64,000 nt of DNA, taken from contig RSEE01000025.1 in assembly GCA_003971905.1 (NCBI GenBank), forward strand, positions 496,001 to 560,000, in the 5' to 3' direction. The position numbers and the translations under genes are program-made. Position 1 is the first letter of the stretch, and the number at the start of each line of letters is the position of its first letter. The notes under the pieces were generated by a model, which worked only from the letters and a program-made list of their open reading frames with translations, had not been told where the DNA came from and ran no database searches. This document shows positions 1-64,000 of this stretch, piece by piece. This stretch comes from Moniliella sp. 'wahieum' (taxonomy: Eukaryota).

Positions 1-17
1 GTGGAGACACTCTAAAC

Positions 18-131
18 ATGTAGAGGAATGCAGTCGAGGTGGGGCGGTGGTGAAGGTCTAAGCCTTTTGCCACACCAAGAGGAGACAGGGGTTCGAACGC
101 CGGAGTAGTATCCACGTGGTGGCTTCGGAGG
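18..131 (-). repeat. Short dispersed repeat, copy A; homologous to both flanks of the retroelement at 14.75-16.73 kb
   Basis: 60-97 matches the reverse complement of 16642-16679 at 36/38 nt (26 nt exact). 116-131 matches the reverse complement of 14754-14769 at 16/16. Weaker similarity extends to about position 18. Confidence 0.75.
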
Positions 132-444
132 ACAAATCAGGGTCGAAGGTGGGTGTAAAGGGTGATAAGGCGCCTGGCCCTATGCACGGGAACGCGTCCC
201 AACAGTATAAAGGAGGACATTCAACCTCATCAAGAGGAAACTGGCTTGTATTTAGACCTGCCTTGGTAAGCTTCTCGTGTCAAGTCAACTCTCACTTGAG
301 GCCTGATGGTTCTAACCATGAGGCATTGAGGCTTGAGAGTTTGAGATCTGAGAAGCTTTAGGGTGATCAACACGTTGAGGCGAGGCAAAATATACATTGA
401 GTACAGAAAGCAATCATCAACCCCACAAATACCTCCCACCTGGG

Positions 445-490
445 CTCAACATGAGCGGCAGCGACATCTCAACATGAGCGGCAGCGACAT
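445..490. repeat. Perfect 23-bp tandem duplication (CTCAACATGAGCGGCAGCGACAT x2)
   Basis: Seen directly at 445-467 and 468-490, downstream of the chitin synthase stop. Confidence 0.9.
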
Positions 491-918
491 ATCCTGAAGC
501 GTTTCCAGGGCAGAAAAGGGCGAGGGTACCGACCCTAGGCAGAGTAGGGTGGCAGTGACAGTAAGGGAGGTATAGCAGGCTGTGCAGAAAAGAGCGTCGT
601 CCAAGAGCACTGGCATAAGAACGAATGCGCAAGGGATCGGGGGGGGGGGGGTTACGGAGTGACCAAGGAAGGTGTGCAGCTGGGAACGAGCGCGGGAGTG
701 GGTGAGGTGTAAAAAGGAGGGAGGGGGGCAAGACGAGACGAGACGAACTGAAAGGGAACGCCTACTGAACTCGAAGGGCGTGATTGGTGGTTCATGACCG
801 TGCGGGAATAAGACAGCGGGGGAGAGCCAAAAGAATGTGGGTAGACCGACGCCTGCGTCGGCAAAACCAAGCACCCGCTTTGGTTCAACTCTACCCGCCA
901 TAGGAACCACGATGTCAA

Positions 919-3848
919 TCATGATTTGCGACACGGCATCCGTACCAAGCGTGTCAACCAAAAGACGAAGAATCCACAGAATTTGAAGAAGGCCAGGCCA
1001 AATGTGGTCCACAACAGCACCTAGCGAAAATCACGTCAGTAAGCAAGATGGGAGGAAGGGGAGGTTGATGGGACGAACTTTAAAGTAGTACCCTTGGATC
1101 CTTTGTTCGTCTTGTTTCATCGCCTTTTCAGTGACGTTGTAGTGCAAACCGGCCAAGTTCTGAATGGCGACCGTCAAAGCGCCATTGCACAGGATCCAAA
1201 ATACGACCAAGCGTGTGCGGAAGGTGCGGTTGCTATCGTCCATACTAGGTTTCCTTCTTCTCTTCCACCACAACGGGGGCAACTGCGCGTTGACCACTTC
1301 ACGAAAGTGTGCGTCAATGTCTTCTTGCTCTTGTTCCACTTCCTCGATGGTGCCGTCCGGGGCTTTGGCCTTCTTGGTGTCTACGGAAGGCAGCACGTCG
1401 GCTTTGTCCGATCCCTTGGTGCCCCAACTCACGTCGTGCAGGTTGCAAAAGGCGTAGACGTTGAGAATGTTGGTCATGCTGGGTGCAATAGCGAGGTATT
1501 GAGGAAACGAGGTGATCATGTGCCACGGGTCGAGGTACATGATCGAAGCAAGGAGGTACACCCCAAAGGTGGCGATTAAGCTCGCAATCAGTACCGTCGT
1601 TGATTGTGCATTGGACATGATGACCGACCAAAACGTATCGGACCCTCGATTTGATGGGCCAAGTCGGTAAGCATGTCGACCGTAAGCCAGAGCGAGACGG
1701 TAAGCAAGTACATGCCCATCACAGCAAAGACGAAAAAGGAGAGAATGTAGAGTGGTTTCTCAGCCTTTGGTCGATTTCCCAGTGCCAGAACAAACTGAAG
1801 GATCAAGAAAAAGATGTAGACCCACTCGCAACCTAGGTTGACCCAATGCAGAATCATTTGCACCGTGTCGTTCGAGTTCTCGAGAATGTTGTCGGGAAGG
1901 AACTGGATGATAATCGAGAAGGTAAGCCAAAAGTTGGCCAGAGCAAACCAAGTGACAAAGAGCACAATGAAGTTGTAGAGGGCTTGGATGTGGAAGAAAA
2001 GATCCGGATAATGTTGTGCCCCGAACGGTAGATTTTCCAAAAATGAACCAACGAGTAAATCGAGGCGGCAAAAGAGCCATTGAGCCAACGCCGGCGCTGA
2101 CTGATGAGCTCTGCCGCCCCTCGGGAACGTCCGTCTCGCCCTTGGCATTTTTCACGTACCCCAAGGTCCAGCGGTCGCCCATCTTGAAAACCAATTCAAA
2201 GCACAAGATACGGTCTTCAGCCAGAAACATGTTCTTGGTAAAAATGCCCATGCCGTGTAATCCCTTCTTGCCCAACCGATCGGCCAAAGTGTGGTCCCCA
2301 TGAAAGTATTGTTCCAGGGGCCGGCCTTGGATGGCACGGTACGGTACGCACTAAACGCACCAGGCAAAACCGAGACATACCAAACGCACTCTCCAGGGTT
2401 TGTCCAGAATGTTGCTCATTTTGTACTCAAAGTTCTGGGCCGCCACCAGCGGGTTGAACAGTTTGACTCCGCCTTTGATCATCGCGTGAATTTCGCCGCA
2501 GCAGCCACCAGATGACTATTGTTGTACATGGCCTCCCACAGGTAGTACAGACTCCTGGGGCTCGGCTTGGTTCCCGCGTCGAGGAGAATGCACGTCTCAG
2601 GTTCAAGATGACGTCCAAGCGCATTGAACAACCAGCGGTGCGAGTTGATTTTCTTGGAGTTTTTCTCTTGAGGCAAAAGATCATTTGGACGGGCACAAGG
2701 TTGCTATCGTCGTTCCCGTGGGGCTGAACGAGGGAGGTTTGGAATCAACAGAGAGTTGGGTAGTGTACTCGAAGATGTGAGCGACAGTCTCTTTCCCATC
2801 GACTTGTCGTTTCATAACTCCGTCCTGGTACACCCCCACTGTAGCCAGCAAATCCAACACCTCCTTGTCACACGGGTCGATGCCGTCAAAAATGAGCGAG
2901 ACGACGATGCGTTGCCAGCCGGGTCGACCCTCCTCGCCGAACGGCGCCAAAACTTGGAAGCCTTGGATTTGCAGATGTCTCGAATGTTGAGCATGACACC
3001 ATGCAGCGTGCGGGCGACAAGGATACGGTCCTCATTGTAATACGTGATGGCGATCAGCAACTCGGTGTCACGCCCATACTGATCCGAAGCCCTTAGGGTC
3101 CAGCCATTCTCCTTGGTGAAGTCATCCGGATCGCAGGTGGCGGCCGTGTAGCGCATATGAAAACTCGGTCGTTTTTTGCCCTGCGTCCATTTGGGTTCAA
3201 AGGCGTTGCGGATGGCCGTGGGCACACGATGCTCGACGATCCAATGGCCCCGCGTTAGTTTAACCTTCCGCGTCAGGCCACGTTTGGGCTTGGCCTGGCG
3301 CTGTGCCCAAGCGAGCTGCGACTGTGACTGGTCCGGAAGCATGAGCTGGGAGGAGCTGTCGGTGAGGGTGGTGCCGGGGTGCATGCGGTACGGAGACATG
3401 GGCGGGGGGACAGCGTGGCGCCAGAGTAGCTGTGGGGGAGAGTGATGTGTGTGTACACACAGGAGTTAGTATGGCCGCATATGAGAGAGGAGGGGGAGGG
3501 TACGCACCCATACTGTTGGTATGGACGTTGCGCGGGGGCGGGTAGTTGACCCATCGGCATCAGCTTCTCGGTGGGCGGCTTGTCATCCGACAGGGGGTAG
3601 TGGCCGCCGGCATCGTAATAGCCTGCGCTGCCGTACCCCTTGTTGGAGAAGTCGGAGTAGCTGTTGCTGGCCGACGAATGCTGGGCGTAGTACCCGGAGC
3701 GGGGCTCGGCAGGAACAGGCCAGGCTGCTGTGAGGCGAATAGGAGAACGCTGGGAGTGGCGGCGGCAAGCCGGCGCACCGGCCTGGACGTGCAGGTCCGA
3801 GGCGGAGTAATAGCCGTCGTTGACCGGCGCGTAGGGCGAGCGACTCAT
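919..3848 (-). CDS. Chitin synthase, division 1 (class I/II/III), intron-containing
   Basis: Motifs across frameshifted ORFs: [74 protein letters not shown] region, [14 protein letters not shown] helices. Start MSRSPYAP at 3848; last exon [14 protein letters not shown]...CRKS* ends at 919. Confidence 0.93.
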
Positions 3849-4139
3849 GGGTGGGTGGGGGTACGAGGCGGGAGAAGAACTGTGAAGAGAGAGGTGGAGG
3901 GAGGGGTGGGTGGAGGAGGAGGAGGAGGAGGAGGAGGACGAGGCAGCGCCGCGCCGACCAGCGAGAGCCGGGTGGGGCGCTGCTCCGGTTGCTGCCAGGG
4001 CAGCGTGCCTGCTGTCACGCATGGGGCACAGCGCCAGTGCCTGGCGGGATGGGGGCAGCTTGCAGCAGGAGGCACTGGCGCTGTGCGCGCCACTTGCCGC
4101 GCGCCACACAGTGTGGTGGTGCGGCATTGGTGCCCTGCA

Positions 4140-4240
4140 CGACGTGTGACATGCGACGTGCCATGGGCATGACATGTGACATGTGACATGGGACATGCGC
4201 CTGGGGGGTGGATGCCACGTGTGATGCATGATGCATGATG
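4140..4240. repeat. 7-bp-period palindromic array (TGA-CATG)n and (TGA-TGCA)n
   Basis: tgacatgtgacatgtgacatg at 4170-4190; tgatgcatgatgcatgatg at 4222-4240. Confidence 0.8.
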
Positions 4241-5176
4241 GGGTGCGGATGTGCACGGCATGGCCAGCCCCATGACGCTGACAGCTGGGTGGCGCCGCGC
4301 GGGGGCCGCAGGGGGCCCCCTTGCATGCTGCCCGTGCGCAGCCAGAATGCCCCCCCCCAGCCACGCGTGACTACTGATACTGATACTGACAAGCGAGAGC
4401 GCGCCGCCAGGTGTCTAACTCATGCACCTTGCAAAACCCCTGGGACGCCCCCGCGCTGGCCCATTCGCTTACGTACAACCAAGCACGCCAGGGCACACCT
4501 CCTCAAACCCAACCTCAGGCCTAAGGGCCTCAAGCCTCAGGTGGCAAGCAAAACCTCTCACATCGTCAAGTCGATCACAGAAGCCCTCACGCCGCGATCA
4601 GCGCCAGCGCCAGCCCCCCGAAAGAGCAGGAGGCCAGCTATGATCGCTAGAGGATTGAGTCGCTAGAGGGATTGAGTACTGGTGAGCGCGGGGCGAAAGA
4701 GGTAGTGAGAGGAGGGATGATGGGAAGGAGCCAGAGAGAAGAAGACGAAGTTATCCCACTGGAGACTGTAGGTCTTTAGAAGGAGGCCTGTCAGTGGTGT
4801 GTTGCCAGCATTCCGCCAGGTGGAGATGGAATGCTGGAGGTACGAGGTTGGAAGACGAGGAGGCATTAGTGGAGACGAGATTATCACGAGAAGGAAACAG
4901 GTCGACAGACAGGTCACTAACAGTTGGATGTTCGCTTGAATTATCAGTGGCTATGCATATTACGGAAAATGCCGGTTAATCCCTGTCCTTTATCACTTCA
5001 AGGTCGTGAGCGAGGCTTCACGCGCTTCGCGCTTCGAAAGGCTGCTGTGAATAATATGGATTGATCCACAAGGAGTTGATCCTGGTGCAGTCGACAGGGA
5101 TACGGAAGCTCATGGAGCACATGCTTTGGGAGAAGCGGGGTAGTGATCGATCAAAGAGCCAACTGGGGTAGGCAAG

Positions 5177-5289
5177 ATAGGATGGATCGGATAGGATCGG
5201 ATAGGATAGGATAGGATAGGATAGGATAGGATAGGATAGGATAGGATAGGATATAGGATAGGTAGGATAGGATAGGAGGATAGGATAGG
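5177..5289. repeat. (GATAG)n pentanucleotide microsatellite
   Basis: About 20 perfect and imperfect GGATA units just 3' of the kinase stop. Confidence 0.95.
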
Positions 5290-5335
5290 TTTGATTCAAG
5301 CAGGGATAGAAACACGCCCCGACGACGGGGCAAGG

Positions 5336-8300
5336 TCAGAGGTCGTGCACCGCTGGAGCAAAGTGGTGTAGCAAGACTTGTATGCCCACGCGCTGCCGCG
5401 CATGCGGCGAATATCGACCGAGTATAGTCCCGGCAAGTTCTTGAGCCGGTAATTTCAACACTAACCGCACCTCTTGCCCGCCATCGGCGTTGGTCTGGCC
5501 ACGGGCTGGGGGGGAGCTTCCCCGCTGAGACGGGGGCAGCAGGTGAGGTGCCCTTCTCCCCTTCAGAAGGCAAGGAGGGAAAGACAGAAGTACGGAAGGC
5601 ACGCCACGCCCCGCGTCCCCCACGCGCCGCCTGCTTCGGGCGCAGACACTCCAGCTTAAACTGCTCTTGGCCCGCCAGATGGAACTCAATGCCCATCTCT
5701 GTCAGAGCTGTCCGTACCCGCGCCAACATCTCGGTCGGCGGACGGACGTTAAGGCGGATTGGTCCACGGCGCCCTCGTGATACCGCAGCATGGCATCTGA
5801 AATGCTGCCGCTGGTCGTCTTGGTAGGAGCTGGAATCTTGGCCTGTTTGAGAGGCGCGGTCTCCTCGAGGGGAGCGGTGAGGTGCGTATCACGACTGAGA
5901 TCACTATGTGTGGCACTGGAGTGGCTTGAAGGCTTAATTGGTTGAGAAGGGCGAGCGGTCGGAGAGCCTGGGCGGATGGACGAGCCTGGGTGGGTCTCGG
6001 CGCTGAAAGAGGTTGATGCTGGGGCGAGCCGGTGCTGGCCGAGCCGGATGTTTGACGGCTACGGCCACGGAACCAGTCCATGACACGCTTGGCTGGCCCG
6101 GTTGATGCCTTGCTGCCTTTAGGTTGAGAGGGCATACGGGGGGCCTGAACCGAGGGTTGTGGGCGGGGGGCAGGGGCCTGTGGCGCTGAAGGCACTTCAG
6201 ACGTGGCCTTCTCCTTGGCCATCTGCACGGCCACCTTGCGGTCCCGCTCGGCTTGCGCGAGGGGAGTAAAGACAGAGTCTTCCTTCGGGAGGACGTAACC
6301 GACTCATTCGATTGTTTCGAATCCTGCAGACCCATTGATGGGGCCTGGCTGGCAGAAGTGGAGGAAGAGGCAGTGCGGTGCGGCATAATCCTGGCAAAAG
6401 GAATTGCGTCGGGATCCAGGCACCCGTTGTTCCTTGGGGGGCATGAGTGACATGCGCCGCTTCCAGACGGGACCTTCTCTACAGGAGTACTGACTGAGCG
6501 GGAGCGGGAACGGGTATCCTCACGTTGCATCGTCGTCGGAAGCATCACCTGCTGAGGCTGGCTGGATGTGGTATCCTTTGTTACGACCACTTTCGTGGGT
6601 GCGGCACGAGTATCCGCTTCCTTGACAACAACGGGACCGAGGGGGGAATAGAAGACGTTGCTTCACGTTGGGAGCGGCCTTTGGCAGTAGCTTGTTGAGG
6701 CTCAGAGCCTAATGGGAGTCCAGCTACCTTCTGGTGCGGAACACGCGGCTCCTCGACTGCAAGGACATGTTCGAGCTTCTGCGGAAGTTGAGATTTCGTC
6801 GAGTTGGGGAGAGGCGTGGGCGCAGGAGCTTGTTCAGCTGAAGTATCCGCTTGCGTCGTCTGTTCTGGAACTGGATCCTCCGTGGCCACGTGCGTCTCTT
6901 TGCAATAGAATGCGAATCCGACGCAGGCTGCGTTGACACACGGGAAGGGGTCATCTCCTCTGGGTCCTCCATCACAACCGCGCCAGCACCCATCAGGATG
7001 GGCCCGGCGACGCCTGGGGAGCTTCGGGTGCAATCTCTTCAGTGGCGGAAAGGGGCGTTTCCGGGTGCACTGTACTCTACTTGCAAGGTGTGGCGGTTGA
7101 CATTGGCCGCGGCAGGCAACTGAGAGGAAAGGGGCTTGTTCGGCAGGTCAGCTGGGCGGGAGGCAGGAAGCGGCATGGCTGTGTTGCGGTAGTTGTGTTG
7201 GGACGAAACCTGGGGGATGTCGGCAATGGTCTCGCTGCGAGGAGGAAGCCCATGAGAGGGGGGATCGGGCGGTAAGGCAAGCATGGGGGGTTGGCGTTGG
7301 AGCTGGTGTTGCAGCTCCATTTTTTTCGGTAGTGTTGACGCTTGCGCGCCTGCTGCTCTGCTGCTGCCCGTTCCAGATCCTCCACCCCAAAGGAGAAGAG
7401 GGGGTGGAAATCGGAAAGCCAAGGATGGGCCATGACCTCCTCCATTGTTGCGCGGTTGGCCGGGTCAGGAACGAGCATACGCCGCAGAAGGTCGCGTGGG
7501 AACTCGGGGAAATAGTCGGGAAAGGTGAGGGGAGTAGAGAGAATGTAGTGGTAGAGCTGGTTGATGTTGTCGGAATCAGGATTGGCTGGGTCATCGTCGA
7601 AGGGAAGATAGCCCGCCAGCATGGCGTACAGAATCACTCCACACGACCACACATCGACCGCCGAACCGGTGTATTGCCCGTCCTGCACCACGAGTTCGGC
7701 GCTGCATAGCAGGGCGAACCGCAGGAGGTGGACATCAAGTCGTTGGCGCGGCCCGAAAAGTTGTTGGCGAAACCAAAGTCGGTAATGATCATGTTGCGAT
7801 TCCGATCCAGGAGCAAGTTTTCCAGTTTGAGGTCGCGATGCACAATGTGTTTCTGGTGAAGGTAGTGCACGCCGCTGATGAGTTGTGCAAACAAGCGGCA
7901 AGCTTCCTTCTCCCGCAAACACTTGTGGGCAAGGATATAATCAAAGAGCTCTCCACCTTGTCACAAGTAGAAGTAGGGTCAATGAGGGGCCCATAGATAG
8001 GGGAGGCAAAACATACCGATGCATATTCAAGTACAATTCCAATGTAGCGCTCGGTAGTGGCGACCTCGTAAAGGCGGACAATGTTGGGGTGCCGAACAGC
8101 CCGTAGCATTTCGATTTCACGATCAATTTTGGACATTATGATCGACTGGTGCTCGGCGAGGGATTCGGGCTTAGGTGCGTGGTCGCGGCGAATGAGCTTG
8201 ACAGCGACCTCCTCTCCATACTTCTTATGCACCCCGCTTGACCTTGCCAAACTCCCCTTCGCCCAGGGTTTGGAGCAAGAGATAGTCGCCTAGTAGGATC

Positions 8301-8590
8301 TGCGGGCGATGCGGTGAGGCGCCGAAGTACTGCAACGCGGCTGGGCTGGTAATAGGGATGCCCTTGTTGGCCAGCTCAGCGGCCAGGCGTGGATCAATGC
8401 CCTGCGCACGGAGCGAGGCGGCAGCTGCGCTTGCCGCACTGGTATCGTCGGTGGTCAGAGAGCTGGGGGGCTGAATGGTGCTGACGCTGGCGGTGCGGGA
8501 AGAAGGCTGGGCGGAGGGAAGGAGCGGGGGCGCAGCGGGATGGGGAGAAATCGTCGGCGACGACGATGGAGCAAAGGCGACGGCAGCCAT
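5336..8590 (-). CDS. KIN4: Ser/Thr protein kinase, CAMKL Kin4/Ppk1 family, with C-terminal KA1-like domain
   Basis: [54 protein letters not shown] and the Kin4-typical [31 protein letters not shown]. Low-complexity linker, then C-terminal [12 protein letters not shown]...FKLECLR. Intron near 7959-8015; several frameshifts. Confidence 0.85.
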
Positions 8591-9741
8591 CGCAGCCGTA
8601 ACACCGGTCGGAAGGAGGGCGGGGACGGTGGTGGTGGGGGGGGTGGTGGTGGCAGTGGGAAGGCCGGCGGCCGGAGGGGATGGCAGGTGGGGGCGACGGC
8701 GGGGCGGCGGAGGAGCAGGAGGCAGGTGGGCGCGCGTTCAACTTCAACGTTCAGCGTGGTTAGCACGCAGCTGCAGCGGCGACAGCTACGCAGTGCCCCC
8801 CAAGCAGCCCAGCGCAAGTCATTAGCACTATGCCCGCTCGCTAGTCACTAGCCACGGCGCCAGTCCCCCGTGGCCCAGCAGCTTTCCTCGTCTTGTCCGC
8901 CACTGCCCCCGCGCGCGGCCGATCAGCGTCACGCATCACGCTTCGCCCCATCCGCCATCCCCTCTCTCTCCCCGCTCGTTCCGCCCAGCATCCCGTCCGC
9001 GCGGGCTGCGGGCAAGGCGAGGCTGCCGAAGCCAATGTTCTCCTCTGGCGAGCTCCTCGTTCCCCCTCTCGTGTCCTGCGTTGCATACTCTTAGACACAA
9101 CTTGCAAGCACTCGACAGCATGCACAACGGAACACACCCTTACGACGCGCAGCACCAAGTGTTACCAAGTCCACTGCTGGGTCAGCAGCAGACTCCTCAT
9201 AGGGTCGGGTTACAGCCAAGAACGGGTTCATAACAACGGCAGAGGGAAAGTACAAGGTAGAACGCAGACGGAAGAACAGGCAGAACAGAGGGCGCGGGAG
9301 GAAGGCCGGATGTCTCGGCCTGTCCCCGCCACCCGTCAGCCGTAAGCTCTGAGCAAAAGTAAAAAGCAGGAGAGCGAGGTGTGTATGAAGAGGGCGCCAT
9401 GCGGGGGTAATGAGGTGGGTCATGACAGGAAACATCTCACATCACATAAAAGTTGGACGCGCAGGTGTTGATGGGAACGTGGGTGTAAAGTAGCGGAAAA
9501 GGGATTGTGTACCACAATGACTGGTAGATGTCTCGTCGGCCCGGAAAGAGACATACTGTTGGTAAGGAGTGGCACCGCGGCAAAGAGGAGCGCGCAAGTT
9601 GCGAGAGGGCATAACAAAAAGGGAACGTCCGCAAACCAGAGGAGAAAAGATGGAGGAAGGACGCAAACATAGAAACAAGAGGAATTCGTCGCGTAGCTTC
9701 AACCAGCTTACGCTTCACCGCCTTCAACAAGAAAGACCAAA

Positions 9742-12700
9742 TCAAGCACTCACTCCCTGCGAGTCGAACATTGATGAACCAAAGTCGGGCCCGTCAAGGT
9801 CAAACAAGCCCAACATACTTTCTAGTTGCTCATCGCCACCCATGTCACCCAGACTGGCAAATGAAAAGCCTCCCGAATTGGATGCTAGGGCCAGCCCAGC
9901 CCACCACCGGACGGAACCGCCGCGGTGCACTGGCAGGCTCAGTTGCCGTTGCAGCAGGTGCGCCCATCGCATCGGCACCTACGCTCGATGAGGTAGGTAG
10001 ACCGATCATTGGATCAGCCGAAGGAGTCTCCATTGACCCAGGAGGTGGAGCGGTCGGGGCATCAGAGACCTGGACCGAGGGGCCCTCTGCGGTAGGTGGC
10101 GCTTTCGAAGAAAGAGCTGGACTTGATGTCCCTGTATGGGCCGAATTGTCTGTTTGACGCCCAGATTGCGGATTGGTTCCTGTCGACTTGGTGGAGCCCT
10201 TGCGGGCGCGGGGGGCGGGTCTGCTTTTCCCACGCGACGACGTCCGAGCGGCGAGGAATGGGTGCATGGCCGACGTGAGACCCAGGCTCACCAGGGGGCA
10301 GGGGTAACGGGGGAGGGGGCCTGAGGCTGCGACCGCAACTGCGCTTGGTGCTGCATCATGCCCTGACCTGGAGCTGATGGCGGCTGTCATCAGGGAAGCT
10401 TGAGCCTGTCCTCGCCTCAATTGCACAGCCCCTTGAACCGAGACGGGATTCCTGCGGGCTGGCCAGAAAGCCTGCGGAGAGCCTGTTGCTCTCCAGAGCC
10501 AGGGTAAACTCGGGGTTTTTGGTGGCCACACCCTGGATCGGCAGCTGCCCCTCATTGATCTGGGAAAGCATCCTCTCCAGCTCAGTTAGCCGAGCACGAT
10601 ACACGCTCACCTCGGCGTATGCTTGCTGCGACACCTGCTCGATGTAGCCCCCTGAGCGCGGGAATACCCCGCCTTGATGGCCGCATGCAGTTGCTGCACC
10701 TGTGCAAGGATCTGCATCGGGTTGCATGTGCCGCTGGTGCTACACCGCCCGGAACATCCCCCTGGTTGGGAACCTGGATTAGCTGCCCCCCTGAGCACGC
10801 GAGGCCGCGTCGGGTGCGCTTTGCGGAAAAGATCCCCGGATGGTGGGGCGCCCGCATACCCGTTTTGCATCGGAAGCCCCTTTGGAGGGCAAGTGATTCA
10901 GCATGGTGCATTTGTTGCCTTGGCTGCTGATGCTGCAGTTGTTGTTGCAGTTGCAGTTGTTGCCGTGTGCAACAGTTGCTGCTGTTGAGTGTGCAATTTG
11001 GCCATCTGAGCTTGCTGCAGCTGAGCTTTGATGTTGGTCTTGCAGTGAGCTGGTGTGAGCTGGAGCGGGGCTCGGGCTTGAGATTGGCTCTGAGCTTGCG
11101 CTGAGCTGGGCAGCTTGGGCTCGGCTTGTGCCTGGGCAGGCCCTGGGATTGTTGCTTGTGACTGAGCTTGTGCTTGAGCTTGTGCCTGGGCTTGTGCCTG
11201 TGCTTGGCTGTGCGGCTTGGGCTTGGGCTTGGGCTTGGGCCTGTGCTTGTGCTTGGGCTTGAACTAGGGCATGAGCTTGCTGGACTGCAATCAAGCCGGG
11301 AGGGACTTGGGCAAGGATGTGAGCAATGTTGTGAGGGCCCAAATGGGCGATGAGCTGGACCTTGGTCTGCAACGATGCTACCTGAACATCTGCAAGGCTG
11401 ATCGCCTTGCGCTGAGCGGCAGTGGAGATGAGGGCTGATTGTTGGCCGTGGCTCAATCTGCTGAGCCATTGGGTCAACTGAGCTAAGTCATGCGTTGGAT
11501 AAACGCCACTGCTTGCGCCATCTCGCTCGGCATGCTTGCCTGGGCTCCGGGTGGAAGCCCACCCATGGTTGTCACGCCCGCGGTGGGAACCGGCCGATTC
11601 AACCCCGCCACAACTCCGCCTGCCCCTTGAGATGCAGGCACGGCTTGTCCACTAGTGATGCCCTCCCCTCTGGCACTTGGCCCTGGCCAGGCGGACCCAT
11701 TCGTGAGGTAGCAGAGGAGGAAGCGGTATGTGCCCCTGCTTGTCCGGCAATTCTTTGGCTTGCTGGCGGTGGTGAAGAGGCGGAAGGTGCTGGAGCATAG
11801 GCCGCCCCGGCGTGGGCGTAGTTCTGTGCGTTGGGAACAGTATGGGGACTAGACTCGGCCGGTGCGCTCGCCTGGGACATGCTCAAACGGCCTATCATAC
11901 CAGCGTGCGAGTCGGGCTGCGGCTGGGACACGGCAAGCTGCGCTGGTCCCGCGGGCGCTGTGGCTGGCACTGCTTTCCCCGCAGCAGCAGAGGCGTCCTG
12001 CAAACGTACCTCCGCACCTGAGTTGGGATCGGTAGGAACAGAACTGACCCATCCCACACCATTGGTAGAGCTGGTGGTGCTGTTCGCTGGGCCGCGCACG
12101 ATCGAAGGAAAAAGGTTTGAGAGGCTTCCCAAGCACCAGAACGACTTGATATTCCGGCTTTGGACTCGGCTCGAAACCTGAGCAACGCAGCTTGGTACGT
12201 GGCAAAAGTGCGTGCCTCCACGCTTTGATGATAAGTCCGGGCTGGTAGGCTCCCCCTCCCCGAGCGGGCATTAAACAGGTCCCAAAAGAGGTACCAATAC
12301 CTAGAGACAGGTCAGCTTCGACCGTGAGTTGGTATGAGATGAGATGAAATGAGACCAAACGTACTCAAACAAGAGGCCTTGTGGCGTCTTGAGCGGCACT
12401 TTGGGTGGGTCACCCAGGCCAGCATCAGTGATCAAGGCTTGGGCTGCAGAATGATACCCACGGCGTTTGCAGTAGTCCCAAATGTATAGGTCGAGCTTGT
12501 CCGCCTCTCGCCCCCATGAACTCTTCTCCTTTACACTGTCGTTTTGCGAAGCATCGAGACGGACCGCTTAGGCTTGGTGTACTGTTCTGAATCTTGTCCC
12601 GATGCAGACACATGAGAGGAAGTACGCTTACGCGTGGCACCCACGTCGCCACCAGTAGGCTTAGGAGCGTCGACAGCGCCGCCCTCATTGCTATGCACCT

Positions 12701-13724
12701 GCCATGCTCGTATTTCCCGGACGAACAAGAGCGATCGTGCTGGCGTTGCTGATGCTGCGGCTGTGGCTTCTGCTGCGACTGCCGCTGTGCCCGCTTGGGA
12801 TACTTCCCTCCTTCCGCTCGATCTCGAGGGCGACTGGGCCCGCCATTGGTAGGGGTAAGGCTGAGGACCGCATTGGTAGACTGGGTCTTACTGAGCGGTT
12901 GCGGAGGATCGTCTTGTTGAGTGCTACTCGGCTCGTCTCTACCGGAGTTAAGGCCGGACGCGTTCGGGGGGGTTGTGGGAGGTGGCGGCGCGTCTAGGCT
13001 GGTGGGGGCTGCCTCAGAGGGAGCAGAGTCGGGGGCGTAGACGTGTGGGGAGCAGAATCGGGAGGAGCAATCTCGGTGGGGGCAGGCTCGACTGTAGTAG
13101 GGGCGGAAGCCAAAGCAGAAGCGGAAGGAGGAAACTGGGTATGTGGAGAGGTAGAGGCAGGAACAGGAGCAGACGTGTCGTAGGAACAGTGGTAGGGGAT
13201 ACGGCTGTACGTGTGGATACAGATGGGGGTGAGGATGGAGCAGGCGCAGGAGCAGGAGTAAGAGCAGGGTCAGGCGCCAATTCGTTTGAGGCTGCGAAAC
13301 TGTTGGCGAGCGCACCCCAGTGCGTGTCCAGCATGGGCGAGGCGGGAGAGTTTCGGTCTGCGTCGAGGGGGTGGGAAGGGTGGGAAGGGTTGGACAGGGG
13401 CTGTGGCTGTGGCTGTGGCTGCTGCGGCGGCGAGGCGCGATTCACAGACTCGGAGGAAAACGCGTCCATGCCGAAGGCGGCGACAGCGACGGCAGCAGTG
13501 AAGCTTGCGCTGAGCGTCGATGCGGATGAGGATGCGGATGCGGATGAGGATGGGATGTGCGCGGATGCTGATGCTGATGCGGATGCGGATACCGATGCTG
13601 GCGTTGGTGCTGGTTGTGGTACTGGTACTGGTGCTGATGCTGATGTCGATGGCGGTCGTCTTCGGGCTTCCGCCCCACGAGCTTACGCGCGGAGGTAGTG
13701 GGCCACAGCGGCCCAGTGCCCATC
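9742..13724 (-). CDS. Hypothetical low-complexity (Pro/Ser/Ala/Gln-rich, AQAQ repeats) protein; boundaries uncertain
   Basis: A chain of overlapping minus-strand ORFs with consistent P/S/A/Q composition (MDAFSSESV..., AQAQAQ, EVSVYRARLTELERML). No family recognised. Confidence 0.4.
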
Positions 13725-13842
13725 ACAGGCATGCCCCGCACTGCACCAGCGCCCCCCGCCGATGCTGCTCTAACCCTGGCGGGGCGACAGCGTCTGTGTC
13801 AATGTGTGGGGGTTAGTACTGCCCCCCTGCTCGAGCCTTCAG

Positions 13843-13876
13843 TGACTAGTGAGAGTGAGTACTGAGTACTGACGCG
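13843..13876. repeat. 7-bp-period palindromic array (TGA-CTAG, TGA-GTAC x2, TGA-CGCG)
   Basis: tgactagtga and tgagtactgagtactgacgcg. Confidence 0.75.
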
Positions 13877-14769
13877 CTGGCGCGAGCGGCGAGACGGTGC
13901 CGCACAGCAGCAGCCAGAGCCAGAGCCAGGACCAGAATTATAGCCCACAAGCGGGACAAGTGCATGTGGTGTCCATGCTCCAATATAATTCGGTCGTCCG
14001 TTGCAATTACAGTATCAGAGTCGATTGAAAAGGCGTAGCAGGGTGATCATGTCGGTCCCACCTGCACCCATGGTGGCTGCACCACTGCAGTAAGCACATT
14101 TTTCGTTCGCGGGGGAGAGGACGAAAAAAGAGATTATGGAGATATGCATGATATTTTATGGGCATTTTATTGTGACAAAGCCGTGTGTCTTTGTTTCCTC
14201 TCCAAAGCGGGAGGAAGTTTGCCCGCGCCTCATCTCTATAATAGGGAAAAGAGAAAGGGGTACTGTCGATAGAAGTTCGTCTCATTATACGAGACACAGT
14301 TTTTTGAAGCAAATGGAAGAGGGGGACATGGCTATAATATCATACCCCTTCATTCCATACAAATTGAAGTCGTTTGCTCTGCCGAAGTGTATCTCGATGC
14401 CCTGTTCATTTACCCCCACCACCTCTTCCGTCGGAAGTGGCTTTCCGCAGGGGTTTTCATGAGCCATACGTGTGATCGGAACGGAACGTCAATGTCCACG
14501 GTATCACACCATCCTATGGTTCTCCTGTGGAACCAGGAGAGATTCCCTTGGCGGGAAGTAGATTGTATTTATATGACCTCTGTATAGCCAGCTAGTAACC
14601 ATCCGGTATCGCCTTTTCACCCACATGACCTGCATGACTTCGATGGAGTATAAGGGAAAGGTGCTGGGAAACATGGTCCCGTAGTACTCACAGAGGCCAC
14701 AACAAGCGTCCTGTAACCCGTGGTGCCCCTTTTTTATTTGAATTTAAGAGAGACCTCCGAAGCCACCAC

Positions 14770-16622
14770 ATGTATGCGGAAATGGGCGACTTCAGCCACG
14801 TCGCCATGCTCGACTTTACCAACGCGTTCAACACTGTGCGCCGTCGCACACTCGCCAAGGCGCTCCATGCTACGCCCCCCACCTCCTCACCTTGGGCCGG
14901 TGGATCTATGGTTCCCCCACCCAGCTTTGGGTTGCGTCGGGCGGAAATGAGACCAGCGTCCTGTCGGCAGAGGGCGTGCGGCAGGGCGACCCCCTCGCCC
15001 CTTTTTCTTCTCCATCGCAGTGCGGCCCACGCTAGAGAAGTTGAGCATTGCTCTGCCGCCGGGGCACCTGGTGATGGCATACCTGGACGACATTACCATT
15101 TTCGGTCCAGAGCCAGGCATTACCGGCCAAGCTGCGGAGATTTGGAAGACGACGCGTCAGGCCTCAAGCTCAACCTGCGCAAGTGCGTCGAGCGGGACCG
15201 GGACCAGATCCGGGAGGATGGTCTGCAGGTTCTGGGCACTTGTGTGGGAGGGGTAGACTGTTGTCGATCGTGGCTCCGGGCCCAACTGGCCAGTCTGAGG
15301 GAGAACATGCCTAAGTTTGATGGCATCACCCGCCAGGGACGCCTCTTACTATGGCGGCTCAGCACTCAGACCAAGCTGCGCCACCTGCTCCGCACCATGC
15401 AGATGGAAGGAGAGCTAGACGAAGTGCTGGCCGAGATCGATGCCTTCATCTGTACGGAGTTCAGACGGATCCGGGGCGACGAGGATCCCCAAGGTGCCAA
15501 GGACGACCACTTCGACATGCTCATGAGCCTGCCTCTCCGGCTAGGAGGATGCGGCAGCCGCTTTACTCGTATATCGCGCCCCACGCCCGTGCCGCGGCCA
15601 ACGAGGTCAACGACTATCTTATTACCACTTATGTTGACCGTTCGGGACCGCAAACGGCAGAGGCCAACGCATTTACGAAGCAACGCCAGCGCTGCCGCGA
15701 GATGTGGGAGAAAAGTCGACAGGAGCTGCCAGAAGCTGGACGCTGCCGATGGTCGTCACGTGGTTGAGCACAGCAACCCGCTGAGCCACAACTGGCTCTC
15801 CGCCATTCCGTCCGTCCCATACCTCAGGCTCTCCGACCAGCAGGTCCAGGTTGGTCTCCAGCTCCGCACGCTGTGCCGCACCACGCGCAGCATGTGCAAG
15901 TGCGGTGTCATGTCCTCGCTGGAGCACATCATGTATTGCACTCGCTCCCAGGCCAAGTTTGGAGCGTTGCATGACGCAGTGCGGGAGCCCATTCTCCAGC
16001 TCCTACGCTCCATTCCCGAACCCATGTCCACAACGAACCAATGGTGGAGGACGAGGATGGCCGGAGACAGAGGACACAGCGCACTGACTACCGCGTGATG
16101 GGACCCGGAGCACTGGGAGGATCAGGAATGGAGGGGACCACACGCTGCGCGACACGGGATCACTGGCAGCGCAGAGCGCGTTCCGGAGGGTGGTGCACGC
16201 GAGCACCGCAACCCCCTTGGAACGCCGGGAGAAGGAGCTGCTTCGGATGCTTGAACAAGCAGAATGCGAGAAGAACGCCAAGTACCAGGGACGCACTCAA
16301 GAGACGTTTTTCCCCCTGGTTTTGACGACGCGAGGATACTACGGCACCAAGACGGCGAGCAAGTTGTTTGCGCATTGGAAGGAGTTGGCTACTAAGTCTC
16401 AGTGGAAATGGTTCCTCGCTCGGATGTCAACCACGTTCCTCCGTGTCCATACGCGCTTCCTAGGGTACGGGACCGGATGGCATGAGCCGGAGGGTCCTGA
16501 TACCTGGCGATCCCCCTGGTTCCTTGACCCTGGTGGCGCCCCTAAGTAACCCCCGCAAGATGAACGGTTAGGTTTAGACGTAGCGTTCCCCTGTCCCAGC
16601 CTTCTTAAGTCTGCCAATTGAA
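14770..16622 (+). mobile_element. 5'-truncated non-LTR retrotransposon, CRE clade (Cnl1/MoTeR-like): reverse transcriptase, CCHC knuckle and restriction-like endonuclease
   Basis: Frameshifted ORF 14770-16549: LDFTNAFN, GVRQGDPLAPFFFS, VMAYLDD, GLKLNLRKC, VLGTCVG, LSLPLRLGGCG-like thumb motif (LMSLPLRLGGCG), WLSAIP, CKCG...HIMYC, LHDAVR (RHD-like), RTDYRV (PD-like), EKNAKY, FFPLVLTTRG. RT motifs upstream of domain 3 are absent. Confidence 0.9.
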
Positions 16623-16732
16623 TGGAAGTTACTAAGGCTTTTTCGAAGCCCTATCTCCTCTTGGTGTGGCAAAAGGCTTGGGCCTCAACATCTCAACCCA
16701 CCGTCAACCGTCGCGCTGTATTACCCTACATC
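16623..16732 (+). repeat. Short dispersed repeat, copy B (right flank of the retroelement)
   Basis: Reverse-complement similarity to about 18-114, including the 26-nt exact TCTCCTCTTGGTGTGGCAAAAGGCTT. Confidence 0.75.
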
Positions 16733-18108
16733 TCCAGAGCTTTTCTCCGTCGAAATGCTTGGGTTCCTCAGGTCTACAAACGGACAAGGAAGGCGGCATG
16801 ACATTACCTTAATTGTGCTGCTTATCTGGCTCATACGATGCCACTCTGTCCCGATGATCGATGACCCACTGTTGCTAGTATATATATGTCCGGCACATCG
16901 AGAGCCACACACGCAAAACAGGTTTTCGCGCCCCCCTCACACCTACTCCGGAGGCGGCGGGGAGACATCCGGACTTCGGCTGCTTGCTTGTGCTGTGGGC
17001 GCAATCGCGCATGGATACACTGCCTTGGCCTCCTCCAGTGGGAAGAGAGCCACCGCGCATGGCGAAGACCATATACGGGGCTGAAAATTCTCAGCGGAAG
17101 GCCACTTGTGCCTCTCGTCTGTACCTGGTCTCACAATCCCGCTGACCGCGGCTCACCGCCCACTGAGGATCAACGAGATCATCGATGAAATTATCCCGTT
17201 ATCGATTATCAATTGTCGCGCATCTCGATTATCAAAGTTGCGCAAGGGCGCGAAGCGGCGCCCCTGTGACCAGTCGACTGATCCACTCCACAGCAGAAGG
17301 CACCAGGGCAGCAAGTAATTCGTTGCTGGCGCTTGGCTTTCATGATATCAGCGCTGAGACTCAGTGCGCTCAGTCTTGAGCGCTGTGAGCAGGAGCAAGT
17401 AAACTGAAAATGCCCAGACTCAGCCTACTGTCAGCGCTTTTATGTAGGAACTGGGCGCTGTGGATGTTCAGGCGTTCACAGGGTCAGGCCGGTCAGGTGG
17501 AATATGCCGACATCCTGAACGCAGGCTCTGTCCCTCCGCTCTGCCCAGGGTTGGCGAGGGTGCAAAAGGCCCCGACAGTCGCCCAGTCCGCCTTGGCGTG
17601 GTGGCGTCTTGTTCTTGTGTGTATAGTATACAGATACGCGGTTCCGACCCGCGTTCTCGGGGTTAGCGAGACGCTCTGGGACACTGAGGGGCTTAGCCTT
17701 GCTTTCGGATCTTGTTGCTGTTGATGATTGACTTCTGAAACTCTGAAGCTTGACGGGCGCCTGACCGCAGAGAAAAGGAGGAACCACGCCGCCAAAGAGA
17801 AGGGGAGCACAAAGCTCTCCTAATATAGGGAGTCATGCACAGCACTCACACAGTGCAGGCCGATAGGCACCCTAAATCGGCGCCACAGGTACCACCGACC
17901 TCTCTTTCATTGCATGTTTTGGTCACGCGAGAGGCGTCCTGGGCTTTAAATCCTCCCACGTACACGTACCCCTCCTTCCATCGTTTCTGTTGGTGTCTCC
18001 TGGGCCTCTTCCTTCCGCCACCACTTCCTTGTTTTCACCCAAATCCACCCTGCTGCATTTCACCCCAATACACCTGTGCACCGCCAATATCGCTCTTGCG
18101 TGTCACCC

Positions 18109-19778
18109 ATGAGCCTCCATTCATACGACATTGAGAAGGCTCCCACTGCGACTCTGCTCATCCGACATCGACGAGAAAAAGGAATACTTGGACGAAAAAG
18201 ATGCCATTCACAACAGATCGAAGTCGCATCCTACATCAATCTGCCGACGAGGATGCAGAGAATGCGACGCCTGACATCCAGTTGCCCAACAATCCTTTGG
18301 ACGCTTCATTGCCACCATTGGCCATTACAACCGCAAGCTCGAGAAGGTGCTAGGCATCGAGGCTCGTGGCATTCAGCGCGTCAAGGCAAATGAATGTACG
18401 GACCCTCACCTTTACGGTAACCTGATGGTCTGGCTTGCAGCCAATTGCACCTGCCCACCGTATCGATTGGTGTGCTGGGCCCCTTCGTATTTGGGCTGCA
18501 CCTCGGGACAGTCTGCTCACTATCGCCTTCATCTGCATCTTTGCTGGTGTGCGCTGCCTATTGCGCCACCTTTGGGCCCCGGCTTGGCCTACGCCAGATG
18601 ACGTCCTCCAGGTTTTCGTGGGGGTGGGGGTACTATGGGGCAAAATTTGTTGCACCCTCAATTGCATGGCCTGCGTCGGCTGGTCCATTAGCAACACCAT
18701 CGCGGGTGCCCAGACGCTCTCGGCAGTGGCGGACTTTAAGGGCGCTTTCACTTCTGGTGCGGTAGGGGTGGTGATCATTGCCATTTGACGCTTGTAGTGG
18801 GGCTGTTTGGGTACCGTGTGGTGCACTGGTACGAGCAGATCGCCTGGTTTCCACTGCTGTGACGTTGCTGGTCATGTTGGGCGTGAGCGCCAAACACTTT
18901 GTCTCGCAGCCCATGATGACCGGCACCGCCGAGGCGGCCTCAGTTTAAGCTTTGGCGGAACGATCTGGGGCTTTGTGATTGGATGGTATCGCTCGCGTCG
19001 GATTACAATGTGTACATGCCCGAGAATGCTTATTCACGCAAGAGTATCTTCTTGTACACGTATGCGGGTGTGGTCACGCCCTGCGTGTTGCTGATGTGGC
19101 TCGGAAGCGCGATCGCCAGCGCCGCGATTAGCGTAGCCGACGCCGACGGCAATATCTTGCCCAACGCAAGCCCTACGCTGGTCAAGTGGTACCACGGATA
19201 CGAGGACGAAGAATTAGGGGGTCTCTTGCGCGCCGTGTTGTGTGGGACCAATGCATGGTGGTGGAAAGTTCTTCATGGTCATCCTTGTCCTCTCGGTTGT
19301 GGCCAACAACATTGTGAATGTGTACTCGATGGGACTTTCTATCTCGGTCATCTCCACTACCTTGCGGCTCTCCCTCGTTTGATCTGGCCCATCATCGTTA
19401 CTGCCATCTACATCCGCTTGCCATTGTGGGGTACCACTCCTTTGCCTCGACACTGGAGGATTTTATGTCGATCCTCGGCTACTGGCTCGCCATTTTGTAA
19501 CTGTCCTGTTGGAAGAGCACTTCATCTTCCGTCACAACGACTTGCCAACTACCACGTCGAGGGGTCGTGGAATAACAAGCACAAGTTGCCAATTGGCTGG
19601 GGTGCTCTGGGTGCCTTCTGTTGGTGCCGCAGGTGTGGCAGTGGGAATGAGCCAAGTATGGTACAATGGCCCCATTGCCAAGACGTTGGGGGAGACATTG
19701 GGTTTGAGCTGGCTTCGGGCTTTTCCGGCCTTGCTTACCCTGTTCCGTTACCTGGAGATCAGGTATGTGGGGCGGTGA
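18109..19778 (+). CDS. FCY2: Purine-cytosine permease (NCS1 family, FCY2-like)
   Basis: LGIEARGIQRV, WLAANCT, GPRLGLRQMTSSRFSWG, LNCMACVGWSISNTIAGAQ, ASDYNVYMP, LEDFMSILGYW, EEHFIFR, GMSQVWYNGPIA, GDIGFE, RYLEIRYVGR*. Frameshifted. Confidence 0.88.
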
Positions 19779-20369
19779 CGTAAATAAGGTCGGCACCACC
19801 ATCCGTCCCTGTTTCCTTCCCTGCGCTAGCCAGCGGCAGACGCTGTCCCTCTCCACGCCAAAAGTGGCTTCTCGGCCATGGAGTTCGCCTTGTACGGCAT
19901 TCCCTGCTCGCCCGTTCTATATCGTTTCTCTCTCCACCTTACGTGTCTCGTTTCCCTATTATACGAATCTTGTTACGCCCCCATCTGTAAATGGACTGGG
20001 CAGTGTTCGCTTGGTTGGGACCAGCCAACATCTGGCATTTCGCATAGGTTCTCTCTTGTCCTAGAATCCATGCGGATACGCCTCAACCGGGGGCGCACTG
20101 TCGTCAGCGTGATCTAAGACAAAAAATCCAGCCCATGAAGGTGGGAAAACAGAGGGGCTGATGCACCCGAGGGCAGACGGCAAGAGCGAGTCTTTCATCA
20201 CGAAAAGCCAGTGACTATTGAATGGGGAGAGTGCAGTGTAAATATGCGGTCCTAACGTGGACGAAGGGGGGAGACGTAATTAGGCCCTTAGCAGGCAACA
20301 TCAACCGAAAGTGCAATCGCCAGACCGGAATCGCAGATACCCGGCTGTGCCGTCAGTCCAACCCGCTCG

Positions 20370-21044
20370 CTACACGGGAAAAAAACTGAGGCGGCCGCTC
20401 TGGTCAAGATCTTCCGGTCCGAATGAGAGCGGAAGGAGTTCGCCCAGGGTACGGATGGTAACCTTTGCCTCGGCTTCGGTAGCGTCCGCATGCGATGCTG
20501 CGTCGGAGGTCCAGCTGGAGTGGACCATGAGGATGGGCGTATCGTTGGTGCAAAATTCGCGAATGAATTGGCGGCAAATGCCGCAGGGAGAACAAGGTCC
20601 GTCCCGGTCGGATGACACAGCGATGGCAACAATCTATCCAGCACCCCACGCCCCTTTGCGCCGTGCTCCCAGAACCGAGGCGTGGTGGCCAGGTGGGTGA
20701 GGGCTGTGCGCTCGGCACAGATGCCTGCACTGTATTGGTACCAAGCAGGTCAGCACCAGTCCCATACAGCAGAAAAATACTGCGAATCCAAAAACATACC
20801 GTACGAAGCATTTCCTTACGTTCGCCCCCGGAACAATCTCCCCCGATGCAAGAGCAGCGCAGCACCTACATGGAACTTGCTGCACACCAGGACCAACCAT
20901 CGGGCGGAACGTAGCCTTCCACCGACCCAAGGGCGTACAGAGCAAAGGCAGGGCAGACGAACCTGTAGGGCGCATACGCCGTGTTGCGCGCTTCGAGGGC
21001 AGCACCGAGGACCTTGTGCGTAGCTCGAGCGGGATTGTCGACAT
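20370..21044 (-). CDS. CDD1: Cytidine deaminase (homotetrameric type), with introns
   Basis: AYAPYS/KFHVGAALL, GANV, CAERTA, PCSPCGICRQFIREF, TLGELLPLSFGPEDL. Confidence 0.9.
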
Positions 21045-21206
21045 GGTGGACGGCGCGCTGATGATTGTTCTGCAGAATCCACTCGACGATCCAGTGTTGA
21101 TGTCGTACGGAAGCAGCTGAGCAGCCCACGTGGATGGCCCTTATCTACAGGGTTACGTAATTATCTATTTGTCTACGTGACCCTCTCGGCATCTGCTACT
21201 CAACAA

Positions 21207-21290
21207 GGACGGCTGGCGCAATGGTAGCGCGTCTGACTACGATTTTCAAAGTGTAATCAGGAGGTTGCAGGTTCGACCCTGCGTCGTTCG
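21207..21290 (+). tRNA. tRNA-Arg(ACG) with a 13-nt intron (about 21243-21255)
   Basis: Acceptor GGACGGC/GTCGTTC, D arm GCGC-AATGGTA-GCGC, anticodon stem TCTGA/TCAGG with CT-ACG-A, T arm GCAGG-TTCGAC-CCTGC (loop one nt short, probably an indel error). Confidence 0.9.
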
Positions 21291-22081
21291 ACCCGACAAG
21301 GGCGTCCTTATTTTTGCCGATGGTGTGTATCCAGGCCCTCAATCTTCCTCTTTTGAAAGGACTTATTCTCATCGAGATCATTACAGCCCACGTACATCGG
21401 AACCAAGGTTAGCCCACGTCCACGACGTCTGGTTCAGCCCAACATGCAACACGGAAAAGTATTATTGAACGTGATTGACCCGCCCACAGTTCGTTAGTGA
21501 TTTTCAAGATCGGTCGTTCCGACCAAGATGATATTGCGCGGTTTGTCGGGCAGGTGAGGCTGTGGCTCACAGGCTTGAGGCCATAGGGCTTTTGGACCTT
21601 TCAGCGTCGTTCGCGTGAGATAGAGGGCTACAGAATATGCATGCAAGGAACTTGCGATACATGAAAGTTGATGGCCGAAAGAAAGGCAGAGAAAAGGACA
21701 AATGGATCTATGTATGTGAAGCACATCAACTAGCACGGGTATGGTGAGGACGAAGGTCGCACCTGTGTGCTACGCGACCGGAGGGAGGACAATGAAAACA
21801 TGCCATGGATGGGGGCGCATATAGGGCAGGATAGAGGACAGGGGTATGTCTCTGCAGCGCAAAGCCATCAGCAGCGCACGACGGAATAAGAGATGGTGCG
21901 TCGGCGGGCAGACGAGGAGGAGACCGACGAAGAGGGGGGAGAAAGGGCGAGAACTTGGATGCAAGAAAAAGCGCAGCGGTACTTATGATCATGATGCATG
22001 ATGCGCGAGGTTGCGCCGGTCATGCATCCAGCAGCCCCATGAGTGCGTTGTGCATTATCCCCGACCTGGAGCCGCTCCAGT

Positions 22082-24041
22082 TCAAGAGTTCGGGGGAATA
22101 AGAGAGTTCGAGACCCTGATCCACCCACAGTTGGAGCCGATCAATGATTTATTGGTTTGGGTGATGTCATCTTCCCCAGATGGGTACACTGACACCCACA
22201 GGGCCAGTGGACCGGTCGGGATCGGAGAGTATCGTCGCGTTGTGAGGTTCAGACGCCAAAACTTGTCTCTCTTCGCCGTGACGTCTCGCTCCCGCCCAAC
22301 CCGCCCAGTTCGACTGGGGGGTGGCCACGGGATTCGTCCAAGGGCGTGGCAATGCTGGTGGCGCACTCGCTTGAATCGGGGGACACAGCCAAAGTAGGTG
22401 TCGGCACCGGGGTGGGCGCAGGGGTTGGGCAGAGGGCTGGATTCGCCCAGGCAGTGTCGAAGCGCAGACCTCGTCCGGTGACTCCCCCTCTAGCGCACAC
22501 CATTCGGCCCGCATGGCTTCTTGTTCAGCTTGGAACACTTGCATCATCTCGGTCCGGTGAGTAGTGAGCTCGACCGAGTCAAACTCACTAAATGCAGAGG
22601 GCGGCGTCCAGGTAGCTGAGGATTCATAGTACGCAGCGAGCCATGGATGGTCCAGCGCCTCGGCGGCAGTCATACGCTCGCTTGGCTCCCATGTGAGCAG
22701 GCGCGGACTAGATCAATCGCCAACGGATCGCACCGGAGGGAAGAGGGAGGTCAAGGCAGCTGCCGGATGGAGGCCCCAGGACGCGACCTGGTTCGGGCCG
22801 AGGCCGAGGCCGACTTGGCCAAAGTCGCCTCCGACGGACTGCCAAGTAGCTGGGTAATGCACCACAATTGATCCATGGCGTCTTTTCCTGGGAACAAGGG
22901 CTGCCTCAGCAAAAGTTCCGCGATGATGCAGCCCACGGCCCACATGTCCATTCGGGACCATACCCCTCCTGAAATTGGAGCAACACCTCGGGCGCACGGT
23001 ACCACCGCGTGGCCACGTGGCCGGAAAGAGGCTCGCCAGGGTAGGATAGGCGGGTACTTTGCGGCGGGCAGGGCAACCGTAGCGATGACGGGCTGGCGTG
23101 AGCTGGCTGCCAAGCCAGGACTGAGGCGGGTGTTTGACATGAGGCATTGGGGGAGAAGGAAACGTCGGCGGCACTGTGGGCCGAGGGGATGGTGGAAGGA
23201 GGTGGGTAGTAGCAAGACCACAGCCGCCCTCAAAAGGAACCTCGGACCAAGCACGGGCTAGGCCATAGTCGCAAATGCGCAGAGCACAGTCGGCGTTGAC
23301 CAACAGGTTGCTTGGCTTGAGGTCTCGGTGGACAATGTGAGCCGCGTGCATGTACCGCACTCCACGAAGCATCTGAACGGCAAAATATGAAGATGCGCGT
23401 TGCTAAGCGGTTGGCTGGAGCGGATGATTTGGGCCAGAGTAGCCTCGGAAGGGGCCATAATGAAATAGATCTCATCCCACTCGACAAAGGTAGCATCAAA
23501 GTCGAGAAGGACAGTTGAATTATCGCAGAAGCTCAGATGGCGGAGGATGGCAACCTCGCGTAATGCATGGCGTGCAATGCCACGGTTGTTGAAGACACGA
23601 CCCATTTTCTTGATGCTGGAATGAAGGCAAGGTTAGCGCTGCGTGACCAAGAGGGAGAAATGAAGAAAACGTACGCAACCGTCACATCCAGGACAGAATC
23701 ATGAGCCAGAGCAACACAGCCATACGAGCCGACGCCCAGGGGGCGAACGAACGAGTAGCGCTGATGGACATGAAAGGGGACACCAAGGCACTCAAAAGTA
23801 TGGTATGCCATGGCCGCCAGGCGTTTGGGGGCAAAGGGACGAAACGCTTTTGGCTTGTCCGCCGGGGCACTTTGGGGTGGTGGGGGCATGAGCTCGACAG
23901 GGGGAAGAGCGGAGGGTGCAAGTGACCTGCGGGGCGGAGGGGGTGGACGAGTTGGCGGCGGCAGTCACGGGGCCGACGGCGAGGGAGTAAGACGGGCGTG
24001 CTGCTGCAGGCACAGGGTGAGGGGCTCGAGCTGGCAGACAT
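22082..24041 (-). CDS. Atypical MAP kinase (CMGC, Slt2/ERK-like) with SGH activation motif
   Basis: LGVGSYG, A|IKK split by an intron, [71 protein letters not shown]. Both ends approximate. Confidence 0.85.
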
Positions 24042-24788
24042 CAAGAGGGAGGAGAAGTGGTGGTGGTGGTGCGGAGTGCCAAGGGAAATAGTGGCAAGGG
24101 TGGCTGAGATGCTACGGAGGCGGATGGCTGCAGCTGTGCCAACTCCGCGTTTCACGATGCGGTGCACTTTTCATGGCGCTGCCAGCTGCAGGCTGCGCGT
24201 CCGCAAATGCACTCCTGTGTCGCCAATTCGCGCGCAGGGTCTGCCTGCGCGGGCGGCCAGATCTCAGAGGTCACTGCTCCTACGCCAGCAGCCATTGGTC
24301 AGCCGCTCTCGGCCGCTTCCGGGCGCCTGCGGACTGTCCACACCTGCTGGGAGGGTGCACAGGGGTGCAGCAGGGTTGCGGCAGGCGGCGGGACAGCGCA
24401 CGACACTGGCTGGATCCAGCGCGGCTGCCAGGGCACGGGGCCACAGTGGAGATCCAGCCTCCGGTGCATTTCCCCAGACCACACCGGGCTGCCGCTACGG
24501 CCGCACCGTGGGCGGCCTGTGTGACAGGTGACATGTGGCACGCAGTACGCTGTAGTAGCTAGTAGGACGTTGGGCACCGTCCCAGTCACTCGTCACTAGA
24601 GTCACTGGCCAGGAGCTGTCCTGGGGGCGTACCCATCGACTGCGGGGGATTAAAGTGCCCAGGCTCGACAATAGCCACATGGCCCAGACCCTCGTTTCGC
24701 ATTGCCCTTGTGCCAGCTGAGCGAATCCTCGGAAGCCCCCGCTATCCCCGCAATGCGCGAGAGTGAAAGTGAGGGTATGCTAGCCACT

Positions 24789-25116
24789 TGAAGCTTCAAG
24801 CTTGAAGCTTGACATGTGACAAGGGGCCTAGGCCCAAGGCCTAAGGGACCTAAGGCCTAGGACTACTTCGGTTGGCCAGGCCACTCACTGCCAGGTCTCA
24901 TAAACTAAAGCCTCATATCCTCAGAGAGCTGAACCTCAGCGCTGAGCCTCTGGTGTAATCGTGTGATCTGCTCGATGATCACCCATGCGACCTGTGGTGA
25001 GGTTACCGGTTACCGGTTACCGGGTACTAGTTACTAGTTACTGGTTACCGGCGCGATTCCCGATTACCGGTTACTCCGGCTACTAGTTACTAGTTACCTA
25101 GTTACCGGTTACCGGT
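24789..25116. repeat. Cluster of 7-bp-period palindromic arrays (AGCT, CATG, GGCC, CCGG and CTAG cores)
   Basis: 24789-24819 tga-agct-tca-agct-tga-agct-tga-catg-tga; 25003-25051 tta-ccgg-tta-ccgg-tta-ccgg-gta-ctag-tta-ctag-tta-ctgg-tta-ccgg; similar at 25080-25116. Confidence 0.9.
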
Positions 25117-25622
25117 CGCATGCGGTCGCATTCGCAATGTCAAGGTCACACGCACAGACTGGGTTGGATTCATGAATCCTGGGGTAGGAGTCTGGGGAGA
25201 ATGAAGTTATTAATCTGTTTGCAAGTGGTGAAACGTTCAACACTGGGCGTGACGCGTGACGCGTGAACGTCGCCCAGCGAGCGCTCAGCGCTCAACATCC
25301 TCAACGTGCCGGATTTGGGACGGAAGGAGGGTTCTTACTTATACTCCCGCATTATACTCCCGCAAAGCCAAACGGGGGCCACAACACTGGGGATCATCGA
25401 TCAACGTTAAACGTTAGCCTCGCTGTCCCCCCCATCTTTGTAGCTACCGGGGCGATGCGACCTTGCACAATTGCCGTCCAGTCTTGAAGACGAGAACTAC
25501 TTGTTAGAGCCGGGCCATAAGCTCTCACATGGGATGGGGGTGGGAGCAAGACACACTCTTGGATTTCCTCGACTGTTCATAACATATTGAGCTTTCTTTT
25601 GGCACGGACAAGGCCGTTAACC

Positions 25623-27960
25623 TTAACGCCGGTGCCCCCCCCCCTCACTGGCTCTTTCGTCTAGCTCCACTGCGGTCGAAGAGGGGGCTGGCCAGGGGGT
25701 GGGCCTGGGGGGGTCCAGGCGGCGGTCCAGGCGGAGGCACTGGTACCCCATGGGAGGACGTTGTGAGTAAGTTCCCGGGCCCCTACCCGGCGGTGGGGGG
25801 GGGGGGGGTAGTGATGGGGGAGGTGCACTGCGAGCATAGGGGTTGGGGCTCGGAGCTGCCGGACCCGAGAGTACCGGCCAAGGGGGTACGGAGGAACATG
25901 GGTCCGCGTGCGCCCCCTCTCCCACCGTATCCGCCCCATAGGGGGTGCGGCCGCAGCCGAAGGGGGGTATCCCCTGTGGCCAAGTGAACCGAACTGCGAA
26001 GGCCAGCGTAGGCGGGGGTTCGACCGCCATAGGCTGGGGTCCGTCCTGCTCCCACGGCGGGGGTGCGCCCATCTGGGTAGGTGAGGCCGACGCCATGTAA
26101 AGCGACTTGAAGGCGTTGCAAAGGGAGGGCACGTCGGGACTTTGGGAGGAGCGCACGACAAAAGCGTTGGGAAGCATCTTGACTAGCCACGACGATACTT
26201 CTTTCTCAGCGCGCTCCTTGAAGAACAATTTAACGTAGCCAGGGTGCTTGCGATCAATCGCACATCCATACTGCTACTTGTGAGGGTTGGCTTGGCAGTA
26301 GTTGAAAGGTACTTGTTCAGCTTATCATCCTCGCCTTTGAACTTGTCATGGTGCACCAGTTCCTGTACTTCGCGGAACATAGGATCAATGTGCCCCACAA
26401 TCAGCTCGTCCAACTCCGAGTGCACCTCTTCGCCTACCACGAGAGGCGCCCCCGCACGTACTCATTCTCCTTGTCCAGCTCCTTAACGTCAATGTGCTGG
26501 TACACTGCCAGGTACAACCGCCATGTCACAGCCAAGTGGTCGGTTCCACATGAACTGGGACGGATGATGACTGTGCCATCCGCCTCGTTGGCCAGCATCT
26601 CTTCTGCCTTGCCCGCTTTGACATGGTGGAACCACCAACTCGGCATCAATCGTCGTCCTCCGCGTTTCGCCCCTAAACATTATGAACACACGTCCCCCCT
26701 CAACTATAGCCTCGCCTGGATTCAGCTTGGGAACGCTACCGCTAGCAAGGGAGCAGAGGGGCGACGACTCTTTGGTACGAAGCTCGCGCTTCGGGCATAC
26801 GTCCGGTCCCCTTTCCCGACGAGCCGAGAGGGCCGACTCCCTCTCGGTCCCCGCCCGGCAAGGTTTTCTTCGCTCGGGAGGCCACGCCGTTACACACCGG
26901 CTCACTTTTGGCTCCCTCTTCCAATTGGTTTCTTCGTCCAGCGCAACCCCCAATAGTACAGACGCAATGTCTTGCGGAAGGGCGAGCTGGGTAGTGCGTT
27001 CGGGATAATCAAGCTTACGAATTCCCTCGTCCCGGTCCGTGAGCATCTTGGCCTCTATCTGAGCGGGTTCAAAAACCTATACATGAAAAAAAGCCAGTGG
27101 GCTGCACTTTGGCAATGGAAGCGAAGAGCAAAGTACACACATCCTTGAAGGAGACTCTCGGTAGGTCCTCCTTCAACAACTCGTCATCCTCGGGCTCCGG
27201 AGCCCAGTCGTAATCGTCTCCGCGACCAAATGTTCAGTCTACGCTGCCGTCCCTTCAGCTCTTGATGGCGCGTTTCCCATTCATCCTTGTCTAGCCCTTC
27301 CAAAATCTTCGTCATCATCGATGAAATCGTCCATATATCTGTCATCTTCGTCGACATATGCAACGGGACGAGTGGTGCTATCACGGCGGGAAAAAGTGTT
27401 GAGACCTGCATTGATCGCATCTGCAATGCTCAGATCTTCTTCGTCATCGTCATCGTCATCGTCAAACATGCGAGCCAAGTCAGGGGCGGGACGAGGGCTC
27501 TCTCGTGAGCCACGGCGGAAGCGCTTGAGTTTGTGCTGGTAATAAGGGTTAGCAAAGCGGACCAGGTCCACACGAGAGTGTTTTTTTCAAAAACTTGGCG
27601 TGGATGGCCTCGTGGTCTAAGTCCTCCGCGTCCAGAGATTCATCTTCCTCCTCGCGACCCGTCTTGCGCTTGCGTTCACGGTGACGGTGACGGTGACGAC
27701 GCTCTTCGTGTTCCTCATCCTCATCTTCATCCACAATAAATCCTTCTGCGACCTCACGGGCGGCATATCTTCGTCATCTTCTTCCTCTCGGACGAATCAT
27801 TCGCCTCGGATGAGTCATCCACCTCGGGTGAGTCATCCCCCTCACCCTCAGTAGTGGTGGGGTGGTTGTGGTTAACTTTACCTTCTCCCTCGCTGTCTGA
27901 GAGGAAGGCAGATTTTTGACGCAAATTTTTGGGAGATTTAGCACGCTCCTCGTCCGACAT
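25623..27960 (-). CDS. SPT6: Spt6-like protein: acidic N-terminus plus tandem SH2, central core missing
   Basis: Acidic N-terminus (EEEDESLDAEDLD, KLKRFRR, MDDFIDDDED), FGRGDDYDWA, FEPAQIEAKMLTDRDEGIRKLDYPER, LDEETNW. Within ~300 nt the SH2 motifs follow: IIRPSSCGTDHLAVTW, VYQHIDVKELDKENE, ELDELIVGHI. Pro-rich tail. Confidence 0.8.
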
Positions 27961-28354
27961 GTCGATGGACGGTGTGGAGACGCCAGGCGGGCTCCCCAGG
28001 CCCAAGCGCGCGATGGTGGCCAGGCGGGGCCAAGGTGGAGCCAGGAGGCGTGTCAGACCAGATGATGGATGAACCACACGCGGAATGAATGGCGCCGCGT
28101 CGCAATCCCTATTCCGCCTTGGATTTTTGAAACGTCAACACAAGACCGGTCTTCCTGCATCGCAACGCTTGCTTTGCACACGAGACATAATACGGCGTGA
28201 GAAAAATTAGATCCCACCGCCTCTCTCTGCTTCCCTCCAACTCGACATGATCAACAGAATGTGGCGCTATGGATTGATCATCATGTTCAACGCCAGAGCA
28301 GCTTCTCTCCAAAGAGATAGACGCGCTCAAAAGCTGCTCAACCTGCTTGCTTCG

Positions 28355-28612
28355 AGCTTGAAGTTTGAAGCTTGAAGCTTTTGTAGTTTGAAAAGTATAA
28401 TAAGCGTGGATATACTTAAGACCCCACCCGCCGAAGTCAGTATCTAGGGAGGGGATACGATGGCTCCGTCCCCGGTGGGAAGAGGCGTAGGACTGGCGTA
28501 GCAGTGGCGTAGCAAGTGTGACAAGTGATATTGACGAGTGACTAGCTATGTGACGCGTGACGAGTATAGGATGTATGAGATCGATGATCGATGATCGATG
28601 ATCGATGATCTG
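28355..28612. repeat. 7-bp-period palindromic arrays (TGA-AGCT, TGA-CGCG, (TCGA-TGA)4)
   Basis: agcttgaagtttgaagcttgaagct at 28355-28379; tcgatgatcgatgatcgatgatcgatgatc at 28581-28610. Confidence 0.85.
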
Positions 28613-30454
28613 AGATGCGGAGCCCCGCAATTCAACGGCATCCAATGTCCAACTCACATGTCCACTCCCGCCGGCAGCGGTTTCTCATGGTGTGGCAAAA
28701 GCCAGGTCACCGGTCATGCATCATGGAAGTCTCCTTGTCGGAGCACTGCGTTTCAGTTTGGGCAGAGGCTGAGTGCTGGCTAAGCGCCTGGGCCTTTAAA
28801 AGACTTTACTATAGCTTTACTGGCTTGCACCGGCGAGGTTGTGGGACGTGCAGAAGGGACAAAAAAAGGAGAGCAACGTGTTATGTCAGCGCCATCAAGC
28901 ATGTAGCTGATCACGCATCATCACGCTGTTCTTCTCCGACTTCCCCTATGTTCTGCTCCTGACGGGCTCCTCTCCTGGAATAGTACAACCATATCCTCCT
29001 TTCTTATATTGTGCGTAGGGCGTGTCGTGCGGAGAAGAGCTGGTCGTACGTGCCGCACCGACGATGGAGGGCAAAACGTCTGTGATGCAAATGCACCGGG
29101 CAAAAGACCATAATATCCCCAGAGCTTTTTGGCACAAGGCTCATGTATATGCCATGACATTTAATATTTTACAGGAAACAGACTGTTCAGCCTGAAGGTT
29201 CACGACACGTTCACGTTCAGCCTGGCAGCAAGTCACTCACAAAGGCTGAAAAAGTGCGCCACACAGTGTGCAGTGGCTGTCGTGGAGAGAGGCTGCCAGT
29301 GAGGGCGATGAAAGTGTACACGTTGTACACCCCGATGTAATCACAGCTGAAAACCCAGTCAGCCATCATACATCAGTGCGGCTACGAGTGAGCTGGGATG
29401 ATCGATGAGGACGTCGAGGACGCGAGATGTGCCCCCGCAACCCACGCGATGAGAAAGATACACACGGCAAGAACATAATATGCGGGGTAACCGGTAGAAG
29501 ACCTCCGGCTGAGGACTCGATGAATGCACTGCCCCCAGGGGAGGAGGCTGCGCAAGACGGCTGCGTCTGCAATCTCAGGGCCTCCCGCCCGGCGCGCGTC
29601 ACGCGCTCTCGCACAATGAATGTGCTTTGGAAGCTGGGGAGGCAGCATGGGGGGTGCTCGGGAGCTGTGGTGAGCGGGTGAGGCTGAGCGCCATGCCGTG
29701 CGGAAGCTTCGCTGCGGCTTGGGCCTCGACTGTGGATGGATTCGATCGTGGCAGCGTAGAGGGTGATGCCGTGATGCGTTGACGTCAGCGTCAGCCGTGC
29801 TTACCGGCTGCCCGCTTACCTCTTCCGTCTTAGATCTTAGATCTTACCAGCCGCAGCGCTGGGCAGTGGGCTGCTGCGGGCGTCGGCAGGCGCACATGGA
29901 CACTGGCGAGGTGCTGCGGGGCGTCGCATTCCGCATGCCGCATGCCGGCTGCCAGCACTTAGACGGAGGCTGCCAGTGACTAGTTACTGAGCCAGTAGAG
30001 TGGCCGGGTGCGCGGGGCCGGTGCGCCTGAGACTCAGCGGTCCCGGGGCCTGAGCCGCTGAGCCGCCGTCTGCCGCTGCTCCGCTCCGTCCGCCTCGGCG
30101 CAGATGCAGACGCCCGAGCGCATAGACGGCCGCCGCGGGGGCAGTGTCCGCGTTGGCCGCACTCTCAGATCTCGCCTCTCACCGATCATCTCGGTCTCAC
30201 GCTTGGAGCGAGTGCGACGGAGGGTGGCACGAGCGCTGGGCGGCAGGCTCACCAGGCTGGTGTGGCAGCACTGCTGACTTCCTCTCGCCTCTCGCTGTCT
30301 CCGCCACCATCCACCCGGCCGCCCCCGCACCAGGCCACACCCTGCCGCCTGACGCCTGACGCTCACAACACATCCGCTCCCGACGGTATATACCGCCCCT
30401 CCCCTCTTCATCTATGCGTCTCCTAACCCTCTCCTACCCCTCCCCGTGCCCGCG

Positions 30455-32077
30455 ATGTTCGCGCCCGTTCTTGCCCGCCGCGCCACTGCCTCCGCTGCCC
30501 GTCGCGCCCCCCTGGCCACCCTGCCGCCTTCCTACCGCCTCCTCTCCACTTCTGCGGTCCGCGCCAAGATCAGCAAGGTCTTCGCCAATGCCGAGGAGGC
30601 TGTCAAGGACATCAAGACTGGCTCCGTCGTTGTCGCAGGTGGCTTTGGTCTCTGTGGCTCCCCTTTACGCTGATTGATGCGATTGCCAAGTTCCCCGAAA
30701 AGAAGGATCTCATCATCGTCTCCAACAACTCGGGCCTCGGCGACGAGGGTCTCGGTATGTCCCACCCCTGCCTTCCTTCACGCACACAGCAGCTGACGTT
30801 GAATCCGCCAGGTGCTCTGATTGAGAATGGACAAGTGAACAAGTGTGTTCGTCGTACATTGGCAACAACAAATACTTCGAGAAAAAGTTCCTCCATGGCG
30901 AGGTCGGCCTCGAGCTCACGCCCCAGGGCTCGCTCGCTGAACGCATTCGCGCGCGGTGCGTTTGGCATTCCCGCCTTTTACACTCCTACAGGCTATGGCA
31001 CCTTGGTTCAACACGGTGGTCTGCCCATTCGCTTTGCCAAGCTCGACCCCAACTCCAAGGAACCTCCCAAGGTGATTGAGGAGGCCAAGCCACGTGAGGA
31101 GCGCGAATTCAACGGGAAGAAGTACATTCTTGAGGAGGCCATCAAGGCGGAGTCGGCCTGATCCATGCTTGGAAGGCAGACGAGCAGGGCAACCTCATCT
31201 TCCGCTACACTGCCGGCAATTTCTCTGCGCCGATGGCTAAGAACGCCAAGTTGACCATTGTCGAGGCCGAGGAGATTGTACCCACCGGTTCGCTCGAGCC
31301 CAACTCGATTCACGTGCCGTCCGTCTTTGTGGACCGGATCGTCAAGGCCAAGGAGCCCAAGATGATTGAGAAGATCATGCTCGCCAAGGATCCCAATGCC
31401 AAGACCGAAGTATCGGACAACCAGGCCCGGCGTGAGGTGATTGCCAAGCGCGCTGCCAAGGAGTTCAAGAACGGTGACTATGTCAACCTGGGTGTCGGTC
31501 TCCCCACCTTGGCGCCCAACTTTGTGCCCGAAGGCGTGAGCATTGTGCTGCAATCCGAGAATGGTATCCTTGGTATGGGTCCGTACCCTACCGAGCCTCT
31601 TGTGGATGCGGACATTGTCAATGCCGGCAAGGAGACGGTGCTGCTCAACCCTGGTGCATCTACCTTTGACTCGTCCGAGTCGTTTGGCATGATCCGCGGT
31701 GGTCACATGGACGTGACCATGCTGGGTGCGCTCCAAGTCGGCGCCAATGGCGATCTGGCCAACTACTTTATCCCCGGCAAGGTGGTCAAGGGCATGGGCG
31801 GTGCCATGGACCTTGTCTCCTCCCCGAGGCGACCCGGGTCATTGTTCTTACGGACCATTGCGACAAGTACGGCAACCCCAAGATTGTCGCCAACTGTGAC
31901 TTGCCTCTGACCGGCTCGCGGGTCGCATCGCGCATCATCACCAACTTGGCTGTGTGTTTGACGTCGACCGTACCTCGCCTGAGGGTGGTCTGACCCTGAT
32001 TGAGCTCCAACCGGCGCAACGCTGGAAGAGGTCAAAGCCAAGACCGGAGCCCCTTCAAGGTGGCGCTCAAGGAGTAA
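30455..32077 (+). CDS. OXCT1: Succinyl-CoA:3-ketoacid CoA transferase, mitochondrial precursor
   Basis: Arg-rich presequence [101 protein letters not shown]. Introns and frameshifts present. Confidence 0.93.
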
Positions 32078-35000
32078 AAAACCCACCTCATTCCCCTTTG
32101 CCTTTTGCCTTTTGGGCCGGCGGTTCCGACTCTATCAAACATCCCCGGCCTACTCTGGGGCTTTTACCCCCCTTCGTGCATGACCTTTACCGCCTTGCTC
32201 ATCCCCTTGCCCCTCCCCTCCTACACACACACATGCCTCATCCCACTCTCCTTTTCCCCCAATCAACTGCCTTTGTGATGAATCTGTGCCAATTTTGTGG
32301 GCTTGTTGCCCGCATGCATACCTGTCCCTATCGTTTGTGTGAGATTTGTGTGGTGTCCTATCTCCAGACCCTTCCTTTGTTGTCTTGAGGATTGAATTTC
32401 GCTTGTAGGATTATCGATTACTCTTCTCTCCTCTGCCACAGGCAGGTGTGGCCTTTGGCCTGCTTCTTGGTGCTTGCGCGGCTACTGGTGGCACTTAACG
32501 TTCACGGACGTGGGTATAGTTATTGGCTTGCCTTGATTTTCCTTTCTTATCCGGTCATCCCTCGCGTGCTTGTGTCTTGTGCCTTAGGATCAGTTGGTGG
32601 AAAAGCATGTGGGGGCGCTGCTGCTAACTGAATACTCGTCCAAGTGATCCGCTGGTTCCCTCGACTGCTTTTTTTTCTGTGGTGTGCTTATTCGTCGTGT
32701 CCCGAGCTGTTTGCACCCCTGATACATACAACGACTCCAATTGGGCCTTCAAAATTCACTTTTACCAGTAATAGGGGGAATCGTGGTGGAAGACCCTCGA
32801 CGTGGACTTGATCCCTTCCACATTCATCCTGCCGAAGGGGCGCTGGGGGGGAGGAGTCCAATGTTTGTGGGCAATAGCGCCGCCAACTTCCTGCAGGGGG
32901 CATAACAGTTGCCTTGATTGTATCATTCTTATCATTCTGGGCCTGCCAGCCTGCGCGCAGGATCGGCAGATCAGTATCTACTGCCGTGAGAGCGTTTTGT
33001 GTGGGGGTAGGATAGGAGTGTGTTTTGCGTACTATACTAATATACCACAGATTCATTTTGTGGACCCGGAAACCGATGACCAAAAGTCAGACATATATAG
33101 GCGCCACAGATGTCGTATGATGGCCGAGAGACTGTACACACCACTCCGAGATAGAGGCAGTGTGTTGTGTGTTGGTTCAATGTTTGATGGACCGATGCAT
33201 AACATTGTTGATTCTGGGCATGAAAAGACCTGCCATGCCGCAGCTGTTCAATACCTTGAACACACGGAAGGGACGATGATGAGGAAGGAGGGATATGGGA
33301 GGGTGGGACAGCCAATAATAATGAAGGATTCGCAGTTCACGTGAGTGTGTCCATATGTTTTATCCACGCATTATATGTACTCGCGCTACATTCACACGGG
33401 AGCGCCCAACACAATGGTGTTTTGACCTGATGGCAACGCCATTTCTACCTTTCCCCGGAGCTGGTCATCGCTCCAGAGTGGGCCCGGGCCGTTGGGTGCC
33501 CGGCGACGGACATGTACACGACAGGGGCATCATGAACGAAGTGTGCCCCTGAGTCTCCGGCCTGTAATTCTTCCGCAGCCGGAGACAAGACGAGCGCTCC
33601 GTGCGCAGTGGCTGGCCAAGCGAGTGTACAATAACACGGTCTTGCACAAAGTGTACCCACCCTTGTTGGTCTAGGTGGCGCAGTACCTGTGGTGATCAAG
33701 CAGGTAAGCAGGCGCCCGAGCCCCTGATGTCTTTTGGTGCTCGATATCATGAGAGCACGAGGCGCATCAACTGGTCTTGTCAGTAGCGCCACAAGGCCGA
33801 TGCTGCAGGCAACATTGTGAAAGGGGAGGAGAAAGGGCGTTCACCCTACCGATATATGCCCCCCCCCCGCGGGATTCTAATGCCGGAGCAATGGCGCCAC
33901 AACGAGCAGAACTTCTTGTTTGTCCGCCGACAGATCGAAACAGCAACCCCGAATATGGGTCTCTTCCAATGATGATGAGCCACTCACAGTCCTCAGGTAC
34001 AAGCTTTGGAAGTAACTCAAGACTAACGCCCATGGAAGGAAGAGCTCTCAGGTATTGCACCAGATGGGGAAGAAATGGACACCGCTTACAAGGTGCGGTT
34101 GTCTCCCAACAACGCCGTGGCGCGGGTCGATTACATTCATCCCTGACTGTACCAGCCGCGCAGCGTTCCCAACACACATCTGCACCCCGTCTATATGCAT
34201 AGGAAGAGAGAAAGGCAATACAGAAAAAGTCATGGTGGAGAGAATCGTGATGCTGCGATATAAATCTGAATGCCATGGTTCAATGTTGGGCCGAAGTTGC
34301 TGCTATCATCTATCGTGTGCCCCTTTTGCCTTTTCAAAAACGCTGGGCAGTATGATCCTCTGACCTCCCTATTACACATGCGAGAAGGGCTCTCGAGTGT
34401 TCGATAGCACGTGCATTGCCCGACATAGAAGCTGATCCGTCGGGTGTGATTATACCGTGAGAGGCCACATATATGACACTGTATGGTATCTACGTATGGG
34501 TGCGCCACAAGAAGCCTCTGGTTTTCGGCGGCACAAAAGCATATATCACAACTACAGAGGGTGCCACATGGGATGAGATCGATGAGAGACGGTCGTGCGT
34601 GGGTGGGTGGAGCCTCGGCAAACCTCTGTGAGGGTTCTGGGAGCGTGTGGCATACACGCGTTGACAAAAAAGCGCCGATCCCCGTCTCAACCCGCCGTCA
34701 TCAGGGGTGACTTCGTACTAAGAGGACAAAAGTAGGGTGCAGGAGACATACTATATCCCCCGTGTGCTCAGCGCTCATCGAGCCCTTCCCTCTCTTTTCT
34801 TTCCCAAAGGACGAGGGGGCTGTAGCCTGCTGTAGCCGGAGGCAGGGCGTTATACCACGTCAGGATATCATGGCGGCATGGTTGTGAATGGGACACGCTG
34901 CATAGTGCATAACGGGTGTATAGAGATTAGTACTATAGGTGTGGAGCCGACAGGATCTCCATAGCTTCGATCACCATCGAGATCAAGCTCATGATTGTAG

Positions 35001-36549
35001 CACACACCTGGGCGGTACAAGTGTGGTGGAGAAGCGTGGCGAGTCCATCCGGTCTAGATTCAAAGGGCCACACATTAATAATGACCCTAGTGACCACGCC
35101 CTTGAAGCAGCGTAAATATAGACCCATGGAAGTGTATGATGCGTGGCAACGCTGGTGTGACGAATGTGATGTAGGGACCTATTATAAACTCTATATTCTA
35201 CCGACGAATCCATCACCATGGCTGGGTGGCCACGGTGGAACTTATTCGCGCCCTCTAGTGCCCTCCTTGAGGCCTCTGGTTCTGGGCGCTCGCTGTGGCC
35301 TGGGCCTGACCCTCAGGCTTGGCCTCAAGCCTCAAGCTTTCAAGCCATATAGCGCTAAGCATCTCCTGTGACCACATGATGCATGAGACGCACGAAGAAA
35401 CTGTATAGAGATCAGTCCAATTAAACGTATGTGTAGTGACTATAAGTGAGTACCGATTGCGGGAGCATGGGGTATGTTGGGCATGCTGTATGCTGGGGTC
35501 GGTAGAACCCCCAGATCCTGCGTCGCTCTATCACATTCATGTACTTGACCCAGATGCGCATCGTGGTGTATAAAAAGGGTTTTCTCGTTTTCACCTTAAA
35601 ATCATAGGGACAAAGCAAGAAGCGCAATGGGATCGTTTTCATCAACGTGGTGGGTGGCGCCAATGGTCGGATGGGAGACGTGACAACCCCTTCGGGGACG
35701 TTGCTCCCAGAGCTCATCATATTGTCTGCCCCGCCAAGAAAGGCCAGCGGCACATGTCTTTTTTGATGAGGCGACCATAAAACGGCAGCACCACGGTAAA
35801 CGCCATATCACTTTTCGGGTGTATCATGCATCATCCACATCATGCACCATGCGACATGCGGCGTACATGCCGTGCTGGGACATGGTGTGATTTTATGCAT
35901 GTGATTCACGTATGTGCCACACTTGTGGACCATGCTCGGAGTGGGATGGCAGGGATGGTCGTCAATGAATGAATTAATGATGCGAAGGTCGTTGCGCCTG
36001 ATCAACCAGTGTGGTTCACAAGATGCTGAAGACGTATACACGGAATGGGTACTCTTCAGTGTACTCAGTTGAGTATTGAGACTCAGTACTCACAGTACCA
36101 GTATTCAATTGTGTCGAAGTAATGCAGTTAGGATAGTGTAAAAATGTGGCACGAGACTACAAGCTCGAGAGCTGCGGGGAGACCGCATTACCGATAGAGC
36201 GCAGATAAAAACGTTAAACGTGTTGGATCGGCGAAATGGATAAAAGCTATTGGTGGAAGGCTTGTGCATCTGATGCAATAAGCTGTTCCCCGGAGGGCCC
36301 GAGAAGCAGCTTGTGGTGATGCGGCTTTAGGATGTGGTGGCGTCGAAGAACACACGTATGGAGTAACTAGTAAAGCTTAAAGACTCAGTGCGGTTTTAAC
36401 ATCCAAAAGCATCCCACTGAAGAAGCTGAAGAACGTGCGTGGCGACCGCGCCACAACGCCACGATACCATACCTTACCATATGCACCATGCCTCTAGGCG
36501 GTGGTACCTGGTGTACATTCAACTCGCAACGGATATCAATATCACCACA

Positions 36550-37070
36550 AACGATAATCGATAACCGATCGATATCGATAAACGATAATGAAGCTAAGGT
36601 TGAATCGAAGGGGGCCGAAGGTGTGATGATTGTGCAATGATACGGTGGAAATAATCCTTGGGACTCCGATCATCGATCATGGACCATCCATTATCGATCA
36701 TCGATTATCGATTATCGGTAATTTGTTGTCTCAGATCGCACCAAGCATCTCGTGGATTGACCGGACGGCCGGACTGTCCGACGCAGCTGCAGAGCACACC
36801 ATAACCCTAGTATTGAAATGAGGCATCGAAGCTTAATGATTAATGACCGCTGAGCTTCAGGGAGGCCATTGGAGTCGTCGGGGAGCAAGAGGGACCAGGG
36901 AGCGGTGACGCGTGATGCGTGATGTATGATGTATGATGCATGATGAATGATGATCAGAGTGTGGCTTGTACAAGACTGCGTACGGCCGTTCGCGGGCACG
37001 GGGGGTACAGCAGGAGAGTTGCTATCGGTGGATACTACTCGATTATGGCGATGATCGATGATCGATTATC
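36550..37070. repeat. 7-bp-period palindromic arrays (TCGA, CGCG/TGCA cores)
   Basis: 36666-36721 has eight in-register TNA-TCGA-type units; 36906-36950 tga-cgcg-tga-tgcg-tga-tgta-tga-tgta-tga-tgca-tga-tgaa-tga. Confidence 0.85.
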
Positions 37071-38019
37071 CGTCCGTATTACGAAGCGATCGCTCAAAAT
37101 GGGAATAGCCGACGTTGCTTGCTTAGTCGCTGTATCGCATGTCATGCATCACCTCAAGAGCCAGTTGGTGGGCTGGAACGTGGCGAGATCTGAGATCCGA
37201 GAGGTCGATGAGGCCTTGTCACATGTCATGGGAAGGGTGAATACGATGGAGGGTTTGGAGGACCAAGGATCGGGTGCGGTCTCTTCTCAATATCTCAATG
37301 GTATTCCATACAGGAGGACCCCAACCGGAGGGCGAAGCTCCTGGGGTAGCGTTGTGGTACACATGTGCGCATAATGTAAGTGGTGTGGCATGTGTGGCCC
37401 AGCGTGGATTCTCTTCTCAGCTTCTCTTCAGCGTTCATGAACGATAACGCCGAAGCTTGAAGACACAACGCCTCTTATGTTTACACACTCTCCACACGCA
37501 CCGATAAAGAGAGGTTTGGAGCAAGTGGTGGGTGCAACTTTCTATGTATCATGAAGTGCATGTGAGGAGAGGCAATCGCGGAAATAAAGGACACCATCAA
37601 GAAGAAGCGTTACGCGCGTTGCGAGGTATGAAAAAGTGCTTCCACATTTTGATGCTGTGGGCCGCATGGGGCAGTGCTTTCGCAGCGTTTCTATTATCGT
37701 CGGTATAGTAAATCAAAGAGCGCTGCACATAGCCCCGCTTCCCATCGTTTGCATCGAGCAAAGAGACATCCAATCTGACGAGCGCAACGACCGCACCCAG
37801 AGGCAGGCCATTTCTTGTAGCCTATCCTCAGCCATGCACCACACACTCTTCTGTGTACATATACATGCTGAACGTAAACAATCTGTGGGCAGTGTAGTGA
37901 AGCCAGTAGCGAGGAAAACAAAAGTGGACGAAATACAACTCTGATCAGTATTCTGCAGTGCATCCAGCATATTCAGCAGTCAATATTCAGAGGCTCAGCG
38001 CGCTACGGTACTGCGGGTG

Positions 38020-38325
38020 AGCTCAGTACCACAGTACAAGTACTCAAGCTTCATGAAGTTTCAAGTACATCTGTACTCAGTGACTCATACCACACTTCTT
38101 ATACTCGCGCCAGCCTCAATGTCTTAGATCCTAACGTCGCACGTCACACATCACGCGTCACGCGTCACGCGCGTCACCCTGCAACGATATTCATATTCAG
38201 ATCCGTACGTTCAGTTCAGCACCAACGCGTTCCAGCGCCCAAGCGCCCAAGCTCTCAGATATCACATCTCAAGCTCAGGCTTCAAGCGCTCAGCTCAACC
38301 GCTCAACGTACTGAATGTACTGACA
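38020..38325. repeat. Degenerate 7-bp-period palindromic arrays (GTAC, AGCT, CGCG, GCGC)
   Basis: tcacgcgtcacgcgtcacgcg at 38151-38171; agtactcaagcttca and caagcgctcag nearby. Confidence 0.7.
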
Positions 38326-39570
38326 ACCCTGCCATCACCAACATGCCCTGCGTCACATCCTGGTGGCTGACACTGGTCCTGTGCTGGGGTTGTAGCGAAT
38401 GCGGGGTATGCGTAAGACGCAGCAGGAGAAAAGTGGTGGCACTCTGAGTGGCGGTTTCAATATCTCAGACTCAGCCACCCGGATACGGTGGCCGGGGCGG
38501 AAGTGGCGGACGGAGAGTCGGTGACGCTGGTGGGATCTGCTCGAGTAGTCTCTGGACGAGACTCAGTGGGCAGTCGCTGCACACCAGTCACATGTCACAT
38601 GCACAAGCTAGCTACTGCCTTGAGGGACACCACTTCCAGACCTCAGATCCTCAGACCTCAGGCTGCAGGCTGCGCAGGCCGCAGACCTTGGGGGAAGGAT
38701 GCACAGCTTGTCGGTCGGTGCTCGGCGCTCGGCGCTCGGCGCTTAGAAGCAGCCAAGTTTCATCAGCTGGACGGGTGGCGCCCCGGAGGGCTCGATCTCC
38801 CCGCCACTGAGTACTGACTCCAGTTTGACCAACGCCGCCCCATCACGCATCACACAAACGCGCCATGTGTCCCCCCCGACCCCGGCCCCATCCATCTCAT
38901 CGGCCATCCGGCGCCCTGGGTTACATTTCGCTCTCCTCGCCCTCTTCCGAAAGACCTTTCGGAGCGACGCCCGACAAGCGGCTACCGGCTACCCGGCTCA
39001 CCGTGATTGGTAGCTGGTGGCTGTAGTCACAATGACGAGTGGCGAGTGGCTAGGCACGCCTGGGCACGCCCCAGCTGCCCAGCCCTGCTGGCTCGGCGGA
39101 GAGTAGGAGACGATCGATGATCGATGATCCTCTGAACGTTAACGTTAAACGTGTTAAACGCGGCGTTGAAGGCTGATCACCGATTGCGAGATCACCTCGA
39201 TCACTGCAGTGCGCAAGCCCACCGGCCACGGGGCACCCTAGCTGGCGCCCTACGCACCCTGCCCAAGCGCTGATGCGCCTGTAGTCAGTAGTGGCAGCAT
39301 ACTGAGTTCACTCCACTCCCTGTCTTTGCGATGCACACGCGGTGGCAAGCCCCTTGCCCAACTGCCGCCAAGGGCTGGGTGTGCGATGGATGCCCCCCCC
39401 GTCCCGCGTATAAGCCCGCCTGCCCCGCCTGCGCTTCGTCTTCCCGCCGCACACACCCGAATGCTCTTCCCCTCTCCTTCCAGCTCCCACGCGCCCCCCC
39501 ACCCCCCATGGTCAGGATGCGCTGACGAGCCCCCTTCCCGCCGCCTCCCCAAGCACCGCAGCAATACCTC

Positions 39571-40590
39571 ATGTCGGCTACCCATATGCGCCGCTCCGGC
39601 CCAGCGTCAGAGCGGCTGTCGCCTGTCCCGCCTGCGCCCTCGTCCTCCGCAGGCGAGGAGCTTGGTCCTGTCGCCCCACCCGCCGTGCATCGCCGACACG
39701 TCTCGCGCGAGGAACAGGCCGCGCTGCGTCAGGCGGTCTACATTGTGCGCTGCACCCATTGCGACACCTTCTTCACCGATCGTGGCATGAAAGCCGTCTT
39801 GCTCCTCAAACCCCATGTCACTCTCTTCAGCACCGATGCCATGCCCTCCAACTGCACTGCTGTCTACGCCCGAAGCCCTCCTGGGAGACATGCCAACCAG
39901 CACAATCCGATTAAGGAACGGACGCAACTGCCTTACCCAAACCCTCGGCTGCCAAGGCTGCGGGAGTGTGGTGGGATACAATGTCGTCTCACCCTGCTCG
40001 CGCTGTAGCAGCAATGTCGCAAAGCACTCCAAGGGCCACAATGGGTACGCTCCCCTCACCCGCCCCCCCCCCCACATTTGCCATGCGGTCTCGTCAATGT
40101 GCTGATCCTTTGCCCTCGTAGCCATCGCATCGTCTTCCACTGTTCCGACATTTCTACCCATGAAAGGAAATACCTTCCCGGAGACCGGGGGGTGCGCTGC
40201 ATGGAAGTGCCTCCGATTCTATCGGATATGATGAAGGAGAAGGAAGGAATTGAAGATCGCATGCGTTATCTTCTGCGCTATGATGACTCGTCGGAAGAGA
40301 CGGAGTCGTTCAGAGGATGAATTCATTTCGGACGAGGAGGGGATACGCACATGGCTCAGCGCCTCCTGGAACGCGCTCAGTGGCAAAGAGTTCTATGCGC
40401 TGCAAGAGCGCAAAATAATCCAGCACGAGATCCGCTCATCTACGCATATCTCTTGGAACAGTATCAAGCTGGCGCTCGTATGCTCCTTTCGGGCGAGACG
40501 TGTTCTGGTCCGATCTGGTCGAGAGGGTGGCGAGCGGACCCAACCCTTGACCCAGAGCCTTACCTCCATCTTCCTCTGGCCGGGAGGTAA
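39571..40590 (+). CDS. FAM72-family zinc-binding protein
   Basis: CTHCDTFFTDRGMKAVLLLKPHVTLFSTD...CLTQTLGCQGCGSVVGYNVVSPCSRC...NG|HRIVFH matches the FAM72 pattern (RGMKAVLL...LFSTD, CxxCGxxVGY). Intron about 40045-40121; 3' end approximate. Confidence 0.8.
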
Positions 40591-42654
40591 TATGCCGACA
40601 TTTCCCGCATAACTATCCCAGTATCGGTCTTGATATAACAACGGCAATCACTTTACCCGGGCATATCGCCGCGCTGCACGGCCCTTCGCACCCACACCCT
40701 TCATCCGTCTTATCGCGGTCGATTCTCGAACATTCCATGTCTTGTTTACTCGGCAGCATGCCATTGCGCCACCTCTCCCCCCCGTCGCTCAAGCCCGGCG
40801 CTACAGCATCTCTATCTCGTACCTTTCTCGTGTTATCGCCTCCACAACAAGCGTTTCATAATCTGTTCTTTGTTTTCTTATATAGCACACATCTCTCTGC
40901 ACTCGTCGAAATGTTGGGTCAGCCGCAGGCTGTGAGTCGTGTGAGTACATTATATGGACGGCAAGATTGCACGGAGATGCTAAAGAGAGATCTCTCCCTT
41001 TTTGTCTTAATGTATGCTGGTTTCTCGGTTGAACGAGAGTAGACGAGGGGGGCTATACCGAGACCCGCCGTACACTCCTGCGTAAGGTTGGGGTAATTAA
41101 TAACTTCGCTATTAACAATTCACGATCCATGGATTATGTCATGGGCGCGCGATCTGGTGGCCAGCCACCAGGAACCACTGTCACTGGCAGCCCAGAGTGT
41201 GGCCCAAACGCAAGCACTAAGTATGCCTCTTAGCCTCCCTCCCCCACCACCAGCCAATTCCTCGCCATGCTCCGCGCCAAGGCAACCGACGAGAATCTCA
41301 CGTCGAAGAATTGAGTCCTGAACTTGCAAAACTGCGATGGGTGAGCAGTCAGCGCGATGGTGTGCACGCTAAATGATCTGTGCCTTCACTTGTATCCAAG
41401 CCATCACCTGCTTCCCTTTGCTCCATCTGACCTGCCTGACGGGACGCGCTAGGGGCGAACGTTCCGCCTCCATTATACCCCTCTCTCAGCCGTGCGTTTT
41501 TGCACCCAACAAGGACTCATGGCCCCTGATCAGGCCGGCGTACATTTCGTGGTGCGCCAACGGCTCTTGCGTTCGATTCCGACTGGATTTAGGACATGAC
41601 CCCTTCCCCAGGACGCGGTAGGTAATGGCGTAGGAGCGTATGAGTAGCTCAAAGCTGAGAATGTGCGCACATTGTCTGCCTTGCAAGCTGCGATGTTTAC
41701 CCTCAGCTCCCTGGACGACTACGAGTTGAAGGGAAGAGCGAGTCACCCTCCACGACGGGAGCCCTCGCCGAGTATGCTCGATCTTTCCTCGAGGACTCCC
41801 ACACAGTAAAACACCCGGTGCTATCAGCGACTCTACGCCGGGGAGGGGGGGGGGGGGGGGAGCGAAAGGGAGATGCGATGGAGCATACTCTTGTCGCATC
41901 AGAGCATCGAGCCCAGCTCGAACTGTTTCCTCTGCTCCCCATATGCTGTATGGCCACTGCCTGGTTCAATACATTACTTGGCCCAAGTGTGGGTGCCGTG
42001 CCGAGGACAGATGGCTGAAATAGGCGTTGGCAGCCCCAGCCAGCACGCAGAGGAGCAGAGCAGTGGTGCTCAGTCCTCTGATTGTGGCTACACGGACCTC
42101 TGCGACCAGCGGCAGTGGGGTACAAGTGCCATAAGCGCATAAGCGCGTGCGTCAACACGCGCTACACCCGCTTGGATAGTGTTGGTGGCCACGGGGTCGG
42201 GGCCAGCGCCGGCATAGACGCGTGTGGGACCGTGCTGGTGGGCGAGGCGAGAGGCCAGAGTGCAGCTCTACCACACGCAAACACTAACTTGCACCTGTCC
42301 CACCGGCCCCACGACGCTCTTTCAAACAGCGCCGGGGGCGGTATAAAACAGAGGCGGAGGCCGCTCTCTTTGCTCGGACCCTGGCCCAGGCTGCGCCCCT
42401 GCAGCATTGCTGCCGCTTCTGCCCGCCCACCGTCTTTCACACATCCTGCTCTTCTCTGCCCACCCGTCTTGTGCGGGTCCCCGCACCTTTCACCCGATGT
42501 GCCTCCTCTATATAATCCCGTCGTCCGTCGCGCCCATCCCCGCCGGCCCTCCTACGCCTCCACCCGCCCTCAGCACTAACCCCCATTCCCCTCGCATCCT
42601 GCTCAGCTCCTCTCTCCCGAACGCCTGCCTCTGCTGTTGCAGCCCTTCCGCACC

Positions 42655-43585
42655 ATGTCGACCGAAACCAGCAATGCACCTGTTGCCTCCCCTCCCCCTC
42701 CTCTCCCCACCCCGACTTCCGCCGCCTTGCCTCCCATGCCAGCACTGACCAAGCTCAGTTCCCAAAGCGCGGCGATGCCCAAGATCCTCCAGATCCCCTC
42801 TTGGCCGCCCTTCTTTCCACAACTCAGGACTACGTGGGTGGACACAAACATCTGGCCAAGGCCCAGCGCCGCGTGCTGCTGGTCAGCGAGTGGCTGACTG
42901 CCACGATCATCATCCGCCTCAGCTTTCTGGTTGGCATCATCCTGCTTGCCGATTCCTTCACGGCCAAGATCCTGGACAAGGCCGAGCAAGTGGCACCAAC
43001 GGTGTTTACGCTCACCCAAGGCGACTTGCATAACGCGGCCCTAACCCGCTACGCCAGTGTGCGCACATTTGCTCTCCAGACCGGCACCAAGGCCCAGGAC
43101 CACTTTGATCAACTCAAGGCGGAGCATGTGACATTGCAGCGCACTTATGACTCGCTCATCAGCCTCAACACTCAGCTCATCAGTGCGGGCATTAAAGCCA
43201 AAAACGCCAAGAGCAACGTGACGGGAGCGGTGAACACCGAGGTGGACAAGGCGATTCTCAAGGTGCACGACGAGTTGGAGCGGCTGCATCATTATCTTCA
43301 GTCGCTCCCTGCCGACGCACGGGCTCGGCTGCAACCCGTGCAACAGACCTTTTTGACCAAGTACGAAGAGGTGCGGCACTTGGTCGAAGACAAGAATGCC
43401 ACATTGGCTGCGCGCACGTCAACCTTGACGGCGTACGTGACCAACACAACTCTTCCCGCGCTCAACACGGTGCTCCATTCTTTCCCGTTTACTAAGAAGG
43501 CCTCCAGTAAGGCCACGACGGTGGAGGAAGTTCCCGAGACAACCCCACGCCGGCGGAGACGGAGCCAAGTGCCACCCATGCATAG
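42655..43585 (+). CDS. Putative perilipin/CAP20-like lipid-droplet protein
   Basis: Coding-like helical ORF (KILQIPLLAALL...ADSFTAKILDKAEQVAPTVFT, amphipathic repeats). Family assignment is by resemblance only. Confidence 0.4.
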
Positions 43586-44097
43586 AGAGGCCGACTCCTC
43601 CAATACGACTATTATTTTGAGCGTTTACCATCTTCAACGATTTACGATCTGAGAGATGCACTTCTCGTCATTGATCATCCTCATCTCATCCACATGCTTT
43701 CCTGCTTTTTCATCGCGCATGCCCAACTCACTTCTTACCCTGTTCAGTTACCCCTCATGCCATTCTTCATGTCTCCATTTTACGCTTCAGATGTACATTC
43801 TTCATGATGCATGCATGACGTGCATGGCGCGCATGACCCACCGCCTGCAATTGATTACCTTCGGCCAAGTTCACTATATCCACTTGCACTTAGGGGCAGG
43901 GATGAAGCTGATAAAGCGAGGCTACGTTCCTCTCCCATCTCAGCCTGTTGAACACAACCGTGTTGAGCCGGTCTCTGCGTAGTCAATCGCGTAACGAGCG
44001 CGCCAAGCTAAGGAACTGCCGAGATTCCAAACAGTAGGGTGAACGAATGGGCATAATGATACAATGTCTACAAAAGGTAGCCAGAACCTAGGCCAGC

Positions 44098-44584
<487 letters not shown>

Positions 44585-44740
44585 GATGAAAAAGGTAGGA
44601 CGGGTGATTGAAACAAGAAGGCGAGGACGAACGTGGGTGGGAAAAGACGTAAGAGCGGATGGAGACGCGACGCGGACGCGCCTTATATACTGATCTGGCC
44701 TTGGCTCCACACATCATAGAGATGACCGCCAGGAATTCTA

Positions 44741-44844
44741 GTGCGCACCAAAACCACGTCGGAGCTAGGGTTGGATGGATTCCTATGTGGCTTTGGCTGG
44801 CATTAATTGCTACTGAGACATTTTGGTGCGCACCAAAAACGCGT
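44741..44844. promoter_or_regulatory. Candidate elements in the H2B/H2A bidirectional promoter
   Basis: Perfect 18-bp palindrome TTTTGGTGCGCACCAAAA (44821-44838), a partial second copy GTGCGCACCAAAA (44741-44753), ACGCGT right after the palindrome, and TATA-like boxes near 44683 and 44890. Confidence 0.45.
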
Positions 44845-44985
44845 CGCCTACTCTAGGGCTCTTTTTTGAGTTAGGTGCTGCAAGCAACGTATATATACGT
44901 CCGCCGATGGTGGGTGCTCCTCGCCCACCCCAACCTCTCCTCCCTCCACCCTTCGCGTCTCTTTCTCAACTTCAACTCTCTCAAC

Positions 44986-45480
44986 ATGTCTGGTGGCAAG
45001 TCTGGTGGCAAGTCTGGTGGCAAGTCGGGTGGCAAGGCCGGTGGCGCAGCGGGTTCTAAGGCTACCTCGCGTTCGGCCAAGGCCGGTCTGCAGTTCCCCG
45101 TCGGTCGTATTCACCGTCTCCTGCGCAAGGGCAACTACGCCCACGTGTCGGTGCCGGTGCTCCCGTTTACCTCGCCGCCGTGCTCGAGTACCTCACTGCT
45201 GAAATTCTCGAGTTGGCCGGCAACGCTGCTCGCGACAACAAGAAGAGCCGTGTACGTATCTTTTCCTTATTTGGGGTTAATTCGTGGTCACCGTTACTGA
45301 CCCACTCGCGACTTTCAGATCGTGCCCCGCCACCTTCAGCTTGCCATTCGCAACGACGAGGAGTTGAACAAGCTCCTCGGTGGCGTTACCATTTCCCAGG
45401 GTGGTGTGTTGCCTCACATCAACCCCGAACTTTTGCCAGCCAAGTCGGGCAAGAGCAAGAAGGCCTCGCAAGAGGTTTGA
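44986..45480 (+). CDS. HTA1: Histone H2A with C-terminal SQEV (H2A.X-type phosphosite)
   Basis: [66 protein letters not shown]...KASQEV*. One intron and one frameshift. Confidence 0.97.
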
Positions 45481-46123
45481 GCGAGCTCGATCTTCCAGCG
45501 CTCAACACCTTTTGTCTATGTACACTACGATGTAATTGTTACATTTTGCCATCCACTTCCATATTGCCCGATAGCTCTTCATGTTCAGTAATCAGGTGTC
45601 TCGCGACATTGATTCGATTCGAGGCTTGGAGCCGATCAATTCGGCGTACCTGCCAGGCGTTACGCGTTGCGTATGTGGAATGCATGACGCTGCTTTGCGG
45701 AAAACGTTAGAACGATCGTTGTGCGCGCTCGTTCATCGCGGTGATGAGTCTCGCTCACGCCTTTTCCACACGACTCGTAAGCGGCATTTCCTACCTGGTC
45801 GATCCCATGGTTCCACAGCCATGAGATTTTCGGCTTTAGGACAAAGGTGGATGTGTCCGAAAGAATGCTTAAACGTGCAATGGCCGAAGGAGACAGTATA
45901 CAACAGTTGCCAAATCTTATATGGAGAGTTCATCTCATTGAGGCGAGATAGTTCAGTCTCATCATGTGTCTGCTGGCGGCACTCACTAGCTACTCTGCAG
46001 GAAATGCCATACATCAGAGGATGAGATCGAGTCGATTCGAGCTAAAGGGTACGGATGTGTTGATGAGCATTGTTACGACACAATAGTTATACAAGGGGAT
46101 CAAAAGGCACAAGGGCATCCACC

Positions 46124-46620
<497 letters not shown>

Positions 46621-46761
46621 GGTATATATCGGATGAGAGGGGCGAAAGGGGGGGAGAAGTGGTAAAGAAAGCGAGTTTCAAGGGGGTTACATTATACAGA
46701 AGGAGAAAGGAGAAGTTCACGCGTTCACATTCGCTCTCTCCACTGTTAGAATGGTGGGGGG

Positions 46762-46890
46762 TGACCGGTGACCGGTGACATGCGACCGGTGACATGCGAC
46801 GTGTGGCATGTGTCATGTGACATGTGACACGCGACACACCACTGGGCGTGGCTTGGTCGATCATCGATCAGAACGATCATCGATCATCTC
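46762..46890. repeat. 7-bp-period palindromic array in the H3/H4 divergent promoter
   Basis: Ten in-register units at 46762-46834 (CCGG/CATG cores); TCGA-TCA units at 46857-46887. Confidence 0.85.
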
Positions 46891-47285
46891 AGATGCAGCG
46901 TGCATTTCAATCTGTGCAGCGGCAATCTGCTGCAACCCGCCCAGGGCGCAAGGCCAACCTGAAATGTTGGGGTGTGTCTCAGGCTTGCGTCAGCGGATTT
47001 TGTGAACGTGTGAACCTCCCGGGCAGAGGCAGTTCCCCCGGAACAACAACCTAGTGTTGCTGTCCACGTTCACAAGCTGGGACGCTAGTGGCTGAGACAT
47101 CCACTACTGTGAGATGTGATCGATGATCAAAGGACCGCCACACGATTCGAATATATATAGGCTGGACGGTGCGTTGTCTTCTGGGCTGTTCCCTCCATCC
47201 GTTTCTCTCGTCTTTCTCTCTCTCTCAACAAGTACGTTTCTCTCGTTACCGGTTACCTCCTCCGTCCCTCCCCTACACCGACTGA

Positions 47286-47618
<333 letters not shown>

Positions 47619-48911
47619 ACCCTTCGTGGCGTCTGTACTCTTGTCTGTACCAGCAGCTTCATACTGCAACTATACTATCTTCGTATTGCCCGCTTTGCCG
47701 TGCGTTGCATAGTGGCAAATATCGCGAGTGCACGCTTTGTGTGCAACTCCGTCTCGGACTTTTATCATGCAGGTTACCGGTTATAGCTAGGCCCTAGGAT
47801 CCTACCTTAACTCTGCGGAGATGGATCTGGAAAATAGGCGAGCTCTGCAGCCCTGTATATCCACTAGGATAGAGACTTCCCATCAATAGCGAAGGACAGA
47901 GCAGCAGACTAAGGCTTCCGTCGTCATGCAATAGGCGTGCGACAGCAAGCAAGGGTCATTAGGCTGTGACAGGCTGTGGTTCCCTACTGCCCTGATGAGC
48001 GCTGAGCTCAGCACCTCGCGATCAAGCAGGTGCATGCCGGAGGATGGAAAAAATTGTGGGATCCTGGTACTGGGTACTACTTGGAACTCATGCAAATCAG
48101 TAGACGGCCAAGTGCAGGCAGCTAGCTGCACAGCAGTTGTAGTAGGTTGCAGCAGGGGGTCTGGATGGCATCCAGGAGAACGGGAAATATAGGACGGGTA
48201 CAGGCGGGTGTGGTGGCATGGTGACAGCAGGCTAGGCGACGTAGGGCTGGCCCGGGGGGGGAGACTATCGGGAGGAGAGGGACCCAATGCGACACACATG
48301 TTGGGATACTCGCTGGTATGTTCTGTTGCCTCTCCTCTCGCACCCAGTACCCAGTATACCCCGTTCCCAGATGCCGTATGGGCGCTACGTCGTCGGCTTG
48401 GCCAGACTCGGGTGCGGGAGCCGCGACGGCAGGGAAGAGCCGACGGCTGGGGGCTGGGCCCATGTGGACATTGGGCCATCAACCGGATACCAAAGACGGC
48501 GTCCGAGGTGGTGATAGGGATGCATTCCATCTCATCGATCGATCATCGAGCAAACGGGCGGCGGAGCAAACGGATTCGGGCGTAGCGGACCGAGGATGGA
48601 CCCGCCGCACGGCGCCAGTCCCCCCTCCTCCCCTTGCGAACCATGGCCATTGCGGTGGGGTAAAACTGAAATGTTCTCCGTCGCGGCAGCCACCACGCCA
48701 GTCTTAACACTGGTTCCTCAGCAACACACCACTCCCGCCCCAGCTGGCCGCTGCCATGACGCACGTTCGGTCGTTTGGGTATATATAGGACCGCCACTCC
48801 TCCTCTGCGGGGGTTCCTCAGAGTTCTTCAGCATTCCTCTTTGCATTCCCCTCCACTCCACCAAAAGACCTTCTGCCCTCACTGTCCAGAACCACCAGCA
48901 CCAGTACTACC

Positions 48912-50590
48912 ATGTCCCTCGACGGCATTCGCATTCTTGGTACGTTTTCCCCGCTCCCCCCTGTTCCTTATGCCCATGGGAAGTGTGGGATTGACCCTCG
49001 CTCTTCTTCTATCGCACAGGCCCTGTTGAGGGTCTGCACAAGGAGATCTCACTACAGAGGCCCTTTCGTTCCTTGCCATCCTCCATCGCACCTTTGAGCC
49101 GACACGCCAAAAGCTGCTCAAGGCGCGAGAGGTGCGGCAGTTGCAACTCGATGCCGGCGTGCCTCTCGACTTTTTGCCCGAGACCAAGCACATTCGTGAG
49201 GACCCGACCTGGCGCGCTGCGCCTCCTTCTCCGGTCTCCGTGACCGGCGCGTGGAGATTACCGGTCCTGTCGACCGCAAAATGGTGATCAACGCACTTAA
49301 TTCGGGTGCCTATACCTACATGGCCGACTTTGAAGACTCCAACTCCCCCACCTGGGCCAACAATCTCGATGGCCAGGTCAACATGCGCGACGCCATCTTC
49401 CGCAAGATTGATTTCACTGCTTCGAATGGCAAGGCGTACAAGCTTAAGCCGGCGGGGGAGACGGCGACCTTGATCGTTCGTCCACGTGGATGGCATCTCA
49501 ACGAGGGCCATGTAGTGATCGATGGCCAGCCAGTGTCCGGGGCATCTTTGACTTCGCCCTCTACTTCTTCCACAATGCCAAGGAGCTTGTTCGCACCGGA
49601 TTTGGTCCTTACTTTTATCTTCCCAAGATGGAGCATCACCTTGAGGCACGCCTCTGGAACGACATTTTCAATGTCGCGCAGGATTACCTTGCCATCCCTC
49701 GTGGCACCATTCGTGGCACTGTGCTGATTGAGACCATCACGGCTGCGTTCCAAATGGACGAGATCATCTACGAGTTGCGTGAGCACAGTTCTGGTCTCAA
49801 CTGTGGCCGGTGGGACTACATTTTTTCGTTTATTAAACGTCAACGCTTCCTGCCCGACAAGATTTTGCCCGACCGGGCCGACGTGACCATGACGGTTCCG
49901 TTCATGCAGGCGTATGTCAACCTGCTGATTCAGACGTGTCACAAGCGCGGCGTAGCTGCCATTGGCGGTATGGCCGCACAGATCCCCATCAAGGACAAAC
50001 CCCAGGCCAACGAGGTGGCAATGAACAAGGTTCGGGCTGACAAGTTGCGCGAAGTGACCGCTGGTCACGACGGCACCTGGGTCGCCCACCCAGCACTGGT
50101 ACAGATTGCTCTCGAGGTCTTTAATGAGCACATGCTTGGTCCCAACCAATACTATGTCCGTCGGGAAGAGGTCACGGTGACTGCCCAGGACCTGCTGAAC
50201 CCGTCTGTCCCGGGCCAAATCACCGAGGGCGGCGCTCGGGCCAACGTCTCGGCACTGCTGGGTTACTGCGCCAACTGGATCAAGGGAAATGGGTGTGTGC
50301 CCATCAACTATATGATGGAGGATGCGGCTACCGCTGAAATTTCCCGTGTGGGTCTGTGGTCCTGGGTGCACCACGGTGTCTCGACGGCCGAGGGCCAAAA
50401 GATCACCCCCGAGTACGTTGATCAGTTGCTTGCCGAGGAAGAAAGCAAATTAAAGAGCCTGGATGGCAAGGCCGTCGCTCTTGCACGCAAGTATCTCTCG
50501 GACCAGGTGCGGCAGGACAAGCCGTCCGAGTTTCTCACCTCCGACCTGTACTCCTACCTTGACAAGGACTTGGCCCCACCTCATCTTTGA
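48912..50590 (+). CDS. MLS1: Malate synthase A (glyoxylate cycle)
   Basis: [97 protein letters not shown]. Intron near the start. Confidence 0.97.
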
Positions 50591-51127
50591 CAGTAGCAAA
50601 TCATCTCTCTTCTGTGTATTCTACGCATACGATAACATTCTGAATCGATGACCCTTTTGTGTCCTTCCAGCACTGTGTACGGACGACGGCTATAAGGAAG
50701 TTTTGGTGCATTTCATAGTTTGGTTGAATGCCGCGGACAGCTCAGCCAAAGAAAGGCCGAGAGGCAATTCCAACTACAGAGTGCACATCATCTGCCTGGC
50801 AACATCTGCATCATCACCAGGACCTTCCGTGAACGCATCTATTACTTCGTTTCTCTACAAAAAGATGAGGCCACAGCAGGGAAGGAGAGCAATGGATGCA
50901 GTTGTATTCATACAGGATGTTGAATCATCTTACAGATGGTGTTGAACAATACAAGGGGTGAATCATGTCATGTCAGAGTAGGCTCCGACGACGTGAAGCC
51001 AGATGGGGCCCAGATGGGGGTTGCTGGTGGAGTCCAAGTTGGGCGATGCGTTGAGCACGCCCGAGGACGGCTACTATGTTGAAGTAGCGCGATCGGGAGG
51101 AGGGGGGGAGATGGAGAAAGAGGAGCC

Positions 51128-53497
51128 TTACTTCTTGTCGGCGAACAGAGCGCGAGCCTCCTTCGCGGCGGTGACCATGTTGGCCAGCTGCGCCTCGCAC
51201 TCGGCCAGGTGCGCGTCTTGAGACCACAGTCGGGGTTGACCCAGAGCTGCTCGGGGGTGAGGAACAGAGCATTCTCCTTGATCCGTTGAAGCATCTCCTC
51301 CTTCGACGGCACACGAGGCGAGTGGATGTCAAACACACCAGGGCCAATCTCGTTGGGGTAGTGGATCGACTTCCAGACGTTGAGGTACTTGGCACCGGCC
51401 TTGGCATTCTCAATCGACAGCATGTCGGCGTCCAGGTCAATCATCGCCTGCATCACAGCCGGGTTGGCAAAGTCCGAGTAGCAGAAGTGCGACGCCGTGT
51501 TGACATCATCGTCTGCGATCGCCGTGGCCAGCTTGAACGAGTCCACAGCCCAGCGGAGGTAGGCCTGCCAGTCGGCGTGGCGCAGAGGAAGACCCTCACG
51601 GATGGCCGGCTCGTCCACTTGAATGGCCTTGATGCCCGCCTTTTGCAAGTCGGCCACCTCGTCACGGAGGGCGAGGGCAATCTGGAGTGCTTGCACGTCC
51701 TTGCCCACATCGGCACGGGGGAACGACCAGTTAAGGATGGTAACGGGGCCGGTGAGCATGCCCTTCATCGTCTTCTTCGTCAGGCTTTGAGCATAGACCG
51801 ACCAGCGCACCGTCATGGCCTTGGGGCGCGACACGTCTCCCACCACGATAGGGGGGCGGACGTAACGCGAGCCAAAGCTCTGGACCCAGCCGTTCTGGGT
51901 GAAGGCAAAGCCGTCAAGAAGTTCACCGAAGTACTGGACCATGTCGTTGCGCTCGGGCTCGCCGTGGACGAGCACGTCGAGGCCAAGCTTCTCCTGGCGT
52001 TCAACCACATCCTTGATCTCATTCTCCAAGAACTGGTCATACTGCTCCTGGCTCACCTCACCCTTGTTGAACTTGGCACGCACCTGGCGAATCTCCTTCG
52101 TCTGGGGGAAAGAGCCGATGGTGGTGGTGGGGAAGAGGGGAAGGTTGAGGTGCTTCTTTTGCAGAGCAGCACGGGTAGGGAAAGGCGACTTGCGCTCCAG
52201 GTCGCGGGCTTGATGGCGGCAAGACGCTCGCGGACGGCAGGGTCCGAGTTCTTCTCGTAGTCGCGGCGCGCCTTGATCGAGGTGGCGTTCTTGGCCAACG
52301 CAGCCTCAGCCGCCTTGGGGTTGGCGAGAGCCTGGGCAAGCGTAGCCACTTCGCCAGCCTTCTCAGTGGCAAAAGAGAACCAGTCAAGCACCTCGGGCGA
52401 GAGCTTCTTCTCATTGGCAATGGTGATGGGAGTGTGAAGGAGCGACGACGAGCTGGCAACAACCACACGGTCCGAACCAAGCTTCTCCACAGCGTACTTG
52501 GCCTTCTCGAGCGCCGCGGCCAGGTCGGTCTTCCAGATGTTGCGGCCCGAAACTAGACCAAGCGAGAGGCCAATCTTGGTAGGGGCAACGGCCTCAACGA
52601 CCGACTCGAGCTGCTGGGGAGCACGGTCAAGGTCAATGTGGAGACCAGCAATGGGCAGGTCCTTGACAAAGCTGATGTTCGAGTCGAGGCGACCGAAGTA
52701 CGTGGTGAGCATCAGGTTGACGTCGGGAACGGCCTTGTTAAGCTCCGTGTAAACTTGCTTGAAGGCGTCCGCAAGGGTAGCAGCGTCGTCCGTGACAAGC
52801 ACAGGCTCGTCAATTTGAACCCAAGACGCACCAGCAGCACCAAGCTTCTTGAGGAGCTCGGCATACACGGGAATGAGCTTGGGAAGCAGACTCAAGGGCT
52901 TGAAGTCTTCCGGGCACCCTTGCCAGCCTTGCCGAGGTAGAGGAAAGTGATGGGGCCGAGGAGCACAGGACGAGCGTTGTAGCCGGCCTCCTTGGCCTCG
53001 ACGAAGTCGTTCAAAGGCTTGAGGTCGTTCACTTGAACTCGGTCGAAGGGGTGAACTCAGGGACAAGGTAGTGGTAGTTGCTGTCAAACCACTTGCGCAT
53101 TTCCGTGGCGGGAAGGTCAACACCGCCCTTCTGGTGGCCGCGGGCCAGGGCAAAGTACGTGTCGAGGGGGTTGAGGCCAGATTTGGCGTACGCCTCGGGG
53201 ATCACGTTGAAGACCAACGAGTTGTCCAGGACGTGGTCGTAGAGAGAGGTACCAGTGGGGATCACGTCCACGCCCTGGTTCTTGATGATCTCATAGGTAA
53301 GCAGACGCTGCTCCTTGGCAACCTTGAGCAGCTCCTCAACCGGGATCTTGCCGCCCCAGTAGGCCTCGAGCGCCTTCTTGACCTCGCGCTGAGGGCCAAT
53401 GCGGGGGAAACCGAGGACAGTGGAGGAACTGGGAGGGAACAGGGTTAGCTCGGAGGCTCGGCAGCCAGTCATGCGCGCGGGGGGGGACATACACCAT
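51128..53497 (-). CDS. MET6: Cobalamin-independent methionine synthase
   Basis: [100 protein letters not shown]. Confidence 0.97.
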
Positions 53498-53548
53498 GAT
53501 GCCAGAGACGGGAGGGTGGTGGGAAGAAAATCATCTTTCTTCGCGCGG

Positions 53549-53632
53549 CTTATATAGCCCCCCTGCGTGAACTCCCCGCACTGGGGTTGCCTCTGGTTGC
53601 ACACGACACTAGCGCCGTGCGGCGCGCACGTG
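53549..53632 (-). promoter_or_regulatory. MET6 promoter: TATA box and CACGTG (Cbf1-type E-box)
   Basis: TATATAAG on the minus strand at 53549-53556 and CACGTG at 53627-53632. Cbf1 E-boxes are established for yeast MET genes; function here is inferred. Confidence 0.4.
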
Positions 53633-54866
53633 GCTTCAATTTTGCAATTTTTGTCTTCCGGCCTCATCGACTCATCTCCGCGCGGCCGCCAGGCAGGCAC
53701 AGGGAGAGTGTCGAATGTTCGGGCCGCAAGACGCCAGTGTCCGATAGCACGCCATTCCCAACACCAACCCTACCCATCAGATGGAGGCCACAATGACCCC
53801 CTGCGCGCCCACTGGCATTGCTTGCGCACGGTCCTGCCAAATGTTCGCTTCCACCCTCTTCCACCCCAGCCATTGAATCCCCCCCAACCGCCCGGAATCC
53901 CTTTTGTTTTCTAATAACTACATTCGCCCAAGCCTCCGACATCACCACCAATCACCACCTTCATGCCACCATCCTGAGCCGCCATCTTCTCCTTCTGTTA
54001 TGAAGCGGTGGTGCCGACTATCGATCTCCGTTCCCTTATCAAACCCCTGATCTGCCATGCCTCCGCACCCTGGAGTGGAGGGCGTGGTGCATGATCAGCT
54101 TGGTTGGCCTCGTTGCTCCTTTCTCGGCCTAGGTGGGCAAAGCAGATGCGCACGGATCTTTCCAGTTCCCATTCGTGATACCATGCAGTGGGGGAGAGGC
54201 AGTCGTTAGTTGGAGGTAGGTCTTGGAGACTGCCCGTGTGATCTGCGATGCAGCGGCGATAAAAGATTAACTGGTATCGCACGCCATTCCTCGTACTGGC
54301 GGTTGACTCCTTTAAGGCGTGGGCGTGCGGTCAAGGCTGGGAGAACGAAGGTTGGTTGTTGCCAGGCTATCGGCTTGGCTCAAGTGCCCAGGCTCAGGTG
54401 CAGCAAAAACGTCGACTGGTCACTATCGAAGTCGAGCGCGAGGCGGCCCCGCTTTCGCCCTCTGTTCCGCTTCCTTTTCCCCTGCCTTTTGCTTGCGGCC
54501 CCCAAGTCCATTGATCTCCATGCGCGTCACGCAGTATCATCTGCAGCACCCAGCGCAGAGGGATGGGGCATGTGGTTGACGTTGAGTAGTTCCTGAGGGG
54601 AATCAAAAACTTCCGAATCGAGGCCAACCGGTTACCGGTAACAAAAAGTTGCCAGCAGGCAAAGCCGCTTTATAGGCCAGGCGGCGGCGCAGGGCATTCG
54701 ATTCACGTGAATCCGCTGGTTGAAAGTTGCAAGGATACACGTGGCATTTGGGGCGACGTCGTGGTCGCCCGATCGGGCAGCTGCGCCCTCGGCCTCCCTC
54801 GGCAGTGCTAGCCACCTCAAACACCGTGCTTGGCGCTTGCCCGCTCTCCCCACCAAGGTTGCCGCG

Positions 54867-55664
54867 ATGAACGACTCGATCGGCGCTGTGCTCGCCCTCG
54901 GGGTCGCCTGGCTCATATTTCGTTGTCTTTGTTCGCGGGGTTCCCCTTCCCGCTCTCCCGGCCGCAGCAACCGCTGCCGCCCGCGCCCGGGCCGTGCCCG
55001 CCGAACAGGTTGCCTCGGTCCAAGCCATGTTCCCGCAAATCCCCGAGGCGGCCATCCGCGCCGACTTGGTCCGCTCTCGCAGCACCCAGGCCACGGCAGA
55101 GCGGATCTTACGTGACGGATTCTTGCCTTTGCCCCGAGGCCTCTTGCCCACCGCTTCGCCCGCCCCGGTGCGAGAGACGACGTCTACGACCGCCCCCGCG
55201 ACACAGCCGCGCAGCCCACCGCCTGATCTATTGACCCGCTATGGTCTTTCACCTAGTGGCGAAAGGGCAAGGGAAAGGAGGTTGATCAAGGTGAAATCCC
55301 TTCGTTTTGTCGGGATGGAGTGCGGACCGGCAGGAGCGAGAAAACGCATTACGTCGACGCAAGGAGGCCGCCATTCTTCAAGCTCGCCAGTACGTTTGTT
55401 TCTCCTGCTTGTGGGCACGACCGCTGACCTATTCTCAGGCGCATGTTGGCCAAGCGTTCGAAACAGGCATCGCAAGATGCCCCCTCCGATGCCGATCATA
55501 CCGTTTCTTCTCCTCCGCTTCTGTACCACCATAATCTCCCCAGCAACTGGGCGTCGAGCATGGAGACATCGGGCCCGCCCACAATCCTTGACCTGGGGTG
55601 GTCTCGAGCACCGCACCACTACTTTGCACTACTACTTGATGAAATACTTCACATGGGGAGATGA
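54867..55664 (+). CDS. CUE1: CUE-domain ERAD adaptor (Cue1/Cue4-like)
   Basis: N-terminal TM (IGAVLALGVAWLIFR), CUE motif VQAMFPQIPEAAIRADL, DLLTRYGL, Ubc7-binding-like WSADRQERENALRRRKEAAILQAR. 3' end uncertain. Confidence 0.75.
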
Positions 55665-56196
55665 AGCGATGGATATGCTCCCGCGCGTGTTTTGCCTGGG
55701 TTTGAAAGGGAGCTATGCGGCGCTCGAACCCTTTACAATCGCGGGTCTCCATCGTTATCATAGGGATAGTCGAATCACTCTCCTGCTGGTCCCCGAGGGT
55801 CGGGGCGGCGAAGGTAGACGAACGGAAGGTTTGAGATTCAAAACGTCGTCTTATCCGGTTCAGGGCGAGGGCAAACTCAACAGGACAATTCAACAGGGCA
55901 ACCTCAGCAGTAATTTGATGATGCCCTCGAAGCTTCGCTCTTGCTGGGGCCCCGCCGTTCTCTGAGTGGCCCTTGGGCCGCGGCTCTAACAGTACTTCCC
56001 CCTGGTCATTGCATTAGTTGCGGCATCCCCACCATCACCTTAGCTACGCCCACACAGCAGTTTCTCACGCTGCCAAAGTCAAGTAGAAAGTCGATAAAGC
56101 CAGACACCACTTAAGAGATGCATTCGAGCCTTGACGAATACTTTCCAGGTGCTGCCTTGACAGCAAAGGAGGTGAAAAGTATGTAGTAGAGCCAAC

Positions 56197-57373
56197 TTAA
56201 GGTTTCCGAAATTGTTGAAAGGGGCGCTCGATGCCCAAGCGGCGAGTGAGCTTGACGGGCAAGCAATAGGTCGGATCAACCGGTTCGATCACGCTCCCCA
56301 CAGTGGAAGGCACCTCCTCGTCCAGTCCTGTCAACAGGGACAGGCCAGCAATTCCAAATAATGTGTGGAACACATCCGCCACATTATCCGGTCGGTCCGC
56401 CAAGCCACCCAGATCGGGGTCCTGGGCCGACAGGATAAAGAACGGAGTTTGGCCCCGTCAATCCAGTGCAATCGCTGAACAATGCTTAGCGAGCTGAGCA
56501 CCCACCAGGAGTAGCACACATCCTCTAATTTTTGCGGACGGCCATTCAAGCCACCGTTGGGAAGTTGCCGGTCACTGAGCCAAGCGCCGATTTGGTCTGC
56601 ATCAATGCGGTCCAGGGCGTTGAGAATGCTGAGCGCAGCAAGGCAGGTCCATGCCATTGCACTGTGACTTTCTGCCCCAATTTCCGGTCCAACCCGCCGT
56701 CGTAATTGTGACATTGGAGGAGATACGACACGGTTTCCTCCCGGATCGACTCCAATTCCTTGTCGGCACCAAGAAGCTGAAGCGCCTGGATGGCGCAGTA
56801 GAGAAATCGTGTATCGTGCTCGAGACGAGACGCATCACCATAGAATGCGCCACGCAAAGGCCCACTTGTTGCTCGAAGAGACATGATGTCTGGTACGAGA
56901 GGAATGGGTCACACCACGCACCAGCATCAGCATCACGCACACATACAGCGAATGACCGAGGGTTTGTCAATCACCTCCATTGCATCTTTCATGGCCAGGA
57001 CCTGGATGGCCGAAAGGGTAGAATGGATGTGGGTATCGTGGCCGGGGAAAGGGGCAAAGCCGCCAGGTGAGGGGGGAAGGGATTGGGAACGCCCGCCTGC
57101 GTCAAGGCCAATCTTTTGGAGCCGCTCGTGCTGGGTCGTCATATGTCGACTGGATGAAGCTGATCACATCCTCTCGGGCGAAACGTCATCAGCATCCAGC
57201 AAGGCAAGCGCACAGAGACCCCAGTAAACGCCGTTCATGCGCAAGTGCTCGGTCATGTGGTACATGAGTCCGTCGCGTTTGGCATCCAGGGCACGCACAA
57301 ATGCGATATGCTTCTCCCGCAACAGAGGCGGAGGCGCGACCGCCCGCCTGGGGGAGCCTGCTCGAGTAGCCAT
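56197..57373 (-). CDS. BET2: Rab geranylgeranyltransferase (GGTase II) beta subunit
   Basis: [80 protein letters not shown]. Confidence 0.92.
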
Positions 57374-57551
57374 CGCGAGGCGGGGGCTGTGGTGGTGGTC
57401 TGGGTCCTATGGCTGGGAAATATTCAAGGGAGGAGCCCATCGAGATTACGTCATCCACGGCGAGAGACGTGGAGCCTGCCACGCCCGCTGGCGAAGCCCG
57501 AGCAAGGGTGCGCTTGGATCAAGCTGCTCCTCACCACCACCGCTCCTTGCC

Positions 57552-58633
57552 ATGCTCTTCCGCATCCGCACTGCCTTGGCCGTGCTTGCCGCTGCCGGTA
57601 GCGTCTTTGCGTCCGCACTGGAGGTGACGGAAAGCTTGCGGTCACGACCATTGATGGTGCCACGCGCCTGACACAACCGTTCAAGTCGGGTGTGGATGTG
57701 ACCACGTCGTTGCCCCAGCCGCTTGCGCTGGAAGCCGACGAAGTCCTGCGCATCTCATTCCGCACGTTTGATCCTTATTTGGAGAGGACGAACCCCAAAA
57801 GGCACCCGAACAGCTCTTTGCCATTCTTGCAGACCCGGCCCACCCAGAGCATCAAGTTTCCACCCCAGTGCCCATTAAGAAAGGCAGTGGGAACAGGGCG
57901 AGCTTCACTGTTGTACGTGTTTTCTCTCTTGGATGCGGCCACGAATCTGACAACCTTGCTCTGTAGCGATTGGACCGCATGCCTCCCTCTCTCTTGAGCG
58001 GAAGCGGGCGCCTCTCTCTCCATCTCCTCCTGGGTTCTGCGGGGGAGTCAGCCCCCTTGGCGTATAGCCTTGGCGAAATTTCTGTGCCTAACCACATCCT
58101 TGTTGAGGAAAGTGCTGCTCTGACCCCGCGAGAGAAACGGGCTCAAGAAGATGGCTTTTACGGATGGCCGGCCCAACATCATACGTTTGCCATCCGGCGA
58201 GCGAGACTATGCCTCCTGCGATTATCAGCATTGCGTGTGCAGCACTGACTCTGGGCCTGCCTTGGGCTCTGCTTGTTGGTCTGGTTCGTACTCTTCTTGC
58301 TCTTATTGACATGACGCTCACATGTTTTATTTTTCACAGTGTCGTCCCTTGGCCTGCAAGTCACCAAGGGCGGCGAGAAGCCCAAGGCGATTTTTCTGGG
58401 TGATCGGGTACCTTGAACTGATTGCGCTCCGCTACTGGATCGGAGGCCCTTCTTTCACTCTGTTCAAGATGCTGCCTTGGCTTGCGGGCGGTGGCGTGGC
58501 TGCCCTGCTCACTGGACGGTACGCCTTGGGCCAGTTGGCGGCAGAGCGATTGGGTGTTCCAACCGTATCCCCGCCAGAACTTGCATCCGAAACCAAGGAG
58601 GAAGTTGCACCTGTTGACCAGAAGGCTGCGTAA
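57552..58633 (+). CDS. SWP1: Oligosaccharyltransferase delta subunit (Swp1/ribophorin II C-terminal)
   Basis: Signal peptide MLFRIRTALAVLAAAGSVFA, QHHTF..P...PPAIISI, LPWALLVGL, YWIG...LFKMLP, GRYAL. Introns; divergent from BET2. Confidence 0.75.
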
Positions 58634-59263
58634 TTCCTGATCGACTGTTAGTCAACCCTGGGCAATGCTATGTTGGTTGGCTTCCCCCAAGCGTACCATG
58701 CCACATGTATAGACGTGTCTGATCTGACTGTGTTGCTCGAGGTGGTGGGCTAAGTCCCCTGTCCTTACGGCGTCTGCGTGATGCATGTTTTTAGACTAAG
58801 CTTTCGCTGCTCTCTTTACTGGCCCACACAGAGTGGAAGACCTGCAGCAGTGTGTTGATCCGGGCAAGAGCCTGGGGCCGGAACGCCTGGCGAGCCCTCC
58901 TGGGTAGGAACCTCGTTTTTGCTGGACCATCTGAATTCCTCCAGCAGGGTGTTGTTTGTGTTCGTACTGAGTACCAGGCGGCTGTGCTGCTGACCAGATG
59001 TAGTGGCCGGTGATCTCAGGCCTCAGGCTGAGGCACGGGGCCTGAGGCATGGTCTGAGTACACCGAGTACTGAATAGAGCTCCCTGTTAGGGTTACCGCT
59101 GCCCTGATTGGGAGCGGGGGGTGCCTCTAATCTTTGGCATCCGACCGCCATTCGCCACTCGCACACGACTTGTGACCTGTTCGGCTTGGACCTCGAACCC
59201 TCTGGTCTGTTCTTGCTTTTCCTCGTATCGCGTTTCCACCACCACTTGCTTGTTTCATCCACC

Positions 59264-59973
59264 ATGTCGTCCTGGGGATCTTGGTTTGGAGGTCGGAGTC
59301 GGACCGCGCCGCGGGATGCGATTGTGGGGTTGCGGGAGAACCTGCTGATGCTCGACAAGAAGGAGCAGCACCTCCACAAGAAGATTGAGGAGCAGCAAAC
59401 CAAGGCACGTGGCCTGGTGTCTACGAATAAAAAGGCAGCGGCGCAGGCGCTTCGTCAAAAGAAACAATACGAGTCGGAGTTGGACCGGATTGCCGGCACG
59501 CGCATGACGCTCGAGGCCCAGGTCAACGCGATCGAGTCGGCCAACATGAACTTGGAGACGATGCAGGCCATGAAGCGTGGCTCCGAGGCGCTCAAGCAAA
59601 TCCATGGCTCGCTCAACATTGACAAGGTCGACGCTACGATGGACTCGATTCGGGAGCAGATGGACTTGACCAACGAGATCTCCGATGCCATCTCCAATCC
59701 GGTCGGGATGGGGCAGGACATTGACGAGGTATGTGGCCCTGCTCAGTGGCGCAAGGGAGGTACTGACTCACAGACAAGGATGAGCTCAAGGATGAGCTGG
59801 ATGAACTGGAACAGGAGGGCCTGGACGAGCGCTTGGTGGGGGCGGAACGGGTGCCCCACACAGCCCTCCCTTCGGTCCCGACCCCCATCACCTCCACTCC
59901 CGGCAAGCAAAAAGCTCAGGAGGAAGACGAGGATGCCGAGCTACGTGCCCTGCAGGCCGAGTTGGCCATGTAA
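59264..59973 (+). CDS. SNF7: ESCRT-III subunit Snf7/Vps32
   Basis: MSSWGSWFGG...RDAIVGLRENLLMLDKKE...LEAQVNAIESANMNLETMQAM...EISDAISNP...DIDE|DELKDELDELEQE...ELRALQAELAM*. Confidence 0.95.
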
Positions 59974-60452
59974 GGCTCGCTGCGGACCCGGGTCGGATCG
60001 GCGTATGGTAAACACGTTCGGGTGTACCTTGTTGTGCGCCCTTGTGTAGAGCGTGCCAGGCGTCTATCTTCCTTTGCCCATGCTTCCGCCCTCCGGACTC
60101 AGGCCTCATGCATCATGTCCTGCCGGCTGCGGTGTTGACATGTGGCATCTTAGTCTTGGCAGAGACCAGGAGGGGCTCCTCTCTTTGCGTCCCCTCACCA
60201 TCTACACTCTGTTCCTATTGCGGCGCTTGGGCGGTGGTGTCCTTCCTGTCCCGCCTGGGATGGGCTACAGTGACAGCACAGGCCCGTTCCGCGCTACATG
60301 TTATCGTATAAGAGTCTGAATGATCTAAACAAGTACTGGGCAGGTGGGATGTGTGTCCAGGCGAGTTGCACTTCAACTCGGATAGGTTTTTAGACGATTA
60401 ACTTGGTGCAAATCTGGGCCAACCACCGGTGCAGACAGAAAAAGGCAAAAAA

Positions 60453-60535
60453 GGGGTCCGCCCGGGATCGAACCGAGGACCACCTCTACGAGTTGAAAAC
60501 CCTAAAGAGGCATGATACCACTACACCACGAACCC
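60453..60535 (-). tRNA. tRNA-Pro(AGG) with an ~11-nt intron
   Basis: Acceptor GGGTTCG/CGGACCC, D arm GTG-TAGTGGTAT-CAT, anticodon stem CCTCT/AGAGG with TT-AGG-G, T arm CTCGG-TTCGATC-CCGGG, followed by an oligo-T terminator. Confidence 0.92.
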
Positions 60536-61199
60536 TTGATGGAAACTGGGTTGCTGAAAGTAGAGTCAGGCGTAACGCATAAAGAGCTATCGCTGTGTTG
60601 CCCACTGTAGGCCGTGGTGGGGCCTCAAACTGCAATGGAGTTGCGCTGAAGAATAGATATGTGATAGGAATGACTGCTGCAGAAGCATTGTACCCAGAGC
60701 CGATAGAACGGATGCAGTATGCATCACGCATGCATCACGCACCAATCCAGGGCCATCGTTATCCGAAGATGTATGCTTAGGCTGGCCTCGTGCGTGGGCG
60801 CTTGCCCATCCCAAACTGGGGGCGCTGCCACACAGTGCCTCAGTGCCTCCGTGCCTCGGGTGTGGTCACATGCACATCACATGTCATACTAGTCACCGGG
60901 TCACTGGGAGGGTCCCCCGGCACGGATGCCGGGCATGCAGTGGATGCAGCTGCATGCCAGGCAGACCAGCCGCAGCCCCAGGCATCCCGCCCCCGCATGC
61001 GTCCCCATGCAGGCCCCGCGCTGCAGACAACCCTAGCGCCCTGCATCACCGCAGCGCCGGGCAGCACAGCGCAGCACTGCGCAGCACCCCTCCGCGTGCA
61101 GCCTCGCCGCCCCGGTTGAGTGCTGTGTGGTGCTGGGCACGCCTGGGCCCTGCTGCGCCCCCCCCGGCTGCCCCCCCGCCCAGCAGCGGAGCATCTGAG

Positions 61200-64000
61200 A
61201 CGAGGCAGCCGCATGGACAGCACGCACCGCGCCAGTGTCCCAGCACGCGCACCGCCCGCGCATGCTCCACCTGGCAGGCATCTTGCCCCGCCAGCCTGCG
61301 CCTCTCTCCTCCCATCTCCACCCCGCCGCCGCAGCAGGGCGCCCACAGCCCCCCCAGCTGCGCCTCAGCCTCGGTGACAGCTTTGGCGGCAGCCTCGTCG
61401 ACACCGCTGCCTACACCGACCCCGAGCCCGAGCCCTTCCCCTCCGACGACGCCCACGTGCCTGGCGCCGCGCCCCAGTCCTGTCGCGTCTGCTCTGCCGC
61501 TGGACGATGGTGACGACGACGCCGACGATGACGCCGACGATGACGCCAACGACGACGATTTCGATGCGTCTGTGGATGAGTCTGTTGACGAGTCCTACGA
61601 TTACGACGACCCGAGCTTGCCCCTCCACCGCCAGCAGCTCGGGCCACCCAGCTCGTCCTCAACCACAAGCGCGCCCGCTCCCACTTCTCCATCCCCGACG
61701 TTGTCATTACCGCCGATGATGCCGATGGCGGAGAAAAAACATACGAAGTTCGCCTCGATGATTCCGTTCGACGCTCCATTGTATTCTTTCCCGACGCTGC
61801 GCAGGCCGCCGTCGACGATGCGCTGCGCGACGCCACCCCGCTCCCCACCTCGGACGCGTCCACTGCCTCCGACCCAGCACCCTTTCCCCTTTCCTCCTCT
61901 ACGTTGCCCCCCCGTAGTGACACCTCTGCCCCTCCCAATCCCACCCCCCCGCGTGTGCGTTCCGGCAGGACATTGATCCAATTGGACGAAGATGGCTCGG
62001 ATCCAGCCATTCGGGCCTTGAACGGGGCTCTGACCGCGAGCTTGCGTGGCGCCACCTATGCTCGCTCTCCACCTTCCTCGCCTCGCTCCCCATCCTCCCC
62101 ATCCTCCCCCACTTCATCTACTCCCACCCCGTCCCTCCCTCGGCATCCCACCCTTCTTCCGCAACCCCCATCCCATCTGCGTCGCCGGCTATTGGAAACG
62201 GGACGGCCCCCGCGGCGTCTGCCCCCTCACCCCCCCTCCCTTTACCTCGTAGGGGCTCTGGCGATTCGGGCGGGAAAGAGAAAAAGACCAAGCGGTCTCC
62301 GCTCGGGTTTCTCTTGCTGGGCAAGAAGAACCGATCCAACACGCTTCCTTCGCCGCCTAGCTTGCCACCGCTTCCTTCTGTCCCCACGCTTGCCACCCAG
62401 GCTTCTCCCTTCCCCACCTCGAGCGCCGCCAACTCGCCCCATGCGCCTGTTTTGCCTCTGCCCACATCACTCGCCCCCGGCGCCACCAATCAGTCCCCCA
62501 CCGCCGAGGGCGGCTTTTGGTCCAGCTTGGACGACCACCCGCGCGGTCGCCCCAGGGGTCGAGTAGCAGCGACGACAGTCCACCTGTCCCTCTATTTCCT
62601 CTCCGCCCCAGCCTGGCTCCCGGGCTGCGGGGTCGCAACGCCAAGGAGCGGGGGAAAGCCACTGATACCAGCGATCGTGGACGCCAAACCTTCCAAGCGG
62701 AGAAAAAAGCGGTTGAGAAGGAGCGCAAGGCGCGGCTCAAGGCCGAACAGGCGTTGGTCAAGGAACTGGCATCGCTCGATAAGATCGTCAAAGCACACGA
62801 TGCCAAGCAGGCAAACAGGGGCCAAGCAAGCCAAGGCCCTGGCCAAGGCCAAAGGCCAACACCCGCACTCCCCCCTTGTCCCACTGACCCCGCAGCAAGG
62901 GCGCCGAGCTTTCTTCTTCGCCTGCCTCTCCCACCACCGGTCGCTCCGGCCAAGGCCAAGTCGGGCTTGGCCCGATTCAGCTTGTCAGCAAAAAGTAGCG
63001 CAAAAAGGCCGGGGGGCGACAGAGGGCGGACACATGCCCCCCGCGGCTCCCATCCCGATTCCCTTACCACCCAGCACGCCTTTGGTTCGTCCAGCCCGCC
63101 CCCATCCTTGCCGCCAGTGACAGCGCGCTGCGTACCCGCCGTCGTCTGGTGGCATGCAACGAAGCACTTCGACGCGTCGCGCGCTCGCCGCGCTCGAACA
63201 GCGCAAACCGCGCCGAACGCGGCGGTCATCGTGGTGGGCTGTCGCGCTCCTCCTTATCGGCTGCCGCGTCGGTGCGCGAGTAAGCTCCCGCAAGGCGTTG
63301 ACCGGCGCATCGCAGCGGTCGCCTTCGTCTACGCGAACCAGCAGTCGTGGCTCGAGCCACGAATGGCGCCTGTGTCGGCCACGGCGCCCCTCTCGCTGGG
63401 TGGGGCCGTGCCAGATGGGTTTGCGGTCAGGCGCCGGCGCCGGCGGCGGTGGAGGCGGAATGGATCCCCAAGACTGGGCGAGGGCCGATTGGGTCGAAGA
63501 TGAAGCGAGGCTGCTTCGTCGGACGATGATGTGGACCGGGGCGGTCGTTGGATTTGCAACGCAACCGCGAAAAGGCGGCGGCGCGCAAAGCCCAACGGCC
63601 CGCTGTGCCTGTGCCTGGTCGTGTCTGTGTCTGTGCCTGTTCCTGCACCTGTCCCGTCCCCGTCTGGGCCGGTGCCTGCACCTGCATCTCCCGACCGGAC
63701 GGGCCTACCTGCGTCCGCGACAGCTGCCACCACACGGGCTACCGACCGCGACGCGGCGCCGCGTCCCAAATCTCCCGCCTTGGCGCGCAAACCTGTGCCA
63801 GTAGAGGACCCACAGGCGCCGCTCGCGACTTCTACCTCTCTCGAGCGACTCGGTGCCGGGGCCTATGAACCGGATGCGCAACCCGGCGCAGCAAGAGCTT
63901 GACCGCTTTGTCTTTCCCCGGTCGCCTGCGACGGGTGGGCCGGGCTAGAGGGGTGCAAGAGAAAACCAAGAGAAACAAAACGAGAAAGAGGAAGCGGGAT
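61200..64000 (+). CDS. Hypothetical Pro/Ser-rich protein (frameshifted, may run off the window)
   Basis: Overlapping plus-strand low-complexity ORFs with an acidic patch, KHTKFASMIPF, LGKKNRSNTLPS and a short coiled coil (EKKAVEKERKARLKAEQALVKEL). No family recognised. Confidence 0.35.

Follow-up and report, generated by a model that had tools for sequence, protein, structure and literature searches.

TNA-centred palindromic units of a Moniliella genome as probable scars of cut-and-paste excision

Intergenic DNA at this Moniliella locus carries short arrays in which 4-bp palindromes alternate with T-N-A triplets, in many different cores and one shared register. What process would write so many cores with one spacer? 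The window analyzed here is a stretch of 64,000 nucleotides from contig RSEE01000025.1. The host is a Ustilaginomycotina (smut-related) fungus, and its assembly contains haplotype pairs and many 1-2 nt indel errors.

Distribution of the units

The window holds 92 T-N-A/4-bp-palindrome/T-N-A units, compared with 9.0±3.0 (maximum 18) in 60 block dinucleotide shuffles, which served as the null for window counts. Non-palindromic cores were not enriched (116 vs 128±10 shuffled), bearing out the palindromic-core excess that the first-pass annotation of this DNA had predicted. Two consecutive same-core units occurred 23 times (0.07 in shuffles). Across 16 flank/spacer geometries, a strong excess was seen for T-N-A only (92 vs 8.4); the second-ranked, TA-core-TA, reached 11 vs 4.0 expected. 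The 7-bp periodicity claimed earlier was in excess (48 exact tandems vs 5.3, with 27 obeying the rule given below) but was not exclusive, as tandems of period 6 (63 vs 18) and period 8 (7 vs 1.1) also exceeded the shuffles. Genome-wide, TNACATGTNACATGTNA had 777 matches and the reversed control had 0. The palindromic-core unit pattern is real and is present throughout the genome. Extrapolation gives a total of about 40,000-66,000 scars, as we interpret the units below, and they are strongly clustered, a 10-kb locus holding anywhere from 0 to 37 units. The open-access literature searched contained no account of such genome-wide units. Among at least 120 metagenome stretches with (TSA-TCGA)3-TSA, a query limited to the TCGA core, the 80 that were read lacked the multi-core pattern; units with other cores numbered no more than 7, and their surroundings were AT-rich or single-core.

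The first-pass annotation had placed 19 core occurrences along the window, and an exact T.A-core-T.A lies within about 45 nt in 18 cases; the GGCC site at 24850 is degenerate, reading TAA-GGCC-TAG. Units with the same N in both spacers number 75 and span 297 to 60886. The leftmost arrays considered here are (TGA-CATG)x4 (4170..4197) and (TGA-TGCA) (4222..4240), followed by a TGA-CTAG unit leading into (TGA-GTAC)x2 (13843..13872) and a TGA-TGCA unit (21990..22004). An in-register mixed-core array of AGCT, AGCT and CATG (24789..24822) precedes a long mixed TTA array with CCGG and CTAG cores (25001..25116, with a +8 class joint at 25092), a (TGA-CGCG) array with a TCA-GCGC unit (25247..25294) and a mixed array of TCGA, then ACGT (25394..25416). 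Further along are a degenerate (TGA-AGCT) array (28358..28392), a TGA-CGCG unit with a (TGA-TCGA)x4 array (28551..28610), the mixed array TCA-CCGG-TCA-TGCA-TCA (28707..28723) and a (TTA-GATC) array upstream of a CoA-transferase gene (29828..29846). The mixed array TAA-CTAG-TAA-AGCT-TAA (36364..36380) is followed by a group of units that share the TCGA core but use TAA, TCA or TTA as spacer (36555..36717), a (TCA-CGCG)x3 array (38151..38171) and a cluster of (TGA-CCGG), (TGA-CATG) and (TCA-TCGA) arrays (46760..46888). A TCA-GGCC-TCA unit lies upstream of a Snf7-domain gene (59015..59028), and the window closes with the mixed array TCA-GGCC-TCA-TGCA-TCA (60099..60115) and its last unit, TCA-CATG-TCA (60877..60886).

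No AT-only core had been noticed in the first-pass annotation, but the window holds TTAA (36837, in TGA-TTAA-TGA at 36833..36846, and 41094) and ATAT (37980, in TCA-ATAT-TCA at 37980..37989). All 16 palindromic cores are represented among units, and the 507 same-N units in 534 kb include TTAA 17, ATAT 15, AATT 3 and TATA 1 times. The arrays do avoid conserved coding sequences, as first noticed. Only 1 of the 75 same-N units falls inside a 13-kb coding proxy that is home to 480 of 2590 TNA sites, and this sole unit is a constitutive site of a retrotransposon. Coding DNA may lack scars because an insertion of +7 shifts the frame.

Joint geometry and variation between copies

The core is a copy of its flank and not a code. 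A site xyTNAzw gains 7 nt to become xyTNA-y'x'xy-TNAzw, or the mirror form, and there are many different cores because each is templated by the dinucleotide adjoining TNA. In single units (n=245), the (left,right) flank match was (2,0) in 33, (0,2) in 35, (1,2) in 22, (2,1) in 10 and (2,2) in 6, and is thus one-sided and exactly 2 nt. Doubling of a pre-existing 7-bp palindrome was rejected on this basis, since it would give two-sided matches and (2,2) makes up only 6 of 245. N is equal within the unit, a direct copy, in 251/324 and inverted in 34/324, a pattern that speaks against serial fold-back at the N dyad. The variable spacer described earlier therefore holds between arrays and mostly not within a unit, and the dyad every 3.5 bp is present as a by-product.

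At informative sites in 534 kb, the +7 joints were (4,0) in 167 and (0,4) in 152 cases (about 3 expected), the +8 classes numbered 16-23 (0.3 expected) and the +9 joints were (2,4) in 21 and (4,2) in 18 (0.1 expected); the +11 class had one member, and a third inverted base was found in 5 and 1. In the minor +8 and +9 classes, the whole 7-mer is doubled with two inverted bases. Window examples of +9 are the doubled GG-TCA-GG with 2 inverted bases between (17482..17497), GA-TGA-GA (34572..34587) and GT-TAA-AC doubled with GT in between, at 39144 within a TGA-TCGA array and TGA-ACGT-TAA unit (39112..39159). A +8 scar lies at 37285..37299, with more at 38293, 38641, 42130, 47001 and 53662. Repeats of the complete 7-mer separated by 2 nt were of the inverted type in 37/51 at TNA centres vs 63/411 at the other 15 centres, and a duplication length of 8 was not enriched (1/26). 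The target duplication extends to 7 bp and no further. By comparison, intact 7-bp duplications without inverted bases did not single out TNA (41 vs 43-115 at other centres).

The limits of the joint are sharp, 2 nt on either side of TNA. The fold point lies 2 nt after TNA in 563/797 (50 expected), and the restart lies 0, 1, 2, 3 or 4 nt before TNA in 319, 39, 39, 1 and 2 cases. An even-hairpin lattice fits 152 and 167 sites, whereas odd hairpins of the hAT7 type fit 1-6 in each +7 class and an odd9 lattice fits 4-11 in its inverted classes; placing the even hairpin on a duplication of 5 or 9 bp gave a much poorer fit than 7 bp, and both options were set aside. Both flank-predicted palindromes stood adjacent in 7/29 eligible rows of genome-wide lists, a weak signal (P 0.002; 5/24 and P 0.015 after removal of likely haplotype duplicates) counted by eye in the first 100 entries of each of two match lists (390 and 305 long). 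In five TCGA +11 cases N was C throughout, which can also be read as fold-back round a 3-nt loop. Left and right flank preferences correlated weakly (rho 0.31, P 0.24). In-register triples were found with mixed cores (23 vs 0) and with the same core (90 vs 0).

The units vary between the separately assembled haplotypes, which diverge by 2.85%: 121 of 265 were identical in the partner and 144 differed (106 by a gap, 38 by substitution). Haplotype indels of 7 nt numbered 54, vs 39 of 6 nt and 22 of 8 nt. The TNA rule was obeyed by 28 of the 54 (15 non-tandem, 13 tandem copy changes), while 4 fit with a non-TNA triplet and 22 fit none; 4/9 of the 14-nt indels fit as well. Slippage leaves the 15 unexplained because they bring new inverted bases. 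Solo-LTR copies (n=39) carried 6 units, each confined to one copy, and 5 of the 6 sat on copy-specific insertions missing from 26-36 of 37-38 other copies. Of these 5, a single insertion shows the canonical +7 at an otherwise unaltered site; another requires a prior C>T, two have an extra TNA (+10) and one is a complex +11. Young retrotransposon copies (20 copies, 35 kb) had 0 copy-specific units. Contigs from one small-share sequencing run span gene parts only, leaving the arrays without short-read coverage. As far as it can be tested, a base-calling artefact is disfavoured, and the unit-forming events appear recent, as judged from their haplotype polymorphism.

Proposed origin and rival explanations

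We interpret the units as end-joining scars of one stereotyped reaction, likeliest the insertion and then excision of a cut-and-paste transposon (probability about 0.7). A 7-bp site xy-T-N-A-zw would be cut at a 7-nt stagger and so doubled, matching the observed geometry, with an element presumably interposed between the copies. The flanks would then be sealed as blunt zero-loop hairpins in the style of RAG, Transib or Muta1, which the even palindromes suggest. Such blunt-hairpin chemistry has been shown for RAG/Transib and only proposed for EnSpm. A putative opening enzyme would cut each hairpin 2 nt past its tip, where the inverted bases end, to leave the palindromic 4-nt overhangs zw-w'z' and y'x'-xy, both starting exactly at TNA. 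End-joining would mostly retain one overhang and drop the other, producing the +7 TNA-palindrome-TNA form with a core set by the left or right flank according to the overhang retained; more rarely, 1-2 extra bases (+8, +9) or both overhangs (+11) would survive. Re-hits, in register because each scar creates two new TNA targets, would build same-core or mixed-core arrays, whose copy number slippage may then alter, and both patterns are seen. We consider the geometry of the first four steps very probable and a transposon as the agent likely. Its identity as an EnSpm-like element is tentative, at somewhat less than even odds, with an EnSpm/CMCT-like element as the best lead.

The common generator suspected in the first-pass annotation is supported. 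Its suggestion of hairpin-type break repair or element footprints also gains ground, except that the core comes from the flank dinucleotide and not from element ends; in place of a 3-bp TNA duplication, the target is the 7-mer centred on TNA. If the excision reading is right, the genome would hold a fossil record of cut-and-paste excision on a genomic scale, from which the target, stagger, hairpin type and opening position of a hairpin-forming enzyme could be read in sequence alone. It would also offer a testable origin of microsatellites, from scar through re-hit to slippage, and a way for palindromic motifs to keep arising in promoters.

The same scar geometry is predicted if a host or domesticated nuclease or recombinase makes 7-nt staggered cuts at nnTNAnn wherever DNA is accessible, followed by filling, hairpin formation and rejoining with no lasting insertion. 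No resident element with a matching duplication was found in about 1 Mb, the events are recent yet detectable transposases are almost absent, and the units cluster strongly. However, the two-haplotype Tnp2-like gene shows neutral evolution and has lost its first D, and no eukaryotic enzyme is known to seal blunt hairpins after filling in a 7-nt stagger unless an element lies in between. We hold this reading unlikely. Its RAG-like form, a self-seeding 'scribbler' that heritably diversified promoters with 6-bp palindromic motifs tens of thousands of times, has the same low chance. A promoter code under selection, or a grammar of binding sites such as bZIP-like TGA/TTA half-sites at 7-bp spacing, would account for the intergenic location, and some units may resemble known yeast motifs. 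It is very improbable, and largely refuted as an origin, given that all 16 cores are present and follow the flank, that only 121/265 units are identical across haplotypes and that units arise within LTR copies; hypervariable, copy-specific units speak equally against the structural promoter code first envisaged. Later co-option of some units is possible.

PIF/Harbinger footprints, with a 3-bp TNA duplication and two leftover bases per element end, would explain why TNA is doubled in every class. They have next to no chance, being refuted by flank templating: the core agrees with its neighbouring bases and not with any fixed end of an element, the duplication is 5-7 bp, and a search for PF13359 was blank. 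Microsatellite slippage or a noisy-long-read artefact, suggested by the indel-rich assembly and the 13/28 tandem copy changes, is just as implausible in view of the 15/28 indels with new inverted bases, the 121 units common to both haplotypes, the absence of copy-specific units from 35 kb of young retrotransposon copies and the restriction to one centre (TNA) out of 16; slippage probably suits later array growth (13/28), not birth. Short-range replication template switching would fold back 2 nt after TNA, copy 2 nt and return 5-7 nt upstream. A four-point scheme can express every +7, +8 and +9 change as a single event that joins an indel to a local inverted copy, and TNA is a quasi-palindrome. 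The return point must precede the leaving point, however, which is unseen in the 794 human-chimp events of PMC5453318, with 14 or more copied bases each. Switching also gives no reason for sharp symmetric 2-nt limits, a zero-loop turn, the +11 class, N copied directly or sequence-specific scars of fixed geometry, and we rate it improbable.

Known systems and the search for an agent

The excision reading can be set beside known systems. V(D)J coding joints and Transib/RAG (CMCT) joints are alike in even palindromes, the 2-inverted-base limit, trimming and 1-nt microhomology classes (PMC3528771, PMC5499845), and the opening made by Artemis lies 1-3 nt 3' of a hairpin tip, chiefly at 2 nt (PMC3528771). 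They are unlike in that the scars have a 7-bp TNA-centred duplication, against 2-5 bp for CMCT elements (PMC12730594), need no untemplated additions, are dominated by the +7 outcome and occupy tens of thousands of heritable sites. Of the CMCT features, even P nucleotides and a Tnp2-type transposase are found here and the 2-5 bp duplication is not. Ac/Ds and other hAT elements, including hAT7, share a target duplication with hairpin-derived inverted bases, and the 7-bp duplication of fungal hAT7 (PMC12730594) has the length of the doubled 7-mer in the +9 class (37/51). The centre of a hAT palindrome is, however, the complement of the bordering base, an odd hairpin (PMC5873905) of the kind that fits 1-6 sites per +7 class vs 152 and 167 for even ones. 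Canonical Harbingers make 3-bp duplications (PMC12730594). Neither of the families first proposed fits the geometry. Mutator-like Muta1 also forms a flank hairpin with no base lost (43+43 nt), but excises precisely in >90% of cases in yeast and has long duplications (PMC5499845). Kyakuja (KDZ) shares the 7-bp duplication and basidiomycete hosts and is without TIRs (PMC12730594), so it would escape TIR scans; it is reported from Agaricomycotina. The pairing of RAG-type blunt hairpins with a TNA-centred duplication of 7 bp, if right, is absent from the literature consulted here, and the +9 class and sharp 2-nt limits narrow the enzyme search.

In about 0.9-1.0 Mb of 69 Mb, no TIR element with a TNA-centred 7-bp duplication exceeded control centres, and shared element ends gave nothing above controls. 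CA..TG TIR ends flanked by a duplicated target were not found at the loci examined (about 1 of 69 Mb). No element with a matching duplication surrounds the three transposase loci, and a faint fourth (C27) is not an element. Profile searches were blank for hAT (PF05699) and KDZ (PF18758), each with a silent control, for Plavaka (PF18759), with its control below the cut-off, for MULE (PF10551), with 3/14 controls positive in a frameshift-rich assembly, and for Tc1 (PF13358). Two resident retroelements were rejected as agents. Junctions of 20 copies of an abundant RLE-type non-LTR retrotransposon (window 14774-16635) had no consistent 7-bp duplication. An LTR integrase (5-bp duplication, 2-nt processing) was dismissed because CA-type ends lacked strand bias (TCA 106 vs TGA 98), and polymorphic solo LTRs had ordinary 5-bp duplications.

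Tnp2-type transposase genes (PF02992, EnSpm-like) were detected at C17, with its haplotype C62, and at C34, both loci without TIRs; Tnp2-like queries matched only these and, faintly, C27. Two detectable loci beside tens of thousands of scars is an odd ratio. In C17/C62 the first catalytic D is H in both haplotypes, substitutions over codon positions are 14/18/16, and no longer homologues of the C17 ORF were found. This copy looks like a neutrally evolving fossil and, lacking the first D, therefore provides no candidate for a domesticated enzyme. In the alignment, the C34 copy still matches at the first two acidic positions, and the genome contains a DRMBL (Artemis/Pso2-type) match.

Palindromic TNA units and their genomic setting

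We counted units in which a 4-bp palindromic core lies between two T-N-A triplets. The window holds 92, against 9.0±3.0 in 60 block shuffles, whereas non-palindromic cores in the same T.A frame were at chance (116 vs 128). Of 16 flank/spacer geometries compared, T-N-A alone was prominent; TA-core-TA was slightly over-represented (11 vs 4). The rule fits 27 of the 48 exact period-7 tandems in the window, and triple units of a single core number 777 genome-wide, against 0 for the control. The TNA-palindrome observation is real. Units shun coding DNA, as previously noted (1/75, P 4e-6), and cluster at 0-37 per 10 kb.

The core positions listed in the first-pass annotation were exact in 18 of 19 cases. 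AT-only cores, however, which it had not seen, do occur: TTAA and ATAT are both in the window. They are not scarce in a 534-kb sample either, where AATT and TATA are truly rare (3 and 1 of 507). Hairpin-tip ends reading AA or TA seem disfavoured, which recalls coding-end effects on RAG. The spacer N had been described as varied; within a unit it is mostly identical (251/324) and complementary in 34/324.

The eukaryotic assembly (69.5 Mb, 223 contigs) contains close haplotype pairs (2.85% substitutions across 309 kb aligned) and distant homeologues (identity about 68-82%). It is a polyploid or hybrid genome of unusual size for a Malassezia relative. Whole-assembly comparison gave the contig pairs C30/C13, C21/C18, C11/C28, C21/C36, C30/C49 and C17/C62 and no close partner for the window's own contig, so haplotype comparisons were made on other contigs. 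Indel errors of 1-2 nt are abundant in the assembly. The window (C25:496001-560000) encodes malate synthase, cobalamin-independent methionine synthase, a CoA transferase, an Snf7 protein and kinases. The top named matches of a methionine synthase fragment are Malassezia species (75-76%), followed by other Ustilaginomycotina. ARAGORN predicted tRNA-Arg(ACG) at 21207-21290 on the forward strand, apparently with an intron, and tRNA-Lys(TTT) at 60453-60535 on the reverse strand.

Target and polarity of the unit-forming event

In 245 single units, the core mirrors the outer flank on one side over exactly two bases. Flank matches (left,right) were (2,0) in 33, (0,2) in 35, (1,2) in 22, (2,1) in 10 and (2,2) in just 6. 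Sixteen flank dinucleotides give sixteen cores, hence the variety of cores first noticed. Outside the 7-mer we found no strong base preference apart from residual in-register TNA.

The haplotype pairs display the unit-forming event directly and establish its target, written xyTNAzw. After removal of three paralogue alignments, 28 of 54 clean 7-nt indels turn xyTNAzw into xyTNA-y'x'xy-TNAzw or xyTNA-zww'z'-TNAzw (primes denote complements); tandem duplication does not describe 15 of these, and the remaining 13 are array copy-number changes. Another 4 fit with a different triplet and 22 fit no rule. Four of nine 14-nt indels are double units.

The polarity is that of insertion. One solo LTR family (39 copies, mean identity 91.5%) carries six units, every one confined to one copy, and five sit on insertions of 7, 7, 10, 10 and 11 nt that are absent in 26-36 of 37-38 other copies. 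Only one of the five is a plain +7 (net nt gained) on an unchanged site. In both +10 insertions (copies L261 and L268) a TNA triplet is added to a +7 unit, which hints at a further class, +3, with both overhangs lost; the TNA-TNA excess in the genome sample is weak (383 vs 339).

Joint classes and their interpretation

For each pair of same-N TNAs in 534 kb of non-redundant sequence we measured what length of zw+mirror (left end) and of mirror+xy (right end) stands between them, using only sites at which each flank predicts a different core. Joints of the two +7 classes prevail (167 and 152, about 3 expected). The +8 classes (16-23 each, 0.3 expected) often show 1-nt microhomology, and +9 joints number 21 and 18 (0.1 expected). 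The +9 scars carry two complete copies of the 7-mer, separated by two inverted bases. Such an inverted 2-nt spacer separates 7-mer repeats in 37/51 cases at TNA centres vs 63/411 at the other 15 centres, our control for generic 9-bp repeats. Intact 7-bp duplications without mirror bases showed no enrichment at TNA. One local site belongs to the +11 class, with both mirrors present; two genome-wide lists, counted by eye over the first 100 matches of each, add 7 of 29 eligible rows, with haplotype duplicates possible and five rows admitting an alternative reading.

Counted back from TNA, the second copy begins at 0, 1 or 2 nt in 319, 39 and 39 cases and almost never further upstream (1, 2); the fold point lies 2 nt past TNA with 2 inverted bases in 563/797 (50 expected). 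These symmetric limits indicate a 7-nt stagger. Even (zero-loop) hairpin geometry fits the joint classes; hAT-type odd hairpins do not, at just 1-6 per +7 class. The event iterates: mixed-core in-register arrays (23 vs 0) imply repeated hits, and triples of one core (90 vs 0) are compatible with either re-hits or slippage.

The observed joint spectrum is the one expected if two blunt hairpins are opened 2 nt beyond the tip and then end-joined. Artemis is described as cleaving hairpins 1-3 nt 3' of the tip, 2 most often (PMC3528771), and one DRMBL match in the genome is an Artemis/Pso2-type gene. Flank hairpins are attributed to hAT, Transib, RAG and Muta1, the last without base loss (PMC5499845); for Ac/Ds, palindromes are described as centring on the base complementary to the bordering one (PMC5873905). 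A duplication with hairpins at both inner ends would most simply reflect insertion and later excision of an element. We interpret the units as resembling the footprints that a RAG/Transib-type hairpin transposase would leave on excision, assignable to no family; the element, covalent hairpins and opening and joining enzymes are all putative.

An element-free origin of the scars is a less probable alternative, kept alive by recent scars being so many and elements so few. Extrapolation puts the genome total near 66,000 units; should the sample be 1.7-fold rich, as a CATG check suggests, the figure falls to about 40,000. No element flanked by a TNA-centred duplication was found in the about 0.9-1.0 Mb scanned. 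Template switching would require a return point preceding the leaving point, which is unobserved in the human data described in the cited text (PMC5453318).

Excision footprints with P nucleotides are already known. The 7-bp TNA-centred target differs from the 2-5 bp target duplications reported for CMCT elements (PMC12730594), whereas hAT7 and Kyakuja are listed with 7 bp, like the length inferred here (PMC12730594, PMC4455052). A genome-scale, self-iterating 7-bp TNA-centred target with even hairpins was not found in the open-access literature searched, and the multi-core pattern appeared in 0/80 metagenome loci among the matches listed.

Candidate elements and other repeats

Domain searches of the genome for hAT, MULE, Harbinger, KDZ, Tc1 and Plavaka were blank, with controls silent in two. 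Two divergent Tnp2/EnSpm-like transposase genes lie on C17 (L091:4100-7240, G000:C17; haplotype C62, L233) and C34 (L092:3260-6870), with no TIRs or target duplications visible at these loci. The C17/C62 gene is a decaying fossil in neutral drift that lacks the first catalytic D. The single-copy C34 gene keeps the first two acidic positions and may be more intact. A 1.4-kb stretch at L089:4508-5952 has terminal inverted repeats of at least 19 bp and a 5-bp AT-rich duplication, with no clear ORF and no second copy among the loci examined.

Tandem arrays of 11 and 22 bp, in which TCA-AGCT is combined with a second tetramer, occur at G000:C13:620125-620252 and C1:1722136-1722164. The C13 array begins with a flank-predicted +11 joint, suggesting that minor scar classes also seed minisatellites.

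In the window, a dispersed repeat of about 205 bp (about 26690-26895) interrupts a long gene whose translation resembles SPT6; sequences matching the repeat at 78-82% lie on 14 or more other contigs. A 5'-truncated non-LTR retrotransposon at 14774-16635 on the forward strand, presumably CRE-clade-like, encodes a reverse transcriptase (YLDDI) followed, at the C-terminus, by a zinc-knuckle/restriction-like endonuclease region; its ORF gave no Pfam match. Its copies, at least 40 at 89-99% identity, have variable 3' tails ending near CTAG and AT-rich 5' junctions, with no consistent target duplication around them. The window copy lies within a dispersed LTR-like repeat.

Follow-up and report, generated by a model that had tools for sequence, protein, structure and literature searches.

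The 64-kb stretch of DNA analysed here, referred to below as the window, contains a 5'-truncated non-LTR retrotransposon of the restriction-like endonuclease (RLE) type, flanked on either side by parts of a repeat unit, R, that is also found uninterrupted some 14 kb away, at the start of the window on the opposite strand. The uninterrupted unit is termed copy A, and that surrounding the retrotransposon copy B (Table 1). Both copies are intergenic, amid ordinary genes that include a chitin synthase, a kinase and a permease-like frame; copy A lies around 315 nt downstream of the end of the chitin synthase frame on the minus strand, with no homology to the reverse transcriptase (RT) or RLE beside it. 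The host is a fungus of the Ustilaginomycotina; the best named matches to the chitin synthase are from Pseudozyma flocculosa (71%), Ceraceosorus, Tilletiaria, Meira and Tilletia.

Table 1. Positions of the retrotransposon and of the two copies of R in the window.
Feature	Coordinates	Strand	Basis or remark
R copy A, uninterrupted	1..131	-	16-mer 131-116, GTGG 115-112, tail 111-1; cut by window start
R copy B, left part (16-mer CCTCCGAAGCCACCAC)	14754..14769	+	first base common to copy A
ATGT, candidate left copy of the target site duplication (TSD)	14770..14773	+	three of four bases identical to ATGG; fills the gap between the 16-mer and 14774
5'-truncated RLE-type non-LTR retrotransposon body	14774..16621	+	profile and contig boundaries
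ATGG, right copy of the 4-bp duplication-like motif	16622..16625	+	homologous to GTGG of copy A
R copy B, right part (tail), including the 44-nt core	16622..16752	+	alignment to copy A, which runs off the window

The domains of the element follow the order RT, starting from just before motif A (LDFTNAFN, AYLDD), linker, CCHC knuckle (15895-15939) and RLE domain, the last of these extending to around 16462. As an earlier note on this DNA had described, the open reading frame (ORF) and a short 3' untranslated region (UTR) precede the sequence shared with copy A: in the window's frame the stop codon occupies 16547-16549, leaving 72 nt up to the shared tail, and the UTR ends ...GCCAATTGA. When the longest frame (14638-16098) was compared with 1.84 billion representative proteins, 288 matches were found at E ≤0.001, amongst which P0001 (279 aa) is closely related to the C-terminal part, with 68% identity, the remaining matches having around 24-40%. 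A search for longer relatives of the RLE ORF found P0001 only, and no locus encoding relatives of P0001 was confirmed amongst the metagenome contigs searched. Amongst the relatives found, the nearest with a name is an uncharacterised protein of Kwoniella shandongensis, of the Tremellomycetes (XP_031857099.1; around 32% identity). The insert is a distant relative, at around 30% identity, of basidiomycete elements of the R2/CRE type.

A profile constructed from 22 relatives aligns with 14785-16462, over positions 408-960 of 968 and with seven frame switches, but with nothing upstream of 14785 nor elsewhere in the 64-kb window. Coverage beginning only at position 408 implies that this copy is without both the zinc fingers of the N terminus and those RT motifs that precede motif A. 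The RT part of the profile (positions 408-820) runs from 14785 to 16026 and beyond, its best piece having an E value of 8e-61, as expected of a non-LTR RT. Pfam RVT_1 scored above the cut-off in six of the seven relatives scanned; the window's own broken frames matched it only at E 0.081, below the cut-off, in one of five pieces. At the C terminus, the CCHC motif and the downstream LHD, NEP, RTD and EKNAKY motifs fall in the columns that are invariant in the family (C, C, H, C, H, E and D) and at its KRxxY position, giving a CCHC knuckle followed by a PD-(D/E)XK restriction-like endonuclease; the second invariant D of the RLE is beyond a frameshift in the window, and its alignment comes from P0001. 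When the profile was compared with PDB sequences, the best matches were R2 proteins of insects and birds (9nl3, 9dou and 8gh6; E values of 6.4e-35 and 1.2e-34), with LINE-1 ORF2p at around 1e-14, and hence the nearest solved relatives are R2 proteins rather than APE-type LINEs; the similarity is at the level of the profile only, single-sequence PDB searches with the element giving no matches, and the window copy lies outside rDNA, unlike R2. No further copy of the element, full-length or otherwise, was detected in the window.

The body is represented in two public sequencing runs, a food metagenome (X1) and 'organism A' (X2), the contigs of which cover 14774-16603. Those listed over 14774-16581 have from 87% to more than 99% identity with the window, several being 98-99% identical. 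Relative to the window, the contigs have insertions of 1-2 nt at 14869, 14997, 15140, 15557, 15728, 16019 and 16134/16135, coinciding with all seven of the frame switches in the profile path. With the frameshifts matched in this way by insertions in near-identical contigs, the family appears to be young and the assembly of the window to be deletion-prone: the frameshifts probably reflect bases dropped by the assembly, the alternative being that sibling copies are intact, and on these comparisons the family looks young either way. In an assembly apparently prone to deletions, the frameshifts are weak evidence of decay.

Summed contig depth in X1 climbs toward the 3' end of the element, from 5.6 through 14.3 to 36.3, values that do not represent a copy number. 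Single-copy neighbours are barely covered in either run, whilst the element is present there as several contig variants. This pattern of cover is consistent with a multicopy family, many of whose copies are 5'-truncated, in a fungus of low abundance in a food metagenome. Neither run covers the flanks at 14089-14675 and 17024-17600, and X2 has no cover beyond 16581, although missing cover proves nothing. At 16502 an extra T is carried by the whole depth of X2 and by half that of X1; it would shift the stop codon around 22 nt upstream, giving a C terminus that by eye resembles that of P0001 (GPD..A.PLV), and, if so, the true 3' UTR would be somewhat longer than 72 nt. Elsewhere, the chitin synthase gene has a similar 2-nt difference from the contigs at 3160, host ORFs across 446-13700 are split into many frames, and the window is short of one or two bases at many places in 14869-16587.

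Read directly, the minus strand from 131 to 60 comprises the 16-mer and the tail of R in one unbroken stretch, just as the earlier note had quoted it. The 16-mer and core that are contiguous at 1-131 on the minus strand are separated by around 1.85 kb at 14754-16760 on the plus strand. The two exact occurrences of the 16-mer, one opening copy A at 116-131 on the minus strand and the other found where it had been placed, just before the truncated RT, are its sole matches in the window even with up to two mismatches allowed (shuffled sequences gave a mean of 0.08 at this threshold, reaching two matches in one of 100 shuffles); by sensitive alignment the match extends to 20 of 22 nt. A 26-mer core, TCTCCTCTTGGTGTGGCAAAAGGCTT, is found exactly twice, at 60-85 on the minus strand and 16654-16679 on the plus strand, and did not occur in any of 100 shuffles. 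A 38-nt core has 36 identical positions, and a 44-nt core (16642-16685) is 91% identical to copy A. The homology of the tail, previously put at about 16623-16679, is longer than that, extending by sensitive alignment from 16622/16623 to around 16749 with 89 of 126 positions identical (71%, E 4e-13) and ending at the point where copy A meets the first base of the window. The divergence of the two copies of R contrasts with the close similarity of the body to its contigs. A profile of the two copies found no third in the 64-kb window, and so the description of R as 'dispersed' or 'multicopy' rests on two copies in that one window.

The similarity of copies A and B sets in at a single common base, the 5' edge of R, upstream of which their flanks are unrelated (the local alignment score of 13 was reached by 70 of 300 shuffles). 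A common starting base with unrelated upstream flanks indicates that the 16-mer is the edge of a unit, rather than a random truncation point. The earlier note had regarded its own interpretation as refuted should the 16-mer prove to be an internal part of the RT coding sequence. Protein homology cannot decide this, because the RT linker before motif A is variable, but it is made unlikely by the boundary of the contigs at 14774 and by the shared first base, since two copies would then have been truncated at exactly the same base, yet no RT remains beside copy A. R is thus probably, as part of the whole interpretation favoured below, a pre-existing unit spanning 147 bp or more and sharply bounded on its 5' side by the 16-mer. 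It is unevenly conserved, stretches of 16 and 26 nt matching exactly within an overall identity of 71%, for which a rough hand estimate under uniform decay gives p ~0.01; this suggests some constraint on R, as a host element or a mobile unit, and such constraint would equally suit a tail belonging to a mobile element.

At the junctions, copy B reads as the 16-mer, ATGT, the element from 14774 to its end ...GCCAATTGA at 16621, ATGG and AAGTTACT..., whilst in copy A the 16-mer is followed by GTGG and ATACTACT... A 4-nt motif is hence single in copy A and found on both sides of the insert in copy B, with the chance of at least three of four bases matching being around 5% by hand calculation; ATGT may alternatively represent four untemplated bases at the 5' junction. 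The corresponding insertion point in copy A is the centre of an 8-bp palindrome, CCACGTGG, at 112-119. Over 14774-15185, one X1 contig (record 1) has 99% identity with the window, its left limit of sharing being 14774: of its 455 letters, 40 have no counterpart in the window, on a side that is ambiguous, and nothing is common to the left of 14774. A second X1 contig fits as far as 16603 and continues for 15 letters, which by eye correspond to 16607-16621, ending at the equivalent of 16621. Contig limits cannot prove the ends of an element, and these are taken as hints to the boundaries. The structure proposed in the earlier note, an element inside a repeat whose empty copy lies at the window start, has therefore held up, through the contiguous flanks in copy A, the 4-nt motif and the contig limits at 14774 and 16621; as aligned, copies A and B are an apparent filled and empty pair with a 4-bp duplication-like motif.

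R itself matches none of the classes of sequence with which it was compared. An Rfam search with R returned no match at the gathering level, the only hits being noise with E values of at least 3, and its predicted folds are unremarkable (z scores of 0.63 and -0.20); without an Rfam match or an unusual fold, its identification as a known RNA gene was rejected. A likeness of GTTCGAACCC to a B-box, or tRNA T-arm, was seen by eye only and has no support from the tools. R does not appear to be a MITE or a TSD-flanked unit, given that no convincing terminal inverted or direct repeats are found around 14500-17800, and a Helitron is likewise unsupported, the common sequence starting CCTC after differing bases rather than at A|TC, as judged by eye. 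An exact 22-mer of the tail core was found at no loci in collections of metagenome, prokaryote-genome and viral contigs. Part of the 16-mer, AAGCC...ACCAC (14759-14769), could base-pair with segments of the tail core, GGTGTGGC...GGCTT (16647-16679); this complementarity may be chance, and the predicted folds do without it.

These observations are best read as a target-primed, 5'-truncated insertion of the retrotransposon into a pre-existing unit of R, with copy A an uninterrupted paralogue, an interpretation that we consider probable, if far from secure. The endonuclease would have nicked R inside CCAC|RTGG, 16-20 bp from its 5' edge, and reverse transcription would have proceeded from the 3' end of the element, ...GCCAATTGA, until halting just before RT motif A, so that the copy would have been dead on arrival. 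Joining would then have left the putative 4-bp duplication ATGT/ATGG, and copy A, a diverged paralogue of R, would represent the empty site. Of this, the two boundaries, the unbroken flanks in copy A, the domains present and the 5' truncation are shown, and the nick position, the duplication and any preference for R are inferred. The evidence in favour includes the 16-mer and tail being contiguous in copy A and split in copy B, far beyond chance, together with the common starting base, the 4-nt motif at the junctions, the contig limits, the young body and its RT, CCHC and RLE content; truncated insertions with short TSDs are also described for Cnl1 (PMC12810828). Against it, there are only one filled and one uninterrupted copy, the two copies of the duplication differ at one of four bases despite the young-looking insert, the 3' end of R is outside view and the conservation of R is uneven. 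A mirror-image history, in which the sequence between the 4-nt motifs was deleted, would leave an indistinguishable arrangement.

Such a deletion is central to one rival, which we regard as improbable: copy A would be a bipartite non-autonomous derivative consisting of the 5' end of an element and its 3' tail, along the lines of MoTeR2 or of the short, internally deleted elements known for R2, with the 16-mer being the true 5' terminus of the family, the tail its true 3' end and copy B another, internally deleted copy. The exact 16-mer and 26-mer inside 71% identity do resemble conserved functional ends, and deletion or template switching would be in keeping with the RTG microhomology found at the two junctions, but two independent deletions would have to start within the same ~4-6 nt of a multi-kb element. 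The tail, moreover, has no similarity to any part of the element body, and the X1 contig ending at the equivalent of 16621 has no tail after it, although this is only a hint. Less probable again is that both copies are filled, the tail being the element's own 3' UTR and copy A an extreme 5'-truncated insertion of at least 115 nt from an older subfamily, with the 16-mer being one half, the upstream one, of a short and specific target. Elements of this kind normally include very short 5'-truncated insertions, those of Cnl1 being described as small as 180 bp (PMC12810828), a site-specific nuclease would be expected to leave the same 16-mer before both 5' junctions, and a conserved tail core could be an element recognised by the RT. 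However, copy A would need to be truncated exactly at 16622, the point at which the X1 contig ends, the match between ATGT and ATGG would have to be the chance event estimated above, and the upstream target would be conserved over only 16 nt, with nothing further upstream. A by-eye impression that the DNA upstream of copy A resembles the 3' UTR of the element was not significant, 274 of 300 shuffles scoring as high.

The data on targeting comprise one insertion, in one of the two R units visible in the 64-kb window. Nested transposons are common, and a further rival, which concerns only the targeting question and is compatible with insertion into a pre-existing R unit, is that the element has no preference for R and is simply a young transposon surviving in an old intergenic repeat. 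This we hold as a tentative possibility: only one insertion is available and both copies of R are intergenic, and Cnl1 is likewise described as landing at varied internal sites (PMC12810828). On the other side, most RLE-bearing non-LTR lineages are described as target-specific (PMC4640811), and the insertion is at the centre of an 8-bp palindrome near the edge of a unit. A real preference of the element for R is doubtful, and the precise proposal that a Cnl1-like RLE family of this Ustilaginomycotina fungus, rather than being telomere-specific, targets R as a hitherto unrecognised short repeat, by cutting a CCACGTGG-type palindrome 16-20 bp inside its 5' edge, seems unlikely as it stands. If true, this geometry, similar to that of SLACS and CRE, could let the element ride on the transcription start of R. 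The filled and empty pair, resolved to the base, nevertheless provides a concrete candidate target, CCACCAC|RTGG within R: were the family always found at this point it would represent a new target specificity in the clade, and otherwise this would be an ordinary nested, dead-on-arrival insertion.

Fungal elements of the CRE/Cnl1 type are known telomere-seekers. In the 64-kb window, no run of two or more TTAGGG or CCCTAA units is found, and neither junction (CCACCAC|ATGT and TTGA|ATGG) is telomere-like; the copy is hence not at the telomeric or subtelomeric location of the Cnl1/MoTeR/FoTeR clade. Cnl1 of Cryptococcus is nonetheless the system most readily compared, being described as a basidiomycete non-LTR element that, as here, has an RT and a C-terminal CCHC/RLE domain (PMC9942834, PMC12810828). 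Most of its copies are described as 5'-truncated, with TSDs of 0-13 bp and internal loci (PMC9942834, PMC12810828), and the window copy is itself 5'-truncated, internal and associated with a 4-bp motif; the truncated Cnl1 insertions are given as 180 bp-3.5 kb in length, including those at chromosome-internal loci (PMC12810828). According to PMC9942834, Cnl1 inserts preferentially into its own copies near telomeres, the repeated sequence that it prefers thus being itself, whereas here the host repeat R has no similarity to the visible element. Cnl1 is also reported to land in genes, with TSDs resembling the telomere seed, and its exact target rule is called undefined (PMC12810828; bioRxiv 10.1101/2021.08.11.455996). 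MoTeR1 and MoTeR2 of Pyricularia oryzae and FoTeR of Fusarium oxysporum are similarly described as having an RT and REL, with CCHC followed by RHD-type, E, R/KxD and D/E motifs (PMC12857005). They differ from the internal window copy in sitting in telomere repeat tracts, and in the spacing of the knuckle, C-x2-C-x6-H-x3-C as given in PMC12857005, the window having C-x1-C-x7-H-x3-C-x9-LHD, which fits the spacing given there for SLACS and CRE.

The geometry of the insertion also recalls the trypanosomatid elements. SLACS, CRE1 and CZAR occupy one set position close to the 5' end of spliced-leader RNA genes, and share with the window copy both the spacing of the REL motifs and an insertion a few bases (16-20 here) in from the sharp 5' limit of a repeated unit. 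In contrast to these systems, R matches no known RNA gene and only one insertion is seen.

Elsewhere in the window, the only Rfam match at the gathering level is a tRNA gene at 21207-21290 on the plus strand (46.9 bits), which at 84 nt may contain an intron. There is also a GGATA/GGATAGGAT microsatellite at 5174-5258, and arrays of a GTGACAT-like 7-nt unit are found at 4170-4205 and 46755-46846.
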